A DNA stretch of 64,000 nt. It comes from an uncultured Synergistaceae bacterium. Lineage in GTDB: Bacteria; Synergistota; Synergistia; Synergistales; Dethiosulfovibrionaceae. The notes beneath the pieces were generated by a model that made no database searches, was not told where the DNA came from, and was given only the letters and a program-made list of their open reading frames with translations. The stretch covers positions 272-64,271 of the forward strand of contig CAZUQW010000009.1 of assembly GCA_964622575.1 (NCBI GenBank), read 5' to 3'. A program made the position numbers and the translations under genes. Shown here in pieces: positions 1 to 64,000 of this stretch (position 1 is the first letter of the stretch; each line of letters opens with the position of its first letter).

Positions 1-10
1 AGAACACACA

Positions 11-56
11 CATCCCCCGTAAAGCCGGAGAAACGTCTCCAGCTTTACGGGAGATG
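11..56. repeat. REP-like/terminator-like palindrome, copy 1
   Basis: catcccccgtaaagccggag (11-30) pairs with ctccagctttacgggagatg (37-56), 18/20; related copy at 233-274. Confidence 0.75.
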
Positions 57-232
57 CGTCTTTTGGGACGTTTGGAAAAGCTTTTTTCTGAAAGAGTCCT
101 GAATGTCTAGCTAAATTTTGCATTCATGGGAGTGCTCCAACAATGAACAAGGTATATTGCCTTTGTAAATGTTACATTACCGTGGTTATTGAGGCATAAA
201 TACACAAAAGAAGCATAAAATTTTAAGAGAAG

Positions 233-274
233 TCCCCCGCAAAGCCGGAAAAGAGTTTCCGACGTTGCGGGGGA
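233..274. repeat. REP-like/terminator-like palindrome, copy 2
   Basis: tcccccgcaaagccggaaa-agag-tttccgacgttgcggggga; left arm nearly identical to 13-30. Confidence 0.75.
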
Positions 275-412
275 TTTTCTGTTTTAAAAGAACTCTCTTT
301 TGGAAAACCGCCGAAGGACGGGGTGAAGGTCGGCGTGTTCAATATGGCGTCGAGCCATACGAGACAAGCTCGGCGCTCTTGCGGCCAGAGGCTTTGCAAT
401 CGAAAACCGACA

Positions 413-1792
413 TTACGAGGCGCTTTTGGCGCTACGAGTGTTTTTCTCCTTCTCTTCTGTACGGCTGCTTTGCCATAAACTGTCCGCCACCGGTGCCCAG
501 AGGCGGGCATATTCGTCACACTTGGAGCACAGGTGTTCAGCCGATTCCGGTGACTGCAGGTCAGTGGAACGAGCTCCCGTCGCTGATACCATGGCGCGGA
601 GTTTCTGAGGATTTTCCAGCATGGGACAGGGGAGCAGCATGTTCTCGTTGAACGGTTGTTCCTTGTGGTAGGCCATCAGTAACGGCGACCGCAACGCTTC
701 CAGCAGCGTCTTGGTGCGGATGTTGGAATCGGAATAATGAACGAAAACGCATGGATCGATATCGCCGTTGGCGTTGATATGCAGGTAACGGCGTCCGCCG
801 GCGATGCAGCCGCCCGTGTATTCGGCGTCGTTCTGGAAGTCGATGGAGAACAGCGGTTTGGTGCGACGGTAGTGGCGGATGCGTTCGTAAATTCCTCGTC
901 GCTGCGCGGGCGTCGGTAACAGCTCCGGCACAGCATCGTTGCCGACCGGCATGTAGTGGAAGTACCAGATAAAGAAGGCGCCCATGGTGATCACGCTGTC
1001 ATAAAACGATTCTGAGGTGACCGATTCGTAGTTGGCGCGCGTGTAGCAGGTAGAGATTCCGTAGAACAGCTTTTTGCGGCGCAGGAGGTCGACCGCTCGC
1101 ATGACTTTTTGATAGACGCCGTGGCCGCGCCGGCTGTCGGTCGCTTCTTCGTCGCCTTCCAGCGAGATGGCGGGAACGAAATTTTTCACGCGCAGCATCT
1201 CGTCGGCGAAAGCTTCGTCGATCAGCGTGGCGTTGGTGAAGCAGAGGAAAACGCAGTCCGAATGCCGTTCGCAGAGGCGGATGATGTCGTTCTTTCGCAT
1301 CAGCGGCTCGCCGCCTGTGTAGATATACATATAAATGCCCAATTCCTTGCCCTGTCGAATGATCGCCTCGATTTCGTCGAGGCTCAGGTTCAGTCTGTTG
1401 CCGTATTCCGCCGCCCAACAGCCTTTGCAGTGAAGGTTGCAGGCCGACGTCGGATCCATGAGGATTGCCCAGGGAATGTTGCAGCCGTATTTCCGGCGGT
1501 TTTGTTCTTGAATGGGCCAGCCGCTCAAATTGGCGTTGATGAAGAAGTTCACTGCCAACGCTTTCAGAACGTCGGCATCCACGTCCGTCAAGAGCCGGCG
1601 AACCAGCGGATAATAGGGATTTTGTGGATTGGTGATCGCCTCTCTGACCACTTGACGCTGTGGCGCAAATTCGCCGGTGTCGAACCGATCGGCCCAATCG
1701 ATCAGCTTTCTGAGATTTTTCTCGGGCTCTTTAAACACGTACTTGATCGCTTCTTCGATGCCCAACTTCTTGATTGTCGTTAAAAAATCCAT
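413..1792 (-). CDS. Radical SAM protein with C-terminal SPASM/twitch-like domain
   Basis: CNLHCKGC (CxxxCxxC), YTGGEP, GCIAGG...GDIDPC, further Cys near C-terminus; start moved to ATG 1792 (MDFLTT) after GAAAGGAG RBS. Confidence 0.85.
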   Translation of the reverse strand: MDFLTTIKKLGIEEAIKYVFKEPEKNLRKLIDWADRFDTGEFAPQRQVVREAITNPQNPYYPLVRRLLTDVDADVLKALAVNFFINANLSGWPIQEQNRRKYGCNIPWAILMDPTSACNLHCKGCWAAEYGNRLNLSLDEIEAIIRQGKELGIYMYIYTGGEPLMRKNDIIRLCERHSDCVFLCFTNATLIDEAFADEMLRVKNFVPAISLEGDEEATDSRRGHGVYQKVMRAVDLLRRKKLFYGISTCYTRANYESVTSESFYDSVITMGAFFIWYFHYMPVGNDAVPELLPTPAQRRGIYERIRHYRRTKPLFSIDFQNDAEYTGGCIAGGRRYLHINANGDIDPCVFVHYSDSNIRTKTLLEALRSPLLMAYHKEQPFNENMLLPCPMLENPQKLRAMVSATGARSTDLQSPESAEHLCSKCDEYARLWAPVADSLWQSSRTEEKEKNTRSAKSAS

Positions 1793-2111
1793 GATAACAC
1801 TCCTTTCGTCCTTTTTCGGAATGGCATGAGTTTGACATGAATGCCGCTGCCCTTTTGGTAAGAGGTGGGCGCGCGTTGTCTTTTTCCGGAAAATGTAAAA
1901 AGCATCCGTCTCGTGAAGTGTGATGAACTTCGCCGATCTGGATGCTCTTGGTCGCGGGGACAAAACCGTTTTTTCCGGAGAGGCGTCAGCCGGCACCTTT
2001 GTGTTTTGCCCGGGAGGTGCGATTGAGCGCTCCAAAACATACGGCGTCGTTTTCTTTAAGATAATTATATCACATATGTACATATTTGCGGTTCATAATG
2101 ACGAATTGAAC

Positions 2112-2145
2112 AAAAAAGCAGCTTCTCCTTGCAAAGAGAAGCTGC
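2112..2145 (-). terminator. Intrinsic terminator downstream of C45 gene
   Basis: 10-bp stem gcagcttctc/gagaagctgc followed by T-run on minus strand. Confidence 0.7.
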
Positions 2146-2263
2146 CGTAAAATAGAATAAGACTGGAATTGGTCTGACTGCTGACTGAGCGGCGGGGCTT
2201 GAGCGAATTGCTGTAGATTGTTGCGACAGCTTCGCTGGCGGAGGACGTGGAGGAGAATATCGA
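2112..2263 (-). pseudogene. Degenerate copy of the Fe-ADH 3' end plus its terminator (direct repeat of 3588-3738)
   Basis: Translates SASEAVATIYSNSLKPRR vs ADH PATSEAVAKIYRDSLKPRH*; shared exact runs agaataagactg, aattggtctga, ggcggggcttgagcga, gcttcgctgg. Confidence 0.8.
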
Positions 2264-2348
2264 CTTTTCGTGCTGATATTCTGATTTGTGGCGAAGATCT
2301 GTGACTTGAGTCTTGGGGTCGATGATTTTTCTTTTTGTTTCTCCTTTG

Positions 2349-3353
2349 TCAAAAGGAAAAACGCTCGTCCTGATGGAACGGGCAACACTGCGGGTTACCT
2401 TCCGCGCGATAGATTTTTGTGTTCTCCAGGTCGTAGACGACTGACCATAGGGTGTCTTTGCCTGTTTCAAGGGGATACTGGCAGAGAAAGCCCTGTTCTC
2501 CGCGCAGCAGGCTTTGAGCTGAGTGTGCATCGGTGACACGTCCTTTTTCGAAAGAATCTCTCAGTGTTCGGTAGCGGCGTTCAGAGAACCACTCTTCGGC
2601 GGCGGCTTTCTGGCGGCCGTTGCTGGCGCTCAAGTGAAAGCTGTTGACGGCACAGAGAAAGTTTTTCGAGAGAGGAGAGACTCTAACATCTACATGGGAG
2701 GCGCTGCATTCGATTAAAGCGATTTTGCCTGAAGTATCGGCGACGATAAAGTTTTGCGACGAGCTGATGGGAATGTGGACAATGTTTTGAAGTACGTCAT
2801 CAACGGTGCAGCATTTTTCCAGAAAAAAACGCAGCAACAGGCCTGCGTTCATACCAGGCTTTATGTGACGCGGTAAAACTGAAGTGAGTCCGATGGCGAG
2901 GCCGCAGCTGTTGACGCCATCTTCCATCTGTACAAAACTGGTGGTGTTGGCATTGAAGCTCCACGAACAGTCGGGAAATCTGTAAATGACATTCATGCTC
3001 TGTTCTTTCAATGCTGAGAAAAAATCACTATTGCGCCCCAGAAGAATTTGTCTCTGAGTGGAAAGTGCAAAGCAGGAACAGTGAGTTCCCGGCGTCATGC
3101 AGTAAAGGCTGAAGAGAAGTGTTATCAGATTTTTAGAGGAACAGCCTTGTCCGTCGGCAATACCATGGATTTCTTCAAGGATTTCCGGAAAGAATTTTTG
3201 ATAAACAGGCATACAGGCTGCGGCGAAGTTGGCTGCTTCTTCGGAAAGCGAAAAAGGAATCTGTGCCAGCAGCGAAACATCTCTCTGAGCCAATTCTTCT
3301 CCCCATTGGCGGCCGATACGGTAATGCGTTCCCGAGAATATTTTGTGATTCAT
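2349..3353 (-). CDS. C45 family Ntn-hydrolase/peptidase (acyl-CoA:6-APA acyltransferase-like)
   Basis: HCSCFAL putative Cys nucleophile, GRNSDF, DGVNSCGLAIG; start ATG 3353 after AAGGAG. Confidence 0.75.
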   Translation of the reverse strand: MNHKIFSGTHYRIGRQWGEELAQRDVSLLAQIPFSLSEEAANFAAACMPVYQKFFPEILEEIHGIADGQGCSSKNLITLLFSLYCMTPGTHCSCFALSTQRQILLGRNSDFFSALKEQSMNVIYRFPDCSWSFNANTTSFVQMEDGVNSCGLAIGLTSVLPRHIKPGMNAGLLLRFFLEKCCTVDDVLQNIVHIPISSSQNFIVADTSGKIALIECSASHVDVRVSPLSKNFLCAVNSFHLSASNGRQKAAAEEWFSERRYRTLRDSFEKGRVTDAHSAQSLLRGEQGFLCQYPLETGKDTLWSVVYDLENTKIYRAEGNPQCCPFHQDERFSF

Positions 3354-3587
3354 GAAACAATGCTCCTTATTTTTGTAATAAGGAGCTGCCGGCAACTCCT
3401 GAACAGAAGGATAACGGAATAAAAAATTTATGTCAATGTTGTGATATTCCGTGAAAAGACGGTTGCTTCTTTAATTGAACTTTTCCGCAGAGTTTCACTG
3501 CCCAGATCGAAGCGTCAAAGGCGAAGAATTTTAAAATATCTCAAGAAAGCCGTTGGAACGAAGGCTTTTACGCCGGCGTTTTTCATG

Positions 3588-3621
3588 AAAAAACAGCTTC
3601 CCCTTGAAAGGGGAAGCTGTT
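3588..3621 (-). terminator. Intrinsic terminator of Fe-ADH
   Basis: aacagcttcccc-ttgaaa-ggggaagctgtt with T-run on minus strand. Confidence 0.75.
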
Positions 3622-3661
3622 GGAAAACAGAATAAGACTGAAAATTGGTCTGAATGCTGAC

Positions 3662-4879
3662 TTAGTGGCGGGGCTTGAGCGAGTCGCGGTAGATTTTGGC
3701 GACGGCTTCGCTGGTAGCGGGCACGGGTGCGATGTCGAGCAGTCCGCCCAGCGACGGCGTTTCGCGGGTGAGGCGCACGAGCTTTTCTACGTCGGCTTCG
3801 GTGTAGCCCATGTCGGACAGCTTTTCAGTGACGCCCATCTTGAAGAGCCACTGCTCCACGGCGTCGGCGGCTGCCGCAGCGTTGGCCGGGTCGGCGGTAA
3901 TATTTCCGGGCAGCATGGGGCGAAGCACGTCGATCAGGGTTTCCGCCACGGCGGGCCAGCAGGTCTCGACGACGGAGGGCAGGATCATGGCCAGCCCGAG
4001 GCCGTGGGTGAGGGTGGGCTTGATGGCGGAAAGGGGATGCTCCAAGGCGTGGGTGAAGTGCAGCATGCCGTTGTCAAAGGAGATGCCGGCGATCATGGAA
4101 GCGAAAAGCAGGTAATAACGGGCTTCGAGGTCATTGGGATTGGCGACGGCGCGGGGAAGGTACTTGTCCACGAGACGAACGGTTTCTTCGGCCAACAGAA
4201 TGGTGTAGGGCGAGGAGAAGATCTTTGAGGTTGCCGCCTCGACAACGTGATTGACGGCGTCGATGGAGACGTAACGGGTTTGGTTGGCGCCCAAGCCGGT
4301 CATGAGGGCTGGATCGTCGATGGCGTAGGTGGGATAAATGCAGTCGTAGGCGATGGCGGGCTTGAAATCCTTCTCGAGGATGGTGGCGACGGCAAAGCGG
4401 TCCACTTCGGTGCCGGTGCCGTGGGTCAGGTTGATGGCCACAATGGGCTTGGCCTTTTCGGGGGTAAAGCGGTATTCGTAGAGGTCGCGGGCGTTTTTGT
4501 CGGTGTATTCCAGCAGGATGGCCGCGCTCTTGGCCGAGTCGATGGGACTGCCGCCGCCGATGCCGAATACGGCCGTGGCGTTGATGGTCTTGCCCAAGGC
4601 TACGGCTTCGTCAATGCCGTCGACCGTGGGGTTGGGGGTGACTTTGTCGTAGTGGACGTAGTTGATGTTGTGCGCCTTAAAGGCTTTGAGCACGTAATCC
4701 CATGCGCCGGTCGCTTTGTAGGAGCCGTGTCCCGTCACGACCAGAACGTTTTTGACGCCCTTTGCCGCCAGAGCCTTGCAAATGTCGTCCACTTTGCTGA
4801 TGGCGCCGACGCCAAAATAGCACTTGGTGCAGGACAAAATTTCTTTGATCTCACGGATGTTGATGTTCTTTTCCCACAT
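3662..4879 (-). CDS. Iron-containing alcohol dehydrogenase
   Basis: GIGGGSPIDSAK, NLTHGTGTE, DAVNHVVEA, HALEH...HG metal ligands. Confidence 0.92.
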   Translation of the reverse strand: MWEKNINIREIKEILSCTKCYFGVGAISKVDDICKALAAKGVKNVLVVTGHGSYKATGAWDYVLKAFKAHNINYVHYDKVTPNPTVDGIDEAVALGKTINATAVFGIGGGSPIDSAKSAAILLEYTDKNARDLYEYRFTPEKAKPIVAINLTHGTGTEVDRFAVATILEKDFKPAIAYDCIYPTYAIDDPALMTGLGANQTRYVSIDAVNHVVEAATSKIFSSPYTILLAEETVRLVDKYLPRAVANPNDLEARYYLLFASMIAGISFDNGMLHFTHALEHPLSAIKPTLTHGLGLAMILPSVVETCWPAVAETLIDVLRPMLPGNITADPANAAAAADAVEQWLFKMGVTEKLSDMGYTEADVEKLVRLTRETPSLGGLLDIAPVPATSEAVAKIYRDSLKPRH

Positions 4880-4899
4880 GATACCCCATCCTTTTTATA

Positions 4900-4962
4900 A
4901 AGTGATAGCATTCACATGCTTGTGCCTGAAATCACAATACATCTTTCAAGGCGATCTGTCAA
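4900..4962 (-). promoter_or_regulatory. adh promoter (TTGACA-17-TATTGT) overlapped by two tandem Rex-like boxes
   Basis: -35 at 4957-4962, -10 at 4934-4939; 18-mers AAGTGATAGCATTCACAT (4900-4917) and TTGTGCCTGAAATCACAA (4920-4937) resemble TTGTGAAnnnnTTCACAA. Confidence 0.6.
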
Positions 4963-5024
4963 CCGTAAATTGTTATGGTGTTCCATTTTTCAAAAAGAAA
5001 AAACTGCGCCAACTGCAAAGAGAC

Positions 5025-5071
5025 AAAAATCCCGTTTCGGCACGCAAATTCGTGCTGAAACGGGATTTTTT
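5025..5071 (-). terminator. Terminator after rplS
   Basis: aaaaatcccgtttcggcacg...cgtgctgaaacgggattttt long stem with A/T flanks. Confidence 0.75.
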
Positions 5072-5085
5072 GATGACATAAGGAA

Positions 5086-5433
5086 TTAAGCGCGGCGCTC
5101 TTTGATGCGGGCGCTCTTTCCGCTGAGCTTGCGAAGGTAGTACAGCTTCGCGCGGCGGACGCGGCCGAGGCGCTTGACTTCAATCTTGGCGACGGTAGGG
5201 CAGTGAAGAGGGAAAATTCTCTCGACGCCGACGCCGTTGCTGATCTTGCGAACGGTGAAGCTCTCGCTGATTCCGCCGTGTTTACGGGCGATGACGACGC
5301 CTTCGAAGGCCTGAAGGCGCTCGTGGGCACCTTCGGTAACCTTGACGGAGACGCGGACGGTGTCGCCGGGGCGGAACTCAGGAATGTCGTTTTTCAGGTA
5401 TTTCTGTTCTACCAGTTTGACTCTGGGATCCAT
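5086..5433 (-). CDS. rplS: 50S ribosomal protein L19
   Basis: [43 protein letters not shown]. Confidence 0.98.
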
Positions 5434-5460
5434 AATGGTAACCTCCCTGCTTACAAAAGT

Positions 5461-6600
5461 TTATCTGGAACCGAAAAAACGGTCCAGCGTAACGGAAACG
5501 AGAGCGGTGCGAGGCAGTGCTCCACCGGTGGTTTCCTGCGGGCGCATATAGGTGACTTTTCCTCCTGCGGGCGTGCCGAAGAGGATGAGCACGGGACCGC
5601 TGTGCTCAACCATCTGCCGCTTGGCTTCCATCCAGGGAATTCCCTGAGGAGACTCTGTGGCGACGGTGAGGAGAGGACCGTGTTCTTTTCGTTCTGCCCA
5701 CTGGCACATGCGGCGCACAGTGGGGACGACTTTGATTTCCGAAAGGGCGTTGAGTTTGTCGCGAAGAGCGTTGAAGTCATCGTAAACCTGTGGACAGACC
5801 ACGACGCGGCTGATGCCATAAGCCTTGGCTGTCTCGAGGAGCTGTGAAAGGTCTGCCGAGAGGTTGGCGTCGTCGCTGGAAAGGCAAAGGCCGAGATAGA
5901 CTTCGTCCTCAAGATATTCCATGACGTCGGCGCGGCTCAGCAGATCGGGACGACGTGACAGCGTTCGGGCGGCCGCTGTGCGCTTGCGCCATTTTTCGAT
6001 GAGCGCATCGTTGCCCGACGTCAGCACGGCGGGAACTTCCATGTTTTGCCAGACGGCGGGGCGCGTAAAGTGCGGCGTGTCGAGCATGCCGTTATAAAAG
6101 GAATCGTCGGTGACGGAGCTCTCTTTGCCGACGACGCCGGGAATGAGCCGCGAGAGGGCGTCGATCAGCGTCATGGCGGGAATTTCTCCGCCCGTCAGGA
6201 CGTAGTCGCCGATGGAATATTCCAGGTCGACGTGCTTTTGCACGAAGCGCTCGTCGAGGCCTTCGTAATGTCCGCAGAGAACCACCAGATGGTCCTCTCC
6301 GACAAGGGATTCCACAAGGTCTTGAGTGAGCACGGCGCCGGCAGGCGTGGGAAAGAGGGTTTTCATCCCCTCGGTTCTGACGGAGTCCAGCGCGTCTTCC
6401 AGCACCTCTGGCAAGATGGTCATGCCGCCCTTGCCGCCGAAGCTGTAATCGTCAATCTGCCGATATGCCCCCTTGGAGAAATCGCGGAGATTGACGGTAC
6501 GAACGTCCAGCAGGTCGCGCTCTACGGCGCGTCCGACGATGCTGGTGTGCAGAAAGCTGTCGAGAAAATCGGGAAAAGCGGTGATTACGGTGATTTTCAC
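5461..6600 (-). CDS. trmD: tRNA (guanine-N1)-methyltransferase with C-terminal degenerate SPOUT-like domain
   Basis: CGHYEGLDER, SIGDYVLTGGE, PHFTRP; GTG start overlapping rimM stop (GTGA); ~140 aa extension ending PVLILFGT...TLDRFFG. Confidence 0.93.
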   Translation of the reverse strand: MKITVITAFPDFLDSFLHTSIVGRAVERDLLDVRTVNLRDFSKGAYRQIDDYSFGGKGGMTILPEVLEDALDSVRTEGMKTLFPTPAGAVLTQDLVESLVGEDHLVVLCGHYEGLDERFVQKHVDLEYSIGDYVLTGGEIPAMTLIDALSRLIPGVVGKESSVTDDSFYNGMLDTPHFTRPAVWQNMEVPAVLTSGNDALIEKWRKRTAAARTLSRRPDLLSRADVMEYLEDEVYLGLCLSSDDANLSADLSQLLETAKAYGISRVVVCPQVYDDFNALRDKLNALSEIKVVPTVRRMCQWAERKEHGPLLTVATESPQGIPWMEAKRQMVEHSGPVLILFGTPAGGKVTYMRPQETTGGALPRTALVSVTLDRFFGSR

Positions 6601-7121
6601 AGTTCCCACAGTCCTTCAATGAGATGGAGCGTCACGCGGCGTTCCGCGAGGTCGGCTTTCAGAAAGAACTGCGGCGCGGCGGGGATCAGATGGTCTTTGC
6701 CGTCGTTGTCGCGGATGACCATCAGATCGGACGAGCCGTTGGCCACCATGTCTCTGACGGTGCCGAGATGCGCGCCGTTGTCGTCAAAGGCGTCAAGGCC
6801 GATGAGGTCGCTGATCCAGAACTCTCCCGGCGCAAGGGGAATTCGCTCTTCGGGAGGGATCTCCACAGTGCAGCCGCGAAGGGCGTCAGCCTGGTCCCGA
6901 TCGTCCACGCCCTGCAGGGACACGAGAAAATACCCTCGATCGGGAACGTCGCGGATCCCGCGGATGGCGTAGCTGCCCGCCGATTCTCCTTTTCGGTAGA
7001 GCGAAAGCTCCGCCATTGAAAGGAATCTTTCGGGAAAGTCGGTAAGAGGCTTGATTTTAAGTTCGCCGCGCACACCGTGGGCGCCCTGCACCTGGCCGAT
7101 GATGACTCTGACGCAGGACAT
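6597..7121 (-). CDS. rimM: 16S rRNA processing protein RimM
   Basis: IGQVQGAHGVRGELK, EFWISDLIGL, PRC barrel; operon position. Confidence 0.95.
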   Translation of the reverse strand: MSCVRVIIGQVQGAHGVRGELKIKPLTDFPERFLSMAELSLYRKGESAGSYAIRGIRDVPDRGYFLVSLQGVDDRDQADALRGCTVEIPPEERIPLAPGEFWISDLIGLDAFDDNGAHLGTVRDMVANGSSDLMVIRDNDGKDHLIPAAPQFFLKADLAERRVTLHLIEGLWEL

Positions 7122-7129
7122 GGAGCTCT

Positions 7130-7390
7130 TTACTCGGCGGCTTTCTCGCCGGTCTCGGCGACGTCCACTTCCACCTTGTCTCCACCTTTGACGGAGGAGA
7201 CGCGGACGATCTGGCGGATCGCGTTGATGGTGGCGCCGCGGCGGCCGATGACTCGGCCGGTGTCCTCTTCGGCCACGTGGATCAGCACGCGAAGGACGTC
7301 TTCGGCGTCTTTCTCGGCGGTAATTTCAACGGCTTCAGGCTTCGTTACAAGCGAAAGCGCGATGGTTTTGACCAGTTCCTGGTAATTCAT
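7130..7390 (-). CDS. khpA: KH-domain RNA-binding protein (KhpA/YlqC)
   Basis: DTGRVIGRRGATINAIR; between rpsP and rimM; start ATG 7390. Confidence 0.9.
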   Translation of the reverse strand: MNYQELVKTIALSLVTKPEAVEITAEKDAEDVLRVLIHVAEEDTGRVIGRRGATINAIRQIVRVSSVKGGDKVEVDVAETGEKAAE

Positions 7391-7395
7391 AAAAA

Positions 7396-7662
7396 TCACT
7401 CTGCCTTTTCAGTGAACTTTGCCCAGACGCCGGCCTTCTTGAGAAGGGCGCGCGCTGTGTCGGAAGGAAGGGCGCCGTTGCGGAGCCACTTCACGGCGGA
7501 TTCTTCGTTGATCTTGATCTCGGCGGGATCCTTCATGGGATCGTAGGTACCGAGCTCTTCGATGAAACGGCCGTCGCGGGGGCACCGTGAATCAGCCACT
7601 ACGAGACGATAGAACGGAACTTTTTTGCGGCCGTGACGGGAAAGACGAATTCTTACTGCCAT
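7396..7662 (-). CDS. rpsP: 30S ribosomal protein S16
   Basis: [42 protein letters not shown]. Confidence 0.98.
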
Positions 7663-7728
7663 TGTTCAGTTACACCTCCTGAAGCAATTTGTTTATTAAA
7701 AATCCCTGTGAGGAATTTTCGCTGAAGT

Positions 7729-9078
7729 TTAACGGCGGAACATACCGCCGAGTCGGGAGAACATACTGCGTTTTCTGCCCATTTTTCCGAAGCGCTTCCA
7801 GAGCTCGTTCATCTGGTCATACTGCTTCAAAAGCTGGTTGACCATTTGGACGGTGGTGCCGGAACCCTGGGCGATGCGGCGGCGGCGGCTTCCTTTGATC
7901 ACCGCGGGGTTGCGCCGCTCTTCGCGCGTCATGGACTGGATGATGGCTTTCATGCGCAGCATCCGCCTGGCGTCCAGCGCCTCGGGCGGAAGGTCTTTCA
8001 TCTTGCCGGCGACGGCGCTGGGGAGCATGTCCATCACCTTGTCGAGAGGCCCCATCTTTTCGATCTGTTCAAACTGCGCCAGCAGGTCATCCATGGAAAA
8101 GCGCGCTTTTTGAAAGCTTTGGGCCATCTGGCGCACGTCGGCTTCAGTGGTGGCTTCTTTGATTTTTTCCACCAGGCCGGCCATGTCGCCCATGCCCATG
8201 ATGCGCTCGGCCATGCGGCGGGGATCGAACTGCTCGATGGCGTCAAGGCCTTCGCCCACGCCGGCGAATTTCACGGGAACGCCTGTGGCTGCGAGGACGG
8301 CCAGCGCGGCGCCGCCTCTGGCGTCGCCGTCCAGCTTGCTCAGCACGACGCCGGTGATGCCGAGGCGTTGGTTGAAAGCTTCGGCCACGTTGAGGGCTTC
8401 CTGACCGGACATGGCGTCAACCACGAGAAGGATCTCCTGCGGATGAAGCGTCGCTTTCATGTCGTCCAGTTCGGCCATCATCTCTTCGTCGACGGCCAGA
8501 CGTCCTGCCGTGTCGAAGATGAGCACATCGAGCAGGCGAGACGCGGCATACTCGAGGGCGCGCTTTGAAAGCGAAATGATGTCGTTTTCTCCGTCCTGTG
8601 GTCCGAAGAACTCAACGCCTGCCTGTTCGGCAAGGACTTTCAGCTGCTGCGCGGCGGCGGGACGGCGAAGGTCGCAGGCCACCAGCAGAGGCTTGTGGCT
8701 TTTCGAAAGTTTCTTGGCCAGCTTGGCGCTGCTCGTGGTCTTTCCGCCGCCCTGAAGGCCAACCATCATGACCAGCGTGGGCGGCTGCGAGGCGATGGAG
8801 ATGCCCTTGCTGCCCTCGCCCATGATCTTGGCGATCTCCTCGTAGACGATGGCCGAGACCTGCTGTGCCGGCATAATGGATTCCAGGACGTCGGTGCCGA
8901 CGGCGCGGAGGCGGATGTTCTCCACCAGCTGCTTTACGACTTTGTAGTTCACGTCGGCTTCAAGCAAGGCCCGGCGAATTTCGCGCAGTGCCTGCTGAAC
9001 GTCGTCCTCCGACAGTTTTCCGCGGCCGCGGAGACCGCTGAAGATGTTTTCCAACCGTTCTTTCAGTGTGTCAAACAT
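7729..9078 (-). CDS. ffh: Signal recognition particle protein Ffh
   Basis: GLQGGGKTT, DTAGR, SKLDGDARGG, M-domain RMAERIMGMGD; start ATG 9078 (MFDTL). Confidence 0.97.
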   Translation of the reverse strand: MFDTLKERLENIFSGLRGRGKLSEDDVQQALREIRRALLEADVNYKVVKQLVENIRLRAVGTDVLESIMPAQQVSAIVYEEIAKIMGEGSKGISIASQPPTLVMMVGLQGGGKTTSSAKLAKKLSKSHKPLLVACDLRRPAAAQQLKVLAEQAGVEFFGPQDGENDIISLSKRALEYAASRLLDVLIFDTAGRLAVDEEMMAELDDMKATLHPQEILLVVDAMSGQEALNVAEAFNQRLGITGVVLSKLDGDARGGAALAVLAATGVPVKFAGVGEGLDAIEQFDPRRMAERIMGMGDMAGLVEKIKEATTEADVRQMAQSFQKARFSMDDLLAQFEQIEKMGPLDKVMDMLPSAVAGKMKDLPPEALDARRMLRMKAIIQSMTREERRNPAVIKGSRRRRIAQGSGTTVQMVNQLLKQYDQMNELWKRFGKMGRKRSMFSRLGGMFRR

Positions 9079-9418
9079 GGTCTGTGATCCTTCCGCCGCA
9101 CGCCTCGACGATGCTGCGGGCGTGAACGTCAATGTTTTTGTCTGCAAGGAGAGCTTGAACGTCACGTTCGATGCGGCTGAAGGCGGCGTTGAAGCCGAGA
9201 AGTTTTTCGATCTCGTCAAGCCGACTGCGCACCTTTGACAGCTGATCGGAAACTCCTTGGCGGCTGATATGCAGCGCCTCGGAAATTTCGGAAAGTGAAA
9301 AGTCATCCAGCTCGTGCATTTCATAAATGCGGCGCTGTCGTTCAGTCAGAAGCGGCCCGTAGAGGTCGTACAGCCTCGAAAAGCGCACACGGCGTTTCAG
9401 AAGCTCCTTTTCGCTCAC
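9071..9418 (-). CDS. ylxM: YlxM-family HTH protein (SRP-associated)
   Basis: LYDLYGPLLTERQR, DFSLSEISE, ISRQGVSDQL; directly upstream of ffh; GTG start after AGGAG. Confidence 0.88.
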   Translation of the reverse strand: MSEKELLKRRVRFSRLYDLYGPLLTERQRRIYEMHELDDFSLSEISEALHISRQGVSDQLSKVRSRLDEIEKLLGFNAAFSRIERDVQALLADKNIDVHARSIVEACGGRITDHV

Positions 9419-9444
9419 CGCTCCCACTCCTTTCAGACGTGAGA

Positions 9445-9473
9445 ATTATAGCCGCTTGAAGAGGGGGTGTCAA
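9445..9473 (-). promoter_or_regulatory. Consensus sigma70 promoter of the ylxM-ffh-rpsP operon
   Basis: TTGACA (9468-9473) -17 bp- TATAAT (9445-9450) on minus strand. Confidence 0.8.
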
Positions 9474-9619
9474 GCATTTTTGGTTGACACATAATTTTAT
9501 TTTTCGGCCGGTTATGATAGAATAATAAAAAATCGGAAGTCTGTGTCCTGATGTTTTGAAACGAGATGACGCACGAAGCTTTGTGGAAGGCAAAGCCTTT
9601 TGGGGGAAACGGAGAAGCC

Positions 9620-10294
9620 ATGAAAAAGGCAGTATCGATGAGTTCTGCAAGGGAGGCGAGCTGCCGCAAACTGGCAGCAACGCTGTCGAAGGGACTTTCG
9701 GAGCGCGGACATGTGCCCTTTTATGTGGAGAGCGCAGAGGAAGCGCTGGAGAAAGTTCTGAAGCTCGTTCCCCTTGGCGCCAGCGTGGGAATTCCGGGTT
9801 CTGTGAGCATTCGCGAGATCGGCGCCCCCGAAGCGCTGAGAGCGCGCGGCAACACTGTAGTGGAGCATTGGAATTCCGAGGCGACGCCCGATGAAAACTT
9901 TGAAGCCCGCTTTCGGGAATCGCAGTGCGATGTTCTGCTGACCAGCTCCAATGCCGTCACCATGGACGGAATTCTGGTGAACATCGACGGCAGCGGCAAC
10001 CGGCTTGCAGCCATGTGCTGGAGCCGTGGCGACCGCATTTTCGTGATCAGCATGAACAAAGTATGTCCCAATGTGGAGCAGGCTGTGGCGAGGGTGCAGA
10101 ATTTTGCAGTGCCGCCCAACGCCTTGCGCTTGGGTTGCAAGACACCCTGCGCAGTCACGGGCTGCCATGCGGAAAAAGGTTGTATGGGGCCGGAAAGTTT
10201 GTGCCGCCTGCTGCTGGTTACAGCTCAGGCGCCGACCATGCCGGAAGGCAGAAAATCATATGTGATTCTCGTAGGAGAACCCTTGGGGTATTGA
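9620..10294 (+). CDS. LUD-domain (lactate utilization LutC/YkgG-like) protein
   Basis: VGIPGSVSI, TSSNAVTMDGILVNIDGSGNR, Cys-rich C-terminus PCAVTGC...C...LC. Confidence 0.8.
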   Translation: MKKAVSMSSAREASCRKLAATLSKGLSERGHVPFYVESAEEALEKVLKLVPLGASVGIPGSVSIREIGAPEALRARGNTVVEHWNSEATPDENFEARFRESQCDVLLTSSNAVTMDGILVNIDGSGNRLAAMCWSRGDRIFVISMNKVCPNVEQAVARVQNFAVPPNALRLGCKTPCAVTGCHAEKGCMGPESLCRLLLVTAQAPTMPEGRKSYVILVGEPLGY

Positions 10295-10297
10295 AAA

Positions 10298-11287
10298 ATG
10301 TCCTCTCAGACGATCTCTCTTGTTATCGCCGGCGGTGAAATTGCCCGAACGCTGGAAAATGCGCCGGGAAACGCCGGCCAAAGCGCCAACGGCGAAATTA
10401 TCAAATCGTGGATTCCCGAGGAAATGGCGGATTCGGTGAACGTTATCGACTGGAGCCACCAGCCCGGCAGCCATTATTCTCTGAACATGACCAGCGATCT
10501 CATGTTCCTTTTGGCGCAGCAGGTCACGGCGGGCGCTCATGCCGTCGTGGCGTTCTGCGGCTCCGACGCCGTGGAGGAAATGGCTTATCTTGCCGATCTG
10601 ATGTGGATTTATCCGCAGCCCCTGATCTTTGCCGTGGCCCGCAGCGCTCCCGGCGAAGCGGGAAGTGACGCCCTTCTGGCGCTCCGCGAAGCCCTGACGG
10701 TGGCCGGCGCCCGCGAAGCGTGGGGGCGGGGCGTGCTCCTCTGCGCCAACGGACGGATCTATGCGGCCTCCGATCTTGTGGAAGCTTCCAACTATGGGCG
10801 CGGCCTTTACCGCGGCAACTTCAGCGAATCTGCAGGATGCGTTTCCGACGGCAGCGTATCCTTCTGGCAGATGCCCAAACGGAGCAAAATATTCGACAAA
10901 ATTTTCGTTCCGGCGCGCAACGTCGAGCTGTTGGAAGCCTCTCTCGGTGCCGGCGAGCGGTTTCTGCAGGCGCTAACCGACGAGGAGGCCAACGCCCCCG
11001 ACGGACTGGTCATCGCCGGATTCGGCGGAGGATGTGTCTATCCCGCCTGGGTGCCTCATCTGAAAACGCTGGTGCGAAACGGCGTCCCCGTGGTGGCGGC
11101 ATCGCGCTGTCTGCAGGGATGTATTACCGAGGAGGAAGATTTTGAGGGGTCCTTCAGCAAGCTGAAGGAATTCGGCGTCATGAGCGCCGGATTCCTGACG
11201 CCCCTCCAGGCCAGAATAAAGCTGGCCGTAGGCCTGGGCGCAGGGCTGAAGGACGAAGAGCTCCAGAAGTATCTGCTCGACCGTTAA
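10298..11287 (+). CDS. Asparaginase-fold protein with substituted catalytic residues
   Basis: AGGEI for TGGTI, FCGSDAVEEMAY for HGTDTLEETAY, C-terminal GLVIAGFGGG and AGFLTPLQARIKL. Confidence 0.75.
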   Translation: MSSQTISLVIAGGEIARTLENAPGNAGQSANGEIIKSWIPEEMADSVNVIDWSHQPGSHYSLNMTSDLMFLLAQQVTAGAHAVVAFCGSDAVEEMAYLADLMWIYPQPLIFAVARSAPGEAGSDALLALREALTVAGAREAWGRGVLLCANGRIYAASDLVEASNYGRGLYRGNFSESAGCVSDGSVSFWQMPKRSKIFDKIFVPARNVELLEASLGAGERFLQALTDEEANAPDGLVIAGFGGGCVYPAWVPHLKTLVRNGVPVVAASRCLQGCITEEEDFEGSFSKLKEFGVMSAGFLTPLQARIKLAVGLGAGLKDEELQKYLLDR

Positions 11288-11311
11288 AACTTGAAAAGAC
11301 GTGCGAAAAGC

Positions 11312-11356
11312 AAAAAGCGCGGTTTCCGGAAACGTTTTTCCGGGAACCGCGCTTTT
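11312..11356. terminator. Bidirectional terminator hairpin between convergent genes
   Basis: aaaagcgcggtttccggaaa-cgtt-tttccgggaaccgcgctttt. Confidence 0.75.
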
Positions 11357-11366
11357 AAAAATGCCG

Positions 11367-13250
11367 CTAAAGGCCTTTGACGAAGAGCGCTCGGATGGCG
11401 TTGAGCACCGCCAGAACCATAACGCCCACGTCGGCGAAAATGGCAAAGCCCATGCCCGTAAGCCCCAATGCGCCCGTCAGGAGGCAGATGGCTTTGACGC
11501 CGATGGCGAACCAGATGTTCTCTTTGACGATGCGCAGGCAGTGGCGGGCGATGGCGATGGCTTTCGCGATTTTGAGGGGATCGTCGTCCATGAGCACCAC
11601 ATCGGCTGCCTCGATGGCGGCGTCGCTGCCCATGGCTCCCATGGCGATGCCCACGTCGGCCCGGGAGAGCACGGGAGCGTCGTTGATGCCGTCGCCCACA
11701 AAGGCCAGCTTTTCGCCGCGCTTGCAGCCCGCCAACAGCTTCTCCACCTCGGCCACTTTATCGGCGGGCAGAAGCTCGGCGTGGAACTCGTCGACGCCCG
11801 TTTCTTCGGCGACTTTTTCGGCGACGGCACGGCGGTCTCCCGTGAGCATCACCGTTTTTCTGACGCCGGCTTGCCGAAGTCGCTCGATGGTTTCTTTGGC
11901 GTGAGGTTTCAGAAGGTCACTGATCACCACGTGGCCGGCGTACTCCCCGCCTATAGCCATGTGGACGATGGAGCCTGCGCTGCGGCAGGCGATAAAGGGA
12001 ATGCCGAAGCGGTTCATGAGCTTGGCGTTGCCCGCGGCAACTTCAGCGCCGTCAACGCGAGCCGTAACGCCCTCGCCGCTGTACTCCCTGATGTCGGTCA
12101 CCCGGCGGCGGTCCAGAGGCCGGCCGTAGGCTTCCTTCAAACTTTTGCTGATCGGGTGGGATGAAGCGCTTTCGGCAAGCGCCGCATACTCCAGAAGCTT
12201 TTTTGGATCGATGGGGCAGTGGTGGACGGCAGCAACCTCGAAAACGCCACGCGTCAGCGTTCCCGTCTTGTCAAAGACCACACACTTGGTCTGAGAGAGC
12301 GTTTCGAAGAAATTGGCGCCTTTGACGAGGATCCCCTGGCGGCTGGCGCCGCCGATTCCCGCGAAAAAGCTGAGAGGAATGCAGATCACCAGAGCGCAGG
12401 GGCAGCTGATGACGAGAAAGATCAGCGCACGGTAAATCCACAGGCTCCACAGGGGCGCCGCACCCATAAAAATCAACCTCAAGACGGGCGGCAGCACTGC
12501 AAGGGCGAGGGCGCTGCAACACACTGCCGGCGTGTAAACGCGGGCAAAACGGCTGATGAACTCTTCTGAGCGTGACTTGCGCGAGCTGGCGTTTTCGACG
12601 AGATCGAGAATTTTGGAGGCCGTTGACGCGCTGAATTCGCGGGTCGTCCTGATTTTCAAAACGCCCGTCATGTTGATGCATCCCGAGAGAATTTCGCTGC
12701 CCGCTGCGACGCTTAGCGGCGCGCTTTCGCCCGTCAACGCCGCGGCGTTCAGCGTCGAAGAACCTTCTGTGACCACGCCGTCAATGGGAACTTTTTCGCC
12801 GGGTTGGACGACGATGACAGTTCCTACGGGCACTTCGTCGGGCGAGACGCGCGCCAGTTGACCGTTGCCCTCGACGTTGGCGGAGTCGGGGCGGATATCC
12901 ATAAGCGCGCCGATGCTTTTTCGGCTGCGCCCCACGGCGATGCTCTGGAAAAGTTCGCCGACTTGATAGAACAGCATGACGGCAATGGCCTCGGTGTAAT
13001 CGCCGCTTCCGGATACGGCCAGCGCCATGGCGCCTACTGTGGCCGTCGCCATCAGAAAGTTTTCGTCGAACACCTGTCGGCGGGCAATGCCTTTTCCGGC
13101 TTTCAGCAGGATGTCATAGCCCACCGTCAGGTAGGGCAGAAGGTATAGCGCAAAGCGCGCCACGCCCTCAAACTGCACGAAATGAAGCGCAACCATCATC
13201 GCCGAAGCGGCGGCAATGCGGCAAAGCATTTTCTTCTGTTTTTTATTCAT
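11367..13250 (-). CDS. cadA: Heavy-metal P1B-type ATPase (Cd/Zn/Co, CadA/ZntA-like)
   Basis: TGES, ISCPCAL, DKTGTLT, GDGINDAP; start ATG 13250. Confidence 0.9.
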   Translation of the reverse strand: MNKKQKKMLCRIAAASAMMVALHFVQFEGVARFALYLLPYLTVGYDILLKAGKGIARRQVFDENFLMATATVGAMALAVSGSGDYTEAIAVMLFYQVGELFQSIAVGRSRKSIGALMDIRPDSANVEGNGQLARVSPDEVPVGTVIVVQPGEKVPIDGVVTEGSSTLNAAALTGESAPLSVAAGSEILSGCINMTGVLKIRTTREFSASTASKILDLVENASSRKSRSEEFISRFARVYTPAVCCSALALAVLPPVLRLIFMGAAPLWSLWIYRALIFLVISCPCALVICIPLSFFAGIGGASRQGILVKGANFFETLSQTKCVVFDKTGTLTRGVFEVAAVHHCPIDPKKLLEYAALAESASSHPISKSLKEAYGRPLDRRRVTDIREYSGEGVTARVDGAEVAAGNAKLMNRFGIPFIACRSAGSIVHMAIGGEYAGHVVISDLLKPHAKETIERLRQAGVRKTVMLTGDRRAVAEKVAEETGVDEFHAELLPADKVAEVEKLLAGCKRGEKLAFVGDGINDAPVLSRADVGIAMGAMGSDAAIEAADVVLMDDDPLKIAKAIAIARHCLRIVKENIWFAIGVKAICLLTGALGLTGMGFAIFADVGVMVLAVLNAIRALFVKGL

Positions 13251-13341
13251 GGCGGCACCTTTCCCTAACCTTTTCTCCCTTCTCTGCAAGTTGGAATGGA
13301 CGTTTCCGGCCACTCGAAAAAGGGATTGTCCGGGCGATGAA

Positions 13342-13560
13342 TTACAGATAGACCTCGCAGTCGTCCTCCACCTTTTTGCAGTTTTCGCGCACCTGTTTCA
13401 TGACCTGGTCGGAAAGGGCGCCCTCTTCAAATTCCACGTTCATCTTCAGCGTCATAAAGTTGACTGAGGCGCTTTTGACGCCTGCCGTTCTGCGTGCGGC
13501 CTGTTCCATTTTGTTGGCGCAGTTCGCGCAGTCCACGTCGATGCGATAGCTCTTTTTCAT
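13342..13560 (-). CDS. Stand-alone heavy-metal-associated (HMA) domain protein
   Basis: DCANCA CxxC motif, 72 aa, upstream of the ATPase. Confidence 0.88.
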   Translation of the reverse strand: MKKSYRIDVDCANCANKMEQAARRTAGVKSASVNFMTLKMNVEFEEGALSDQVMKQVRENCKKVEDDCEVYL

Positions 13561-13600
13561 GGAAATTTCTCCTTAACGTTATTTTAAAACGGCGGATAAC

Positions 13601-13659
13601 GATTAAATAACTGCTTAATCGTTTGATTAGAATTTATCACAGCGCCTTCGGACTGTCAA
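13601..13659 (-). promoter_or_regulatory. HMA-cadA promoter with ArsR/SmtB-type operator
   Basis: TTGACA (13654-13659) -17- TAAATT with TG extension; inverted repeat gattaagcagttatttaatc (13601-13620) resembling SmtB box TGAACAGTTATTCA. Confidence 0.65.
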
Positions 13660-13827
13660 GAATTTTATCATTTTATGCGTGAAAGGCGCGCACTTTCGAG
13701 CCCCGCCGAGCGCGCCAGATGATCTTGCCCCTTCGCGAAGGGAGAGTCGCGCGAAGCGGCACGAGAAAAAAATACTCACAGACGCCAGATTGTGGTAAAA
13801 ATAGAGGTGACTGAAGGGAGTGATTCC

Positions 13828-14199
13828 ATGTCGATGCCTATCAAGCTGCCACACCATCACAGCCAGGTCATAGAGAAGATGACCGGTGCCTTTCCGAACG
13901 CCGGGGATTTCGCCCCGCTGGCCGATACCTTCAAGCATCTCAGCGATCCCAACAGACTGAGGATTTTTTGGGCGCTGTGCCACGGCGAAGAGTGTGTGAT
14001 TAACATCTCCGCGCTCACTGAAATGTCCAGCCCCGCAGTGTCCCACCACCTGCGGATTTTAAAAAACGCTGGGCTCATCGTGAGCCGCCGCGAGGGCAAG
14101 GAAGTGTATTACCGCACCGCCGACACCGAGACGGCCTGCACGCTTCACGAGATCATCGAAAAGCTTCTGAAAATCGTCTGTCCGCTCAGTGTCCATTAA
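13828..14199 (+). CDS. ArsR/SmtB (CadC/CzrA-like) metal-sensing repressor
   Basis: FKHLSDPNRLRI, EECVINI, SPAVSHHLRILK, RREGKEVYY; divergent from the ATPase. Confidence 0.9.
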   Translation: MSMPIKLPHHHSQVIEKMTGAFPNAGDFAPLADTFKHLSDPNRLRIFWALCHGEECVINISALTEMSSPAVSHHLRILKNAGLIVSRREGKEVYYRTADTETACTLHEIIEKLLKIVCPLSVH

Positions 14200-14293
14200 A
14201 AAAGCCGGCACGCCCAACGACCTCTTTCGGCGAAAGTTCCGAGAGACGTTCTCGAAGCTTCGCCGGAGGAGAGGCTGAGGGCCAGCCGGCTTT
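14199..14293. repeat. Long (~95 nt) nested hairpin between convergent arsR and lysR
   Basis: aaagccggc...gccggcttt outer stem; cctct/agagg, ttcggcgaa/ttcgccgga and cgagagacgttctcg inner stems. Confidence 0.7.
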
Positions 14294-14318
14294 ACAGACA
14301 GTTTTTTATTGACAAGTG

Positions 14319-15206
14319 TCAGGAGTTGGCGCCGCGGTGTTCCGCCTGCTGAATGAGATAGGAAACCAACACCTCCACGGCTTTAGTCTCGCAGAGCCCG
14401 TAGACCAGGCGGAACGAACGGTAGACCGCAGGCTTGAAGGGCAGCATGACGACGCTGCCCGACATCTGCGCGGCAAAGCGCGACACGATACCCGCCTCGG
14501 CCCCACTGGCCACGGCGTTGACCACGCCCATGGTGTGCCCGAACTGCAGATCGGGCTCTTTCACCGTGCCCATGCGGCTTTTGTAGACGCGTTCCCACGT
14601 TTGGCGGCTGCCCGAACCCGAGGTGCGCCCCACCAGTTTCAGGCCGCTGATCTCTTCCATGGTGATGTACTTTTTCGATCCCAGTGGGTGGTTGCGGTTG
14701 ACAATCAGCACAAGCTCATCATGAAAGAAAGGAATGCTGGTGAAGCCGGGGAGGCTTCTGTCGGTTCCCACCACGGCGATGTCCGATTTTTTGTCCGTCA
14801 GGTCCTCGAGCGCCGATTGAGAATCCCCCTGAGTGACCTGCACGTTGACGCCGGGGTGCTTTTCGGTGAACTCCACAAGCAGTTCCGGCAAAATGAAATC
14901 GCCGGGAATGGAACTCGAGCTGATTCTCACCGTGCCGTACAGTTCCTGGGAGATCTCGGCAATCTGGATGCGTGCTTTTTTCCGCATGTCCAGCATTTTC
15001 AGGGCGGCTTTGTACAGTACAGTGCCCTCGGAGGTCAACGTGGAATGTTTATGGCCGTTGGCGAACATCGAGGCTCCCATTTCGGCTTCGATACGGGCAA
15101 CCCGCTTGCTGACCGCAGGCTGAGAGATGCCCAGCGCGGCGGCTGCGGCAGATATACTCCCTTTTTCGACGATGGAAACAAAAGTTTCCAATTCTTTGAA
15201 ATCCAT
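14319..15206 (-). CDS. LysR-family transcriptional regulator
   Basis: MDFKELETF...SISAAAAALGISQPAVS HTH; ISSSSIPGDFILP substrate domain. Confidence 0.92.
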   Translation of the reverse strand: MDFKELETFVSIVEKGSISAAAAALGISQPAVSKRVARIEAEMGASMFANGHKHSTLTSEGTVLYKAALKMLDMRKKARIQIAEISQELYGTVRISSSSIPGDFILPELLVEFTEKHPGVNVQVTQGDSQSALEDLTDKKSDIAVVGTDRSLPGFTSIPFFHDELVLIVNRNHPLGSKKYITMEEISGLKLVGRTSGSGSRQTWERVYKSRMGTVKEPDLQFGHTMGVVNAVASGAEAGIVSRFAAQMSGSVVMLPFKPAVYRSFRLVYGLCETKAVEVLVSYLIQQAEHRGANS

Positions 15207-15350
15207 GTGTTCAACTCCTTTAAGACGCCATCTATAAATAAAAAGAATGAAGTATTAGGAACATTATACATGAAAATAAAAATTTTGGTACTTGTCAACA
15301 GAAAATTCATGTAGTATATTTATAGTACACTAAATCATTGGGAGGTTATC

Positions 15351-15737
15351 TTGATGACACTTGGTCTTCGTATTCGAACACTTCGGAAGTCTCGCAAAAT
15401 GACACAACAGCAACTCGCTGACGCGACCGACGTGAGCAGGATCTACATACAGGCGCTGGAAAGCAACCGACGCAACCCGTCGATGAAGCTGCTCCACCGC
15501 CTTGCCGAAGAGCTGGGCGTCGAGCCTTCCGACCTGCTGGAGGACTTTCCCCGCGACAAGGGCGGACGCCTTCAGCTCGAAGCGCTCTTTGACAGCCCCA
15601 AACCCATGGAAATCTGGTATCGCAGCCACAAATTGACGGAACGTGACGTGTGCATGGTGCAGCGCTTGATCGATGCAGCCCTGGCCGACTGGGAGAGCGA
15701 GCCCAAGCGTGGCAAAGACAAGTCCTCGAAGGAGTAG
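15351..15737 (+). CDS. XRE-family HTH repressor (ImmR/phage repressor-like)
   Basis: LGLRIRTLRKSRKMTQQQLA...ESNRRNPS; promoter TTGTCA-17-TATATT at 15292-15320. Confidence 0.88.
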   Translation: MMTLGLRIRTLRKSRKMTQQQLADATDVSRIYIQALESNRRNPSMKLLHRLAEELGVEPSDLLEDFPRDKGGRLQLEALFDSPKPMEIWYRSHKLTERDVCMVQRLIDAALADWESEPKRGKDKSSKE

Positions 15738-15813
15738 CGAAGAAGAACATTTTGAGTTTCCGTCGCCGCCGGAATACATCGAGCCGTCCATACGCAGAGA
15801 AGCTGCACAGTGG

Positions 15814-16164
15814 ATGAAACTGAGCGAGTTCGACGCTCTGGTCAAATTGGAAGGTCTCATCTCCATGGAGGCGGAAACCGTGCGCGTCCCCATGAGCGCA
15901 CGGATGTGGGGTTTTACCTACACCAACAGACAGCTCGGCCGCTGCCGCATTCACCTCAACAGCCGCCTGCCTCGATTCTGGCAGAGCTTTGCCCTCTTTC
16001 ACGAGATTCATCATTTGCTGCACGACAGCCGAGGCTGCTATTTCTGGGCGCAGACCCGCGCCAACATGAGCGGTTTCGAGTATCGTGCCGACCAATTCGC
16101 CTGGGCGGTGCTGATGGACGAGTGGTGCGACGGCGACGAGGATGATGGGGTGTTCGGCCAGTGA
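15814..16164 (+). CDS. ImmA/IrrE-family metallopeptidase (start uncertain, could extend to ~15709)
   Basis: FALFHEIHHLL (HExxH) and downstream EYRADQFA. Confidence 0.8.
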   Translation: MKLSEFDALVKLEGLISMEAETVRVPMSARMWGFTYTNRQLGRCRIHLNSRLPRFWQSFALFHEIHHLLHDSRGCYFWAQTRANMSGFEYRADQFAWAVLMDEWCDGDEDDGVFGQ

Positions 16165-16420
16165 CTTTTCACAGGAAAAAGAGAACCTCTGGAGGCGTCT
16201 TTTGAGCTGCGCGCGAGGCGCGTGAACTGCCGTCATCCAAGTCGACTCGGCGAATAAAATCAGGGGAACGCCGGAATCCCTTCGGCGTTCCCCATTTGTA
16301 TTGACTGTGGCGGCCGGGCGATGGAGAGCATTTTGCCGTTGACGAGCTGCGCCGCTTTTTGTACAATATCGGCGAACATTAATGTACTTTTGTTTATTGT
16401 CGACGAAAGAGGTGACTCCG

Positions 16421-17293
16421 GTGGAAGCGATGAAACTGCAGGAATTGCTGCGCAGCAAACTCGATTCGATGCCCTCGAAGGCGCGCCGAGTGGTGGACTA
16501 CCTTCTGACGCACATGCGCGAAGCGCCCTTCATCTCCATCGGCGAAGTGGCGGAACAGCTTGACGTTTCCAAGGCACAGATCGTGCGAGTCGCGCGTCTG
16601 TTGGGGTTTGACGGCTACGCGGATCTGAAGCGAGAACTGAAAAAGGCCGTGCTTGAACAGGTCAACCCCGCGGCCATGCTGGAACGTGCCATGAGCGAAG
16701 AAGGCGACTTGTCGGAACGCATCCGCAAAATGGAACACGCCAACCTCGAGGACACCTGGAAAAGCCTCCGTCGCGAAGACGTCAAGTCATTCTGCAGCTT
16801 CGTCAAAAACGCCCATGGCGTGTACTGCGCCGGCTGGAGCATTTCGGGAATGATGGCCGAATGCCTCCACAGCCGCCTGCGCGAGCTGGGATTGCCCGCC
16901 CATCAGATGTACCCCGGTTCGGGCTGCTTGACGCTTATCGAGCAAGCCCGCAGCATCCACAGCGGCGACGTGGTCGTGGCCTTCGATCTGCCCAGCTATT
17001 CGGTGCTGCTCACCGAAGCCATCCAAAGAGCTCACAACCAAAAAGCCAAGGTGATCACCATCACCGACAGCCCCGCCGCGCCGGTGTGCAGCTTTTCCGA
17101 CCTCTCCTTTTACGTGAGCGACAACAGCCCCACCTTCGGCAGCAGCCTTGTTGGCCCGCTGTTCCTGATCCACATTCTCACGTCGCAGCTTTCAGTGGAC
17201 ATGGGCGACGCCGCGCTGAAAGCCTTGGGAGAGCAGAGCAGAATCCTTCGCGACGAGCGGCTCTATTATCCCGTCTATTCGTTGAGATATTGA
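16421..17293 (+). CDS. MurR/RpiR-family transcriptional regulator
   Basis: SIGEVAEQLDVSKAQIVRVARLLGFDGY HTH plus SIS domain KVITITDS; promoter TTGACG-17-TACAAT at 16339-16367. Confidence 0.9.
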   Translation: MEAMKLQELLRSKLDSMPSKARRVVDYLLTHMREAPFISIGEVAEQLDVSKAQIVRVARLLGFDGYADLKRELKKAVLEQVNPAAMLERAMSEEGDLSERIRKMEHANLEDTWKSLRREDVKSFCSFVKNAHGVYCAGWSISGMMAECLHSRLRELGLPAHQMYPGSGCLTLIEQARSIHSGDVVVAFDLPSYSVLLTEAIQRAHNQKAKVITITDSPAAPVCSFSDLSFYVSDNSPTFGSSLVGPLFLIHILTSQLSVDMGDAALKALGEQSRILRDERLYYPVYSLRY

Positions 17294-17318
17294 ATGAGCG
17301 GCACTTTGGTGCCCTATG

Positions 17319-17371
17319 AAAAACAGACAGGCCGAATTCCTTTGAAAAAGGAATTCGGCCTGTCCGTTTTT
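17319..17371. terminator. Bidirectional terminator between rpiR and the cob operon
   Basis: aaacagacaggccgaattcctt...aaggaattcggcctgtccgtttt. Confidence 0.78.
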
Positions 17372-17382
17372 GGGCGTTTGCT

Positions 17383-18774
17383 TCATCGGTCATTGCGGTT
17401 CAAAGCGTATCGCCCGCAAGCTTCCACGAAATTCCGTGCAGCCTGCGGGCAGCCGGCGAAGTGGAGGTGCAGATAGGACGCGACGATGGCGTCGCCGGCG
17501 AAGCCGGCGTTTTTCGTCTCTCCGGTGCGCTTTCTGACGATGCGCCAAGCCGTAGAGTTTTCCGGCGCGTCGCTCGCCGCTTCCGACGAAGAGAAATGAA
17601 ACTCGTGTCCGCGGACGGTCATTCCCGCATCCCCGAGAACGGTATTGCGCAGCAGCTGAGCTTCCACGTAGCCAACGGTCTGAAGGCGGGAGTTCATTTT
17701 GCACCGCGCAGGGACGATGCCCGTCATGGGAAAGACGGCGCCGTTGAAGTCGGCGATGCTGCAGGTGAGATACATGTAGCCGCCGCACTCGGCATAAATG
17801 GGCAGCCCCGAGGCAGCCGCCGCGGCGATGGAACGCTTCATCTCGCCGTTGTCAGCCAGAGCGGCGGCGAACATCTCCGGAAAACCGCCACCGAGGACAA
17901 GGCCGTCGCACTCGGGGAGTCGTCGGTCGGTCAGCGGGCTGAAAAAGATCAGCTGCGCGCCGCAATGCTCGAGCTCGGCCAGGCTTTCGGGGTAGTAGAA
18001 GGAAAAGGCCCGATCTCGGGCCACGGCGATGACGGCCTTTTTCGCTTCGGCGGGATTGTCGCGCGCCGGCACGTCAAGATCGGACGCCGAATCGGCGATT
18101 CTCATCAGCGCTTCGAGGTCCACGGAACGATCGATCTGTTCCACCAGCGCTTCGAAGTTTTCGCCCTTGTTTTCGTCGGCGGGCAACAGGCCGAGGTGAC
18201 GTTCCGAAATGCCGAGGCGGTCGTCACGCGCCAGCGCTCCCAGCACGGGAATTCCCAGACGGCTCAGCGCCTCGGTGATAATGCGGCGGTGGGAGTCTGA
18301 ACCGAGGCGGTTCAAGATGACGCCGCGCAGGTCAACTTCGCGGTCGTACTCGCGAAAGCCCAGCGCCAGCGCGGCGGCGCTTTCGCCCATGGACTGGGCG
18401 TTCATGACCAGCACCACGGGAGCGCGCAGCAGCTTTGATATCTCCGCGGTGCTGCTGACGCCGCGGCTTCCGCCGTCGTAGAGGCCCATGACGCCTTCGA
18501 TGACGGCTCCGCGGGAGGATCCGGCGCTTTCGGCGAAAATGCGCTTCATGGTCATTTCGTCGGTGAGCCAGGTGTCGAGGTTGTGGGCGGGCCGTCCGGC
18601 GGCGCGCGAAAGATAGCCCGGGTCGATGTAGTCGGGGCCGATTTTGAAGGGCGTAAGTGAAAGGCCGCGCCGCTTGAGCGCCGCCAGTATCCCGCAGGTC
18701 AGCGTCGTTTTGCCCGAGCCGCTGTGGGCTGCGGCAATGACAATTCTCGGAATTTTGCGCAGGTGCGGCGTCAT
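17383..18774 (-). CDS. cbiA: Cobyrinate a,c-diamide synthase
   Basis: SGSGKTT, FKIGPDYIDP, IEGVMGLYDG, GATase IYAECGGYMYL, GHEFH, SYLHLHF. Confidence 0.94.
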   Translation of the reverse strand: MTPHLRKIPRIVIAAAHSGSGKTTLTCGILAALKRRGLSLTPFKIGPDYIDPGYLSRAAGRPAHNLDTWLTDEMTMKRIFAESAGSSRGAVIEGVMGLYDGGSRGVSSTAEISKLLRAPVVLVMNAQSMGESAAALALGFREYDREVDLRGVILNRLGSDSHRRIITEALSRLGIPVLGALARDDRLGISERHLGLLPADENKGENFEALVEQIDRSVDLEALMRIADSASDLDVPARDNPAEAKKAVIAVARDRAFSFYYPESLAELEHCGAQLIFFSPLTDRRLPECDGLVLGGGFPEMFAAALADNGEMKRSIAAAAASGLPIYAECGGYMYLTCSIADFNGAVFPMTGIVPARCKMNSRLQTVGYVEAQLLRNTVLGDAGMTVRGHEFHFSSSEAASDAPENSTAWRIVRKRTGETKNAGFAGDAIVASYLHLHFAGCPQAARNFVEACGRYALNRNDR

Positions 18775-18900
18775 GACGTCATCTCCTGTTCGTCGTGAAA
18801 GCACTGATCGAAAAATGAAAATTTTATCGATCCTTTCCGGAGGCCGAAACGCCTCGTGAGCGTCGGCAGGATCGCGTAAAGCTCTATCGCGCGATTGCCG

Positions 18901-19881
18901 TCAAAAGGCGATGCTGCCCTCGCGCAGCCAGCGGGCCACGTCCATGGCAGAGTAGGTGATAATCACGTCGGCACCGGCGCGCGCGAGGCAGTACATGGCT
19001 TCGGACACGGCGCGTTTCTCGTCGAGCCAGCCGTTGGCGGCGGCCGCCTTGATCATGGCGTATTCGCCGCTGACGCAATAGGTTCCCACGGGAACGGAGC
19101 AGGCTTCTTTCACGGCGCGCAGCACGTCCATATACAGCAGGCCGGGCTTGACCATGACCATGTCGGCGCCCTCGTCAATGTCGAGCATGGCCTCTTTCAG
19201 CCCTTCGCGGGCGTTGCGCGGATCCATCTGGTAGGCGCGGCGGTCGCCGAAAGCGGGAGCGGAGCCGGCGGCGTCGCGGAAGGGACCGTAAAAGGCCGAG
19301 GCGTATTTGACGGCATAGGAGAAGATGATTTTGTTCTTCATGCCGGCGGCGTCAAGTCCCGCTCTGATGGCCGCCACGTGGCCGTCCATCATGTCCGAGG
19401 GGGCGACGATGTCGGCGCCGGCGGCGGCTTGGGAGACGGCGATGCGCGTCAGGTATTCCAGCGTCTCGTCGTTGTCCACTTCCGTGCCGTGAAGGATGCC
19501 GCAGTGCCCGTGGCTGGTGTACTCGCACATGCATACGTCGCCGATGAAGGTGACGTGGGGGAATTCTTTTTTGCCGATGCGCAGCGCCTGCTGGATCACG
19601 CCGTCGTCGGCCCACGCGCCGGTTCCCTTTGCGTCTTTGTGCTCGGGCAGGCCGAAAAGCAGCACCGAGCCGACGCCCGACTGAGTCATCTCCTCGAGGA
19701 CGCGGGGAAAGGTGTCGGGACTGTAACGCTTCTGTCCGGGCAGAGAGGGAATGTCCTCGACGATGTTCTTGCCTTCACGGATGAAAACGGGGTAGATGAA
19801 CATGTCGGGGCTTAAACGGGTCTCGGCCACCATGTTGCGGATTGCGGGGGAGACGCGCAGTCTTCTGGGTCTTACGATCAT
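18901..19881 (-). CDS. hemB: Porphobilinogen synthase (ALA dehydratase)
   Basis: RPRRLR, DVCMCEYTSHGHCG, APSDMMDG, MVKPG. Confidence 0.96.
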   Translation of the reverse strand: MIVRPRRLRVSPAIRNMVAETRLSPDMFIYPVFIREGKNIVEDIPSLPGQKRYSPDTFPRVLEEMTQSGVGSVLLFGLPEHKDAKGTGAWADDGVIQQALRIGKKEFPHVTFIGDVCMCEYTSHGHCGILHGTEVDNDETLEYLTRIAVSQAAAGADIVAPSDMMDGHVAAIRAGLDAAGMKNKIIFSYAVKYASAFYGPFRDAAGSAPAFGDRRAYQMDPRNAREGLKEAMLDIDEGADMVMVKPGLLYMDVLRAVKEACSVPVGTYCVSGEYAMIKAAAANGWLDEKRAVSEAMYCLARAGADVIITYSAMDVARWLREGSIAF

Positions 19882-21332
19882 TTTTTATAGTGCTCCTTTA
19901 AGGTGTCTACAAGATGCTCCAGAGTTGCCTTTTTCGCGATGCCGATGATTTCGAATCCCTGGCGCCGCGCTTCTGCGGCGGTCTGTTCGCCGATGCAGCA
20001 CGCAAAGGGCACGGTCAGATGGGGACAGGTCTGCTTGAAGGCCCTGACGGTGGACGCGCTGGTGAACACGACGGCGTCCACGTCTCGCGGCGTAAAGGGA
20101 GCGGGACGCGCCACGGTGCGGTACAGCGCCGCTTCTGTAAATCGCGCGCCATGCCGCTCCAATGTCGTCGTCAATTCGGGGGCGCCGTCGAGGGCGCGGA
20201 ACAGCAGAATTTTTTCGCCCTTCGCCTGCTCCGCCAGCGCTTCGGCCATGTGGCGGCCGTCGTAGACCTGCGGGATCAGGTCGACGCGCAGTCCCCGTTC
20301 GTTCAGGGCTGTGGCCGTGGTTGGGCCGATGGCGGCGATTTTGGCATTCCCCATGGAACGCACGTCGCGCCCCTCTTTCTGAAGGCGCGCGAAAAAGCAC
20401 TCCACGCCGGTGACGCTGGTAAAGCCGATCCACGAGGCGTCAAGCGGCGGCAACGGCCTGTCCAACGGCAGAGTCTCGATGACGGGAAACTCCACCACCT
20501 CGGCGCCGAGGTCGCGCAGCATCCGCGAAAGCCGTCCCTGTCTTTTTCTCGGGCGCGTGACCACCGTTTTGACGCCCCAGAGAGGAAGTGCCCCGTGCCA
20601 GTCCAATTTCTCGCCGAGGTCGGCCACGGAGCCGACGACGACCACCGCCGGCGAGGCCAGTTTGTATCGAGCGGCTTTCTCAGCGAAGTCCTCAAGTTTT
20701 CCCGTGAGCCGTCTCTGTCGCGCCGTGGTGCCCCATTGGACGGCGGCCATGGGCGTGTGGGGAGAAAAGCCCTCGCGCAGAAGGCGAGTGCAGATTTCGG
20801 GCAATGATGAAACGCCCATGAGAAAGACCAGCGTTCCGCCGAGATGAGCCAGAGCGGCGTAATCCTGTTCGGCGATGCCGCCTTCCCGAGTGTGCGCCGT
20901 GATGATGTGCAGAGAGTTGGCGCAGCCGCGGTGCGTCACGGGAATTCCAGCGCATTCCGGCGCGGCGATGGCCGACGTAACGCCGGGGATGGCCTCGCAG
21001 GCGATGCCCGAAGCGGCGAGTCGTTCCATCTCCTCGCCGCCGCGGCCGAACAGAAAGGGGTCGCCGCCCTTCAGGCGGACGACCTGTTTGCCTTCCAGCG
21101 CCTTGTCGACGAGAATTTTTTCGATCTCTTCCTGGGGCACGGGATGACAGCCGCCGCACTTGCCGACGTTGATGCCTTCGGCGTCGGTCGGTATCAGCGA
21201 CAGCACGCCGTCGCCGGCCAGTCGGTCGTAGACGACCACGTCGGCGCTTTCGAGGATCTCGCGGCCGCGGCAGGTCAGCAGCCCCGGATCTCCGGGACCG
21301 GCGCCCACCAGCCAGACTTTTCCTTGTGCCAT
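19878..21332 (-). CDS. cobA: Uroporphyrinogen-III C-methyltransferase / uroporphyrinogen-III synthase fusion
   Basis: LVGAGPGDPGLLT, VVRLKGGDPFLFGRGGEE; C-terminal HemD domain VVTRPR, FTSVTGV, AAIGPTT. Confidence 0.93.
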   Translation of the reverse strand: MAQGKVWLVGAGPGDPGLLTCRGREILESADVVVYDRLAGDGVLSLIPTDAEGINVGKCGGCHPVPQEEIEKILVDKALEGKQVVRLKGGDPFLFGRGGEEMERLAASGIACEAIPGVTSAIAAPECAGIPVTHRGCANSLHIITAHTREGGIAEQDYAALAHLGGTLVFLMGVSSLPEICTRLLREGFSPHTPMAAVQWGTTARQRRLTGKLEDFAEKAARYKLASPAVVVVGSVADLGEKLDWHGALPLWGVKTVVTRPRKRQGRLSRMLRDLGAEVVEFPVIETLPLDRPLPPLDASWIGFTSVTGVECFFARLQKEGRDVRSMGNAKIAAIGPTTATALNERGLRVDLIPQVYDGRHMAEALAEQAKGEKILLFRALDGAPELTTTLERHGARFTEAALYRTVARPAPFTPRDVDAVVFTSASTVRAFKQTCPHLTVPFACCIGEQTAAEARRQGFEIIGIAKKATLEHLVDTLKEHYKK

Positions 21333-21336
21333 GTTC

Positions 21337-22230
21337 TCACCTCATCTCGTTGAGGATCTTCTTCGCCAGCTTTTCGCCGAGGCCTTTGGCCTCGGTCCTT
21401 GGCCCGGCGATGACGGCGCGGCGCAGAAAGTTTTGGCCTTCGGAGGCGAAAAAGCCGCGCAGCCGCAGCTCGTTTCCGGAAATTTCGGCAAAGGCTCCCA
21501 CCGGCGCGGCGCAGCCGCCTCCAAGAGCTTTCGAAAAGCTTCGTTCCGCCGCGGCGCAGTCCCACGAAGTCCTGTCGGCGATGCTGGCGATCCACGGGGC
21601 GTACTCGCCGCCCTCTCGTCCCTGGCAGGCGAGAATGCCCTGCCCGGGCGCCGGAACGATTTCGTCGGGGGAGAAAACGCGGCTGATGCGGCCGTGAAGG
21701 CCGAGGCGTTTCAAGCCGGCGGCGGCGAGAATCAGCGCCGAAAAAAGGCCGTCGTCCAGCTTTTTCAGGCGGGTGCCCACGTTGCCGCGCACGGGCTGAA
21801 TGTCTGCGCCGATGAAAAGCGGCCGAGCCTGCAACCGTCGGCGTGACGACGAACACCCGATGAGACGTAAAGGATTTTGTCCATTTTCGCCTTTGGGCAG
21901 CACCAGCGCGTCCCGCGGGTCTTCTCGTTTGAAGCAGGCGATGATGGGAAGGCGCGGATCCTGCTGGGCGGGCACGTCTTTCAGGCTGTGGACGGCCACG
22001 TCGATGGCGCCGCTCAGCAGCGCCTCTTCGAGTTCCTGGGTAAAAAGTCCCTTGATGCCCCTGGGGTCCGACGCCTCCGAAAAGGGTTTCATGGTGACGT
22101 CGCCGGTGGTGGTCATGGGGACGATTTCCAGGGCGTACTCGGGATGGGCCTGTCGGACGGCTTCCATGACCAAACGGGTCTGGGCCAGGGCGAGGGCGCT
22201 CTTTCGCGTTCCAAAGCGGATGGTTTTCAT
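21337..22230 (-). CDS. hemC: Porphobilinogen deaminase
   Basis: GTRKSALALAQ, KGLFT, AVHSLKDVP, REDPRD, SSSRR, RGNVGTRL; start ATG 22230. Confidence 0.95.
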   Translation of the reverse strand: MKTIRFGTRKSALALAQTRLVMEAVRQAHPEYALEIVPMTTTGDVTMKPFSEASDPRGIKGLFTQELEEALLSGAIDVAVHSLKDVPAQQDPRLPIIACFKREDPRDALVLPKGENGQNPLRLIGCSSSRRRLQARPLFIGADIQPVRGNVGTRLKKLDDGLFSALILAAAGLKRLGLHGRISRVFSPDEIVPAPGQGILACQGREGGEYAPWIASIADRTSWDCAAAERSFSKALGGGCAAPVGAFAEISGNELRLRGFFASEGQNFLRRAVIAGPRTEAKGLGEKLAKKILNEMR

Positions 22231-23450
22231 TGTCCGTTGGGCCTCTCTTTCCGATGGTCCAGTTCCTCCTCGAGAATCTGCGGCCACAGACGGCGCACTC
22301 TGTTCGCCAGACGGTGAGTCAGATCTGGAGCCAATCCCGCCGTGGTCACGGCGACTGCTGCCCACGAATCGCCGATGAGCGCCGGAAAATAGAAAGTCCC
22401 CTCGGCGGCGTTGTCGGCCACGCTGACGGGAATGCGGCGCCGTTTGGCCTCTTCGGCCACGGCGTGATTGACGTGGCGGCTGTCGGTCGCGGCCACGGCA
22501 AGGCAGGCGCCTTCCAGATCGCCGTCTCTGTAGTCGCGCTCGATTTTGACGGCGTCCACGTCCCAGCCGGTGCAGAATTTCGGCGCAACCACGCGAAGCG
22601 AAGCGCCGCAGCGGGCAAGGGTTTTCGCCCGGCGCAGCGCCACGGCTCCGGCTCCCACGATGACGGCAGTTTTCTTTTCCAGCGGCAAAAACAGGGGAAA
22701 AGGCGGCGGAGCCGGAAGTTTCAGGTCACGGCGAAGCTTCAGCAGCGCCTCTTCGGGCGTCAGTCCCGCTTCGTCGGGCCTTCCGATGACGATGACGCGC
22801 GCTCCCGCTTCCTGAGCGGCCGAAAGTTTTTCCTTCATGCCGCCGGCGTCGCCGCCGTCCTTGGTGACCACGACGGAAGCGCCGGTTGCGGCCAGCATCT
22901 GACGGTTCATCTCGGCGGTAAAGGGACCCTGCATGGCGATGAGGTGTCCCGCGTCGTAGCCCAGCGACTCGCACTGGGCGATGACGTCCGACGTGGGGAG
23001 AACGCGGGCGTAAAGGCGCTGCCGCCCGTTGGCGACGGAAGCGAAGGCCGGCAATTCTTTGCTGCCCACGGTCAGCAGAACTTTTTCGTCGCTGCGGTTC
23101 AGCAGTTCCGCCGCTTCCCGAGGCGAGCCGACGACGGTGACGTCGCCGAAAAGAGGCGTTTTCCGCCGGATCACCCGCAGATAGGCGACGCCCGATTTTT
23201 TGCAGGCGGTTTTGATGTTTTTCGTGACTTCCGTCGCATAGGGATGGGTGGCGTCAACGACCACGTCGGGATTTTCTCTGCGGAAAAGAGCCTCCATGGC
23301 CGCTTCGTCGAGGCGTCCCACGCGCACTTCGACGTCTTTCAAGCCCTGGAGCAGCTTTGCGCCGTAGTCGGTGGCCACGCAGCAAAGCGCCGGCAGTCCC
23401 CGCTCGAGAAGCCATCGGGCTTCTGTGGTGCCTCCGAAAAGGACGATCAT
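22227..23450 (-). CDS. cbiJ: Precorrin-6A reductase (CbiJ/CobK) fused to precorrin-2 dehydrogenase (SirC/CysG-N)
   Basis: FGGTTEAR, DATHPYA, AMQGPF, TKDGG; C-terminal FPLFL...IVGAGAVALRRA, AATDSRHVN. Confidence 0.87.
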   Translation of the reverse strand: MIVLFGGTTEARWLLERGLPALCCVATDYGAKLLQGLKDVEVRVGRLDEAAMEALFRRENPDVVVDATHPYATEVTKNIKTACKKSGVAYLRVIRRKTPLFGDVTVVGSPREAAELLNRSDEKVLLTVGSKELPAFASVANGRQRLYARVLPTSDVIAQCESLGYDAGHLIAMQGPFTAEMNRQMLAATGASVVVTKDGGDAGGMKEKLSAAQEAGARVIVIGRPDEAGLTPEEALLKLRRDLKLPAPPPFPLFLPLEKKTAVIVGAGAVALRRAKTLARCGASLRVVAPKFCTGWDVDAVKIERDYRDGDLEGACLAVAATDSRHVNHAVAEEAKRRRIPVSVADNAAEGTFYFPALIGDSWAAVAVTTAGLAPDLTHRLANRVRRLWPQILEEELDHRKERPNGQ

Positions 23451-24169
23451 GGGCGCAGGTACCCGCGGGGCGTGATGAGCGTTTCCGCCCGGCGCTCCGT
23501 CGCGCTGCTGCCGATGATGACGGTGCAGAACATGTCCAACTTTTCGTCCTTGAGTTTTCTGAGCGTGGACAAATGGCGTTCCTGCCCGTCACGTCCTGCG
23601 TTGCGGACCCAGCCGCAGGGCGTGTCGGCGTCTTTGTGCCTCAGCAAAATCTCGCAGGCGCGGCGAAGGGTGTCGGGGCGTCCATGGCTCATGGGATTGT
23701 AGAGGCAGATGACGAAATCGCCCGAAGCGGCGGCCTCAAGGCGACGGGCGATGGTGTCCCATGAGGTGAGCAGGTCGCTCAAACTGATCACGGCGAAATC
23801 GTGGGTCAGCGGTGCGCCCAGCACTGCCGCTGCCGCGCAGGCTGCCGTCACGCCGGGAATGACCTCCACGCAGTCCTGTCCCGCCGCCGTTTCGAGCATG
23901 ATTCCCGCCATGCCGTACACGCCGGGATCGCCGCTTGAAACGAGGCCAACGGTTTTCCCGCTCCGCGAGAGGCGCAGCGCTTCGCGGCAGCGTTCCACTT
24001 CGCCCTTCATGGGGGAGGCGACCAGCTCTTTTCGGCCTTCAAAGCGCGAAGCGATTAGGTCGATATAGGTTTTATAGCCGATGATGACGTCGCATTTTTG
24101 GAGGGCGCCAAGCGCCAGAGGCGTCATCTGCTCTTCCGATCCGGGCCCCAGTCCGACGACGTAAATCAT
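23447..24169 (-). CDS. cbiH: Precorrin-3B C17-methyltransferase
   Basis: VVGLGPG, IIGYKTYIDL, VSSGDPGVYGMAG, SLSDLLT, LYNP. Confidence 0.93.
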   Translation of the reverse strand: MIYVVGLGPGSEEQMTPLALGALQKCDVIIGYKTYIDLIASRFEGRKELVASPMKGEVERCREALRLSRSGKTVGLVSSGDPGVYGMAGIMLETAAGQDCVEVIPGVTAACAAAAVLGAPLTHDFAVISLSDLLTSWDTIARRLEAAASGDFVICLYNPMSHGRPDTLRRACEILLRHKDADTPCGWVRNAGRDGQERHLSTLRKLKDEKLDMFCTVIIGSSATERRAETLITPRGYLRP

Positions 24170-25167
24170 GGCCGGTCCTCGTTTTTTTCAGCGCACATGT
24201 TCCATTCCACCTTTGAAGAGTTCTTCTGTGATGCCACGGGGATGCGCGCCAGGGCAAGCGTGATCCCGGGATAGACCGTTTTGCCGCGCAGAAGCGGACC
24301 GCCGCCTGAAGCCAGCACGGCGGCGCGCTCGCACACGTTGTCGACGCCGGTGACGGCCAGCACTTTTTCCGAAGCGGAAAATCTCCCCCGAAGCCGCGAA
24401 AGTTGGGATGCCGAGGAAGTTTCAAAGGGGATTTTCAGCTCCGCCGCCAGGGCGTTCAGCGCCGGCTCGTCGGCTTTGAGGTCGATGGACGCCAGCTTGC
24501 GCAGCGACAGTGCCGAGACTCCCGCACCGCGCAGAAAATCCCGCAAAGCGTCGCGCAGTGCCTCGAGGGGCGTGTTCTTTTTGCACCCCGCGCCCAGCAC
24601 CAGGTTTTTCGGACGCAGCCACAGCGTCACCGGCCACGGAGCGGGCTGAAGCTGCTCCGTCACGGCGACGCCGATGGGGCGCCCTTCCAGAGCCGCCGAA
24701 GAGACGTGTTTGATGGCTTCGACGTTTTCGATGGCGCAGTCGTGCGCCTTTGCCCAGACGTCGACGGCGGTCACGCCGTGAACGTCAGTGGCCGTGGTGA
24801 TGACGGGAACGCCGCCCGTGATGGCCGCTGTTTTTACGGCCAGCTCGTTGGCGCCGCCCAGATGCCCCGACAGCAGCGAGATGACGTGGCGCCCGTGGTC
24901 GTCAAGGCAGATCACCGCGGGATCGTGGGCTTTGTCCTTGAGGCAGGGCGCTACGGCGCGCACGGCGATGCCGCAAGCGGAGATGAAAATAATGGCGTCG
25001 CTGTCGTCAAAGTGCTTTTCGGCCCAGCACGAGAGAGGCATATCCAGCGGCAGAACGGCGCCGCCGGCATATTTGGCCGGCGCCCAGAGCGTTCCGCCCA
25101 GGACGGCCGAGATCTTTTCGGCCAACGCAACGCCGTCGGCGGTAAACGCCAGGATGTGAAGCCTCAT
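24166..25167 (-). CDS. cbiG: Cobalt-precorrin-5A hydrolase
   Basis: SACGIAVR, DPAVICLDD, LLSGHLGGAN, VITTATD, GAGCKK, GVDNVCE; start ATG 25167. Confidence 0.92.
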   Translation of the reverse strand: MRLHILAFTADGVALAEKISAVLGGTLWAPAKYAGGAVLPLDMPLSCWAEKHFDDSDAIIFISACGIAVRAVAPCLKDKAHDPAVICLDDHGRHVISLLSGHLGGANELAVKTAAITGGVPVITTATDVHGVTAVDVWAKAHDCAIENVEAIKHVSSAALEGRPIGVAVTEQLQPAPWPVTLWLRPKNLVLGAGCKKNTPLEALRDALRDFLRGAGVSALSLRKLASIDLKADEPALNALAAELKIPFETSSASQLSRLRGRFSASEKVLAVTGVDNVCERAAVLASGGGPLLRGKTVYPGITLALARIPVASQKNSSKVEWNMCAEKNEDRP

Positions 25168-25919
25168 TTCGACGCCTTTCGGAAGCCGTGGCTGAAGGCT
25201 CCGTCGTAGAGTTTCGAGAGGCTGTAGCGGTTTCCGAGGAAGTTTCCGACGAGGATGAGCGCCGTGTTGCGGATGTTCTCCTTTTCGGCCTGTTGGGCGA
25301 TGTCCGCCAGCGTGCCCCGCAGGATTTTCTGCTCCGGCCACGAGGCTTTGTAGACCACGGCGGCCGGCGTTTCGGGCGCGTATCCGCCCTGAAGAAGCGC
25401 GGCGCAGGTGGACTCCATCAGCCCCGACGACAGAAAGAGCGCCATGGACGCCTGGTGTTTCGCCAGAAGCTGCAGCTTCTCCTTGGGCGGCACGGGAGTG
25501 CGGCCTTCCATGCGCGTGATGATCAGCGTCTGGCTGACGTCGGGCAGAGTGTATTCCGCTTCGAGGGCGGCGGCGGCGGCGCAAAACGAGCTGACGCCGG
25601 GTGTCACGTCGAATTCAATGTGAAGGGCGCTGAGACGGTCCATCTGCTCGCGGATGGCGCCGTAAACCGAAGGATCGCCGGTGTGCAGCCGCACTACGTC
25701 GAGTCCGCGCTCGTTCGCCGAGACCATCTTTTCAATCACTTCGTCAAGGGTCATGGAAGCGCTGTTGTGGATTTCACAGTTTGGGCGCGCGTTTTTCAGC
25801 AGTTCGGGGTTGACCAGCGACCCCGCGTAGATGATCATGCCCGCCTGGGAGAGCAGCTTCGCTCCGCGCAGCGTGATCAGGTCGGGGGCGCCCGGCCCCG
25901 CTCCAACGAAATGGATCAT
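25164..25919 (-). CDS. cbiF: Precorrin-4 C11-methyltransferase
   Basis: FVGAGPGAPDLIT, YAGSLV, RLHTGDPSVYGA, SQTLIITR. Confidence 0.95.
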   Translation of the reverse strand: MIHFVGAGPGAPDLITLRGAKLLSQAGMIIYAGSLVNPELLKNARPNCEIHNSASMTLDEVIEKMVSANERGLDVVRLHTGDPSVYGAIREQMDRLSALHIEFDVTPGVSSFCAAAAALEAEYTLPDVSQTLIITRMEGRTPVPPKEKLQLLAKHQASMALFLSSGLMESTCAALLQGGYAPETPAAVVYKASWPEQKILRGTLADIAQQAEKENIRNTALILVGNFLGNRYSLSKLYDGAFSHGFRKASK

Positions 25920-25920
25920 G

Positions 25921-27144
25921 TCAGCAGCCTTCTTTCCCTGAGGCCGTAAGGCCCGTGAAAATGGTAACGGAATTTTGAGCGGCCATAATCAGCGTGCTGC
26001 CGATGCGCTTGGCGCGGCTGACCGACGTCTGCACCGCGTCGAAATCGGTGAACATCGGACCGGAAAGGATTTCCGCCGCGGCCGCAAAGGTCTTGAGCGA
26101 AACTGCCGAGACGACGACGCGAATATTTCCGCCCAGCGCCGCGACGGTTTTCAGAAGCTCCGGCAGTTCGGCCCCGCTGCCGCCTACGAAGACGTGGGTG
26201 GGACGGGGCAGCGACGGCAGAACTTTCAAGTTGTCGCCGCAAAAGATTTTGATATTGTGCCGGTGGAATTTTTTGGCGTTGCGGCCGATCAGCTCCGCAG
26301 CGTCGGGATTTTTCTCCACGGCGCAAACCAGGCCGTCGTCGCAGATCAGCGCACCGGCCACTGAGACGGACCCCGTTCCGGCGCCCAGGTCCCAAAGCAC
26401 TGAATTTTTTTCGAGGCGCAGCTCGTCGAGAACGGCGGAACGCACCACCTGGCGGGTCATGGGCGCCTCGGTGCGGATAAACTCGTCGTCGAGGAGCCGC
26501 CGCGCCGGTTTCGTCCATGGAGTGGGGTTTTCGATCATCACGAGCGACAAATCGTCATAGCTGCCGCGCGCCAGCTCCGACGGGCGCCCGACGGTCAGTT
26601 TCTGGTCGTCGTAGCTGAGTCGCTCGCCGACGGCGAGACGCAGAAAATCCATGCCGTTATCCGCCAGAAGGGAACTGAGGCGGGCGGGGTTCCACTGAGG
26701 TCCGCAGAAAAACAGCGTCTTTCCGTTCTGGTCGGCGGCGTCGAGAATTTTGGCCTCGCCGATGGCTTTGCCGTGCCCCGAAAGGATCACCGCGTCGTTC
26801 CATGTGGTTTTCAGCAGGGCGCACAGCGTCTGGACGGAGCTGATGCCCGGAAGCACCGCCAGGTCCTCGTCGGGAAAACGGCGTGCCAGCAACGGCAGCA
26901 GACTGTAAATTCCCGTGTCGCCCGATACGATGACCGCCACCGATCGGGAGTTCAGCGCTTCGTCGATCTGGCGGAAGGTTTCATCGAAGTTTTCAAGCTC
27001 GACGACGGGGCGCCCCGCCGCCAAAGGCTTGTGGCGTCGTGCGGCCACCACCAGCCCCGCTTTCGAGATGGCCTCGCGGCCGTCCTGCGTCAGCTGTCCG
27101 GCGCTGCCGGGGCCGGCTCCGATGACGTACAGTTTATGTCTCAT
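25921..27144 (-). CDS. cbiET: Precorrin-6Y C5,15-methyltransferase (CbiE-CbiT fusion)
   Basis: VIGAGPG, SGDTGIYS, SGHG; CbiT half WDLGAGTGSVS, AVEK, VFVGGS; start ATG 27144. Confidence 0.9.
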   Translation of the reverse strand: MRHKLYVIGAGPGSAGQLTQDGREAISKAGLVVAARRHKPLAAGRPVVELENFDETFRQIDEALNSRSVAVIVSGDTGIYSLLPLLARRFPDEDLAVLPGISSVQTLCALLKTTWNDAVILSGHGKAIGEAKILDAADQNGKTLFFCGPQWNPARLSSLLADNGMDFLRLAVGERLSYDDQKLTVGRPSELARGSYDDLSLVMIENPTPWTKPARRLLDDEFIRTEAPMTRQVVRSAVLDELRLEKNSVLWDLGAGTGSVSVAGALICDDGLVCAVEKNPDAAELIGRNAKKFHRHNIKIFCGDNLKVLPSLPRPTHVFVGGSGAELPELLKTVAALGGNIRVVVSAVSLKTFAAAAEILSGPMFTDFDAVQTSVSRAKRIGSTLIMAAQNSVTIFTGLTASGKEGC

Positions 27145-28234
27145 GGCGCAGCTCCTCCGCGAAATCGGCGGCGCCCGCGCTGGCTCCCAGCAGTTTGCCG
27201 CCGTTGTCTGTAAATGCCGCTTCAACGGCAAGATCGTCGAACATCCGGTCGCGACAGCGTCGCGCCGTCACTTCCGCCAACGTCGTCCACAGGAAATCGA
27301 GCTTTTCTTCTTTCATGATTTCCATGGCGGCCTCCGTGGTGGAACTCTCGTAAAGCCGCCGGATGATTTCCACGGGGCATCCCGCCAGTGCCGCCTGGGT
27401 GCAGAGCGCCTCGCGGCGGCCGTCGCCGGTGCGGTTGTAGGTGTCGAAGGTTCCCGCGGCCACTTTCAGCAGCTTGCCGGGATGGCCGCACAGCAGAACG
27501 CGCCTGAACTTCAGCCTGACGGCCTCGTCGAGCACGTAGCCGATATAATTGCCCGTCTGCATGATACAGCGTCCCGTCAGTCCCCAGGCCTGTCTCATGG
27601 CCTTTTCGCCGGTGTTGCCGAAGGTGAGGCCGATGATTTTCGCGCCGGTCACGGCGAAGGTGTTGAGTTCCAGCGTGAAGGATTGGTAGACCGATTCAAC
27701 GTTGTAGGGCTTGACGATGCCCGTGGTGCCCAGCACCGACAGGCCGCCGACGATGCCCAGACGGGGATTGAAGGTGTGCAGCGCCTTTTCCTCGCCGCCG
27801 GGGATGGAGAGGATGACTTTCGCGCCGCGCGCGCCGATGACCTGGCGCAGCGCTTTTTCGATCATCCGGCGGGGCACGGGATTGATGGCCGGTTCTCCGA
27901 TGGGGACTTTCAGTCCCGCTCGGGTTACTGTGCCCACTCCCGCCCCTGCGGCGTACTGAATGGGACCGTGTTCGGAAGCGATTTCGACTGCAGCGGTCAC
28001 CGTCATGCCGTTGGTGACGTCGGGGTCGTCTCCGGCGTCTTTCACCACGCCGCAGGTCGGGTAGGCCAGCTCAACGATGTCCAGGCGGAGCGCCTTGCCG
28101 GAGGGCGTCGTGATTTCCACCTGGCGCGGCGTCCGGCCTTCCAGCTGTCGGAGCGCCGAAGCCTTCGCCGCTGCCGCCGCGCAGCTGCCCGTGGTAAAGC
28201 CTTCGCGCAGCGCTTCAGGGACGGACGATTCCAT
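27134..28234 (-). CDS. cbiD: Cobalt-precorrin-5B C1-methyltransferase
   Basis: LREGFTTGSCAAAAA, KDAGDDPDVT, AINPVPR, GGLSVLGTTG, GHPGKLLK. Confidence 0.95.
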   Translation of the reverse strand: MESSVPEALREGFTTGSCAAAAAKASALRQLEGRTPRQVEITTPSGKALRLDIVELAYPTCGVVKDAGDDPDVTNGMTVTAAVEIASEHGPIQYAAGAGVGTVTRAGLKVPIGEPAINPVPRRMIEKALRQVIGARGAKVILSIPGGEEKALHTFNPRLGIVGGLSVLGTTGIVKPYNVESVYQSFTLELNTFAVTGAKIIGLTFGNTGEKAMRQAWGLTGRCIMQTGNYIGYVLDEAVRLKFRRVLLCGHPGKLLKVAAGTFDTYNRTGDGRREALCTQAALAGCPVEIIRRLYESSTTEAAMEIMKEEKLDFLWTTLAEVTARRCRDRMFDDLAVEAAFTDNGGKLLGASAGAADFAEELRHET

Positions 28235-28847
28235 AGAGCAGGGCGTTCAGAATGGCCGACGCGACGGTGGATCCGCCCTTGCGTCCCATGGCGATGATGG
28301 ACGGAACGTCGGTGCGCGCAAGCCGTTCCTTTGATTCGACGACGTTGACAAAGCCCACGGGCACGCCCACCACCAGGGCGGGCGCGGCTTTTTTCTCGTC
28401 GATAAGCTCGCAGAGGCGGATCAGCGCCGTCGGCGCGTTGCCGATGACGTAAATGGCGCCAGGCGTCTGGCGGGCGGCCGCTTCCATGCTTACTATGGCG
28501 CGGGTGACGCCGCGGGCGCGGGCCTCTTCGGCGATGGCAGGGGCAGACATGCGGCACGTGACCGTCACGCCCAGGGCGCTGCAGGCTTTTTTGCTGATTC
28601 CCGCCGCCGCCATCATGGTGTCCGTCACGATGGGCGTTCCGCGTTTCAGTGCGGCGCGGGCGACGTTAACGACATCGGGCGAAAAGCGCAGAGTCCTCTG
28701 GAACTCGAAGTCGGCTGTAGCGTGAATGACTCGCATGACCACGGGAAGCTCTTCTTCCGTCCCTTGCCAGGGCGCCATTTCGGCGGCGATGGTCTTCATG
28801 CTTGCCAGTTCGATTTCCTCCGGTTTCATGTAAATCACCTCGTTCAT
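28215..28847 (-). CDS. cbiC: Precorrin-8X methylmutase
   Basis: RVIHATADF, VIGNAPTAL, GVPVGFV, GRKGGS. Confidence 0.95.
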   Translation of the reverse strand: MNEVIYMKPEEIELASMKTIAAEMAPWQGTEEELPVVMRVIHATADFEFQRTLRFSPDVVNVARAALKRGTPIVTDTMMAAAGISKKACSALGVTVTCRMSAPAIAEEARARGVTRAIVSMEAAARQTPGAIYVIGNAPTALIRLCELIDEKKAAPALVVGVPVGFVNVVESKERLARTDVPSIIAMGRKGGSTVASAILNALLYGIVRP

Positions 28848-28853
28848 GAAGTT

Positions 28854-29759
28854 CTAAAAGCAGAGCGGCAGCGCTGCCAGCGCCAAAGTCAGCAGCGCCG
28901 ACGCCGCGGAGATGACCACGTTCCACGTCAGCATGGAACGGGCGGCCGATCCGGGAAAAAGGCCGAAATAGTGGCCCGAGTTGGTGCGCACCAGCCGTGT
29001 GACCACGCTGAGGCTGTTGCCGAAGATCAGGGCGAAAACCGCCTGCGCGGTCGTCAGCTCTCCGGCGGCGAGGCTGCCGCCCGCCAGGGCCAGAGCAGCG
29101 GAAACATGGGCAAAGGAGGCAGCGGCCACGGCCAGCGCCGGCAGAGGAAAGAAGGCGCTTCCCTTCAGCCAGCTTTGCAGCCAGTTTTCGGCAGCAGGCA
29201 CCAGAAGAAAGGCCAGCGCGTAGAACAGCCATGCCAGCGGCAACGTTTTCAGAAGCCGTCGCGCGAATTTCACGACCGACTCCCTGGGGAGCCCCTGCTT
29301 GGTACCTTCGAAGGGAAGGTCGTCCTGCTCGCCTCGCTTGAGAGCGTACAGCGAAACGGCGAATTTCAAGGCCGAGCGCAGCAGCAGAGCGCAGGCGAAA
29401 ATTCCGCCCGCCGTTCCCGCCAGGCTGCAGGCCATGACCAGAGTGGTGGTCCAGCGGCGCAGGTAGGCCGGAAAGGCCAGCGCCAGCGTTCCCCAGAGCG
29501 CCGTACGCGGCGAGATCCGACGGCTGTCCAGCGCCGAGGCGATAATGGCTGCTCCCGCTTTCGCCGACCCCACGCTGACGGCCAGAGCCGAACCCAGCGT
29601 GGCGCCGATGCCCCAGCGGCGCAGGCGGGGAAGAACACGGCGCATCAGGCGGTCGGCGAGACCCGTAGAGATGATGGCGGCGCCGACGACGAAGCCGATG
29701 AAGATGTCCACCGTTAATGTGGCGCCGCCGCGAAGGAGCTGAGACCAGTTTACTTCCAC
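28854..29759 (-). CDS. Uncharacterised polytopic membrane protein (possibly Gate/nucleoside-recognition-like)
   Basis: Multiple hydrophobic segments; start overlaps cbiL and stop lies 6 nt before cbiC. Confidence 0.65.
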   Translation of the reverse strand: MEVNWSQLLRGGATLTVDIFIGFVVGAAIISTGLADRLMRRVLPRLRRWGIGATLGSALAVSVGSAKAGAAIIASALDSRRISPRTALWGTLALAFPAYLRRWTTTLVMACSLAGTAGGIFACALLLRSALKFAVSLYALKRGEQDDLPFEGTKQGLPRESVVKFARRLLKTLPLAWLFYALAFLLVPAAENWLQSWLKGSAFFPLPALAVAAASFAHVSAALALAGGSLAAGELTTAQAVFALIFGNSLSVVTRLVRTNSGHYFGLFPGSAARSMLTWNVVISAASALLTLALAALPLCF

Positions 29760-30448
29760 AGCAGCAGAATGGAAAGGTACTCCTCGGCAGGCTCAAGCGC
29801 CGCGAAGCCTTGGAGGATCCTTTCGTCGGGCAGGCCGGCGCGGTCGATGCGGAGCGTTTTTTTCCACGGCCCCGCCGCCTCGACAGTCTCTCTCAGCGCA
29901 CCGCGCAGGGCGCTGGGCTTGTAAAGGGCGGCGGAGTTCGCCGCTTTCAGCGCTTCGATGATGCGGTCCCTGTCCGCCGTTCCAGGAATGACGGAGAAAA
30001 TCTCTTCGCCCATGGCAAGGAAGGAATGGGCGCGCGAGGCGGCGAAGTTGTGGGCCGAAATGCCGGCAATCAGGCAAAGCTCCAGGCTCGGCTCCATCTC
30101 CTTCCACAGCTCGTAAAGGTAGAACCCCGTGGCGTACAGAGTGGAGTCCCCGATCACGGGAAGAACGACGCTTCCGGCGCCTTGCCACTGCGGCCTTATG
30201 GCGTTCAGCTGTTCTCGCAGCCGCACGTCGCGTTGCTGTGCGTTGCCCGTCATGGGAAAGATCAGCGGAACGGTCTTCAGATCGGGAAGGTGGGTTTTGA
30301 CGATCTGACCGGCCACTGAGGCGCGTTCGGCGTGGGAATGAGGAACGAGCACCAGATCGGCACTTTTCAGGGCTTTTAGCGCGCCGACGGTGACGAGGTC
30401 GGGATCTCCGGGGCCAACGCCTGCGATGATGAATTTCAAAAGGATCAC
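29750..30448 (-). CDS. cbiL: Precorrin-2 C20-methyltransferase
   Basis: GVGPGDPDLVT, PLIFPMT, IGDSTLYAT, IAGISA, YLSILL. Confidence 0.88.
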   Translation of the reverse strand: MILLKFIIAGVGPGDPDLVTVGALKALKSADLVLVPHSHAERASVAGQIVKTHLPDLKTVPLIFPMTGNAQQRDVRLREQLNAIRPQWQGAGSVVLPVIGDSTLYATGFYLYELWKEMEPSLELCLIAGISAHNFAASRAHSFLAMGEEIFSVIPGTADRDRIIEALKAANSAALYKPSALRGALRETVEAAGPWKKTLRIDRAGLPDERILQGFAALEPAEEYLSILLLWK

Positions 30449-31302
30449 TCTCCGTAGAAAAGTTCAATGAGTTTCATGCCGCCCTCGCGCAATCCCAGCA
30501 GCGAAGGACGGGCCAGCTGATATTCCGGCACGATGCCGACCTTGGCGGCACCCAAAGCCTGCGCCCAGGAACGGCTTTTCACGTCGTCCTCCGTCGAGGA
30601 GTTCATGGGGCCGTTTTCCACGAGGTAGACGTCGAGACCGCTGGACAGAAGCTTCATGACGCGCTCCAGCCCCCAGGGCGCGATGGAGCTGCCCCTGCGG
30701 ATCGGCATCGCCTCTGCGGCGGCGTTTTGTCCGCCGGCCAGGTCGATCAGACGGGCGGCCCATGAGTCGGGCGCGCAGGTGTGAAGCTCCTTCGACGTGG
30801 CCTCCACGAAAACCCTGGGGCGGGAGTCACCGCCGCGGCGTTTTTCGGCTTCTGAGCGGATCTCCTCGCAGACGCCATCGAAGAGCTTTATGGCCTCTTC
30901 GGGAGAAACGCCGACAAGCGGCGCCAGTTCCTTCAAGTAGTCCTTGAATCCATCCCAGGAGGGTGGGTCGATGAGCAGAGTTTTTACGCCGGCGCGCTCC
31001 AGAACGCTTTTCAGCTCGGGATTTCTCTTCTCGACGAGCGTGCGCATCAAGACGAGGTCGGGCTTCAGCGCCAGAAGCGCCTCGGCGTTGGTTTTAATGG
31101 GAAAGCGCGGAATTTCCGGAAGCCTGTGGCGTTCGTAGTTTGCCGTGGTCCCGGTGATCCTCGAGGCGCCGCCCAGGGCGATGATGTTGTCCGTATGTCC
31201 TCCGTACAGCGAGATGATCCGCTCGTAGGCGCAGGCGGGAAAAGCGATGAGTGCGGCCGCCAGAAAGGCGGCTGAAATTTTCCTCAAAATTGCGGAAGCC
31301 AT
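30445..31302 (-). CDS. ABC transporter substrate-binding protein (BtuF/FecB-like)
   Basis: Signal peptide; RIISL, EALLALKPDLV helical-backbone motifs. Confidence 0.85.
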   Translation of the reverse strand: MASAILRKISAAFLAAALIAFPACAYERIISLYGGHTDNIIALGGASRITGTTANYERHRLPEIPRFPIKTNAEALLALKPDLVLMRTLVEKRNPELKSVLERAGVKTLLIDPPSWDGFKDYLKELAPLVGVSPEEAIKLFDGVCEEIRSEAEKRRGGDSRPRVFVEATSKELHTCAPDSWAARLIDLAGGQNAAAEAMPIRRGSSIAPWGLERVMKLLSSGLDVYLVENGPMNSSTEDDVKSRSWAQALGAAKVGIVPEYQLARPSLLGLREGGMKLIELFYGE

Positions 31303-32060
31303 GCGTGATCACCTTCCGATGAAATGTAAACCGAAAAGGGTGTGTCGTAAAGGGCGCGCAGAACCGATGAATTCATGGCGCTGACCGCCCCCGAGGAGAC
31401 ACACCGTCCGTCCTTCACCGCAAAATAACAGTCGGCGCACCGCAGCGCCGTGTTGATGTCGTGAACTGCCGTGACCACCGTTTTTCCGGCTTCCGCCCAT
31501 GTGCGCATAAGACGGAAGGCGTGGGCCGCCTGACGGGGATCCATGGCCGACGTCGGCTCGTCCAAAAGCAGCACCGGCGGATCCTGCGCGGCGATCATGG
31601 CGAGAAACACCCTCTGAAGCTCGCCGCCCGAAAGCTCAGTGACCGTCCGAGCAAGCAATTCCGTGACGTCCAGAAGCTCCGCCGCGTGGCGGATCAGCTT
31701 TTCGTCCTCCTGCGAAAGGCGTCCCAGAAGTGGCTTGTAGGGGATCCGTCCGAAGCCGATGACCTCGAAAGCCGTAAAGGCCGCCTTGGCGCTGCTCCGC
31801 TGAGCCAGAATGCCCAGCAGCCGCCCCAGCTGTCGGCGTGAAATGTCCTTCAATTCGCGGCCCTCCAGCGCAGCGGAACCTTCGTAGGGCAGAATGCCCG
31901 CCAGCGCCTTGAGGAGCGTGCTTTTGCCGCTGCCGTTGGGGCCGATGAGCGCCGTCACGCAGCCCGGCTGAAAGGCACCCGAAAGCCCCTTCAGCGCGGG
32001 AACGCCGTCGTAGCCGGCAGAAAGATCGGAGAATGAAAGTGAAACGTGGGGGCGCGTCAT
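31284..32060 (-). CDS. ABC transporter ATP-binding protein (FecE/BtuD-like)
   Basis: GPNGSGKST, LSGGE, LLLDEPT, AVHD; start ATG 32060. Confidence 0.92.
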   Translation of the reverse strand: MTRPHVSLSFSDLSAGYDGVPALKGLSGAFQPGCVTALIGPNGSGKSTLLKALAGILPYEGSAALEGRELKDISRRQLGRLLGILAQRSSAKAAFTAFEVIGFGRIPYKPLLGRLSQEDEKLIRHAAELLDVTELLARTVTELSGGELQRVFLAMIAAQDPPVLLLDEPTSAMDPRQAAHAFRLMRTWAEAGKTVVTAVHDINTALRCADCYFAVKDGRCVSSGAVSAMNSSVLRALYDTPFSVYISSEGDHAWLPQF

Positions 32061-33076
32061 CTTCTTTTCACCAGAATCCAACAGAAAAAGGGGCCGCCCA
32101 ACAGGGCCGTCAAGACGCCCACGGGCAGTTCGCCGAGACGCTGCGCCGCACCGTCGGCCAGAGCCAGCAGCAGTCCCCCCGTCAGAAAGGAAAAGATCAA
32201 CAGCGGCCGGTGGGCCGGGCCGATGATCTGGCGCACCATGTGGGGCGCCACGAGGCCCACGAAGCCGATGATGCCGAAATTGCTGACAGTCAGCGCCACG
32301 CCGACGGAAGAAAGGCAGATCAGCAGAAAACGGATTCTCGCCTCGTTGATGCCCAGCAGCTCCCCTTGGCCGTCTCCGAGGGAGATGGCGTCAAGCTGGC
32401 GGCCGAGGAACCATGCGGGCAGCAGGACGACGGCAGCGCCGCACCACACCGAAAGGGCCGCCGAGGGCGAAGCGCCCGAAAAACTGCCCATGAGCCACAG
32501 TACAATGGCGCCGAGACGGTCGTCGGCCATAGCCTTCAAAAAGGTGACGCCCGCCGAAAGCACGGCGTTGGTGATAATTCCCGCGAGGACCAGATAGCTG
32601 CCGCTGCAGCCGTAGCGGCGGGCAATGAGGCTGACGATGCAGAGCGCCGCCATGGCGCCGGCGAAGGACAGCGGCGTCACGGCGAAACGCCCGACGAAAA
32701 ATCCCAGCGTGCCGCCGAAAGCCGCACCCGAGGCGATGCCCAGCGTGTAAGGTTCGGCCAGCGGATTGGCCAGCAGCCCTTGAAGGACGGCGCCCGACGC
32801 CGCGAGAAGACCGCCGGAGCCTAGGGCGGCCAGCAGCCGTGGAAGGCGCACCGACCGCACCACGAGAGCTTCGGGCAGACGGCGCTCCGCTTCGGGCAGC
32901 GCAGGCGAGAGATACTGAAAAACGAGGGAGAGTGGAATGTCCCACTCTCCCTGTGCAATCCGCCACAGCGCCGTCAGCAGCAGAGACGCCAGAAGAGCCG
33001 CGCCGAGGAGGGCAAAAAAGCGGCGGCGTTTCCGGCGGAACTTTTCAAAAACTGCGGCTTCCGACGGCTGTGACAT
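32057..33076 (-). CDS. FecCD/BtuC-family ABC permease
   Basis: VRLPRL, NPLAEPYTLG, LWLMGS, GIIGFVGLVAPH, ELPVGV. Confidence 0.92.
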   Translation of the reverse strand: MSQPSEAAVFEKFRRKRRRFFALLGAALLASLLLTALWRIAQGEWDIPLSLVFQYLSPALPEAERRLPEALVVRSVRLPRLLAALGSGGLLAASGAVLQGLLANPLAEPYTLGIASGAAFGGTLGFFVGRFAVTPLSFAGAMAALCIVSLIARRYGCSGSYLVLAGIITNAVLSAGVTFLKAMADDRLGAIVLWLMGSFSGASPSAALSVWCGAAVVLLPAWFLGRQLDAISLGDGQGELLGINEARIRFLLICLSSVGVALTVSNFGIIGFVGLVAPHMVRQIIGPAHRPLLIFSFLTGGLLLALADGAAQRLGELPVGVLTALLGGPFFCWILVKRR

Positions 33077-33078
33077 GG

Positions 33079-33966
33079 CTATTTCATCGCAGCCTTGAGG
33101 TTCTTCACGAAGTACGCCGCAAAGTCCTTGTCCTCGCCGAGGCCGTGAAGGTACGTGTCGACGGCGATGCCTTCTTGTTTAATGAGGTTCAGCCAGGATT
33201 CGGGGTCGTCTTCGCCCGCCAGGTCATTGTGGGCGTGATCGCCAGCGACAACCATGAGCGGCGAAAGCAGGGCCTTTTTGTATCCGGCCTTTTTCAAAGC
33301 GGCGATGACGTCCTCGACGAGAGGCGTGTTCTCCACAGTGCCGATGAAGAAGCGGCCGTCGGCCTTTTTGTTCAGGGCGACCTGAAGCTGGCAGTACATG
33401 GCGTTTGCCATGTGGTGCGGTGTGCCGTGTCCCATCAGCACAACGGCCGTGTCGGCGGGAACCTTGGCGAATCTCTTGATGAGAATGTCGGCCACTTCGT
33501 CGCAGGCCTCAACGCTGTACAGAGCGGCGTTGCCGAGGCGCAGGTCCTTGAAGCCGTATTTGCCCTTCAGCGAGCGGAAGGCGTGAACGACGCCCTTCAC
33601 GTCGTCGTACTCGGCGCCGGGAATGATATGCGTGGAGACGACGCAGACTTTGTTGAAGCCCTCGTCGTTCAGAGCCGCCAGTGCCTCTACGGGCGTGGGC
33701 GGAACGTTTTTCTTTCCTTCGCGCGTCAGCTTGCGGCGGATGATGTTGGACGTGAAGGCAAGGCGCACCTCAACGCCGGGGAAGGCCTTTTTCGTCGAAG
33801 CCAGCAGGTTGTCGATGGCCTTGCGGGCCGACGGAACCGACGTGCCGAAAGAAGCGATGAGAATCGCCTGTTTGTCCTGTTTTTCCTTATGGGGGGCAGC
33901 GCAGCTCATGCCGGAAAAGGTAACGGCCGTAAACGCGAGAGCCAAGAATACAGATTTAAACGTCAT
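33079..33966 (-). CDS. cbiK: Sirohydrochlorin cobaltochelatase CbiK with N-terminal signal peptide
   Basis: ILIASFGTS, AFTSNIIR, HIIPGAEY, LMGHGT, MVVAGDHAHND; hydrophobic signal MTFKSVFLALAFTAVTFSGMSCA. Confidence 0.9.
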   Translation of the reverse strand: MTFKSVFLALAFTAVTFSGMSCAAPHKEKQDKQAILIASFGTSVPSARKAIDNLLASTKKAFPGVEVRLAFTSNIIRRKLTREGKKNVPPTPVEALAALNDEGFNKVCVVSTHIIPGAEYDDVKGVVHAFRSLKGKYGFKDLRLGNAALYSVEACDEVADILIKRFAKVPADTAVVLMGHGTPHHMANAMYCQLQVALNKKADGRFFIGTVENTPLVEDVIAALKKAGYKKALLSPLMVVAGDHAHNDLAGEDDPESWLNLIKQEGIAVDTYLHGLGEDKDFAAYFVKNLKAAMK

Positions 33967-34039
33967 TGTTATTCGTTCCTTTCGTATTTTTCGGACCCCG
34001 AGGGGTCACCGAGCCTTCCGCCCGAAAAGGCGGAAAACA

Positions 34040-34069
34040 AAAAAGAGACCGGCAAATGCGCCCAGTCTC
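34040..34069 (-). terminator. Riboswitch expression-platform terminator
   Basis: Minus strand gagactgg...ccggtctc followed by tttttgtttt, between riboswitch and cbiK. Confidence 0.65.
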
Positions 34070-34134
34070 CTCCGCAACCAGCTGCTGCTCAGCTGCACAG
34101 GAGTTCGCCCACGCAAACATTCCCCCTTTTCAAG

Positions 34135-34290
34135 CTCCCGAAAGAAATATTCTGGCTTCTCTTCATCCGCGTCCGGGTCTTCCCGATCAATCGATCAGTG
34201 ACATTCTCCGGATTTGTCCGAGTTACAGCGGCGGGGCCGCGCCGGATTCGCACCGGCTTCCTTCTTAAAGGAGTTCTTTATTCATTTTTC
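34135..34290 (-). ncRNA. Cobalamin riboswitch
   Basis: Minus strand AAGGAAGCCGGTGCGAATCCGGCGCGGCCCCGCCGCTGTAA...CACTG...GGGAAG...AAGCCAGAA; promoter TTGAAG-16-TATAAT at 34293-34320. Confidence 0.93.
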
Positions 34291-34533
34291 TCATTATAGC
34301 ACGGAACGAAAGGGCTTCAACAGCCATTCTCTTTTGTTTTTTTTGCCCTTTTTATTTTTGTGAAAAATTGCGGCAAGAGGAAAAAACATGCCATTTTTCC
34401 CTCTGTGGTCGGGATAACTTTCAAGTAATACATAAACTTTGGAAGGTTGAGCATCTTGCCTGATTTTTGTCGGAATGTTACTATAAACACTGAGAGAGCT
34501 TAATTTGTGCATGGACGACGGAGGTGTTTTTCT

Positions 34534-34944
34534 GTGGAAAGCTCACTGCGCCTTGAAGTGGTGACTGAAGTCAGGACAGAAGACGTGTACGATCTCTACG
34601 TTGACGCCGGTTGGTGGGAAGAGGGCTGGAGCCTGGACGTCATTCCCGCCATGGTGAAGAATTCCTTCCGCTTCGTGGCTCTTTTCAACGGCAGGGAACT
34701 GGTGGGCATGGGACGCGCCCTTTCGGACGGCGTCAGCGATGCCTACATTCAGGATATTGTGGTGCGCACCGATTACCGCGGACAGGGGTGGGGACGGAAG
34801 ATCGTCCTCAAACTCGTCGAGGAGCTTCGCGCCGTGGGGATCGACTGGATCGGACTGATCGGCGTTCCGGGTTCGAAACCCTTTTATGAAAAGCTGGGCT
34901 TCGGCGAGATGCCCGACTTTGTTCCGATGAAATATCAGTGCTGA
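34534..34944 (+). CDS. GNAT-family N-acetyltransferase
   Basis: LVGMGRALSDG, IQDIVVRTDYRGQGWG, FYEKLGF; GTG start after GGAGGT. Confidence 0.88.
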   Translation: MESSLRLEVVTEVRTEDVYDLYVDAGWWEEGWSLDVIPAMVKNSFRFVALFNGRELVGMGRALSDGVSDAYIQDIVVRTDYRGQGWGRKIVLKLVEELRAVGIDWIGLIGVPGSKPFYEKLGFGEMPDFVPMKYQC

Positions 34945-35073
34945 CGACGTTGCGTTGGCCGAGCTTCGCATTTGAAGTGCGGCTCGCAAAAGTGTAGAAT
35001 AACCAACGATACTATTTATGCCTGAAGAAGACGCTCAGCGGTCCTTTAGGCTTTTTCGGGAGAAGACAGGACT

Positions 35074-36546
35074 ATGGCAGAACGACTTGAAGAGTTTTTG
35101 ATTGAAAAACTGAAAAAACGCAACGGCGGCAAGGATTTTTGGTGGGAGGGCCGTTGGATCGACGCGACGGAAATGCTCGAGCGCATTGAAAGCGATCGGC
35201 AGGTTCTCATAAAATCAGGATTTCAGCCTGGACAGCGTCTGATGACGCTGATGCCCAACTGCCCCGCCCTGGTGGAGCTGGCGATTGCGGTGTGGAGTCT
35301 GAGGGGAACGCTCATTCCGCTCAACATGCGTGCCGGTACCGACAACCTTTTACCAACCATCGACCTGGTGCAGCCCTTCGGAATCGTCATTGCCAGGGAC
35401 GATCTCAAGGCCGCGGCCGGCGTGGTGCGCTATCCCGTAACTCAGACCGATACCGACGGCGTCCTCGACGAGTTCCGCGGCGTAGTGCGCAAGACCACTT
35501 CCGAGGATTATGCCGTTTTCTTCACGACCTCGGGGACGACGGGCATGCCCAAGGCCGTGCCGCTGACTCATGGAAATTTTCTCGGCAATCTCGATTCGAT
35601 TTTCAAGGCCTTCCCGATGACTGAAGATGACGTCCATCTCTGGGCGCTGCCCAATTTCCATTCCTTCGGCTTTACCCTCGGTTTGCTGCTGCCTCAGGCC
35701 AGCGGCGGTCGGTGCGCCGCCGTGGGAACCTTCATGCCACCGCTTCGGGTGCTGGAGACCATAGCTGCGACAAAATGCACTCTTCTGTGGCTTGTGCCTG
35801 CCATGCTGGAATTTTTGAAGCGCTCGGCAGCCCACAATCCCATTCACATCGACAGCGTGCGCGCCGTGATCACCGGCGGCGACCGTTTGAATGCCAAGCT
35901 TGACGAGGCGAGCATGGAGGTCTTTGGCCATCCCATTCTTGAAGGTTACGGCACCACCGAGTGTTCGCCCGTAATTTCAGTCAATCGCACCGAGCAGTCC
36001 CGCAAGCTGGGCACCGTGGGCCTCATTCTTCCGGGTTACCAGTGGAAAGTCTGCGATTCCAAGGGCAACGCCTTGCCGCCCGAGACGCCGGGAGTCCTGA
36101 TGCTGAAGGGGCCTTCGGTCTTTCACGGCTACTTCGAAGCGCCGCAGGTCACAGCCGAGCGCCTGTCCGACGACGGCTGGTACAACACCTGCGACGTGGT
36201 GAAATACGACAAAGACGGCTACATCACCATTCTCGACCGCCTGAGCGACATCATCATCGTGGGCGGATTCAACGTCTATCCCCAGGAAGTGGAGCGCATC
36301 CTCAACGAGCATCCCGCAGTGGCGCAGTCGGCGGTGGTTTCCATGCACCATCTGGTCAACGGCGAAATCGCGCGTGCCTTTATCGTTCTCAAGCCCCAAG
36401 CCCACGTGACCGACCGCGACATCATCGAGTACTGCAAGGGAAAGCTGGCCAACTATAAAATCCCGCGCAAAGTGGATTTTATCGAAGCGCTGCCCGTTTC
36501 GCCTTCGGGCAAAATCCTTCGCCGTAAGCTCAGAGAACTGAAATAG
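35074..36546 (+). CDS. AMP-binding acyl-CoA synthetase (long-chain fatty acid-CoA ligase-like)
   Basis: FTTSGTTGMPK, EGYGTTE, GFNVYPQEVE, YKIPR, GKILR. Confidence 0.9.
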   Translation: MAERLEEFLIEKLKKRNGGKDFWWEGRWIDATEMLERIESDRQVLIKSGFQPGQRLMTLMPNCPALVELAIAVWSLRGTLIPLNMRAGTDNLLPTIDLVQPFGIVIARDDLKAAAGVVRYPVTQTDTDGVLDEFRGVVRKTTSEDYAVFFTTSGTTGMPKAVPLTHGNFLGNLDSIFKAFPMTEDDVHLWALPNFHSFGFTLGLLLPQASGGRCAAVGTFMPPLRVLETIAATKCTLLWLVPAMLEFLKRSAAHNPIHIDSVRAVITGGDRLNAKLDEASMEVFGHPILEGYGTTECSPVISVNRTEQSRKLGTVGLILPGYQWKVCDSKGNALPPETPGVLMLKGPSVFHGYFEAPQVTAERLSDDGWYNTCDVVKYDKDGYITILDRLSDIIIVGGFNVYPQEVERILNEHPAVAQSAVVSMHHLVNGEIARAFIVLKPQAHVTDRDIIEYCKGKLANYKIPRKVDFIEALPVSPSGKILRRKLRELK

Positions 36547-36550
36547 CGCG

Positions 36551-37501
36551 ATGGTATTTTTCGAAAAAACGAAAAAACACGTGCGCGCTCTTGCGCGGCT
36601 TTTCAAAAAATCGGAAAAACTCTGCATCATAGCGGCCATGCTGTTAGCTGGCGCCGCAAGCGCCGATGCCGCCCGCATGAGACTGCGCGTTCCCGAAAAG
36701 TGCCCGGTGGGACAACCCTTTGTCCTGGAAATGTACGTCAACGAGGATATCGACGACGTCGAGGTGAAGTGGCTGAAGCAGGTCATCAGTCTGACGCCGC
36801 GGAAAAACATGGTGCGCACCGTTTTGGGCGTCTCCAACGATCGGAAGTTGGCGGGAGAGACCTTTCCGCTGTCGGTGTCGTTTAACTGCGGGGCAAAGGG
36901 GCGCGTTCTCGCCGAACGGAAAATAAAAGCCGTAAATTACGATTATCCTCGGCAGGTGCTGAAAGTGGCGCCTGCGATGGTGCGCCCACCGAAAAAGCAG
37001 CTCCCTCGCATTGCCGCCGAAAGCAAAGCTGTAAAGGAAGCGCTGTCGCGGCGCAGCGCAGGCGAGCCCCTCCCTCGGACCTTCGTTCGCCCTGTACGCG
37101 GTATTCCTACGGCCCTTTTCGGAGGATTCCGTGAGTATAACGGCGTTCCCGGTACCGGACACAAAGGTCTGGATCTGCGCGCCGCCGTCGGGACAAAGGT
37201 CAAAGCCATTGCCGACGGCACCGTAGTGCTCACGGGAAAGCACTATTTTGCCGGAGGCTCAGTTTACGTTGATCACGGTTCGGGCGTGTACAGCGCTTAC
37301 TTTCACCTGTCGAAGATCCTCGTGAAAGACGGACAGAACGTTAAAGCCGGAGATCTGCTGGCCCTGACTGGAGCCACCGGCCGAGTGACGGGGCCGCACC
37401 TCCATCTGGGAATTTGCTCCGGCGGCACGTGGCTCGATCCGCTGCCGTTGCTGGAACCCTCGCGGCGTCCCAAAAACGTTGAAACGCTTTACGAGTTTTA
37501 A
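36551..37501 (+). CDS. M23-family metallopeptidase
   Basis: HKGLD, YFHL, GPHLH; N-terminal signal/anchor. Confidence 0.9.
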   Translation: MVFFEKTKKHVRALARLFKKSEKLCIIAAMLLAGAASADAARMRLRVPEKCPVGQPFVLEMYVNEDIDDVEVKWLKQVISLTPRKNMVRTVLGVSNDRKLAGETFPLSVSFNCGAKGRVLAERKIKAVNYDYPRQVLKVAPAMVRPPKKQLPRIAAESKAVKEALSRRSAGEPLPRTFVRPVRGIPTALFGGFREYNGVPGTGHKGLDLRAAVGTKVKAIADGTVVLTGKHYFAGGSVYVDHGSGVYSAYFHLSKILVKDGQNVKAGDLLALTGATGRVTGPHLHLGICSGGTWLDPLPLLEPSRRPKNVETLYEF

Positions 37502-37525
37502 TCATCGAATATCCCTCACAGGAGC

Positions 37526-37795
37526 GTGAAAGCCATGAAGAAAATCACCATGTTTATGTTCGAAGCCTGTCCTCACTGCAAGCTTGCCCGTAAGTGCATC
37601 GAAGAGCTTAAAAAAGACCATCCCGAGTACGCTTCGATTCCCTTCGAGATGATCGACGAGCGCAAACACCCCGAAGTGGCCGAGAAATACGATTACTATT
37701 ACGTGCCCACCTTTTTCGTTGACGGCGTCAAAGTTCACGAAGGCCATGCCGAAAAAGACGACGTGGAGAAAGTGTTCAAAGCGGCGCTCAAGTAA
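37526..37795 (+). CDS. Glutaredoxin/thioredoxin-like protein
   Basis: CPHC, YYVPTFFVDG. Confidence 0.85.
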   Translation: MKAMKKITMFMFEACPHCKLARKCIEELKKDHPEYASIPFEMIDERKHPEVAEKYDYYYVPTFFVDGVKVHEGHAEKDDVEKVFKAALK

Positions 37796-37800
37796 AAATG

Positions 37801-37836
37801 CGAGGCTCTGTCTTTCCGCGGAGAGACGGAGCCTCG
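37801..37836 (+). terminator. Terminator hairpin
   Basis: cgaggctctgtct...agacggagcctcg then tattttt. Confidence 0.65.
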
Positions 37837-38028
37837 TATTTTTGTTGGCGGAGCCGTTTCAGATATGGCGCCCCTTGAATTTAAAGCGCCTCTGCTGCGA
37901 GATGGTGAGCTTATTCCTTGCGCCCATTGCCTGCCTGAAAAGATACAGATATAATAAACCATGCAGCAAGAAAGACTCGACAGCCCGAAAGTACAATCTT
38001 CCCGATTAAGAGACCCAGGAGGTGCTTC

Positions 38029-39489
38029 ATGCGCAAAAAAATAATTATCGCTTTGGCGCTGACAGCCGTTCTGACAGCGCTGGCGGGAAGTGGTGCAGCT
38101 CAAAAACAAAAGGAGCTTCCGCTGCTCACCGTCGAAAAAGCTTTGCAGCTGGCATACAAAAACAACCCTTCTTTGAGCGCCGCCGAATTCAGAGTCGAAC
38201 AGGCAAAGCAGCAGATCCGTCAGGCCCGTGCCGACAAACTGCCCCACCTCTATGCCGAACTGGCGGGAGCGTGGCAGGGAGAAGAAGGCCATATACCTGT
38301 TTATCAACTAACGCCTTCTCAATCCCTGTCTAGCGTTCCCTTCGCATTGGCTGCCAATTCCTTCAAAGACGCCTACCGCGCGGCGTTGGGCGTCCAGTGG
38401 CTGGTTTTCAGCGGCGGCGCCGTTGAAAACGTCATTGCCGCCCGCGAGCTGACCTGGCGCGGCATCAAAGCCCAGGAAGTCCGCACGGGACAGGCCGTGG
38501 AAAACAGCGTGCGCGTGTGCTATTACGACCTCCAGCGCGCCCGCGCGCAGCTGACCGTTGCCGAAGAGGTGCGGACCCTTTCGAAGGAGCATCTCTCGCA
38601 GGTGGAGTACTTTTTCAAGTACGGCGTCGTCGCCCAGGACGAAGTGCTGCGCCTTCAGGTCGAAGTGTCGAACAGCGAACTGAACGTCATCTCGGCGCGC
38701 AACGCCGTAGACGTCCGCTGGCGCGCGCTGGAACGCGCCGTCGGTCTCACGCTTCACGACCGTTTCGTCATGCCGCATCCCGAAATGAAAGTTGCCGACC
38801 ACCCCGTTCCCCACTGGGACGAAAACAGCCTTTACGACTGGCGCCCCGAGCTTCGCGCCCTGGACTTCATGAGAGAAGCCGCCGATGCCGCCTCCCGCGC
38901 TTCGCGCGCCGCCAACAACCCCAAAGTGATCCTGTCCGGCGAAGGCTTTAACATGGGGCGGGATTTCTGGCCCCACGATCTGGACACCTGGAAAGTTTCA
39001 GCCGGGCTGAGATGGGATTTTTACGACGGAGGCAAATCCATTGCCCAGTCCAAAGAATATCGCGCCCAAGCCAAAGAATTGCTTGCCAAGATGGAAGACC
39101 TGAAAAAACAGATCGCCCTGGAAGTTTCGTCGGCGCAACTCAATTACCAGTCCTCCCGACAGCGAATCGACGTGGCTGCGCGTCAGGTCGTCAGCGCTCA
39201 GGAGGATTACCGCATGGCGCTCATGCGCTATAAAGCCAGCGTAGGCACCAACCTTGACGTGCTCGACGCGCGGACCGCTCTGACCAATGCCCGGACCCAG
39301 CTGGTCAACGCCGTTTACGATACCGAGAGCAGCCGCGCCAATCTCGATTACGCGCTGGGACTTTCCGATCAGTACATGCTGGAACCTTCAGCAACACGAA
39401 AGGGCGCTGAACCGCCGAAAGCCGCGGCAAAAACGGAGCCGCCCGCGCCGAAGCGCAAAACGCCTGAAAAGGGCGCCACAAAAAAATAG
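38029..39489 (+). CDS. TolC-family outer membrane efflux protein
   Basis: Signal peptide, ALQLAYKNNPSL, two OEP repeats, DVLDART; promoter TTGCCT-17-TATAAT at 37927-37955. Confidence 0.88.
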   Translation: MRKKIIIALALTAVLTALAGSGAAQKQKELPLLTVEKALQLAYKNNPSLSAAEFRVEQAKQQIRQARADKLPHLYAELAGAWQGEEGHIPVYQLTPSQSLSSVPFALAANSFKDAYRAALGVQWLVFSGGAVENVIAARELTWRGIKAQEVRTGQAVENSVRVCYYDLQRARAQLTVAEEVRTLSKEHLSQVEYFFKYGVVAQDEVLRLQVEVSNSELNVISARNAVDVRWRALERAVGLTLHDRFVMPHPEMKVADHPVPHWDENSLYDWRPELRALDFMREAADAASRASRAANNPKVILSGEGFNMGRDFWPHDLDTWKVSAGLRWDFYDGGKSIAQSKEYRAQAKELLAKMEDLKKQIALEVSSAQLNYQSSRQRIDVAARQVVSAQEDYRMALMRYKASVGTNLDVLDARTALTNARTQLVNAVYDTESSRANLDYALGLSDQYMLEPSATRKGAEPPKAAAKTEPPAPKRKTPEKGATKK

Positions 39490-39634
39490 AAGCGTCTGCC
39501 GGCGAAGTTTCGAAAGATATTCGCCGGCATTTTCGTCCTGAATAAAGAAGCTTTCCGATCATGGAACAGCCACTTCAGAGGGTTGTTTTTTGACGACGTG
39601 AAAAAAGAATTTTCATCAAAAACGCAATTTGGCG

Positions 39635-39662
39635 TTGACAAGCAGGAAAAATCCTTTATAAT
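39635..39662 (+). promoter_or_regulatory. tRNA operon promoter
   Basis: TTGACA-16-TATAAT just upstream of the first tRNA. Confidence 0.8.
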
Positions 39663-39675
39663 ATCTTCCTGTCAG

Positions 39676-39751
39676 GCCGGCGTAGCTCAGTTGGTAGAGC
39701 AGCTGACTTGTAATCAGCAGGTCATCAGTCCGAATCTGATCGCCGGCTCCA
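39676..39751 (+). tRNA. tRNA-Thr(TGT)
   Basis: 76 nt cloverleaf, acceptor GCCGGCG/CGCCGGC, anticodon loop CTTGTAA, encoded CCA; T-loop TCCGAAT. Confidence 0.96.
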
Positions 39752-39778
39752 TTACATAAACGCCCCTGCGCCCTATAA

Positions 39779-39864
39779 GGTAGTGTGGCCGAGTGGTCAA
39801 TGGCATCAGACTGTAAATCTGACGGCGAGAGCCTACGGTGGTTCAAATCCACCCGCTACCACCA
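39779..39864 (+). tRNA. tRNA-Tyr(GTA)
   Basis: 86 nt, long variable arm, anticodon loop CTGTAAA, TTCAAAT T-loop, CCA. Confidence 0.96.
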
Positions 39865-39871
39865 TTTTGAA

Positions 39872-39947
39872 GCCGACTTAGCTCAGTAGGTAGAGCACCT
39901 CCATGGTAAGGAGGGGGTCCCCAGTCCGAATCTGGGAGTCGGCTCCA
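39872..39947 (+). tRNA. tRNA-Thr(GGT)
   Basis: 76 nt, GCCGACT/AGTCGGC acceptor, anticodon loop ATGGTAA, CCA; T-loop TCCGAAT. Confidence 0.95.
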
Positions 39948-39996
39948 TTTTTTTTATCCTTTTGCCGATGGCAATCAAAAATTTTTCAGTGAATAC

Positions 39997-40037
39997 AACA
40001 GTACGGAGACGTTGCAGCGCAACGTCTCCGTACTGTT
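39997..40037. terminator. Perfect 19-bp hairpin after the tRNA operon
   Basis: aacagtacggagacgttgc-agc-gcaacgtctccgtactgtt. Confidence 0.75.
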
Positions 40038-40207
40038 TATATTTTGTGAAAGTTCTTGAACGTCATTGATTGTTATTATGCTCAATCGGCGGCTTGAAAA
40101 CGCCTTTTCGCGGCGAATTGCCGACGAAATTGGCCACTTGAACGGAGGCGTTGGAGGCGTTGAAAATGCTTGCCCGGATCAGGGGAAAGAGGAAGGCCGA
40201 CGCCACT

Positions 40208-40394
40208 CCGCTGACCACGGAGACCGTCGACCAAGCCAAGCCCGAAACCAAGGCTTATATTTTTGCCGATACTCGAAATGGCCTTTATCTGCGCGGATAC
40301 CTTTCACGACTCAAGACCGGGTGACCCTATGTGAATAGACGATATGGAGGCCCGCCGGATGATCGGCAAGTATCGCAGCGTGTCGCTGATCGAT
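40208..40394 (+). pseudogene. Relic of a P4-type tyrosine integrase (N-terminal arm-binding domain)
   Basis: PLTTETVDQAKPETKAYIFADTRNGLYLR, then stop, then shifted frame RRMIGKYRSVSL; matches the PLT...AKP..K.Y...D..GLYL / G.YP.VSL pattern; ~260 bp after tRNA-Thr. Confidence 0.7.
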
Positions 40395-40577
40395 CTCCAA
40401 TTCACACCAGAGCAGATTTTTTCTCAATGCATAACAGATTGCTTGACAAACAATAATAAAATATATTATTTCACTTTATTCTATGTTGATTGATAATCAA
40501 TGTTGTGCTACAATTAAAAAAACGATGAAAATCGTTAAAAACGTCGGAGAATCTATCTCCAGGAGGTGGCTTTTACG

Positions 40578-42275
40578 ATGAAAATGAGACGTGGAGCGGG
40601 TGTCATTTTATTGGCAGTTTGTGCTGTCGTCGCTTTTTCAACAGCGGTGCTGGCGGCGCCTCCAAATGAACTGTTGCACAGCAGCGGAGGCGGCATGGTG
40701 GTGACGACGCAGCCTCTGGCGGACAAAATAGGACAAGATGTCCTCGCCCAAGGCGGCAACGCCGTCGACGCGGCCGCGGCGGTGGCTTACGCGCTCGCTG
40801 TGTGCCATCCGTCGGCAGGCAATATCGGAGGCGGCGGTTTTGCCATCATCCACATGGCCGACGGTACCGACACGGCGCTGGATTTCCGTGAAATGGCACC
40901 CGGTCGGGCGACTCGCGACATGTATCTGGACGCGAAGGGCAACGTGATCCCGATGGCCAGCACTCGCACGTATCTGGCTGTCGGCGTGCCGGGCACTGTT
41001 GCAGGCGTCAGTGCGATGTTGGACCGTTACGGGACGTGGAAACTCGACCGCGTCATCGCTCCGTCCATCGAATTGGCGGAGAAGGGGTTCGTCATCACGA
41101 ACAACCATGCCGAGAGCATGAAGAGCGAACGTGACAAGCTCAAGAAATTCGCCACGGGACGCCGTTACTTCCTGCACAAAAACGGCACTCCTTATAAAGA
41201 AGGCGAGCTCTTCCGCCAGAAAGACCTGGCAAAAACGCTGCGTCGTATCGCCCAAAACGGCCCGCGCGAATTCTACGAAGGCAAGACGGCCGAGCTGATT
41301 GCCGCCGATATGAAGCGCAACGGCGGTCTCATCACCAAAGATGATCTTGCCCGCTATCGCCCCATCTGGCGCGAGCCGAGCGTTGCCGACTACCGTGGCT
41401 ACAAGATCGTTTCCATGCCTCCGCCTTCCAGTGGCGGCATTATCGTTGCCGAGATTCTCAACATCATGGAAAACGCCGACATTGCCAAGATGGGATTCAA
41501 CACTCCCGCAACGCTGCATCTCATGGCCGAAGCCATGCGTCGCGCCTACGCCGATCGCAGCGAGTATCTTGGCGACCCCGAATTCGTGAAGATCCCCGGA
41601 GAACTGACGAGCAAAGAATATGCTCGTCGTCTGTTTAAGCAAATCGAGTCCGGAGCGACCCCCAGCGACAAAGTCCGTCCTGGTCTCGGAGCCTTGCACG
41701 AGGGCACCAACACCACGCATTACTCGGTAGTGGACAGCGCAGGCAACGCCGTCTCCGTGACCTATACCATCAACGAGTCCTACGGTACAGGCGCGGCAGT
41801 GAAAGGCGCAGGATTCCTGCTGAACAACGAAATGGACGATTTCTCCGTCAAACCCGGCGTTCCCAACGTGTACGGTCTGGTCGGCGGAGACGCCAACGCC
41901 GTTGAGCCCTACAAGCGGCCTCTGAGTTCCATGAGTCCCTCCATCGTTTCCAAGGACGGACGGATCTTCATGGTTCTCGGCAGCCCCGGTGGTGCTCGCA
42001 TTATCACCACAGTGCTGCAGGTGATTTCCAACGTGATCGACCATAAGATGCCCATCAACGAAGCCGTCAGCGCTCCTCGAGTCCATATGCAGTGGCTGCC
42101 CGACGAACTGCGCGTGGAACCGCAGAACGGACTCAGCAGCGAAGCCGTTGAGAGCTTGATCTCCATGGGCTACACGTTGCCGCTCAAACCCTATATGGGC
42201 GACGTCAACGCCATTCTGATCGATCCCAAGACCGGAGCGATGACGGGAAGCCACGATTCGCGCCACGAGTTTTAA
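40578..42275 (+). CDS. ggt: Gamma-glutamyltranspeptidase (secreted)
   Basis: GGNAVDAA, DFREMAP, TTHYSVVD (catalytic Thr), LNNEMDDF, RPLSSMSP, GSPGG; signal peptide. Confidence 0.95.
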   Translation: MKMRRGAGVILLAVCAVVAFSTAVLAAPPNELLHSSGGGMVVTTQPLADKIGQDVLAQGGNAVDAAAAVAYALAVCHPSAGNIGGGGFAIIHMADGTDTALDFREMAPGRATRDMYLDAKGNVIPMASTRTYLAVGVPGTVAGVSAMLDRYGTWKLDRVIAPSIELAEKGFVITNNHAESMKSERDKLKKFATGRRYFLHKNGTPYKEGELFRQKDLAKTLRRIAQNGPREFYEGKTAELIAADMKRNGGLITKDDLARYRPIWREPSVADYRGYKIVSMPPPSSGGIIVAEILNIMENADIAKMGFNTPATLHLMAEAMRRAYADRSEYLGDPEFVKIPGELTSKEYARRLFKQIESGATPSDKVRPGLGALHEGTNTTHYSVVDSAGNAVSVTYTINESYGTGAAVKGAGFLLNNEMDDFSVKPGVPNVYGLVGGDANAVEPYKRPLSSMSPSIVSKDGRIFMVLGSPGGARIITTVLQVISNVIDHKMPINEAVSAPRVHMQWLPDELRVEPQNGLSSEAVESLISMGYTLPLKPYMGDVNAILIDPKTGAMTGSHDSRHEF

Positions 42276-42337
42276 TTGATCCGGCTGTGAGGCCTTTAAA
42301 ATCTGTGTCGGTAGAAATCAAGAAGTCGTCTCAAAGT

Positions 42338-42381
42338 CGATGTGCCCTCCTTTCCGAAATTTCGGAAGGGAGGGCACATCG
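42338..42381. terminator. Terminator hairpin after ggt
   Basis: cgatgtgccctcctttccgaa...ttcggaagggagggcacatcg then tttt. Confidence 0.75.
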
Positions 42382-42716
42382 TTTTGCGGCGGCTTTATTG
42401 ATCACATTTTCAAGCATTTGCGTTGCTTGTGGAATGGCGCCTATTCCCGACTCAAACGGCGGATAGCCTTTGCCTTCCGATGAAGTGCAGCTGCCAGGTT
42501 CACTTCTCAATGATAGTTTCAATGGATTGATTCTGTTCGTTTGGGAACGGTTTGACGCTGTGTGCTTGAATTGCCAATCAGCACGATGGCCTCGAAATTC
42601 ATGGAGAAGGCCTGTTTTCATGACCTCGACAGGCAAATCGCGCACAACTTCAAATTTATCCGCTAAATATGTATTTTAGTCTTATAAGATTACTGACAAT
42701 CCAAATATAGTTGAAC

Positions 42717-42744
42717 TTGACATAATATTCATTCATTATATAAT
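42717..42744 (+). promoter_or_regulatory. sigma70 promoter of the DUF819-epimerase operon
   Basis: TTGACA-16-TATAAT in AT-rich intergenic DNA. Confidence 0.7.
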
Positions 42745-42921
42745 AAAAAAAATTGTATTCTTTTATTCACTGCTGCACGTTGCGTAGAGGTAAAAGGATA
42801 TTTTAGTAAGAAAAATTTCTATGGAAAGGAGCATTAGGGAGAAGGTGAGGCCTTTTCTTGCTGGGTGTCCAGGAAAAATCGGGCATATCAAAAAAACGCT
42901 TGAGAAAGGTTGGTGAGTTGT

Positions 42922-44124
42922 ATGGTGTCTTTGATTCAATCCAATGACACGATCTATATTTGGGCGGTGTTGTTGTGTGTTGTTCTGGTGGTAAATTGGC
43001 TCGATCAACGGTCGAAGGCAATCAATAAATTAGGGACAATTTTCCTATATGTTATCGCGGGACTTGTTTTGTCCAATTTGCACATTCTTCCCTTTTCATC
43101 TCCTGTTTATAAAACTCTCTCAGGAATTTTAGTGCCTCTTGCAATACCGATGCTGCTCTTCAGATCGAATCTGCGGAAGATTTATGAGGAAAGTGGAAAA
43201 GTCTTTATTGCTTTTAACCTTACCGCAATATCTTCTATAGTAGCTGCATTGATTTATGCACCGGTGCTTCGCAAATGGGGTATGCAAGAGGTCCCTGGTT
43301 TTGCTGCGATGTACGCAGCAGGTTCTATAGGAGGAACTGTCAATATCATCGCTATGGGAGGAACTTTTGAAGTCAGCGAAGAACTTGTGAGCGCTACGAC
43401 AATGCTTGGAAACTTTACCTTGGGTATTGTTCTCTTCGTATTGGCCTTTGCAGCAGGCTCACGGACCTATAGGCGCTATTTTAAGCATCCGCATATTGAT
43501 GAAAGGGAAGCTGCAATTCTTGCTGATCCAGAGGCTGCAAAAAAACCTTTTTCCGCTGTATTTTGGAAAGATAAAGGTATTTCTCTTCTTGACGTCCTCA
43601 AGACATTTACAACAGCGTTTGTTATTCTTGCTTTAAGCCGTCTGATTGCTAACTTTGTTGTTTCTTTGAAACCGCCTTTTGTGATTAAGCAGCTTTTCGG
43701 CAGTATATGGCTTGTTATGACAACACTATCTGTCTTGGGTGCGACATTCCTTCCTAAGTGGTTCTCTTCGCTGAAGTTCGGTGAGGAATTTGGTCTTATT
43801 CTTATGTCTCTGTGGTTTGTTAGCGTAGGCACTTCCGCAAACGTCTATAGACTTGGCCAATATGGAGCTTTTGTGCTGTTCGCATTTGTGGTTACGCTTA
43901 CATGTCATATGGTGTTGTCTTTCCTGCTCGGCAAAATCTTCCATCTCAATCTCGAAGATATTTGCTGTTCCATCGCAGCAAATATAGGCGGTCCTTCAAC
44001 AGCTGCTTCGCTGGCCATCAGTCAAGGATGGAGCAATCTTATAGCTCCGATTATTCTTTGCGCTCTTTATGGCTATATTATTGGCAACTATCTTGGCGTA
44101 TTTATTGGCAATGTCTTCATGTAA
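42922..44124 (+). CDS. DUF819-family membrane protein (putative transporter)
   Basis: About 11-12 TM segments, LVPLAIPMLLF, GSIGGTVN, ANIGGPSTA, GYIIGNYLG. Confidence 0.8.
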   Translation: MVSLIQSNDTIYIWAVLLCVVLVVNWLDQRSKAINKLGTIFLYVIAGLVLSNLHILPFSSPVYKTLSGILVPLAIPMLLFRSNLRKIYEESGKVFIAFNLTAISSIVAALIYAPVLRKWGMQEVPGFAAMYAAGSIGGTVNIIAMGGTFEVSEELVSATTMLGNFTLGIVLFVLAFAAGSRTYRRYFKHPHIDEREAAILADPEAAKKPFSAVFWKDKGISLLDVLKTFTTAFVILALSRLIANFVVSLKPPFVIKQLFGSIWLVMTTLSVLGATFLPKWFSSLKFGEEFGLILMSLWFVSVGTSANVYRLGQYGAFVLFAFVVTLTCHMVLSFLLGKIFHLNLEDICCSIAANIGGPSTAASLAISQGWSNLIAPIILCALYGYIIGNYLGVFIGNVFM

Positions 44125-44153
44125 AAATGTCTTCAGGGTGAGGAGACTAAGAT

Positions 44154-45272
44154 ATGAGTAAAATTAAAAACATTAAAGTCAAGGTAGTCGAAGTTCCTCT
44201 GAAACGTACGTGGCAAACTTCTCTCTACGCTACGACCACTCGTGCTCATTGCATTGTCAGAGTTGAAACTGAAGATGGCATTATTGGCTATGGCGAGGCA
44301 TCGCCAGCTGCTGCATTCATGGGTGAAACGGCTTACACTATGGAGGTCGTCATTACACGCTATTTTGCTCCTGTTCTTAGAGGCGAGAGTGTGCTTGATA
44401 TATCGAAGATCAATGACCTTATGGATCAAATTATTGCCGGCAATACTTCTGCAAAAGCAGCAGTGGATATTGCAATCCATGATGCGGCGGGGAAGGCCTT
44501 AAATGTTCCCGTTTATGATTTGCTGGGGGGGCGTCTGCGCGAAAACTTTGATCTTGTCTGGTCAATGGGGTTCAAGAAACCAGAAGAATCGCTGGAAGAA
44601 GCAAAAGAGTATATCAAAAAAGGCTTTAAGGTTATGAAAGTAAAAGTCGGTAAGGGCGTTGAGAAAGATGCCCGGCTCATCAAGCAACTCCGTGAACTTT
44701 TTGGTCCTGATATCCCTATTCGTCTTGACGCAAATCAAGGGTTTACTCCTGGCGATGCAATTGCATTGCTCCATCGTGTCGTGGATTCTAATCCTGAATG
44801 TTTTGAACAGCCTGTAGGAAAATGGAATTATGAGGGAATGAGGCATGTCCGTAATCATGCCTGCGGCATAAAAATCATGGCAGATGAATCTGTCTCTTCA
44901 CTGCATGATGTAATAAATATCATCAAAAATGGCTGTGCGGATCTCTTTAATATCAAGGTCGGTAAGGTCGGAGGGCTTTACCGGGCTTGCCAAATCGCAG
45001 CTGCTGTTGAAGCTGCAGGATATCAGGCAGCAGCAGGCAGCAATCTTGAACTTGGCATAGGCGAAGCAGCCAGTGCACATTTCATAACGAGTCAGAAGGC
45101 CGTATGTTTACCTTGCGATGCTCTCTGTGGCTCGGAATTGCATACTTGCAATATTATTACGAATCCTATGGTTATGACATCAGAAGGCAAATTTTCTTGT
45201 CCAGTTACGCCAGGACTTGGAGTAGAGGTAGACGAAGGAATTTTTAGTTCAAACGCTGTAACTTTTAGTTAG
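44154..45272 (+). CDS. Enolase-superfamily racemase/epimerase (L-Ala-D/L-Glu dipeptide epimerase-like)
   Basis: KVKVG, RLDANQG, EQP, ADES, NIKVGKVGG. Confidence 0.85.
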   Translation: MSKIKNIKVKVVEVPLKRTWQTSLYATTTRAHCIVRVETEDGIIGYGEASPAAAFMGETAYTMEVVITRYFAPVLRGESVLDISKINDLMDQIIAGNTSAKAAVDIAIHDAAGKALNVPVYDLLGGRLRENFDLVWSMGFKKPEESLEEAKEYIKKGFKVMKVKVGKGVEKDARLIKQLRELFGPDIPIRLDANQGFTPGDAIALLHRVVDSNPECFEQPVGKWNYEGMRHVRNHACGIKIMADESVSSLHDVINIIKNGCADLFNIKVGKVGGLYRACQIAAAVEAAGYQAAAGSNLELGIGEAASAHFITSQKAVCLPCDALCGSELHTCNIITNPMVMTSEGKFSCPVTPGLGVEVDEGIFSSNAVTFS

Positions 45273-45644
45273 TACTATTTATAACACGGAGGCGGTGTTG
45301 TTCTTTCTTGGCAATTGTAATTTTTTCAGTTTGGTCGTTGTGATATGAAGCCTATGTTATGGCTAAGATTTTGCACTGCCTTCGTAAGGTTAGAGCCCTT
45401 TTAAACTTTAATCCTCCTTCGCTAATATAAGGTTTATTTCAAAAACACCTTGTGTTTAGTAAGGAGGATTTTGTTTTATGTTGAAAGCTTTTCAAATAGA
45501 AAGGAAGACAAAAAGGAATCTGTTTTGCAGCTTCTACCAGAATGAAGTTGCAACACGCCTTTCCTGAAGAGAGAAAGCAAGCCATGTCCGAGGAAATTGT
45601 ACAGTTAGGATGAAGAAACCATTGAGAGAGACAAATTAAAAACT

Positions 45645-45816
45645 CATATGCAACGTCCTACAGCGTATATGCGAGTACGTCCTCAAGCATGAAGTGACTC
45701 AAGCAGCGAGGAAATATCAGACTAATTCGTCAGTTTGTCTATCGCCAATTGAAGAAGTAAGACCGAAGCACCAGGCACCTCGCCTTGAAGTCAAGAGAGC
45801 CAAAGGGCAGCTTCAT
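45645..45816 (+). mobile_element. IS481-family transposase relic (N-terminal fragment)
   Basis: DNA clearly homologous to 54860-55030 (gtgactcaagca.cgaggaaata.cagac, cagtttgtc.atcgccaattgaagaag); stops and frameshifts. Confidence 0.75.
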
Positions 45817-45999
45817 TGTTCACATAAGGGCATAGGGCAAATACCGTTATGAATGTGCCATGTTGTCTATAGTGATTGACGTCCTTTCGAGATGATTTTT
45901 GGCAAAACTATTCTAGCGGACTCAATTGTTTTTTCTATCCTCTTGGTCTCACATCTATTGCAAAGCTGCGATCAAAAAAACGTATGCAGGAGGCCTTTT

Positions 46000-46833
46000 A
46001 TGAACAAAAAAATTCCACAGAAAAAGATCTATGAAATTTTGTCTAAACTTGACGGTTCGGTAGGGCTATATATCAATGTCTTAGATACCGAGGAACTTTT
46101 TCAAATTAATCCTGATCGCGTTTTTCCATCGGCTAGTGTAATTAAGATCCCCGTATTGGCGTTGCTGTTAAAAGATGTGTTTGACGGAAAAGTAGACTGG
46201 ACGGAGCCTCGTTCGATTGCTCCGAACAACCGTGTAGGTGGTACGGGGATTCTGACCTATCTGGATAAAACGTACGAGCCATCTGTGTCGGTGTTGGCGT
46301 TCCTGATGATAACTATGAGCGATAACACAGCAACGAACGAGATCATAGATATCATTGGCTTTGATCGTTTCAATCGGTTCTGGAAAGAACAACACTATGA
46401 ACACATTACGCTGATGCGTAAAATGCTTGACCTCGAGGCAATCAAACAGGGACGCAATAACTACATGTGTGCTGGAGAAGCTGGGCGCTTGCTTGTCGAT
46501 ATCGCTACTGGAAAATGTATCAGTAAGAAAGCCTCCGGCATAATTATCGATATGATGCAACATCAGCAATGTTTGAATAAGCTACCGGCGTTATTACCGG
46601 CAATTCCTTCATGGGCTTCAGCAGAAGAACGTCAAAATATGAGCCCTGGTACTGTACTTATAGGCAATAAAACAGGCGATTTAGATGACATTCAGCACGA
46701 TGTGGGGATTTTTACGCTACCTGATGGACGTCGCTATATTATTGCCATGTTTACAGGCGATCTAAAAAATACTAGCGATGGCATTCATGCTATTGCTGAA
46801 GTTTCTCGCGTTGTTTTTGATGCGATGAGGTGA
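46000..46833 (+). CDS. Cytoplasmic class A beta-lactamase-fold serine hydrolase
   Basis: SASVIK (SxxK), SDN, KTG; no signal peptide and no recognisable omega-loop ExxLN; ATG after AGGAGG. Confidence 0.85.
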   Translation: MNKKIPQKKIYEILSKLDGSVGLYINVLDTEELFQINPDRVFPSASVIKIPVLALLLKDVFDGKVDWTEPRSIAPNNRVGGTGILTYLDKTYEPSVSVLAFLMITMSDNTATNEIIDIIGFDRFNRFWKEQHYEHITLMRKMLDLEAIKQGRNNYMCAGEAGRLLVDIATGKCISKKASGIIIDMMQHQQCLNKLPALLPAIPSWASAEERQNMSPGTVLIGNKTGDLDDIQHDVGIFTLPDGRRYIIAMFTGDLKNTSDGIHAIAEVSRVVFDAMR

Positions 46834-47045
46834 GGAATGCTTAGATAGCTCTCGAGGAGAAATCAAAAATTCCGAAAAGGTAGGAAGCTATTAAAAATTG
46901 GGGACTTATTGAGTGTTCATTATAATGTTGTAGCTGTTAGATCATAAACAACATGTAATATGCCTCAATCTAAAACTTAGTTGCGCTAGAAGAGAGATAA
47001 TCATTCAATGTGTTGTATTAAAATAAAGTTTAGGAGGAAGATAGA

Positions 47046-48347
47046 ATGAAAAATATAAGTATGTCTTTTACTGCTGCGGGAGATATGCTTGTTCAACGTC
47101 GACTTCCCGAAAACTACGAGGGTTTCCAAGAAGTCTCTGCGTTTATTAAGCAGGGTGACTGGAGGTATTTCAATCTTGAAACTACAATTAATAAAGGCGA
47201 AGGTTGGGCAAATCAGTATAATGGCGGATCTTATCTCAGAGCGGATGCGGGCGTTCTTGATGATGCTAGAAAATTTGGTTTTAATGTCTTGTCCTTCGTA
47301 AATAACCACTCGCTTGATTTCGGGCACTGGGGACTTTTAGACACAATAGAAGCAGTAAATAAAGCAGGTTTTCCACATGCTGGATGTGGAGAGAATCTTT
47401 CAAAAGCAGCCGCTCCGGCATATCTTGATACAAAACATGGTCGTATAGCCCTGGTTGCGGCAACATCTACTTTAAATGAAGCGTCAATGGCAGGAATGCA
47501 ATCTCGTTGCTTTATTGGGAGGCCTGGTGTTAACGGTCTTCGGCATAAAGAAATTTATCAAGTAACTCCCGATTTGTTTCAAAAGATTAAGGAAATAGCT
47601 CTAGCTACAAGTATTAATGGCTTTGATGATATTTGCAGACATGAAGGTTATCTGCCTTTACTTGAGGAGGGAACCTTTCCTTTGGGTAAACTCATGTTCT
47701 GTGAAGGCGATTGCACAAAGAGAATATCAATCCCTAATGAAGAAGATATGACTAGAATTGAACAGTCAATCTATGAAGCCGAGTTTCAAGCTGATTATAT
47801 TGTTGTAAGTATTCATTCGCATGAAGTGCAAGGTACATTAAAGGAGACTCCTGATGATTTTCTAGTAGAGTTCTGTCATCGTTGTATAGATGCGGGGGCC
47901 GATGCAGTGGTGGGACATGGTCCTCATCTCCTTCGTCCAATTGAGATTTATAAGGGATGTCCTATTTTTTATTCCCTTGGCGATTTTATAATTGAAAACG
48001 AAAACATACCTTATGCGCCTGAGGATATGTATGAAATGTATCATATGAAGTCAGACGCCTTGATGAGAGATGTTTTTAAGAAACGATCAGGAGATTTTAG
48101 GCGAGGCTTGCAAAAAGATCGTCGTGCCTTTGAGACTGTTATACCTTATTGGACTGTAAAGAATGGTGTTCTAAAGCAAATCACATTGCTTCCTCTAGAG
48201 CTTGGTTTTGGGGAACATCGATCAATGAATGGCCTTCCCAAACCAATGAAAAATGCGCCATTTATGGAGAAGTTGCAAGATATGTCGAGAAAATATGGAA
48301 CAGAAATAGTGATGAGAAAAGATGGCCTTGGGGAAATTGTTCTGTGA
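47046..48347 (+). CDS. CapA-family (metallophosphoesterase-fold) protein, cytoplasmic, copy 1
   Basis: AGD, FNLE, NNHSLD, SIHSHE, GHGPH, FYSLGDF; no signal or TM segment. Confidence 0.87.
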   Translation: MKNISMSFTAAGDMLVQRRLPENYEGFQEVSAFIKQGDWRYFNLETTINKGEGWANQYNGGSYLRADAGVLDDARKFGFNVLSFVNNHSLDFGHWGLLDTIEAVNKAGFPHAGCGENLSKAAAPAYLDTKHGRIALVAATSTLNEASMAGMQSRCFIGRPGVNGLRHKEIYQVTPDLFQKIKEIALATSINGFDDICRHEGYLPLLEEGTFPLGKLMFCEGDCTKRISIPNEEDMTRIEQSIYEAEFQADYIVVSIHSHEVQGTLKETPDDFLVEFCHRCIDAGADAVVGHGPHLLRPIEIYKGCPIFYSLGDFIIENENIPYAPEDMYEMYHMKSDALMRDVFKKRSGDFRRGLQKDRRAFETVIPYWTVKNGVLKQITLLPLELGFGEHRSMNGLPKPMKNAPFMEKLQDMSRKYGTEIVMRKDGLGEIVL

Positions 48348-48382
48348 CATGCTTGTTCCTACTGTCGAGAACAGTGTAGTTT

Positions 48383-48950
48383 TGTCAAACATGTTGCACA
48401 ACGAAGTCACAAGGTGAAAGCCAGTGAAGAGGTCGCATAGGAATGTTATTTGAATTACGGTTATGAACTTCCAACTGTTTTTTGAAGTCCGCAAGAGAAT
48501 AGAAGGCATCGGTAGGAATAAAAGCGTTTTTTGATCCTCTCTGTGACTGTGTTCCACTTTCCCACTGTGACTCCGAGAGTAGAGACGGATCAATTTGTGC
48601 GTGATCTTCGGCTCTGTGGTAATTTTCTCAAAAAACGTCAGCAAATTCCGCTTGTTGCTGACGAAACGATCGGAAGTTCAGTGCCATTTTGGTTTGAATG
48701 CATTTCATGGTATTGGTAAGGAAATCGACTGATGTAGTCGAGGACTGTTCTTGATAAGCTCCCAGGAGCCTGAAGCAAGTGAACTCATCAATGGCCGTAT
48801 GTCAAATGTCACTTGGGTTATGGAGATTGAATCGTCGAATTCAATAAGATGAAGCCTATTGTGAGAAGATATCCATACCTGACACGTTTGGGACAGGCTT
48901 CGCTCTGGTTGTGTTATGATATTCCTGTCTTTTGATGACACCATGCTTCC
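48383..48950 (-). mobile_element. IS481-family transposase relic (catalytic and C-terminal part, frameshifted)
   Basis: TAIDEFTCFRLLGAYQEQS, HKLIRLYSRSHSGKVEHSHREDQ, DFKKQLEVHN...MRPLHWLSP in several frames. Confidence 0.75.
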
Positions 48951-49358
48951 ACAGGTGGTCTGAAGCGGACTTGTGCGCTTTCACAAGCCCGCTTTTTTGT
49001 TCTTTGTCTGCCCCTTTGTTTCATTCTTATCCTCGTCGGAAGCAACTCGATTTGCTCTTTTGATCTCCTTTAGAGCAATGCGTTTACCCTTGCAGACAGC
49101 CCAGAATTGCTCGCTTAATATTTTACGCACAAGAGGCATCCCCTTCATTTCGCTGAAATCATCACCAATAACAGGCGCATACAGCGTAATATTGGCGTTC
49201 TTACACCCATGAAGAAGCACAATCTATATTTTATTGCATAAAAGAATGCAGACTCCCGTCGGATGTTGTAGCATCAAACTGGAATCTGCATTGCTACAGC
49301 AACGAAGTGCTGTAAACTTTCTTTTAATTATTTCATTGTCCCCTTGACAAGAGAATTT

Positions 49359-50858
49359 TTAATTAATGTTGCCTACCAATGTGGAAGCCCAAGGGCTGTT
49401 GCCGAAATCTCGGGCGTCGCAGTCCTTCTGCTTGAAGAAAGGAGCGCGTCGGCCTTTCATGACCTGCTCAAAGGCGTAAGCCGCCTTGATCAGAAGGGGC
49501 TCGCCAAAGGGACGCCCCACGAAGGTCAGGCCGAAAGGCATTCCGTCGGCCAGGAAGCCGACGGGAACGACGATTGAAGGATAGCCTGAAATGGGTGCTG
49601 CGTCAGATATTCCCGGCGTCACGTAGACGTCTACGCCAGCTTGATTCATAACGCGGTCAACGCCGTTATCGCGGGCTTTTTTCAAATAGGCCACGCGGTT
49701 GCGCAGGTATTCAGGCTCAATCAGGCGCCCCGTGCTTTTCTGCAACGTGTCCAAAAGGATGGACTGGCCGTATTTCAGTCCCAGGTCAGGGCGCTCGTTG
49801 TTGAGGTCCACAATGTCCTTCAACGTTTTTGCTCGCGTTTTTGGGCTGCATGTTGACAGATAGTAATTTATGCTCTGCTTGAACTCGTAGAATTTCACCT
49901 CGTAGTCGCAACGGAGCCGCGGCAAGTCACAGCCGTAAACCAAAAAGGCGCCTGCTTTTTCGAGAGCAGCGTAGGCCTTTTCGCCCAGTTCTTTCTGTTC
50001 GTCGCTTAGTTCAACGTAGGTTCCTTTATTGACGCCCACTTTCAATCCTCTAAGACCATTGGCATCGAGGAACTGGCGGTAGTCATCGTAAATTTGGCCG
50101 TCGCGGTTCCATGTGGAGGGATCGCGTTTGTCAGTTCCTACGATGATTCCCAGAAGCGCCGCCGCGTCCTCGACAGTTCGGGCGATCACACCGGCCACAT
50201 CCTGCGCTGTTGTGATGGGGATAATGCCGTAACGGCTGACCGTGCCCAGCGTGGGCTTGATACCTACAACGCCGTTGTTGTGCGCCGGCCATATGACCGA
50301 TCCGTTTGTCTCCGTGCCCAAGGCACCCATGCAGAGGTTTGCCGAAACGGCAACGGCAGAGCCTGAACTGGAGCCCCAAGTGTTGCCCTTGGGGTTATAA
50401 GGACTGATGACCTGACCACCACGGCTGCTGTAACCGTTTTTCATCTGCTTGGTCATGTAGTTGGCGAACTCGGTCATGTTTGTTTTGCCCAGGATGACAG
50501 CTCCGGCCTGCCTCAGCCTTGTGACAACCGTTGCGTCGTAGGGCGCAAAATTGTCTGCCAGTGTGATGGATCCAGCGCTGGTGTGCATTTTGTCGTGAGT
50601 GTTGAAGCAGTCCTTCACCATGATCGGCACGCCGTGCAGTATGCTCCGCGGTCCCTTGAGCTTTAGCTCTCGGTCCATAGCCTCAGCGATGAACAGAGCA
50701 TCAGGATTTATTTCGATGACCGAGTTGAGCTTGGGACCCGACTGGTCAATGTCGGCAATGCGTTCCAGGTAGGCTGCCGTGAGGTCGAACGACGTGAGCT
50801 CTCCTGAGTCAAAGGCGGCTTGCACTTGGCTGAGCGTAGCTTCTTCAAGTGTGAACAT
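49359..50858 (-). CDS. Amidase signature family enzyme
   Basis: LHGVPIMVKD, GKTNMTEFA, WGSSSGSAVAVSA, GTETNGS; start ATG 50858. Confidence 0.92.
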   Translation of the reverse strand: MFTLEEATLSQVQAAFDSGELTSFDLTAAYLERIADIDQSGPKLNSVIEINPDALFIAEAMDRELKLKGPRSILHGVPIMVKDCFNTHDKMHTSAGSITLADNFAPYDATVVTRLRQAGAVILGKTNMTEFANYMTKQMKNGYSSRGGQVISPYNPKGNTWGSSSGSAVAVSANLCMGALGTETNGSVIWPAHNNGVVGIKPTLGTVSRYGIIPITTAQDVAGVIARTVEDAAALLGIIVGTDKRDPSTWNRDGQIYDDYRQFLDANGLRGLKVGVNKGTYVELSDEQKELGEKAYAALEKAGAFLVYGCDLPRLRCDYEVKFYEFKQSINYYLSTCSPKTRAKTLKDIVDLNNERPDLGLKYGQSILLDTLQKSTGRLIEPEYLRNRVAYLKKARDNGVDRVMNQAGVDVYVTPGISDAAPISGYPSIVVPVGFLADGMPFGLTFVGRPFGEPLLIKAAYAFEQVMKGRRAPFFKQKDCDARDFGNSPWASTLVGNIN

Positions 50859-50881
50859 CTGAAAATCCCCGCTTTCGTGTC

Positions 50882-52036
50882 TTAAAGTTTTCGATTTAAA
50901 AAGTAGCCGGCGAACAAAGTGACGGCCGTTTCCAAGCACCCTTCCTGGGGGATAAAGTGGTCGCTGTGCAGCGGGTAGGGACAGTCGCAGCCCATGAAAC
51001 AATAAAGCGACGGAACTTCAGAGCAGAACGCCGAAAAGTCCTCGCCGATCATACTGGGAGTGATGTCCAGTTTGACTTTTTCATCGCCCAGATAGGCCGC
51101 CGCGAAGCCTGAGAACGCTTCATAAAGCCCTCTGTTGTTCTTCACGATCCCAAAGCCGCTGTCCAGAATGACCTCGGCGCTGCCCCTTTCGGCTTCGGCG
51201 ATGTGGTGCACGATCTCGGGAATCCGGGTGCGCACGTGATCGCGGCTCTGAGCATCAGTGGAGCGTATGGTCCCTTCCAGCGTCACATGGTCACAAATCA
51301 CGTTGTAGCGCCCAGTGGAGTTAAAACTCCCAATAGAGACCAGCGACCCCGCAAAAGGCGAAACCTCTCTTTTGAGACGGCAGACCAGCGCCGTGTAAAT
51401 CTGTGCGGCGATAGAAATGGCATCTACGCCCAGGTGTGGCTCCGCCGCATGGGATTTTTTCCCCCGGATCTCAATGCGGAAATGATCCGACGCCCCCATC
51501 AGCGTTCCCGCTCGAAGGGCAATCGTCCCTACGGGAAGTGACGGCCAGACGTGCATGCCGTACATCTCCGCGATATTCAGTTTTTTCAGGAATCCCGTTT
51601 CTATAACGGGTCTGGCGCCGCCGCGAGGGTTGCATTCCTCTGCTGGCTGGAAAAGAATCGCTACGTTGCAGTGCAAGTATTGTCTGTTTTGATTCAAGGC
51701 GACGGTCAATCCAGCGCCGACGGAGGTATGCATGTCGTGTCCGCAGGCGTGCATAATTCCCGGCGTCTGGGAGGCAAAATCCACACCCGTGTTCTCCGTC
51801 AAAGGTAGGGCGTCAATATCGCAGCGGAAACCGAGTGTCCTGGGGGCGCCGATGTCGATCATGGCGTAGCCACCCGTGAGGTTGTCGAAGCGGTAGAAGG
51901 CCACGCCGCGGTCCTGTAAAAATTTCTCAATCCTATCAGTCGTGTGTTTCTCCGCGTAGCCAAGTTCGGGATAACGGTGGATGTCTTTTCTAAATTCTTT
52001 CAGTTCCTGTAATAACTCTGGTGAAAGGCTGAACAT
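50882..52036 (-). CDS. M20D amidohydrolase (hippurate hydrolase-like)
   Basis: HRYPELG, RCDIDALP, MHACGHD, FQPAEE, GEDF, LHS; start ATG 52036. Confidence 0.9.
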   Translation of the reverse strand: MFSLSPELLQELKEFRKDIHRYPELGYAEKHTTDRIEKFLQDRGVAFYRFDNLTGGYAMIDIGAPRTLGFRCDIDALPLTENTGVDFASQTPGIMHACGHDMHTSVGAGLTVALNQNRQYLHCNVAILFQPAEECNPRGGARPVIETGFLKKLNIAEMYGMHVWPSLPVGTIALRAGTLMGASDHFRIEIRGKKSHAAEPHLGVDAISIAAQIYTALVCRLKREVSPFAGSLVSIGSFNSTGRYNVICDHVTLEGTIRSTDAQSRDHVRTRIPEIVHHIAEAERGSAEVILDSGFGIVKNNRGLYEAFSGFAAAYLGDEKVKLDITPSMIGEDFSAFCSEVPSLYCFMGCDCPYPLHSDHFIPQEGCLETAVTLFAGYFLNRKL

Positions 52037-52065
52037 ACTGTAACTCCTGTCTCTGTCCAATAATA

Positions 52066-52097
52066 AAAAGGGCCGCTCACCTCAAGAGAGAGCGGCC
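52066..52097 (-). terminator. Terminator-like hairpin between transporter and M20 gene
   Basis: ggccgctc...gagcggcc with T-run on minus strand. Confidence 0.5.
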
Positions 52098-52105
52098 TCG
52101 AATCG

Positions 52106-53407
52106 TTATGCCGCGTAAATCAGAGCGCGGATAAATACGTAGATAAAGGTGATAATTGTGATAACCCAACCGTTTTTCAACATGGCCTTGATGTCGTTGG
52201 AACGGGCGAGTCCCATCTGTCCAACCATGTCCACGGTGGGCGTAACGAAAAAGGTAATCTGGCAGGCAACTAGGACGACCAGTGACCAGATACCCATCTG
52301 GATGCCCATGCTCTTGACCAGGGGCAGGAACAGCTCGTGGGTGATCTGAGCCTGAGCGACACCGGCGCCGGAAATTCCAAATACGCCGATGGCGGAACTG
52401 ATCATAAGGAATGCCGCGTCGCCGCCCTTGTCGATCAGGGGCTGCATGTAGTCTGCAATGGCATTAAAAGCGCCCGATTTGGCGACGTAGTTTAGGAAGG
52501 GATCGAAGAGCACGAACATGAAGAACATCCAGTACATCTTAGAGCTTCCCTTGACAAGAGCCTTTAGAGAGTCCGTCAGTCCCATTCCGGCGGCAATGCC
52601 CGTGGCGAGCGCCGCTGTCAGCATGACCACGATAGCGTAAGACGCGCCGGCGTGTGCGTAGATGCCGTAGGCCAGCATGAGTGCCATGACCGTGAGGAAT
52701 GTCAACGTGGCGCGTTTGATCTGAGGTGTAACTTTGAAGTCCGTGGCCACTGTGTCCGCTTCAGAGTAGGAAATTTTGCCTTCCGTGAGCTTTTGAGTGC
52801 GACATGCCACGAAGAACGTGCTGCCCCATACGATAATCGCCAGAGGAATGCCCGCGTTGAGCAGGAACTGGCCGTAGCTCAGCCCTGTAAGGCCCATGAT
52901 GGTGACAACGGGGGGGACAAAAGGGCCAATGTAGAGGCCCGTGGCGCCCGCGCCGTGGAGGATAACGCCTAGAGTGCTCGGGGTGATCCCTAAGCTGGCC
53001 ACGATAGGAATGATGATGGGAGCGATAATGGCGTTGGATCCAGCCAGAGTTCCGAGCATGCTCACCAGAACGGTGGAAGTAAGCATTGCCACCAAGATGG
53101 CCTGTTTTTTCGATCTCAGCTTGCTGCGGCCGATAACGTAGTGAACGATGTTATGGGCCACTCGAGTCTCGCTGAGCACCTCGCCCAGACCGGCGCCGAG
53201 AACGATGATAAAGCCGATCAGTGACAGGAAAGAACTCAGAGACTTCTGGAGCACCGCACCGAACCCCGTAACGCTCTCACCGGTCAGCACGGCCCCCAAA
53301 ATGACGCAGAGCAACACCGACACGTTCATATCCTTGCCACGAAGCATCAGAACGATGTAGAGCAGCAGGGGCAAAAAACCTAAGATTGGCGGTAAATCAA
53401 AAATCAT
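52106..53407 (-). CDS. Ion-transporter-superfamily permease (NhaC/GntP-like), putative amino acid/peptide uptake
   Basis: About 12 hydrophobic segments; GFIIVLGAGLGEVL, GLYIGPF; start ATG 53407 after AGGAGG. Confidence 0.75.
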   Translation of the reverse strand: MIFDLPPILGFLPLLLYIVLMLRGKDMNVSVLLCVILGAVLTGESVTGFGAVLQKSLSSFLSLIGFIIVLGAGLGEVLSETRVAHNIVHYVIGRSKLRSKKQAILVAMLTSTVLVSMLGTLAGSNAIIAPIIIPIVASLGITPSTLGVILHGAGATGLYIGPFVPPVVTIMGLTGLSYGQFLLNAGIPLAIIVWGSTFFVACRTQKLTEGKISYSEADTVATDFKVTPQIKRATLTFLTVMALMLAYGIYAHAGASYAIVVMLTAALATGIAAGMGLTDSLKALVKGSSKMYWMFFMFVLFDPFLNYVAKSGAFNAIADYMQPLIDKGGDAAFLMISSAIGVFGISGAGVAQAQITHELFLPLVKSMGIQMGIWSLVVLVACQITFFVTPTVDMVGQMGLARSNDIKAMLKNGWVITIITFIYVFIRALIYAA

Positions 53408-53513
53408 CCTCGTGCCTCCTAACTCAATAATGTACAAGGAAAAAAACATAAAGGAAAGAGATCTTTCCATCTCCTTGCATTATCCATTATGAGACGGGGG
53501 CTTCCTTTTTGTC

Positions 53514-53551
53514 AAATAGTTACTATTTATACTTGCATAACATGAGGTTAT
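53514..53551. promoter_or_regulatory. Two palindromes upstream of the transporter, candidate LysR sites
   Basis: AAATAG-tta-CTATTT (53514-53528) and ATAAC-N5-GTTAT (53537-53551, T-N11-A). Confidence 0.5.
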
Positions 53552-53707
53552 ACTTTCAAATAGTGAAGTTATTTGATTCTTGTAATGTAGCTTTATTCTT
53601 CTAAAAGCCCGAAGCTGCTCGCTTTTTTCTGTTTCTTTTCTTGGACGCGTTCCAACAGTGGAGACGAAGTTTAGCGTCTTTATTTATTTTTGTTGATTGG
53701 CGGCGGA

Positions 53708-54601
53708 TCAACCAAGGCATTCTTTGAACAGTTCAATAAAAGGCCGGGCCGAACGGGGCAGGTAACCATTCTTTCTGTAGGCAGCCGTGACAGGATTGAC
53801 AAAGCGTTTGTCGATGACGTAATAGTCGGGCTCTTTCTCGCAGTGGAAATTGTTCTTCACGAGAGAGCTGACAAAGGTCATTCCCATGCCAGCAACGCAG
53901 AGTTTGACCGCGGCTGTAGACATTTGAGTCACGTACTCCACATGGGGCACAATGCCGTATTCAGAAAAAATTGTGTCGGCCATCATGCGAAAACGCTGGT
54001 CATGGTGCAGTAGCACGAATTTCATCATGTCAGGCCTGAGGTGCTTCAAGGCGAACTCAAAGGTGTGTGGCCCCTCAGGCAGGTAGCCTGGCGGCGTGAC
54101 CAGATAAAACCGTTCATTTTTAAGCAGTTCGTGGGTGATCTGCGGCAGGTGGGGCGCCCCGTCCATGATGATAAAATCTAGCTTGCCGCGTAGCAGGCGA
54201 TCCATCAGTTCTGAGCTCTTGCCCTCGGTCACGCTAACTCTGATGCCTCTATAGCGGGCGGAGAACAGAGGCAACGCCTTTGGAATGGCCAGGAGGGCCT
54301 GCGCCACTGTGACGCCTACGCGGAGCATTCCCACTTCCATATCCTGCAATTCCTTTTTGTAGAGCTTTAGGTCTTCCGCGAGATTCAAAATAATCTGAGC
54401 GTTGGTGACGTATTTTTCGCCGTATTCAGTCAGAGAGATGGGTGTGGTGCTCCGGTCGAAAATGGGACGGTTCTCTTCCTTTTCTAGGACGCTGAGGAAT
54501 TTGCTCAGAGTGGGTTGAGAAATATGCAGCCTCTGGGCGGCTCTTGTGATGTTGCCTTCCTCGTAAAGAGCTATGACATACCGCAATTCGCGAAAATCCA
54601 C
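53708..54601 (-). CDS. LysR-family transcriptional regulator
   Basis: DFRELRY...NITRAAQRLHISQPTLS; GTG start 54601 after AGGAGG. Confidence 0.92.
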   Translation of the reverse strand: MDFRELRYVIALYEEGNITRAAQRLHISQPTLSKFLSVLEKEENRPIFDRSTTPISLTEYGEKYVTNAQIILNLAEDLKLYKKELQDMEVGMLRVGVTVAQALLAIPKALPLFSARYRGIRVSVTEGKSSELMDRLLRGKLDFIIMDGAPHLPQITHELLKNERFYLVTPPGYLPEGPHTFEFALKHLRPDMMKFVLLHHDQRFRMMADTIFSEYGIVPHVEYVTQMSTAAVKLCVAGMGMTFVSSLVKNNFHCEKEPDYYVIDKRFVNPVTAAYRKNGYLPRSARPFIELFKECLG

Positions 54602-54744
54602 GTTCCAACCTCCTTTTTCTCTCCAGTTTCTCTTTATGATATCAGAAAAACCACATAATATCAGAAAAAACCACAGGAAAAAATGGAGAATGACGGCTGC
54701 CGGCACGCGAAAAATCCGCGCGCTTTTTTGGCCCTGTTGTAATA

Positions 54745-55322
54745 TGTTAAGACAAGTGTTACAGAAACGGCGTAAAAATAAAGAGAGCCTCTGGTACACT
54801 GGATTCGGCCCAAAATCGACCGTACAGAGGAGGCCCTCATGAGCATTATAACCGAAGAAATGCGACATCGCCGGCGTTTATGCGAGTATGCCCTCAAACA
54901 TGGAGTGACTCAAGCAACGAGGAAATACCAGACCAACCGGCAGTTTGTCCATCGCCAATTGAAGAAGAATGACGGAAGCGTCAGAAGTCTCGTTCTGAAG
55001 TCAATAAAGCTGAAAAGCACTCCCACCGCCCACACTGAAAAAGAAGGGCCCTTTTAACAGATTGCTCAAGAACTGGGGATAGATCTCAAGAGGATTCGTC
55101 CCTATTCGCGCCCGGCAGAACGGCAAGATGTGGAAAGAAGCCATCGAGAAGATGGGAAGATCTTGTATGGACATAAGGTGTTCACCAGCGAGAAAGATTT
55201 GATAAAGCAACTGGCAAAGCACGAAAGACGATACAACAAAACAACAAAAACGGTTCTTGTTTTTAAAAGCCCGAATCAAATTGGAGCAGAGTTTTTCTCA
55301 AAACGTAACATATGTCTTGACA
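54745..55322 (+). mobile_element. Internally deleted IS481-family element (578 bp) with both terminal inverted repeats
   Basis: IRL tgttaagacaagtgttac (54745-54762) and IRR gtaacatatgtcttgaca (55305-55322), 15/18, TGT...ACA ends; transposase N-terminus (54839, HGVTQATRKYQTNRQF) joined to C-terminus (RPY...VERSHREDG...YN...KSP). Confidence 0.82.
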
Positions 55323-55500
55323 ACTAAGTCGCGGGCAACTCGTGCATAGCTTCATGCCTTGCCATGCCTCGGACTTTCAGGCATAATGGAAAAATGATGA
55401 TGTGAAGGGCACGTTCCTTCGATTGATGTTGCGAAAGGTCGACGGATTGTGCTTGGGAATTCCTCGGTTGAGGATTGTGTATCGAAAGGACGGCAAGGCT

Positions 55501-56712
55501 GTGGAAAAAATCAAAGGTGAGATTATCTCTGCAATCGACGCTGCATCCGATGATCTGAAAAAACTGGCGTTGGACATTCATGACAACCCGGAGCTGGGCT
55601 GGCATGAATTCAAAGCTGTGGAATTTATCAGGGCATTTCTTGAAAAATACGGCTTTACCGTTCAGTCGAATTATAAGAACATTCCTACGTCGTTCCGAGC
55701 GGATTTCGAGGGACGGTCGGGGCGGCCTCGCGTGGCTTTTCTCGCGGAGTACGACGCGCTCAACGGCTGTGGCCACGGTTGTGGTCACAATTTGATCGCG
55801 GCGTGTTCTGCGGGCGCTTTTCTTGGCCTTGCGTCGGTGATAAAAGGACTTCAGGGCAGCGTCTGCCTTATCGGCACGCCGGCTGAAGAGGGCGGTTCCG
55901 GCAAGGTGAAGCTGTTGGACCGCGGCGCCTTCGATGACGTGGATTTCGCGCTGATGATGCACCCCTCTTCCGGCGGGGAAAGTGCCAACATTGTCGGTCG
56001 CGGCGGGCGGGCTGCCGCCGGCATGACGGTGGAATTTCACGGAAAGGCGACTCATTCGTCGGTGCCGAAAAACGGCATCAACGCGCTAAGTGCCTTGATT
56101 CATCTTTTTAACCAGATCGATCTGATGCGGCCGACCTTTGACCCGCAGGACAACATCAATGGCATTATTACCTGCGGCGGCACAGCGGCCAATATTATTC
56201 CCGATTATGCCAGTGCGTCTTTCTGTCTCCGCTCCGAAAGGATGAGCCGCGTTAACGAGCTGATGGAGCTTGTTGAAAGCTGTGCCGCCAACTCGGAGAA
56301 ACTCACTGGCGCCAAGGCCACGGTAAGCCGCGACGATGTCTCCGCCGAGCGCTATCCCAACAAGCCGATGAATCAGGCGTTTAAGGACAATATGGAGCTG
56401 TTGGGCATCAAGATGAACTGGCCCGACCCGAAGAAACAATACGGCTCTTCGGACATCGGCAACGTTTCCATAAAAATCCCCATTATTCATGACTACCTTT
56501 CGATTACCGACGACCCAATGCTTCAGGCTCACTCCAAGGAATTTGCGGCGGCGGCAGGAACTCCCGAGGCGCTCGAAGTCTGTCTCAAAGGCGCCCAAGG
56601 TCTGGCCATGACGGGCTGTGACATTTTGCTGCGTCCTGAGTTTCAGCATGAAATTGTCGAATACCACAGAGCGCAGATTCCTGAATTTTATAAAAAAGGT
56701 GAGGATGCCTGA
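55501..56712 (+). CDS. M20 peptidase/amidohydrolase (AbgB/ACY1L2-like)
   Basis: HDNPELG, AEYDAL, HGCGHNLI, GTPAEEGG, MMHP, GSSDIGNVS, HS; GTG start. Confidence 0.88.
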   Translation: MEKIKGEIISAIDAASDDLKKLALDIHDNPELGWHEFKAVEFIRAFLEKYGFTVQSNYKNIPTSFRADFEGRSGRPRVAFLAEYDALNGCGHGCGHNLIAACSAGAFLGLASVIKGLQGSVCLIGTPAEEGGSGKVKLLDRGAFDDVDFALMMHPSSGGESANIVGRGGRAAAGMTVEFHGKATHSSVPKNGINALSALIHLFNQIDLMRPTFDPQDNINGIITCGGTAANIIPDYASASFCLRSERMSRVNELMELVESCAANSEKLTGAKATVSRDDVSAERYPNKPMNQAFKDNMELLGIKMNWPDPKKQYGSSDIGNVSIKIPIIHDYLSITDDPMLQAHSKEFAAAAGTPEALEVCLKGAQGLAMTGCDILLRPEFQHEIVEYHRAQIPEFYKKGEDA

Positions 56713-57977
56713 TGTACCACGTGAGCGAAAAAAAGAAAGCTCTGTTCCAGCGGTTGCTGTCGCTGGAACAGGTCGGACGTCTGTTGAAATTTATCGAGGA
56801 TGACCAGCGCCGCTCCATTGAAGAGCAAAAGGAACTGACGCTCATTGAAGCGCCGACGGGGCACGAAGACCGGCGCGCCCAAGTCTTTGCCGACAAGCTG
56901 CGTGCTCTGGGGCTGGAAAACGTCCACCGCGATCGGGGTGGCAACGTGGTTGCGCTGCGTCGCGGCAGCGGCAGAGGTCCCAAGGTGCTTATAGAAGGCC
57001 ATTTGGACACGGTTTTTCCCTTCGGGACGGTGAAATCGGTAGAGGAGCGCGACGGATTTCTCTACGCGCCGGGCATCGGCGACGACACCCGCGCTCTGGC
57101 CATGCTGCTTTCTCTCGTACGGGGACTTGCGGCCTGCGGAGTGGAAACCGAGGGCGATGTCCTCTTTGTGGGAACCACCCGTGAGGAAGGCATGGGCGGA
57201 CTGGGCGGCATGAAAGATTTTCTCGAGGACAACGGCGACATTGATATCTCTTTGAGCGTCGACAACAATGACATGAGCGCCATTGTCTATCAGGCGACGG
57301 TGAGCGGAACCTGGGAATTTACCTTTCACGGCAAGGGCGGGCACGCCTACGGCGCCTTCGGCGAGCTGGCGCAGCCCCTTCACGCGGCGGCGCGGGTCGT
57401 GGCGGAAATTGCCGATTTCCAGGTGCCGACTCAGCCCAAAACCACGTTTTGCGTCTCCAACTTTCACGGCGGCAGCGACGCCGGCGTTCATGCCATTGCG
57501 GCGGAGGCGTCAATCAAGGTGAACCTTCGGTCCAACAGCGCAGAAGAGTTCGCCCAACTGAAGAAAAAGGTCTTCGACGCCGTGCAAAGAGGCGCCGCCA
57601 CCGAAACGGCGCGTTGGGGAAAGAACGAGATCACTGTCACGTCGCGGCAGCTCTGCGACATTCCCGGCGGCAGCCAGGACCCTCACATGCCGCTGGTGGA
57701 GGGAGCATGGATGGCGCTGGACTTCCTCGGCGTGGAGCCTTCTCTGGCCGAAGGCGGCAGCACGAACGCCAACAGAGCCATCGGAAAGGGAATTCCCGCG
57801 CTGTGTTTGGGACGGGCATACGCGCCCGACGAGAACTCCCGCAAAATCCACAATCACAGCCTCGACGAGAAGTACCCGGTGAAGGGTGCCTTCAAAGCTG
57901 TGCAGCTCGCGGCACTGATGCTGCTCATGGCTGCCGGCGTTAAAGGCGAAACCGGCTCCATCATGGATGAGGGCTGA
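56712..57977 (+). CDS. M20/M25/M40 metallopeptidase (peptidase T/ArgE-like)
   Basis: EGHLDTVF, APGIGDD, TREEG, GGHAYG, GSTNAN, NHSLDE. Confidence 0.88.
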   Translation: MYHVSEKKKALFQRLLSLEQVGRLLKFIEDDQRRSIEEQKELTLIEAPTGHEDRRAQVFADKLRALGLENVHRDRGGNVVALRRGSGRGPKVLIEGHLDTVFPFGTVKSVEERDGFLYAPGIGDDTRALAMLLSLVRGLAACGVETEGDVLFVGTTREEGMGGLGGMKDFLEDNGDIDISLSVDNNDMSAIVYQATVSGTWEFTFHGKGGHAYGAFGELAQPLHAAARVVAEIADFQVPTQPKTTFCVSNFHGGSDAGVHAIAAEASIKVNLRSNSAEEFAQLKKKVFDAVQRGAATETARWGKNEITVTSRQLCDIPGGSQDPHMPLVEGAWMALDFLGVEPSLAEGGSTNANRAIGKGIPALCLGRAYAPDENSRKIHNHSLDEKYPVKGAFKAVQLAALMLLMAAGVKGETGSIMDEG

Positions 57978-57982
57978 CGGCC

Positions 57983-59278
57983 ATGGGGACCACTTTTATC
58001 GCCACAGGCGATACTTTTATCACCCGTCGGATTCCCCAGGGGGGATATGACGGCTGCGCCGCCCTTTCTGAGCTGATCAAGCGCCATGACCTGCGTTTTA
58101 CCAATCTGGAAATGACGTTTCACCGAAGGGAAGGCGTTCCAGCTGCCGTCAGCGGCGGTACGTGGGCCATGGCCGATCCTGTCCTGTTGGACGACCTGTG
58201 CCGCATGGGCTTCAACATTTTCAACACTGCCAACAACCACTCCTGTGATTACAGCCATGGCGGCCTTCTGGCCACCATCAAACATCTGAACGAACGGGAC
58301 ATGATCTTCTCGGGAACGGGAAAGGACTTGGGCGACGCCTCGAAAGCCTGCTATTTTGAAGCCCCCAATTCCCGCGTGGCGCTGATCGGAGCGTGTGCCA
58401 CCTTCGCCCCGTCGGCTGCAGCCGGCGCGCAGTCTGCCCATATTGTCGGACGTCCCGGAATCAATCCCCTGCGCTTTGTCAGATATTATCATCTGGACCG
58501 GGCACATTTCGAAATGGTGCAGGAGCTCATCAGAGTTTCAAAGATCAATGCCGAAGAGGAGTACGTTATCAAAACGGGCTATAAAAATCCGCCACAGGCG
58601 GGAACGCTGCCGCTGGGCAAGGGCCCTCTTTTTGTCCTCGATGACAGAAATTGGATCGAGAGCTTTCCCGACGAGCGCGACATGAAGCGCATCACCGCCG
58701 AAATCTCCGAGGCAAAAAAGCAGGCCGACACGGTGATGGTCAGCATTCATGCCCATGAATACGACGGTGACGACATCAACGTCCCCGCGCAGTTCATCGA
58801 GAAGTTCGCCCGAGGCTGCATCGACGCCGGCGCCAGTGTGGTTATCGGACACGGCCCCCATCTGATTCGCGGCATTGAGCTGTACAAAGGCGGCGTAATT
58901 TTTTACAGCTTGGGAAATTTTATTTTTGAAACGGAAACCGTGGAGTTCCAGCCGTGGGACGCCTGCTTCAACAAAGGCCTGCCGCCCGACACCGGCGTAG
59001 GGGCCTACATGGACAATCGAAGCAAAAACGGCACCGTAGGCTATGGGACGTTGCCCGAAATCTGGGAAGCTTTTATGGCGTCGTGGGAAATCGACGACGG
59101 CGCCTTGAAAAACATTGAGATTTATCCGCTGTCGCTGGGCATGGGAAGCCCTCGTTCCCACAAAGGCGTGCCAGTGCTGAGTCATGACGAAAAACTACTG
59201 CGCCGCCTTGCTCGTTTGAGCGAACCCTACGGCACCGAACTGGTGATTGAAAACGGCAGAGCGTCCGTGAGAATTTGA
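57983..59278 (+). CDS. CapA-family protein, cytoplasmic, copy 2
   Basis: TGD, TNLE, ANNHSCD, SIHAHE, GHGPH, FYSLGNF; colinear with 47046-48347. Confidence 0.87.
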   Translation: MGTTFIATGDTFITRRIPQGGYDGCAALSELIKRHDLRFTNLEMTFHRREGVPAAVSGGTWAMADPVLLDDLCRMGFNIFNTANNHSCDYSHGGLLATIKHLNERDMIFSGTGKDLGDASKACYFEAPNSRVALIGACATFAPSAAAGAQSAHIVGRPGINPLRFVRYYHLDRAHFEMVQELIRVSKINAEEEYVIKTGYKNPPQAGTLPLGKGPLFVLDDRNWIESFPDERDMKRITAEISEAKKQADTVMVSIHAHEYDGDDINVPAQFIEKFARGCIDAGASVVIGHGPHLIRGIELYKGGVIFYSLGNFIFETETVEFQPWDACFNKGLPPDTGVGAYMDNRSKNGTVGYGTLPEIWEAFMASWEIDDGALKNIEIYPLSLGMGSPRSHKGVPVLSHDEKLLRRLARLSEPYGTELVIENGRASVRI

Positions 59279-59341
59279 GACGGCCGAAAAGCGCATGATT
59301 GCGCCCATTGGAGCGGCGCGAGATCGGACAAAGGAGAGAAC

Positions 59342-60745
59342 GTGATGAACTGCACAGAAAGGCTGAAGCGGCGCTTTGAAAGCGGCGCCGCCGCGCTGAA
59401 AGACTACCTTGAAAAGATCATGGCGACCCACGACGCGCGCGGCATGGCCGTGGCCGTCATTGACGCCCACGACACGGTTTTGCAGGATTTTTTGGGCCTG
59501 CGGGACGCCGAGCGCGGCCTTCCCATCGACGAAAACACGCTGTTTGGCCTGGCGTCGGTGACAAAATCCTTTACGGCGCTCAGCGTCATGCAGCTGGTGG
59601 AGCGGGGAGCCGTTGACCTCTGCGCGCCGCTGGCCGACTCCATTCCCGAGTTTCACAATCTCCATCAAAAAACAGTGACGGCGGCGCACTTTCTGAGCCA
59701 CACGGGAGGCTATTACCCGCGGCCGCGGGCGCTGCTTTCCGATCTTCTGAAAAAGCTGTCCATCGACGCTTCCAAGGAAGAAGTGGCCTACGACGACCGC
59801 GTGGCTCAGGCCGCCGTGGAAGAAGTGGCTTCAGGGCTTGACGCCGACGAGCCGCGACTTGCGGCGCCCGGTCGCATGATGAGCTACTGCAACGACGGCT
59901 ACGGCTTGTTGTCCGACTTGATCCGCCGCAAGGGCGGCGAAGGAAGCTATGCCGCCTGGGTGGACAAACACATCCTCGAACCACTGGGCATGAAGCGGAG
60001 CACCTGCCGATTTCTTGCCCCGTCGCAGGACGCCAACGCGGCAAAGCTTTACACCGACCACAGCGCCGACTGGGACTACACCCGTGAGGCCTTTGTGCTC
60101 AACGGTGGCGGCGCCATGAAATCCACACTGGCCGACATGAAAAAGTATCTGCGAATGTACCTCAACCGCGGTGCCTTTGAGGGCGGACGGCTTGTTTCCG
60201 CCGAAAGCGTCGCCATGATGGTTCAGCCGCGCGTTGCCACAAAATTCGGCACAACCTACGGTTTCGGCCTGATGACCACGCAGATGGGGGATCTCACCGT
60301 TCACCGCCACGGCGGAAGTTTGCCCGGCGTGTCGTCCCACATCGCCTGGTCGCCCGAACTGGGCGCCGCGGCCATTGTGCTCTGTAACACCGAAAACGTT
60401 CCCGTTGGCATTGCTGCCGACGCTCTGCTGCGCGTCGCCGCCGGATGGCCTGTCGAGGCTGAGGATCGCTGGATCGACGAGCCGTGGGACGACGACGTGA
60501 TCCGTCGCGCCTGCGGTACCTATCGTTCTGGCGAGGGCGCCTGCTTGATCATCGGCCGCAAGGGCAAGGGAATTTCCGTGCTTGACGGCGGCAAAAAAGT
60601 TTCGTGCCGCACAGTGCGCGGCGCCAGAGCGCTTTTGACTCGCGGCATGGCCGTGTCGGAAGTTCATCTGCTTTTCGACGGAGATGGAGAAGTCTACGCC
60701 GTGCGGCTCAACGACCGCGTGATCCCCCGCATTCAGGAGCGATAG
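59342..60745 (+). CDS. Class C beta-lactamase/AmiE/D-aminopeptidase-like serine hydrolase, cytoplasmic
   Basis: LASVTKSF (SxxK), SYCNDGY (YxN), HGGSLPG; no signal peptide. Confidence 0.87.
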   Translation: MMNCTERLKRRFESGAAALKDYLEKIMATHDARGMAVAVIDAHDTVLQDFLGLRDAERGLPIDENTLFGLASVTKSFTALSVMQLVERGAVDLCAPLADSIPEFHNLHQKTVTAAHFLSHTGGYYPRPRALLSDLLKKLSIDASKEEVAYDDRVAQAAVEEVASGLDADEPRLAAPGRMMSYCNDGYGLLSDLIRRKGGEGSYAAWVDKHILEPLGMKRSTCRFLAPSQDANAAKLYTDHSADWDYTREAFVLNGGGAMKSTLADMKKYLRMYLNRGAFEGGRLVSAESVAMMVQPRVATKFGTTYGFGLMTTQMGDLTVHRHGGSLPGVSSHIAWSPELGAAAIVLCNTENVPVGIAADALLRVAAGWPVEAEDRWIDEPWDDDVIRRACGTYRSGEGACLIIGRKGKGISVLDGGKKVSCRTVRGARALLTRGMAVSEVHLLFDGDGEVYAVRLNDRVIPRIQER

Positions 60746-60750
60746 AACGC

Positions 60751-60794
60751 AAAAAAAGGGCAGGAACCGGAAAACTTCCGGTTCCTGCCCTTTT
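60751..60794. terminator. Bidirectional terminator
   Basis: aaaagggcaggaaccggaa-aac-ttccggttcctgccctttt. Confidence 0.8.
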
Positions 60795-60844
60795 GCGTTC
60801 TGAAATTCTTGCGGCATGATTTGTGCGCCGCAGCGAGGTTCTTT

Positions 60845-62032
60845 TTAGCAGTTGTCCAGTCCCTCTGCCAGGTTGTCGTACACTTCGCCGTCGATAATGG
60901 TTTTTTCGCACAGCGTGAAGTTGCAGAAAGGATTGCCGCTCCACACGGCGAGGTCGGCGTCTTTGCCGGTTTCGATGCTGCCCATGCGGCGGTCGAGGCC
61001 CAGCAGACGGGCGGGACGGATGGTCACCGCTTCGAGGGCCGTTTTTTCGCTGAGGCCGCGGGCGATGCACATTCCGATGTAGGTCGGCAGATATTTTGTC
61101 GCCGATGAGGTGTCCTGCATCAGGCTGAAGTTGATTCCTGCGGCTTCCATCTTTGCCGGCGTGGTCAGGCGCGTTCCCCAGATTTCCATTTTCCGCGGCT
61201 CCATGGTCAGCGGTCCCACCACGCAGTCCACGTGGTGTTCTTTGAGGAAATCCAAAATCTTGTAGCCCTCGGTGCAGTGTTCGATGGAATAGTTCAGGTG
61301 GAACTCTTCGGCGATGCGCACTGCCGTGACGATGTCGTCGGCGCGGTGGGCGTGGAAGCGACATTTTCTCTCTCCCCGCACCACGGGCACCAGCTCTTGA
61401 AGTTTGAAGTTTCTCTTGGGCTTCTTCGACGGGTCCTTTTCGGCTTCGCGTAGCTCTTCGGAATAATCGAGAGCTTCGTAGAGCAGTTTTCTCAGCGTCG
61501 CCGCCACGCCCATGCGGGTCATGGGCATTTTGTGCTGCTCAAGGCCGTAGACGCGCTTGGGGTTCTCTCCCATGGCGAATTTCATGTGTTCCGATCCGGC
61601 GATGGCGATGTCGAAAACGGTCGACCCCTGCTTCGTCTTGAAGCTGATGCCGATGCCGCCGCAGACGTTGGCCGATCCGGGGCCGGTGTAGCAGGTGGTG
61701 AAGCCCGCACGTCGCGCCGCGCCAATGGCCATGTCGAAGGGGTTCAGCGCGTCGATGCCGCGGACCTGCGGAGTGGTGGGATCGGTCTTTTCGTTGCCGT
61801 CGACGATCATGGGCAGAGTTTGAGGCTCGTTGAACGTGGAAATGTGGGTGTGGGCGTCGATAAACCCGGGAGTCAGCCATTTGCCCTCAAGATTGAGTGT
61901 CTCGCAGCCCGCCGGTGCGGCGAGGTCGACGCCGACGGAATGGATTTTTCCTCCATCCACCAGCACAGAAGCTCTCTCAAAGGTCTTTCCCGTCACGGTC
62001 AGCACTTTTGCGTTTTGCAGCAGCAGCATCAA
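60845..62032 (-). CDS. Metal-dependent amidohydrolase (Amidohydro_1)
   Basis: PGFIDAHTH, KFAMGENPKR, FHAHRADD, IEHC, GSIETGKDADL. Confidence 0.9.
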   Translation of the reverse strand: MMLLLQNAKVLTVTGKTFERASVLVDGGKIHSVGVDLAAPAGCETLNLEGKWLTPGFIDAHTHISTFNEPQTLPMIVDGNEKTDPTTPQVRGIDALNPFDMAIGAARRAGFTTCYTGPGSANVCGGIGISFKTKQGSTVFDIAIAGSEHMKFAMGENPKRVYGLEQHKMPMTRMGVAATLRKLLYEALDYSEELREAEKDPSKKPKRNFKLQELVPVVRGERKCRFHAHRADDIVTAVRIAEEFHLNYSIEHCTEGYKILDFLKEHHVDCVVGPLTMEPRKMEIWGTRLTTPAKMEAAGINFSLMQDTSSATKYLPTYIGMCIARGLSEKTALEAVTIRPARLLGLDRRMGSIETGKDADLAVWSGNPFCNFTLCEKTIIDGEVYDNLAEGLDNC

Positions 62033-62428
62033 AGCATCTCCTCTCGATGATTGCAGATTGTTCTATTCTAACAGATTTTCGAGACGAAAGGCGCGGCCAG
62101 ACCGATAGCGACTCTTTGCCTTTACGTTTTGGTCGGATAAATTGCCTTTCAAAGGCCGTGTAGCACGACCGTTCGTCTCGAAGGAAACGCTTCTTCGAGC
62201 GGACGGAGAAGAACGCGCTTAGACGGTTTTGATGAATACAAAAAAACGCGCACACGGTGCGAAGTCCTGTGGCGCGGCGGGCGAATTCAGTTTCTGACAC
62301 GTGCCGGCGCGCGGCTCAAAAAAACTTTGAAATCTTTCGTTTTTCTGTGTTGACAAAAGCATTCATTTTAGTATAGTTATCTTAGTATGTCATTTATAAG
62401 ACGATGTGTCCCACTTTTGGAGGTGCGG

Positions 62429-63172
62429 ATGAGCGACGTGCAGATGGAAATCAAAAACGATACGGCGGGTAAAACCGTACTTCTCATGGAGACGCTGGTT
62501 CGCGCCGACGGCGTTTTGAGCGTGCGCGACGCCGCATTGCGATCGGGCATCCCACGCAGCACGGCACATCGCCTGCTGAAGGCGCTGGAACGCGCGGGCT
62601 GGGTGGTGCAGGACGGCGAAACCGGCAGTTTTCGCGTGGGTGTCCGATTCTTCTTGTTGAGCCGGCGTTCTTCATTTTTCAGCGAGCTGGTGCGCTGTGC
62701 CCGACCGGCCATGAGAGCGTTGATGGAGCGGACGGGAAAAACGTCGATCCTCAGCGTCATCGAAGAAGGGCGTGGGCTGTGCATTCACACCGAGCAGCCG
62801 GCCATGGCGGTGAAATTTGTGGCCCACGAGGGCATGGACGTGCCGCTTAACGCCGGAGCCACAGGCCTTGTGCTGTTAGCGTGGTGCAGCGATTCTCTGC
62901 GCCGTCGCGTGCTGGAGACGCGCTTTCCTCGAGGGCTTTCGGGCGACGAGCTGCGTGACCGCATCGACAGGATCAGACGCCAGGGCTATTCCCACTCTCG
63001 CGAGGAGTGGATGGAACATGCGGAGGATTTGAGCGTGCCCGTGTTCGACCGAAACGGGCTTTTTGCGGCGCAGCTGGGAATTGCCGGCCTTGCGGGTGCT
63101 TTCGGCGACTGGAAAAAGGAGCTTCTGCCTGCACTGCGCGAAGCTTCGGCGGAAATCTCTTCGGCTTTGTAA
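62429..63172 (+). CDS. IclR-family transcriptional regulator
   Basis: IPRSTAHRLL, GWVVQD, PLNAGATG, SVPVF; promoter TTGACA-16-TATAGT at 62350-62377. Confidence 0.9.
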   Translation: MSDVQMEIKNDTAGKTVLLMETLVRADGVLSVRDAALRSGIPRSTAHRLLKALERAGWVVQDGETGSFRVGVRFFLLSRRSSFFSELVRCARPAMRALMERTGKTSILSVIEEGRGLCIHTEQPAMAVKFVAHEGMDVPLNAGATGLVLLAWCSDSLRRRVLETRFPRGLSGDELRDRIDRIRRQGYSHSREEWMEHAEDLSVPVFDRNGLFAAQLGIAGLAGAFGDWKKELLPALREASAEISSAL

Positions 63173-63199
63173 AAAAATGCGGAAAGGATGGGATTGCAG

Positions 63200-64000
63200 T
63201 TGAGCGGAACTTTGTTTTTCAACGCGGCGATCACGACGCCGTTGACGCTGAAAAAACCGGCGTCGGGCAAAGATCAGGGTGCCGTGAGGACGTGGGAACA
63301 CGGCGCACTCTGGGCGAACGATGGAGAAATTGCGGCCGTCGGAGCCGAGGACGACGTCAGAAAGGCCATTGACGACGCCGGGTTGACGCCCGACGAGGAA
63401 CGCGACTGCGGTGGCGCGGCGGTGATTCCCGGTTTTGTCGATCCTCACACCCACATCTGCTTTGCGGCGCGACGCGAGAGGGAATTTCTTATGCGCCTTC
63501 AAGGAAAATCCTATCTGGAGATCCTTGCGGCGGGCGGCGGAATTCTGTCGTCGGTGAAGGCCGTGCGGAATGCCTCGGAGGACGAGCTTTTCTCGGAAAG
63601 TTGCGACAACGTGCTTTCCGCGCTGAACACCGGGACGACCACCATGGAGATCAAAAGCGGCTACGGCCTGAACACCGAAGAGGAACTGAAAATGCTGCGG
63701 GTGATCAACCGCCTTGCCGAGGAGACGCCTCTGGACATCGTGCCCACCTTTATGGGCGCTCACGCGGTGCCGACGGAATACCGCGACCGTGCCGACGACT
63801 ATGTGGAGCTTTTGGTGAAGGAAATGCTTCCGGCCGTCAAACAGCAGGGCATCGCGCGCTACTGCGACGTGTTCTGCGAGACCGGCGTGTTCACCGTGCC
63901 GCAGAGCCGCAAAATTCTCGAGGCGGCGCGCGCCCTCGGCTTCGGCCTCAAAATCCACGCCGACGAGGTGGACGACACCCAGGGCGCAGGTCTTGCCGCC
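63200..64000 (+). CDS. hutI: Imidazolonepropionase (partial, runs off the window)
   Basis: GFVDPHTH, YLEILAAGGGILS, GTTTMEIKSGYGL, FMGAHAVP, CDVFCE, KIHADE. Confidence 0.93.
   Translation, partial: MSGTLFFNAAITTPLTLKKPASGKDQGAVRTWEHGALWANDGEIAAVGAEDDVRKAIDDAGLTPDEERDCGGAAVIPGFVDPHTHICFAARREREFLMRLQGKSYLEILAAGGGILSSVKAVRNASEDELFSESCDNVLSALNTGTTTMEIKSGYGLNTEEELKMLRVINRLAEETPLDIVPTFMGAHAVPTEYRDRADDYVELLVKEMLPAVKQQGIARYCDVFCETGVFTVPQSRKILEAARALGFGLKIHADEVDDTQGAGLAA

Follow-up and report, generated by a model that had tools for sequence, protein, structure and literature searches.

Two versions of a putative peptide salvage system in a mosaic region of a Pyramidobacter genome

The window, a 64,000-nucleotide segment of a Pyramidobacter genome, contains at 40578–62032 a stretch that is best explained as two rearranged copies of a widespread, hitherto undescribed operon type. 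Each copy has a gene for a soluble PGA_cap-domain protein resembling the lasso-peptide epimerase MslH (CAP_lo and CAP_hi). On balance, we lean slightly towards the view that a variable region, bounded by a tRNA cluster and by a histidine-utilisation operon, gathered two versions of one cytoplasmic, CAP-centred system, which would salvage peptides with D- or other non-canonical residues. Gene content, homologies, conserved catalytic residues, fold, and conserved neighbourhoods are directly established; from these we infer epimerase activity, as well as substrates, direction, and co-regulation.

A mosaic stretch and its independent neighbours

A sequence-only reading had proposed a single catabolic island here. 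All genes that it listed were verified by Pfam or NCBIfam matches, and both ends of the stretch fall on gene boundaries. Its statement that sugar and capsule-synthesis genes are missing also holds, with no sugar-metabolism gene, capB, or capC found in the stretch. The stretch is nevertheless no single island or pathway but a mosaic of four or more units spread over both strands, as judged from GC differences, IS relics, and assembly breaks with about fivefold depth; moreover, a relative with 73% identity (L089) retains only its M20-M20-CAP-S12-amidohydrolase part. The GC content is 0.40–0.45 across 42.3–49.3 kb versus 0.50–0.62 elsewhere, and no donor was found for the low-GC block. A cluster of tRNA-Thr(tgt), tRNA-Tyr(gta), and tRNA-Thr(ggt) (39676..39947, + strand; ARAGORN and Rfam tRNA) bounds the variable region on the left.

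IS-transposase debris occupies two of the unit junctions, at 45.66–45.85 kb and 54.84–55.32 kb. The second is an internally deleted transposase relic (54839..55324, +), whose translation reads as an HTH region fused to the C-terminus of an integrase core with one internal stop (rve_3, E = 0.009); by tblastn it matches an annotated HTH protein at 2e-9 and an annotated integrase-core protein at 4e-4. The first is a frameshifted fragment of the N-terminal HTH region (45661..45847, +), which has 81% nucleotide identity over 138 nt to 54874–55010 and aligns with the relic peptide by tblastn at 77% amino acid identity over 22 residues and 47.5% over 40 residues. DNA assembly X1 breaks at both places, and at the relic the small pieces have a depth of 25–60 versus 11 in the flanks. 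A degenerate or non-coding stretch whose ORF translations include integrase-like peptide fragments 'IRLYSRSHSGKVEHSHRED' (48350..49250, −) may tentatively be a further IS relic; it has no Pfam match and no plasmid blastn match. A 53-nt repeat (40397..40449, +; repeat family D5), 75% identical to the 3' end of the relic (55271–55323) and ending in TTGACAA upstream of the gamma-glutamyltransferase (GGT) gene, is possibly a solo IS end, the match comprising two copies only.

The GGT gene (40566/40578..42275, +) matches PF01019 at 3e-176 and TIGR00066 with 619 bits (cutoff 358). Its product was described as secreted, in agreement with a hydrophobic, signal-peptide-like N-terminus. The GC content of GGT is host-like, the gene comes with promoter-like and terminator-like sites of its own, and 634 nt separate it from the next gene; it is absent from all fetched loci, L089 included, and is an independent neighbour outside the conserved systems. 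The earlier gamma-glutamyl idea rested on reading 'CapA' and GGT together, as one co-regulated island acting on gamma-glutamyl polymers or peptides such as poly-gamma-glutamate or glutathione. GGT is indeed genuine and secreted, the PGA_cap domain occurs twice, poly-gamma-glutamate chains are a proposed substrate of CapA (PMC8179263), and RNA contigs of low depth from one sample touch all units. Against this, GGT lies beside CAP orthologues in 0/80 loci, neither CAP protein is membrane-anchored, and capB and capC are absent from the window and from the recurrent CAP neighbours in those 80 loci. Together with the separation of GGT, this makes the gamma-glutamyl island very improbable.

The DUF819 membrane protein (42910..44124, +; PF05684, 1e-57; 55 hydrophobic windows), a family classed in the CPA/AT transporter superfamily (PMC8396727), is encoded 29 nt upstream of an enolase-type epimerase gene and behind a consensus promoter-like TTGACA-16-TATAAT at 42717–42744. 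It has no homologue in any fetched locus and is tied to the system by adjacency only. An IclR regulator (62387..63172, +; Pfam) and hutI (63188..64000, +; truncated by the window end; TIGR01224, 282 bits, 229/377 model positions) had been noted next door. Both are present, but they are a histidine-utilisation operon unrelated to the system, as the same locus in L091 continues as IclR-hutI-hutU-hutH.

CAP proteins and their neighbourhoods

CAP_lo (47046..48347, +; PF09587, 7e-56) and CAP_hi (57983..59278, +; PF09587) had been named CapA. The PGA_cap domain is confirmed, but the proteins are soluble and MslH-like; neither sequence has a hydrophobic segment or membrane anchor. CAP_lo and CAP_hi align over the full length with MslH (PDB 8GQ9) at 2e-63 and 2e-60, respectively. 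The NCBIfam MslH model NF038314 matches them at 1e-70 with 235 and 246 bits, far below its equivalog cutoff of 700 bits, and function is therefore transferred from MslH by family, not by orthology. MslH is a metal-dependent lasso-peptide epimerase that inverts the Cα of the carboxy-terminal residue, and has eight residues essential by mutagenesis or structure (PMC10406935). All eight are invariant in CAP_lo, CAP_hi, and ten relatives. The AlphaFold model of CAP_hi (pLDDT 84.6) superimposes on MslH with a TM score of 0.87, and its C-terminal ~110 residues are matched by MslH only. Peptide epimerisation is the sole biochemical activity demonstrated in the family; those who discovered it have suggested this activity for CapA too (PMC8179263). 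By sequence and model, the CAP proteins thus look like peptide epimerases, not capsule proteins. Whereas MslH requires a long, leader-bound substrate, the CAP proteins would act on short peptides.

The CAP proteins could instead be hydrolases on a metallophosphoesterase scaffold (amidase, peptidase, or phosphoesterase), serving ordinary peptide or amide catabolism without stereo-inversion. Their fold is calcineurin-like, with phosphatases and nucleotidases as the structural neighbours after MslH, and the conserved MslH residues are compatible with hydrolysis because they stem from the general metallophosphoesterase scaffold. RpiR/MurR-type regulators in relatives also suggest a phosphorylated effector. 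We consider this reading distinctly unlikely: no phosphatase exceeds a TM score of 0.40, the full-length match is to MslH only, and the His293/Asp10 pair, which in MslH has taken on proton transfer in place of metal binding (PMC10406935), is kept. In addition, a literature search found no hydrolase activity reported for PGA_cap proteins.

We inspected 80 genome loci with CAP orthologues, from Bacillota, Sutterellaceae, Chloroflexota, Bacteroidota, and others. Of these, 48 have an M20 gene within ~2.7 kb of CAP, compared with 7/80 in distal control zones of equal size (~7-fold), and 49 same-strand M20 genes directly adjoin CAP. A hydrolase is near CAP in 58 loci; the other 22, some on truncated contigs, have no recognised one there. 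The commonest transporters beside CAP are Opp/Dpp-type peptide ABC systems with SBP5 proteins, and SBP5-OppBCDF is directly upstream in ~20 loci. Close relatives of CAP_lo are flanked by a permease or SBP5 on one side and by M20 on the other.

Co-occurrence in other genomes, which had been named as one test of the island, is seen for two gene subsets but not for GGT, DUF819, IclR, and hutI. Since the same families recur together elsewhere, the clustering of these two subsets goes beyond chance. It was conceivable that a variable region rich in IS elements, in a peptide fermenter that has many peptidases in any case, had collected unrelated hydrolase genes that share no pathway. Mosaic composition, IS debris, units on both strands with separate regulators, and the lack of conserved linkage for those four genes speak for it. 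For the stretch as a whole we hold such accumulation to be highly doubtful: the families form contiguous same-strand operons in distant genomes, M20 is enriched beside CAP, and genes within units are −1 to 63 nt apart. Chance is contradicted for the two systems, and best describes the relation of GGT, IclR, and hutI to the rest.

Composition of the two systems

System 1 is the M20b-M20c-CAP_hi-S12 operon with a convergent amidohydrolase gene. Its first gene encodes M20b, an M20D-type dipeptidase (55402..56712, +; Pfam; TIGR01891, 213 bits) closest to 7YH4, deposited as Xaa-Arg dipeptidase (7e-61), and HmrA 3RAM (2e-54). The gene for M20c, an M20/M28-type exopeptidase (56712..57977, +; Pfam), overlaps the M20b stop by 1 nt. 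M20c matches 7LJH, deposited as poly(aspartic acid) hydrolase, at 7e-57 over nearly its full length; PahZ2 cuts both alpha- and beta-Asp bonds. These relatives bear out the relevance given earlier to the M20 peptidases. Orthologues of M20c (median 64% identity) stand immediately upstream of CAP in 13–15 of the 80 loci. CAP_hi starts 5 nt past M20c, and 63 nt further follows a Pab87-like S12-family serine peptidase (59342..60745, +; PF00144, 2e-52) with no signal peptide and with SVTK, YxN, and HGG motifs; its orthologue is immediately downstream of CAP in 7 loci. Its structural matches are Pab87 (2QMI, 2e-30), alkaline D-peptidase (4Y7P), and R61 DD-peptidase, and Pab87 degrades D-amino-acid peptides only (PMC2651629). 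The amidohydrolase-superfamily metallohydrolase (60845..62032, −; PF01979/PF07969; 3OOQ, 2.5e-80) is convergent with S12. In L089, system 1 is kept at 73–83% identity (M20b 82%, S12 79%, amidohydrolase 83%) adjoining an Opp operon, and the amidohydrolase is the last gene of SBP5-OppBCDF.

System 2 is best explained as a rearranged operon, with permease-M20a-amidase and a LysR regulator on one strand, and BlaA and CAP_lo plus DUF819 and the enolase-type epimerase on the other. The DcuC/Na_H_antiporter-like permease (52106..53407, −; weak Pfam matches; 84 hydrophobic windows) is followed by M20a, an M20D-type amidohydrolase/aminoacylase-like peptidase (50882..52060, −; PF01546/PF07687; TIGR01891, 302 bits, above cutoff), and, after a 20-nt gap, by an amidase-signature amidase that closes the unit (49359..50858, −; PF01425, 8e-83; NF005300, 547 bits, passing the cutoff of 494). 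The LysR-family regulator (53708..54601, −; PF00126 and PF03466; a 297-aa gene call in L001) is encoded on the same strand as the permease, 237 nt upstream of it.

BlaA (45892/46000..46833, +; PF13354, 2e-56) is a class-A-beta-lactamase-fold serine hydrolase and a homologue of DD-peptidases. Both such hydrolases named earlier are present, with the correction that this class-A-like one has SxxK, SDN, and KTG without ExxLN. It scores 93.7 bits against NF033103 (cutoff 200), and its nearest structure is the penicillin-binding-type peptidase Tll2115 (2J7V, 2e-25). Translation probably begins at Met37 (46000), which yields a 277-aa protein without a signal peptide; orthologues have 261–280 aa, and a metagenome gene call has 277 aa. 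The enolase-superfamily (MLE subgroup) racemase/epimerase (44154..45272, +; MR_MLE_N/C) matches 3JVA (2e-60), 2P88 (1e-56), and 1JPM (6e-56). It keeps KxK, the second lysine, and three metal ligands, but only one Asp of the DxD motif, and stays below every NCBIfam equivalog cutoff. Tyr25 replaces the Glu-binding Arg24 of YkfB, so neither the former 'Ala-Glu-type' label nor the muropeptide link based on it is proven. By sequence, the protein is closest to dipeptide epimerases, and may be none at all.

Four relatives have this system in one operon, with 35–79% identity to the permease, M20a, BlaA, and epimerase here. The order is RpiR-permease-BlaA-epimerase-CAP-Opp in L118 and L119, and permease-(CN_hydrolase)-M20-BlaA-epimerase in L120 and L121; CAP is thus present in 2/4. 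The first gene of the BlaA-epimerase operons is 50–72% identical to the permease, M20a orthologues are 50% identical in L121 and 39% in L120, and L121 is also headed by a LysR (27% identical). The RpiR/MurR-type regulators at the head of relatives' operons are sugar-phosphate sensors, which sits oddly with a pathway for peptides only.

Proposed function

Most likely, the systems take up small peptides or N-acyl amino acids that contain D- or other non-canonical residues, invert the carboxy-terminal residue, and then hydrolyse the product. The region has three predicted Cα epimerases, two MslH-type and one enolase-type, and two serine hydrolases; the closest solved structures to these are of a D-stereospecific peptidase (Pab87) and a penicillin-binding-type one (Tll2115). 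A catabolic role on non-canonical, especially D-residue, peptides is still the best reading, as first suggested.

The substrates might, however, be N-acyl, N-succinyl, or N-carbamoyl amino acids converted from D to L and deacylated. The enolase-type protein would then be an N-acylamino-acid racemase, the M20D enzymes aminoacylases, the amidase or CN_hydrolase a deacylase or decarbamoylase, and CAP a second racemase for the same free-carboxylate substrates. The enolase-type protein lacks the full DxD motif and matches 2P88 and YkfB equally well; the entry 2P88 bears a generic family name, and we take it to be the B. cereus N-succinyl-Arg/Lys racemase. Both M20a and M20b score above the cutoff of TIGR01891, an 'amidohydrolase' model of aminoacylase type, and CN_hydrolase lies within the L120 and L121 operons. 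Sakai et al. reportedly described in 2006 an N-succinylamino-acid racemase partnered with an M20 desuccinylase. Yet the prevailing transporters beside CAP are of the peptide type, the S12 and class-A-like peptidases and the PahZ2-like exopeptidase suggest peptide bonds, and the window has no GNAT or succinyltransferase. This route is unlikely.

In the CAP-centred salvage that we prefer, small peptides or N-acyl amino acids with D-residues, possibly beta- or gamma-linked, would be imported by the DcuC-like permease or DUF819 here and by Opp/Dpp ABC systems in relatives. The MslH-type and enolase-type enzymes would bind the free terminal carboxylate through a metal and interconvert the D and L forms of the C-terminal residue. 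The L-specific M20 metallopeptidases, amidase, and amidohydrolase would cleave the inverted product, while the S12 and class-A-like serine enzymes would handle D-residues at termini or D-Ala-D-Ala-type bonds. Substrates may originate from aged proteins, non-ribosomal peptides, or peptidoglycan stem peptides, the last being a plausible source. The freed amino acids would enter fermentation in this asaccharolytic Synergistota organism.

Gene content of the region and its two PGA_cap proteins

A tRNA Thr/Tyr/Thr cluster (39676-39947) is followed by a secreted gamma-glutamyltransferase (GGT, 40566-42275), a DUF819 protein (42910-44124), an enolase-superfamily enzyme (44154-45272), a class-A-beta-lactamase-fold protein (45892-46833) and a first PGA_cap protein (CAP_lo, 47046-48347). 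The minus strand then carries an amidase (49359-50858), an M20 peptidase (M20a, 50882-52060), a permease (52106-53407) and a LysR regulator (53708-54601). Two further M20 peptidases (M20b, 55402-56712, and M20c, 56712-57977), the second PGA_cap protein (CAP_hi, 57983-59278) and a PF00144 serine hydrolase (S12, 59342-60745) are on the plus strand and converge with a minus-strand amidohydrolase (60845-62032), after which come an IclR regulator (62387-63172) and a truncated hutI (starting at 63188). The sequence-only reading had taken the genes from GGT to the amidohydrolase for one candidate ~21-kb catabolic island for D-amino-acid or gamma-glutamyl peptides; its gene list is complete at the locus, and the ends it assigned coincide with gene boundaries. 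Because hutI, hutU and hutH come after IclR in the same MAG, IclR and hutI belong to a histidine-utilisation operon.

GGT scores 619.5 bits with TIGR00066, above the equivalog cutoff of 357.85, and has a hydrophobic N-terminus (GVILLAVCAVVAFSTAVLA) as export signal. A 43-nt imperfect palindrome directly after its stop codon lies at the GC boundary (42317-42402), and a perfect sigma-70 consensus, TTGACA-16-TATAAT (42717-42744), precedes DUF819. DUF819, a member of the CPA/AT transporter superfamily (PMC8396727), is tied to the enolase-type epimerase by a 29-nt gap only and has no counterpart in any locus fetched for comparison. Further upstream in the window are an outer-membrane efflux gene, an M23 peptidase and an AMP-binding enzyme. 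A long cobalamin biosynthesis operon of the anaerobic type (~18000-34300, minus strand, GC 0.62-0.65) precedes the variable region; it encodes CbiK, CbiD, CbiG, CbiJ, tetrapyrrole methylases and a HemD fusion, and includes a FecCD/ABC/periplasmic-binding-protein transporter.

CAP_lo and CAP_hi are 37% identical, and both have the PGA_cap domain (PF09587; 190 and 179 bits against a Pfam gathering score of 27). The NCBIfam MslH model (NF038314) matches both at 1e-70, with 235 and 246 bits against an equivalog cutoff of 700; by these scores, they are family members, not MslH orthologues. Structures of MslH, the C-terminal Trp epimerase of the lasso peptide MS-271 in Streptomyces (PDB 8GQ9), are the only solved relatives of either protein, with end-to-end alignments at 1e-60 to 1e-63 and ~31% identity; the alignment of CAP_lo to MslH spans residues 11-433. 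MslH coordinates Ca(II) through Glu44, Asn87, His259, and His261 and has two acid/base dyads, His88/Asp91 and His295/Asp11, mutation of which abolishes activity (PMC10406935). In both window proteins and in 10 relatives, these eight metal-binding and acid/base positions carry the same residues as in MslH. The AlphaFold model of CAP_hi (pLDDT 84.6, pTM 0.87) matches MslH 8ITG and 8GQ9 with TM scores of 0.87/0.86 over the whole chain, including the C-terminal region, and the next-best structural matches are generic metallophosphatases with TM scores of 0.35-0.40. The CAP proteins and MslH have in common family, length (~430-440 aa), soluble architecture, the eight residues and, as modelled for CAP_hi, the predicted fold. 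Unlike mslH, the CAP genes belong to operons of anaerobes that encode peptidases and transporters; lasso-peptide genes (precursor, B1/B2, C) are absent from the window and from the recurrent neighbours of CAP relatives. The CAP role is presumed to be catabolic and the substrates are presumed to be short. Exact-sequence look-up returned no match for CAP_hi and, for CAP_lo, only metagenome copies of the same locus. A protein that NCBI lists under a Pyramidobacter MAG is 100% identical to CAP_hi, and the window is assigned to a Pyramidobacter sp. (Synergistota).

The PGA_cap domain is common to CapA/PgsA of poly-gamma-glutamate synthesis in Bacillus, which is membrane-anchored and the operon partner of CapB/CapC. 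In contrast, the window CAPs have no N-terminal anchor; neither contains a hydrophobic segment, the maximal 19-residue hydropathy being 0.94 and 1.31 and no value exceeding 1.6. No capB or capC (pgsB/pgsC) occurs in the window, where every ORF in 40-64 kb falls to another family, and no capB/capC cluster was found among the neighbours of CAP relatives in 80 loci. CapA/PgsA is part of a membrane-bound complex, and CapA itself has been proposed as the epimerase that puts D-Glu into poly-gamma-glutamate (PMC8179263); no activity other than peptide epimerisation has thus been demonstrated for the PGA_cap family. Literature searches found no catabolic role for PGA_cap/MslH-type proteins and, on MslH-type enzymes, only two founding papers and lasso-peptide reviews.

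Peptidase operons around CAP relatives and the two systems of the window

We scanned one genome per species and obtained 80 loci with relatives 52-66% identical to CAP_hi, which come from Lachnospiraceae, Oscillospiraceae, Sutterellaceae, one Flexilinea and one Hallella. Neighbouring ORFs were clustered without reference to the window, and the clusters were then annotated by Pfam. The recurrent neighbours are M20 peptidases, five Opp/Dpp peptide ABC transporter genes, a PF00144 hydrolase, a DcuC-like permease, an amidohydrolase, and an asparaginase. By tblastn, 48 of the 80 loci have an M20 gene no more than ~2.7 kb from CAP, compared with 7 of 80 for distal zones of equal total length; 49 same-strand M20 genes directly adjoin CAP, and some hydrolase is near it in 58/80 loci. 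The usual order is SBP5-OppB-OppC-OppD-OppF-M20-CAP-(S12 or M20) in Lachnospiraceae and Flexilinea, and DcuC-amidohydrolase-CAP or DcuC-M20-asparaginase-CAP in Sutterellaceae. Close relatives of CAP_lo follow an AraC-type regulator and are flanked by a permease or SBP5 on one side and M20 on the other. The operons around CAP relatives are peptide-utilisation operons. CapA-seeded neighbourhoods, suggested with the sequence-only reading as a check, bear out one part of the proposed gene set: M20, PF00144 and amidohydrolase genes recur beside CAP, but GGT, DUF819, the amidase-signature enzyme, and IclR were detected by tblastn in none of the 80 loci.

Two variants of these neighbourhoods were observed. 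In Sutterellaceae and relatives (L044, L048, L051, L054, L057, L058, L063, L072), CAP is accompanied by a DcuC-like permease, an amidohydrolase or secreted type-II-like asparaginase, and a GntR regulator. In a Caldicoprobacterales relative (L087/L088, 1-9284), an M20-CAP pair directly follows the methylaspartate mutase E subunit and methylaspartate ammonia-lyase of glutamate fermentation, and an AtuA/DUF4387/GNAT_C set also lies ahead of the pair.

In the window, M20b, M20c, CAP_hi, and S12 are spaced by -1, 5, and 63 nt, and we refer to them, together with the convergent amidohydrolase, as system 1. All five genes keep their order and orientation in L089, a locus from the same metagenome sample that probably belongs to a related Synergistota (identities: M20b 82%, M20c 76%, CAP 73%, S12 79%, amidohydrolase 83%). 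An outer-membrane efflux gene lies upstream there too, and an SBP5-OppBCDF operon ends with the amidohydrolase gene. Nothing in L089 matches GGT, the low-GC block (42300-49300) or the amidase unit of the window. A DUF1177 gene (L089 6446-7375) stands immediately before M20b-M20c-CAP-S12 on the same strand and has no counterpart in the window.

The nearest solved relatives of M20b are HmrA and entries deposited as Xaa-Arg dipeptidase. The nearest one of M20c is PahZ2 (PDB 7LJH; 7e-57, near full length), a poly(aspartic acid) hydrolase from Sphingomonas sp. KT-1. This metallopeptidase works as an exo-enzyme and splits oligo-aspartate at alpha- as well as beta-amide bonds (PMC13017698). PahZ2 resides in the periplasm and its substrate is a synthetic polymer, whereas M20c lacks a signal sequence and is encoded in an operon with a predicted epimerase. 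S12 (PF00144, 178.8 bits) has the motifs SVTK72, YCN182, and HGG323 (SxxK, YxN, H/KxG), as expected for the S12 group of D-stereospecific peptidases (Pab87, D-aminopeptidase, alkaline D-peptidase, R61). Its best PDB match is Pab87 (2QMI, 2e-30), a 'CubicO' S12 peptidase from Pyrococcus abyssi, which is specific for D-amino-acid peptides and whose gene sits among peptide transport and metabolism genes (PMC2651629). The S12 motifs and such a gene setting are common to both, but the likeness is modest and the host here is a mesophilic bacterium. Pab87 itself has a C-terminal lipocalin domain and forms an octamer.

System 2 consists of the permease, M20a, class-A-like, epimerase and CAP_lo families. 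The closest named relatives of the epimerase are in Synergistota (Aminivibrio 74%, Dethiosulfovibrio 55%); a metagenome scan seeded on it gave only 27-31% relatives, of no use for synteny. L118 (Aminivibrio) and L119 encode on one strand an RpiR-type regulator, a 433-aa membrane protein, a 277-aa class-A-like protein, the epimerase, a PGA_cap protein, and SBP5-OppBCDF. L120 has a regulator, permease, class-A-like protein, epimerase and M20, and L121 has LysR, RpiR, permease, CN_hydrolase, M20, class-A-like protein and epimerase. Across these L118-L121 operons, the membrane protein is 50-72% identical to the window's permease, the M20 is 39-50% identical to M20a, the class-A-like protein 35-51% to its window counterpart, and CAP 51-53% to CAP_lo. 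Because of these identities, we regard the low-GC block and the amidase-M20a-permease-LysR unit as containing the gene families of one operon type, split and rearranged. In L016 (Hungatella), a class-A-like gene and an enolase-superfamily gene adjoin M20-CAP-M20. The regulators heading the operons of relatives (L118 3676-4566, L119 3658-4587, L120 3915-4763, L121 1821-2687) are of the RpiR/MurR/HexR type, in whose place the window has LysR. They combine HTH_6 with a SIS sugar-phosphate-binding domain, which is unexpected for a peptide pathway, and may hint at a cell-wall-derived (MurNAc-type) inducer.

The epimerase keeps the MLE-subgroup fold, KxK, the second catalytic Lys, and the Asp/Glu/Asp metal ligands; its alignment to 1JPM/1TKK contains MKVKVGK, LDANQG, FEQPV, MADES and NIKVGKVGG. 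It is about equally close to 3JVA, a broad-specificity dipeptide epimerase, to YkfB (1JPM), and to 2P88, which is deposited under a generic family name and which we take to be an N-succinyl-Arg/Lys racemase. Its NCBIfam scores are below every equivalog cutoff (175.7 bits for NF041118, cutoff 500; 60.5 bits for NF011708, cutoff 343). Arg24 of YkfB, which binds the Glu side chain, aligns with Tyr25. The DxD motif of dipeptide epimerases binds the alpha-ammonium group of the dipeptide; the corresponding 'LPCDAL' has a single Asp, which pairs with the first DxD Asp in the alignment to 1JPM and with the second in that to 3JVA. With Tyr in place of Arg24, one DxD Asp and scores short of the cutoffs, the earlier label 'Ala-Glu-type' is unjustified.

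The class-A-like protein contains SxxK, SDN, and KTG and lacks ExxLN, the Glu166 element of class A beta-lactamases; it scores 93.7 bits against a cutoff of 200 for the NCBIfam class A model. Its nearest structure is Thermosynechococcus Tll2115 (2J7V, 2e-25), presumably the cyanobacterial PBP-A DD-peptidase, and no entry deposited as a beta-lactamase is nearer. The protein is unlikely to be a beta-lactamase. The likeness to Tll2115 lies in the three motifs without ExxLN; by contrast, the window protein and its orthologues are probably cytoplasmic. The orthologues are 261-280 aa long, have no signal peptide, and are always found beside an enolase-type epimerase.

Mosaic structure and transcripts

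The segment at 42.3-49.3 kb has a GC content of 0.40-0.45 and a GC3 of 0.30-0.42, compared with 0.50-0.62 and 0.60-0.77 in the rest of the stretch. A repeat of ~147 nt occurs at 45663-45809 and 54874-55019, upstream of both CAP units. We considered a shared leader or riboswitch and rejected it, as the repeat has no Rfam match and translates as a transposase helix-turn-helix (HTH), which makes the copies IS relics. Copy 1 covers the HTH region and is frameshifted, and copy 2 reads through into an integrase-core C-terminus (rve_3 E = 0.009; tblastn 2e-9 to annotated HTH and 4e-4 to annotated integrase-core genes). The relics of this one IS family (HTH plus integrase-core transposase) extend over 54839-55324, an internally deleted copy, and 45661-45847, an N-terminal fragment. 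X1, an assembly of DNA from the same organism, is interrupted precisely at both relics, and the small pieces there have ~5x the flanking depth; intact IS copies are therefore probably present elsewhere in the genome. A 53-nt stretch upstream of GGT (40397-40449) resembles the relic 3' end and is possibly a solo 3' end. At 48350-49250 (minus strand) lies a degenerate stretch with integrase-like peptide fragments, whose ORFs have no Pfam match and no blastn match in plasmids; we tentatively consider it another IS relic. A single X1 contig links 46111 to 58486, leaving out 12374 nt; its shorter side measures 21 nt, and both of its sides have loose ends. Rather than a true deletion, it probably represents a contig from a different organism or a short word that is shared.

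Loci that hold the closest relatives of the low-GC block's genes have a GC content of 0.45-0.57, none so low as the block itself, so that no donor could be named. A foreign-phylum origin for the whole block was rejected: the nearest relatives of the epimerase are in Synergistota and those of the adjacent CAP_lo in Clostridia. Everything between the efflux gene and system 1 is missing from L089. Hallmarks of a genomic island are present, namely tRNAs at 39.7-39.9 kb, atypical GC, IS relics, and absence from the close relative L089. The variable region comprises several insertions, not the single island of the sequence-only reading.

About one third of the sampled words of both systems are present in two metatranscriptome runs. 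The contigs are short, at a depth of 1-5, and fall on each of the units and on non-coding DNA as well. At most, they indicate that the RNA preparations contain sequence from the region, and they settle neither co-regulation nor DNA carry-over. Three RNA contigs span the junctions DUF819/epimerase, class-A-like gene/CAP_lo, and CAP_hi/S12, and are compatible with co-transcription.

Candidate route and substrates

What the evidence supports is a set of conserved cytoplasmic operons in which a transporter is joined by one or two predicted C-alpha epimerases and by several exopeptidases. The nearest characterised relatives of those peptidases act on D-configured or otherwise non-canonical peptide bonds. 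In the simplest route, small peptides or N-acyl amino acids with D-residues would be imported, and the residue bearing the free carboxylate would be inverted, presumably through an enolate stabilised on the metal-bound carboxylate, a principle common to MslH and enolase-type epimerases. L-specific M20 enzymes would then cleave the product, and the serine enzymes may take D-residues directly.

This route parallels muropeptide recycling by E. coli MpaA-YcjG with PepD and by B. subtilis YkfABCD, which follow the same logic: a D-residue peptide is imported, its C-terminal residue is inverted, and an L-specific metallopeptidase acts on it. An MLE-subgroup enolase-superfamily enzyme with the catalytic Lys pair and metal ligands, as in those modules, is encoded in the window too. 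However, the epimerase scaffold is different, and in place of MpaA, LdcA or NlpC/P60 the window's enolase-type enzyme is partnered by M20D enzymes, an MslH-type epimerase, and a serine hydrolase of the class-A-like kind.

Three kinds of substrate are candidates: fragments of peptidoglycan stem peptides, D-Asp/isoAsp peptides derived from aged proteins, and N-acyl-D-amino acids. The second is hinted at by the PahZ2-like M20 and by the asparaginase neighbours in Sutterellaceae; that type of neighbourhood and M20c could together point to aspartyl/isoaspartyl or D-Asp peptides. The gamma-glutamyl reading finds nothing in its favour apart from GGT lying nearby; GGT accompanies CAP in 0/80 loci, and capB/capC are absent.

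The window locus is a rearranged example of a widespread and apparently undescribed operon type. We propose, with a confidence somewhat short of even, that soluble CapA/MslH-family proteins make up a large class, so far unrecognised, of C-terminal peptide epimerases with a catabolic role, functionally analogous to enolase-type dipeptide epimerases, with both types in one operon in Synergistota. Acting alongside M20 and D-specific serine peptidases, they would enable anaerobes of several phyla, in the gut and in bioreactors, to import and ferment D-residue peptides, for example non-ribosomal peptides, aged proteins, and debris of cell walls. Thousands of bacterial genes from the gut and bioreactors carry the current annotation despite having no membrane anchor and no capsule partners; if the proposal is true, a large family would gain a corrected, testable function. 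In genome annotation, the name beta-lactamase should be avoided for the class-A-like and PF00144 proteins of the window. For inverting peptide-bound residues in catabolism, the enolase-superfamily dipeptide epimerases provide the first known scaffold, and the CapA/MslH-type family would then be only the second. Substrate-tolerant C-terminal epimerases would also be of interest to peptide engineers. For the anaerobes themselves, it would be a route to carbon and nitrogen from D-amino-acid peptides, a pool that is closed to ordinary peptidases and about whose turnover in the gut little is understood.

Follow-up and report, generated by a model that had tools for sequence, protein, structure and literature searches.

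Two soluble CapA-family proteins resemble the peptide epimerase MslH and may act in peptide catabolism

We analysed a 64-kb stretch of DNA (the window) that encodes two CapA-family proteins without membrane anchors, each adjoining a serine hydrolase with the beta-lactamase fold, the two hydrolases being of different classes (PF13354 and PF00144). We put the probability at roughly 0.55 that CapA1 and CapA2 are MslH-type peptide epimerases that are cytoplasmic, use one metal (Ca/Mn) and act in peptide catabolism and not in capsule or lasso-peptide synthesis; they would then represent a new, catabolic variant of that type. The evidence comes from homology, residue conservation, fold, gene linkage and transcription. 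A sequence-only reading had described the same pairings and proposed that the CapA proteins are binuclear metallohydrolases; we confirm what it observed, and its interpretation is supported in part.

Two soluble CapA proteins outside capsule synthesis genes

47046-48347, + strand: CapA1, soluble MslH-like PGA_cap protein (433 aa; PF09587, 190 bits)
57983-59278, + strand: CapA2, second soluble MslH-like PGA_cap protein (431 aa; PF09587, 179 bits)

As had been noted from the sequence, CapA1 and CapA2 align colinearly (422 residues at 37% identity, 2 gaps, E 1e-98) and both keep the motifs GD, NLE, NNH, HxHE and GHGPH. They belong to two deep subclades of the CapA tree. BLASTP finds a protein from a Pyramidobacter sp. 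MAG with 100% identity to CapA2; the exact CapA2 sequence is without a database record. A 19-residue Kyte-Doolittle scan found no membrane anchor in either protein, with hydropathy peaking at 0.94 in CapA1 and 1.31 in CapA2 versus 2.44 in the N-terminal anchor of the archetype capsule CapA.

PgsA/CapA of the capBCA (pgsBCA) systems shares the PF09587 family and the GD, NxE, NNH and GHxPH motifs with the window proteins. Unlike them, the archetype has an N-terminal membrane anchor, reads HWGE in place of HSHE and lacks a ~72-residue G-subdomain; by tblastn it covers only the first 34-41% of CapA1, at ~26% identity. The GRPG(V/I)N insertion common to CapA1 and CapA2 is part of this ~72-residue segment, which is missing from the capsule CapA of B. 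cereus pBFI_2, and can now be placed in the G-subdomain of MslH. The archetype is always encoded together with capB and capC, homologues of which were found neither in the window nor across 80 related loci and the 8 kb flanking them. The two "capsule CapA" genes are members of a soluble subclade and not capBC capsule synthesis genes.

CapA1 and CapA2 keep the active-site residues of MslH

MslH, among characterised proteins the nearest to CapA1 and CapA2, is a soluble PGA_cap member with solved structures and a proven, mononuclear, Ca/Mn-dependent enzyme that epimerises the C-terminal residue of a peptide (PMC8179263, PMC10406935). When pgsA is deleted, poly-gamma-glutamate goes from a D/L ratio of 75/25 to one of 5/95 (PMC6029982), and it has been suggested that PgsA is itself an epimerase (PMC8179263, PMC6029982). 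The earlier statement that CapA chemistry is not established is therefore outdated.

A PDB sequence search with CapA1 returned MslH entries only, with a full-length match (8GQ9, E 2e-63, residues 11-433). The sole NCBIfam model matched by the CapA proteins is epimerase_MslH (NF038314), at 235-246 bits (246 for CapA2), far under its equivalog cut-off of 700. Residues D13, E45, N87, H88, D91, H257, H259 and H294 of CapA1 align with the catalytic and metal residues of MslH, their equivalents are kept in CapA2 (D10, E43, N85, H86, D89, H256, H258 and H293), and all eight are invariant among 64 homologues; the one-metal site and the two His/Asp dyads of MslH are thereby retained in both proteins, as is the GRPG(L/V/I)N loop. 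MslH is of similar length (~435 aa), and the predicted model of CapA1 (pLDDT 94.1) superposes on MslH 8ITG with a TM of 0.93 and an rmsd of 2.3 A, G- and C-subdomains included; the Foldseek runner-up, YmdB, reaches a TM of 0.36.

MslH, the C-terminal Trp epimerase of the lasso peptide MS-271, also differs from the window proteins. Identity is only ~35%, MslH holds a 21-residue precursor in a large cleft, and its peptide-contacting F228 aligns with R226 here. In an NJ tree it branches outside the entire catabolic clade, in which residues such as R133, N191, Y202 and R237 are invariant but are not matched in MslH. No lasso gene cluster lies beside CapA1 or CapA2, the neighbours of which are M20 peptidases, transporters and D-peptidase-like hydrolases.

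Both characterised family contexts, MslH and PgsA, are biosynthetic (PMC8179263, PMC6029982), and a soluble CapA could likewise give a secreted peptide, a ribosomal peptide or a poly-gamma-glutamate-like polymer its C-terminal D-residue. We consider this very improbable given the absence of capB/capC from the window and the 80 loci, the anchor-less proteins, and neighbours that comprise importers and exopeptidases but no lasso cyclase, protease or precursor-type family.

Could soluble CapA instead be a metal-dependent hydrolase, whether amidase, peptidase or phosphoesterase and perhaps binuclear, that cuts the substrate of the neighbouring peptidases? Its fold is that of calcineurin-like metallophosphoesterases, with distant Foldseek matches to YmdB, 5'-nucleotidase and purple acid phosphatases; NNH (the GNH(D/E)-type Asn-His pair) is conserved along with a downstream aspartate, and so are the histidine ligands; and all neighbours are hydrolases. 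Since the conserved residues also belong to the metallophosphoesterase scaffold, they alone cannot tell an epimerase from a hydrolase. However, the motif-I DxH histidine required for a second metal is replaced by L15 in CapA1 and F12 in CapA2, and the motif-II GDxxDR is missing from both, as in MslH, whose second metal site is empty. The one member of the family whose biochemistry has been characterised is an epimerase (PMC8179263, PMC10406935), genetics links PgsA to D-Glu content and not to hydrolysis (PMC6029982), and each locus already has two to four hydrolases, most loci having no other stereo-inverting enzyme. A hydrolase thus appears unlikely. Because of the full-length MslH match, the eight kept residues and the missing motif-I histidine, an epimerase is better supported than the binuclear metallohydrolase of the sequence-only reading, and the predicted CapA1 structure likewise points to MslH.

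Two modules with separate histories

Module 1 lies in a strain-variable segment.

42910-44124, + strand: DUF819 membrane protein, putative transporter, in the low-GC stretch 5' of module 1 (PF05684, 196 bits; 42% GC)
44154-45272, + strand: enolase-superfamily epimerase, dipeptide-epimerase / N-acyl-amino-acid-racemase type (PF13378, PF02746)
45663-45809, + strand: left direct-repeat copy, possible decayed insertion-sequence fragment, frames broken by stop codons
46000-46833, + strand: class-A-like serine hydrolase, cytoplasmic, PBP-A-resembling (277 aa; PF13354, 191 bits)
49359-50858, - strand: AS (amidase-signature) family amidase, convergent with CapA1 (PF01425, 279 bits; NF005300, 547 bits, cut-off 494)
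50882-52036, - strand: M20c, M20 amidohydrolase, aminoacylase / carboxypeptidase CpsA type (PF01546, PF07687; TIGR01891, 302 bits, cut-off 154)
52106-53407, - strand: ion-transporter-superfamily permease (weak Pfam matches to Na_H_antiporter, GntP and DcuC)
53708-54601, - strand: LysR-type regulator (PF00126, PF03466; gene call also in independent contig L096)
54874-55330, + strand: right direct-repeat copy and possible transposase (rve-type integrase) C-terminus remnant, right end of the strain-variable segment

The best solved relatives of the enolase-superfamily protein are the dipeptide epimerase 3JVA (E 2e-60) and the L-Ala-D/L-Glu epimerase 1JPM (6e-56), and its NCBIfam scores fall under the equivalog cut-offs. 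In close CapA1 relatives a CN_hydrolase occupies the position of the amidase, an M20c-type gene adjoins CapA in L097 and L098, and the permease is 36% identical (E 3e-93) to one beside a close CapA1 relative (L083:6613-7944). The left repeat is 81% identical over ~138 nt to 54874-55010, at a spacing of 9210 bp, and shows raised read depth in metagenomes. At 54874-55330 depth is 30-45x versus ~10x in three metagenomes, a contig joint falls at 55331, and there are weak sub-threshold matches to rve_3 (14.9 bits) and HTH_29 (14.1 bits). The repeats that bracket the segment may be insertion-sequence remnants.

Module 2 consists of CapA2 and three other genes, followed by a terminator and a convergent gene.

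55426-56712, + strand: M20a, M20 amidohydrolase (TIGR01891 type), module 2 gene 1 (PF01546, PF07687; TIGR01891, 213 bits, cut-off 154)
56712-57977, + strand: M20b, M20/M28 exopeptidase, resembles the oligo-aspartate hydrolase PahZ2 (PF01546, PF07687, PF04389)
59342-60745, + strand: PF00144 / S12 serine peptidase, cytoplasmic, Pab87-resembling (467 aa; PF00144, 179 bits)
60754-60794, no strand: strong hairpin terminator with a 19-bp stem, at the end of both module 2 and the convergent amidohydrolase gene
60845-62032, - strand: amidohydrolase-superfamily protein, convergent with module 2 (PF01979, PF07969)

M20a is preceded by a promoter-like site at 55359-55387 and has a 428-aa gene call in L089. 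The convergent amidohydrolase, for which no NCBIfam model scored above its cut-off, keeps its position in L089, L091 and L092. Module 2 is a conserved operon: the order M20-CapA-PF00144, with short gaps, is kept in L053, L054, L060, L091 and L092.

The contrast in composition described earlier is borne out (40-43% GC in module 1 genes, 54-62% in module 2 genes). Of the proposal that the pairing was assembled twice independently, separate histories hold, given the two deep CapA subclades, the different partner classes and the location of module 1 in a low-GC segment with no contig match in a related metagenome population. Module 2, however, was not assembled in this genome, since its operon is conserved in relatives.

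RNA contigs at 100% identity lie over both CapA genes. Over the CapA1 region they span 46841-47880, beginning only 3' of the class-A-like stop codon, and none in the window covers the class-A-like gene. A single contig (59150-59549) bridges the CapA2/PF00144 junction, and another (42846-43235) overlaps the DUF819 gene.

The serine hydrolases resemble D-specific peptidases

The class-A-like hydrolase has the motifs S46xxK (SVIK46), S107DN and K224TG, and its best solved relative is PBP-A (2J7V, E 2e-25), a DD-peptidase. Its gene begins with the ATG at 46000, preceded six bases upstream by AGGAGG, and the 120 homologues among the matches listed are ~252-360 aa long, nearly all 273-278; this start and these lengths imply that it has no signal peptide. 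The PF00144 hydrolase carries S72xxK, Y182xN and H323GG and is closest among solved proteins to Pab87 of Pyrococcus abyssi (2QMI, E 2e-30), an S12 peptidase that is likewise cytoplasmic, has an additional C-terminal domain, is D-stereospecific and works on muropeptides as a DD-carboxypeptidase. Only the catalytic domain of Pab87 is matched by the window protein (residues 19-376). Pab87 is encoded among genes for a D-aminoacylase and a dipeptide ABC transporter, and the digestion of D-peptides from the environment has been proposed as its role; its locus differs in that no CapA-like gene is reported there. As beta-lactamases both hydrolases were rejected, scoring 94 bits against bla_class_A (cut-off 200) and 70 bits against bla_class_C (cut-off 415) in NCBIfam.

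M20 peptidases are the main partners of CapA

Our census took in the best 80 loci out of at least 586, one set of 80 species, in which we called the ORFs ourselves. Gene neighbourhoods were neither random nor dominated by capBC. An M20 gene is adjacent to CapA in 38 of the 80 loci, always on the same strand (38/38) and at a median gap of 7.5 bp; the M20b type, the commonest CapA neighbour, makes up 26 of these 38. Compared with more distant ORFs of the same loci, M20 is enriched within two genes of CapA (odds ratio 12.3, p = 3e-13), much more strongly than PF00144 (odds ratio 11.6, p = 0.008), which is also enriched and occurs there in 6/80 loci, on four or more separate branches of the CapA tree. 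In 21/80 loci, genes of peptide ABC transporters are at most five genes away from CapA. Among annotated records, a Haladaptatus plasmid has a D-aminoacylase and an alanine racemase near a CapA homologue, and a Rhizobium plasmid has a dipeptide ABC transporter, CapA and an Xaa-Pro peptidase in a row. The main partner of CapA is an M20 peptidase, and PF00144 is a real but minor one. The claim of D-stereospecific serine hydrolase partners accordingly stands in that the link is non-random and the nearest solved relatives are DD- or D-specific, but not as to the principal partner.

The serine hydrolase link might even be incidental, the unit being transporter, M20 and CapA, with the class-A-like gene and the dipeptide epimerase forming a separate murein-peptide pathway and PF00144 being common in peptide-catabolic islands. 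PF13354 occurs within two genes of CapA in none of the 80 loci, no class-A-like gene is in view in three of six close CapA1 relatives, and the RNA contigs leave that gene out. In Hungatella L079, where Opp, M20a, M20b, CapA, M20, the class-A-like gene and a dipeptide epimerase form one same-strand cluster, the class-A-like gene overlaps the epimerase gene by 4 bp, and not CapA. Against this stand the PF00144 enrichment across CapA branches, the conserved short-gap order of module 2, the transcript across its CapA2/PF00144 junction and the presence of PF13354 in the CapA cluster of the other three close CapA1 relatives, where the genes come in two different orders. We find an incidental link quite unlikely.

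A possible catabolic epimerase pathway

The activity, its direction, its substrate and the order of steps set out here are our proposal for CapA1 and CapA2 as MslH-type epimerases, drawn by analogy with that enzyme. Substrates would be imported by the ion-transporter-superfamily permease or DUF819, and in relatives by Opp/Dpp-type ABC systems. A small peptide or N-acyl-amino acid would place its free C-terminal carboxylate on the metal held by E45, N87, H257 and H259, and the dyads H88/D91 and H294/D13 would take and give back the alpha-proton from opposite faces. Such proton exchange would switch the terminal residue between its D and L forms. The epimerised residue would then be freed by the co-transcribed M20 exopeptidases or aminoacylases, presumably L-specific; the M20a and M20c types belong to TIGR01891, a family of aminoacylases and carboxypeptidases that act at C-termini. 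The PBP-A-like and Pab87-like serine peptidases, the amidase and the enolase-type dipeptide epimerase may deal with other D-containing bonds. Most likely, CapA1 and CapA2 would flip the last residue of small D-amino-acid-containing peptides and so let ordinary peptidases complete digestion.

The dipeptide epimerases of the enolase superfamily (YkfB/YcjG, L-Ala-D/L-Glu) and the conversion of D- into L-amino acids by N-succinyl-amino-acid racemase and an M20 desuccinylase combine a metal-stabilised enolate at the free-carboxylate residue, an L-specific M20 hydrolase and peptide uptake. The logic is that proposed for CapA, whereas the fold is a TIM barrel and not calcineurin-like, with no homology to CapA. 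A gene of this family is already present in module 1 and L079, where a second epimerase might look redundant, a point against the epimerase reading.

PahZ1 and PahZ2 pair a serine hydrolase with an M20/M28-type exohydrolase on an acidic peptide polymer with alpha- and beta-amide links (PMC13017698). The pairing recalls that of our loci, and M20b matches the PahZ2-type poly(aspartic acid) hydrolase 7LJH over nearly its full length (E 7e-57); the PahZ enzymes differ in being periplasmic. PahZ1 is not known to have a beta-lactamase fold, thermally made poly(aspartic acid) contains both D- and L-Asp units, and we know of no epimerase in that system.

If the epimerase reading of CapA1 and CapA2 is right, these cassettes would allow an amino-acid-fermenting anaerobe, probably Pyramidobacter, to digest peptides with D-residues, such as cell-wall fragments, completely.

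Layout of the two CapA modules

ORF listing and Pfam scans confirmed both gene modules that the sequence-only reading had described, each pairing a soluble CapA-domain protein with a serine hydrolase, at the following positions.

Genes and signals of the two modules
46000-46833, PF13354 class-A-like serine hydrolase (module 1)
47046-48347, CapA1, a PGA_cap protein, 3' of the class-A-like gene (module 1)
55359-55387, promoter-like site before module 2
55426-56712, M20a, an M20 peptidase-family gene (module 2)
56712-57977, M20b, an M20 peptidase-family gene (module 2)
57983-59278, CapA2 (module 2)
59342-60745, PF00144 serine hydrolase (module 2)
60754-60794, terminator with a 19-bp stem at the end of module 2

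Module 2 is a tight four-gene operon with gaps of -1, 5 and 63 bp between genes. In module 1, the class-A-like gene and CapA1 converge on genes for an amidase, a third M20 protein (M20c, 50882-52036, reverse strand), a permease and a LysR regulator (49359-54601). The class-A-like gene starts at the ATG at 46000, preceded at six bases by AGGAGG. We rejected an upstream start at 45892, which would add a lipoprotein-like signal, as no ribosome-binding site precedes it and homologues have a length of about 277 aa (nearly all of those listed are 273-278 aa). CapA1 and CapA2 share 37% identity across 422 residues with two gaps, and the GC contrast between the modules is genuine (40-43% in module 1, 54-62% in module 2). 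No riboswitch or other RNA family was found in 42-61.5 kb. A cobalamin biosynthesis cluster at about 17400-25600 (CbiA/CobQ-type amidotransferase, tetrapyrrole methylase/HemD fusion, CbiJ, CbiG) bears no relation to the CapA genes.

CapA1 and CapA2 are relatives of the epimerase MslH

Both proteins match PGA_cap (PF09587) far above its cut-off of 27 bits (CapA1 190, CapA2 179). A PDB sequence search with CapA returned only five entries, over the full length and at E ~1e-63, all of them MslH, which epimerizes MslA, a lasso-peptide precursor, at its C-terminal Trp. According to its published descriptions, MslH has a calcineurin-like fold and holds a single Ca(II)/Mn(II) through E44, N87, H259 and H261, with the His/Asp dyads H88/D91 and H295/D11 serving as opposed acid and base; Ala or Asn variants of all four dyad residues lose epimerase activity, and the assays (Fig. 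6) also included variants at the four metal ligands (PMC8179263, PMC10406935). All eight metal and dyad residues are kept in CapA1 (D13, E45, N87, H88, D91, H257, H259, H294) and in CapA2, and they are invariant across 64 homologues. The internal RPG(V/I)N insertion remarked on in the sequence-only reading is real and corresponds to GRPGLN of MslH; this stretch falls in the MslH G-subdomain (residues 141-234), which helps to shape the peptide-binding cleft (PMC8179263, PMC10406935).

A predicted model of CapA1 (pLDDT 94.1, pTM 0.93) superposes on MslH (8ITG) with TM scores of 0.93 and 0.92 and an rmsd of 2.3 A over 438 columns, and includes the calcineurin-like core and the G- and C-subdomains; the next-best fold, YmdB, reaches a TM of 0.36. 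The sole NCBIfam model matched is epimerase_MslH (NF038314), and because the scores of 235.3 and 246.0 bits lie far under its equivalog cut-off of 700, CapA1 and CapA2 are MslH relatives, not orthologues. On a simple neighbour-joining tree, CapA1 and CapA2 fall in two deep subclades, MslH lies outside the whole soluble clade and archetypal capsule CapA is a distant outgroup. By BLASTP, CapA2 is 100% identical to a protein of a Pyramidobacter (Synergistota) MAG, and the window thus probably comes from a member of this genus. Some genomes carry two adjacent CapA-like ORFs (homologous loci L062 and L075), which may reflect duplication or a frameshift, and one MAG (L066, L077) has CapA1-like and CapA2-like copies on separate contigs, so that several paralogues per genome are not unusual.

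Epimerase or hydrolase

The sequence-only reading took these proteins for binuclear metallohydrolases. Their conserved residues belong to the phosphoesterase scaffold too, and so by themselves fit a metal-dependent hydrolase as well as an epimerase. However, neither protein has the motifs that coordinate a second metal, DxH (motif I) and GDxxDR (motif II): the motif I histidine is absent, the residue two positions past the aspartate being L15 in CapA1 and F12 in CapA2, and motif II is replaced by NLE in both. MslH shows the same changes, holds one metal and has an empty second site, which makes a binuclear centre in CapA1 and CapA2 unlikely. Moreover, in the cited reports on the family, all functional data concern stereo-inversion and none hydrolysis (PMC8179263, PMC10406935, PMC6029982). 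The view that the chemistry of CapA/PgsA is not established is likewise outdated, since MslH is a known epimerase and PgsA has been tied to D-Glu (PMC8179263, PMC6029982). The discoverers of MslH proposed that CapA/PgsA is the epimerase producing the D-Glu of poly-gamma-glutamate (PMC8179263), and the D/L ratio of the polymer falls from 75/25 to 5/95 when B. subtilis has pgsBC but no pgsA (PMC6029982). We therefore consider hydrolysis by CapA1 and CapA2 improbable and predict that they are MslH-type epimerases, with a probability of roughly 0.55.

Neither a capsule nor a lasso-peptide context

The sequence-only reading was right that the modules lack capB/capC and that the CapA proteins lack a membrane anchor. 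Using phmmer with archetypal CapB and CapC as queries, we found no homologue of either in the window or in 80 related loci. Hydropathy over 19 residues peaks at 0.94 in CapA1 and 1.31 in CapA2, and the catalytic GD motif begins at residue 12 and residue 9, respectively. By contrast, archetypal capsule CapA has an anchor (hydropathy 2.44 at residues 25-43) and is missing a GRPG-bearing segment of about 72 residues that CapA1, CapA2 and MslH all have; it aligns at about 26% identity with approximately the first 150-180 residues of CapA1, covering only the first 34-41% of that protein. On these grounds, capsule or poly-gamma-glutamate synthesis was rejected as the role of the modules. The HSHE of MslH and the window proteins corresponds to HWGE in the capA of B. 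cereus pBFI_2 (L088:3324-4541), and thus archetypal capsule CapA is without a counterpart of the MslH metal ligand H261. Immediately to the left of the low-GC stretch, at 40566-42275 on the forward strand, is a true gamma-glutamyltransferase gene (TIGR00066, 620 bits, above cut-off). The same enzyme family includes CapD, whose gene comes after that of CapA in the cap operon.

Unlike CapA1 and CapA2, MslH is encoded in a lasso-peptide cluster with precursor, B1/B2 protease and C cyclase. No lasso-cluster family (precursor, protease, cyclase) was found in the window or among the neighbours in the 80 loci, and a lasso or other ribosomal-peptide context was rejected; the families around CapA are M20, PF00144, PF13354, amidase, permease and LysR. 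A characterized catabolic CapA was not found in the literature searched, in which subscription papers may have been missed.

CapA relatives are coupled to M20 peptidases

A scan of one genome per GTDB species gave at least 586 loci with CapA relatives. For the best 80 of these, with 8-kb flanks, we called ORFs with our own script and labeled them by phmmer with the window proteins and by Pfam, taking more distant ORFs of the same loci, within 8 kb, as the enrichment control. These 80 loci span Clostridia, Bacilli, Synergistaceae, Bacteroidota, Verrucomicrobiota, Kiritimatiellae and Alphaproteobacteria. By phmmer, an M20 gene adjoins CapA in 38 of them, always on the same strand (38/38) and with a median gap of 7.5 bp; it is the upstream neighbour in 27/76 loci and the downstream neighbour in 15/74, and 26 of the 38 adjacent genes are of the M20b type. 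Within two genes of CapA, M20 was enriched with an odds ratio of 12.3 (p = 3e-13, best 80 loci) and PF00144, present in 6/80 loci, with an odds ratio of 11.6 (p = 0.008). Peptide ABC transporter components occur within five genes in 21/80 loci; PF13354 does so in only one of the 80, the Hungatella locus L079. These neighbourhoods are neither random nor dominated by capBC, and the idea of an enzymatic partnership in the sequence-only reading survives this check. Of the serine hydrolase that it named as partner, the enrichment of PF00144 speaks in favor, but the principal partner is M20.

Partner enzymes of types that act at the peptide C-terminus

M20a and M20c belong to the TIGR01891 aminoacylase/carboxypeptidase subfamily. 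M20b, the commonest CapA-coupled M20 subtype, has no NCBIfam model above cut-off and is nearest to PahZ2 (7LJH, E 7e-57), which cleaves alpha or beta links of oligo-aspartate to set Asp free (PMC13017698). The best solved relative of the PF00144 protein is Pab87 (2QMI, E 2e-30), a cytoplasmic D-stereospecific peptidase that takes terminal D-Ala off muropeptides and whose locus includes a D-aminoacylase and a dipeptide transporter. For the class-A-like protein, which has SxxK, SDN and KTG motifs, it is the DD-peptidase PBP-A of Thermosynechococcus (2J7V). Beta-lactamase assignments were rejected for both: the class-A-like protein scores 93.7 bits against a bla_class_A cut-off of 200 and has no signal peptide, and the PF00144 protein scores 70.2 against a bla_class_C cut-off of 415, over residues 18-126 only, and has no hydrophobic N-terminus. 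An enolase-family gene at 44154-45272 is nearest to dipeptide epimerases, among them L-Ala-D/L-Glu epimerase. M20 aminoacylase/carboxypeptidases, DD-carboxypeptidase-like hydrolases and dipeptide epimerases have in common that they work on, or require, a free peptide C-terminus, which is also the site of MslH chemistry.

Related contexts occur on plasmids. One annotated plasmid has a Met transporter, an ArgE/DapE deacylase and CapA, and another a dipeptide ABC transporter, CapA and an Xaa-Pro peptidase. A plasmid of the archaeon Haladaptatus caseinilyticus (L095) encodes a full-length CapA homologue (34% identity) beside a D-aminoacylase, an alanine racemase, an amidohydrolase and a creatininase-family gene.

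Recurrence of serine-hydrolase pairings

PF00144 partners appear at no fewer than four separate places on the neighbour-joining CapA tree. The order M20b-CapA-PF00144, 3' of an Opp-type transporter, is kept in Pilosibacter fragilis, Clostridium sp. OF03-18AA and bacterium 1XD42-76, and a relative at 73% identity and a Pyramidobacter MAG contig that matches the window both preserve M20-M20-CapA-PF00144 together with the convergent amidohydrolase. Module 2 is thus an inherited operon, not one built in this genome.

Among six close relatives of CapA1 (60-70% identity), the class-A-like gene is not in view in three, where the order is AraC-permease-CapA-M20 or AraC-peptide-binding-protein-CapA. 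In the other three it is clustered with CapA in two gene orders: AraC-CapA-permease-class-A-like, and class-A-like, small ORF, RpiR, permease, CN_hydrolase, M20, CapA. The module 1 region of the window has the same gene set as these clusters but on two strands; its permease and the one next to CapA in the relatives share 36% identity (E 3e-93), and its M20c is of the TIGR01891 type, like the M20 of the CapA1 relatives. In the Hungatella locus, Opp, M20a, M20b, CapA, M20, the class-A-like gene and an enolase-type epimerase lie on one strand. The claim that the pairing was assembled twice independently holds as regards two independent origins, but "assembled twice" is true only loosely, module 2 being a conserved operon.

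A non-homologous swap was seen between CapA1 and M20c, where the window has an AS-family amidase (49359-50858); the counterpart in two homologous loci (L097:6922-7746, L098:6889-7713), between permease and M20, is a CN_hydrolase with sub-cut-off likeness to deaminated-glutathione amidase. Directly 3' of the class-A-like gene, both loci also carry an ORF of 152-172 aa that is conserved and matches no Pfam family (L097:3847-4365, L098:4144-4602).

Module 1 lies in an accessory cassette

The runs that hold window sequence are bioreactor metagenomes. An independent 9118-bp Logan contig, running from the class-A-like gene through LysR, spans the GC jump at ~49 kb, which is therefore no artefact of chimeric assembly. 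A second bioreactor metagenome contains the window flanks at 96-99% identity and ~10x depth, and for 42.5-54.7 kb it has no matching contig above ~190 bp in length, even with the threshold lowered to 80% likeness. One of its contigs covers the window from the gamma-glutamyltransferase gene up to 42485 and, after 34 unrelated bases, resumes with 26 bases equal to 55331-55356; this fits a strain without the 12.8-kb segment at 42486-55330 (DUF819 through LysR), at a joint that is thin, with 26 bases on the right side. A JGI contig of the same P0121 variant as the Logan contig of this second sample follows the window 123 bases further, to 55208.

Direct repeats at 45663-45809 and 54874-55019 (~81% identical, 9210 bp apart, the right element extending to about 55330) bracket 9.2 kb with the class-A-like gene, CapA1, amidase, M20c, permease and LysR. 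Their translations are riddled with stops and show weak likeness to a transposase helix-turn-helix and an rve-type integrase C-terminus; Pfam gave only sub-threshold matches for an insertion-sequence remnant (rve_3, 14.9 bits). In three metagenomes, the depth of the repeat element is 3-4x that of the flanks. Taken together, the absence of the segment from the second sample's contigs and the bracketing repeats place module 1 in an accessory cassette, which is probably mobile. No flanking repeats were found at the edges of the low-GC stretch (42.3 and 49.2 kb), and exact-sequence look-ups of the gamma-glutamyltransferase and CapA2 proteins for island-less variants found nothing on record. A Thr/Tyr/Thr cluster at 39676-39947 is the sole tRNA feature near these edges.

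Transcripts

In two RNA-seq runs of one study, contigs are 100% identical to parts of both modules and their neighbours, although depths are low and DNA carry-over is a possible source. They match parts of DUF819, the enolase-type epimerase, CapA1, amidase, M20c and permease, and of M20a, M20b, CapA2 and PF00144; one (59150-59549) crosses the CapA2/PF00144 junction. The contig over the 5' end of CapA1 starts 8 bases past the stop codon of the class-A-like gene, which is covered by no RNA contig in either run.

A proposed route for D-residue peptides

We propose that small D-residue-containing peptides or N-acyl-amino acids would be taken up and their C-terminal residue equilibrated between D and L by the CapA enzyme; the coupled M20, whose stereospecificity we assume along with the physiological direction of epimerization, would cleave the L-form and draw the equilibrium over. 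D-specific serine peptidases, the amidase and the dipeptide epimerase may deal with other bonds. Two known routes work in a parallel way, one joining L-Ala-D/L-Glu epimerase to a dipeptidase and the other N-succinyl-amino-acid racemase to an M20 desuccinylase. A hint that the substrates are acidic, with Glu or Asp as last residue, comes from the PahZ2-like M20b, the anion-carrier-type permease and the gamma-glutamyltransferase at 40566-42275.

Tentatively, and with less confidence than in the epimerase assignment itself, we suggest that this branch of the CapA/MslH family (thousands of proteins; at least 586 hits in GTDB species genomes), translationally coupled to a dedicated PahZ2-like M20 exopeptidase, might form a third, non-homologous class of primary-metabolic peptide epimerase, for small acidic peptides ending in D/L-Glu or D/L-Asp. 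Such substrates might, just as tentatively, be gamma- or beta-linked and come from poly-gamma-glutamate fragments, muropeptide stems or isoaspartyl peptides. Were this so, gut and bioreactor anaerobes would be able to ferment D-residue peptides, and the role of membrane-bound PgsA would be revealed by proxy.

If the epimerase model is true, the label "capsule biosynthesis protein CapA" on thousands of anaerobe genes would be wrong for this clade. MslH-type chemistry would have an unrecognized catabolic use, in which epimerization of the last residue is joined to M20 hydrolysis, and this would explain how amino-acid fermenters use cell-wall D-amino-acid peptides. The proteins would also offer new C-terminal peptide epimerases for biocatalysis and, being soluble and easy to express, would serve as models of the part that PgsA plays in making D/L-poly-gamma-glutamate.
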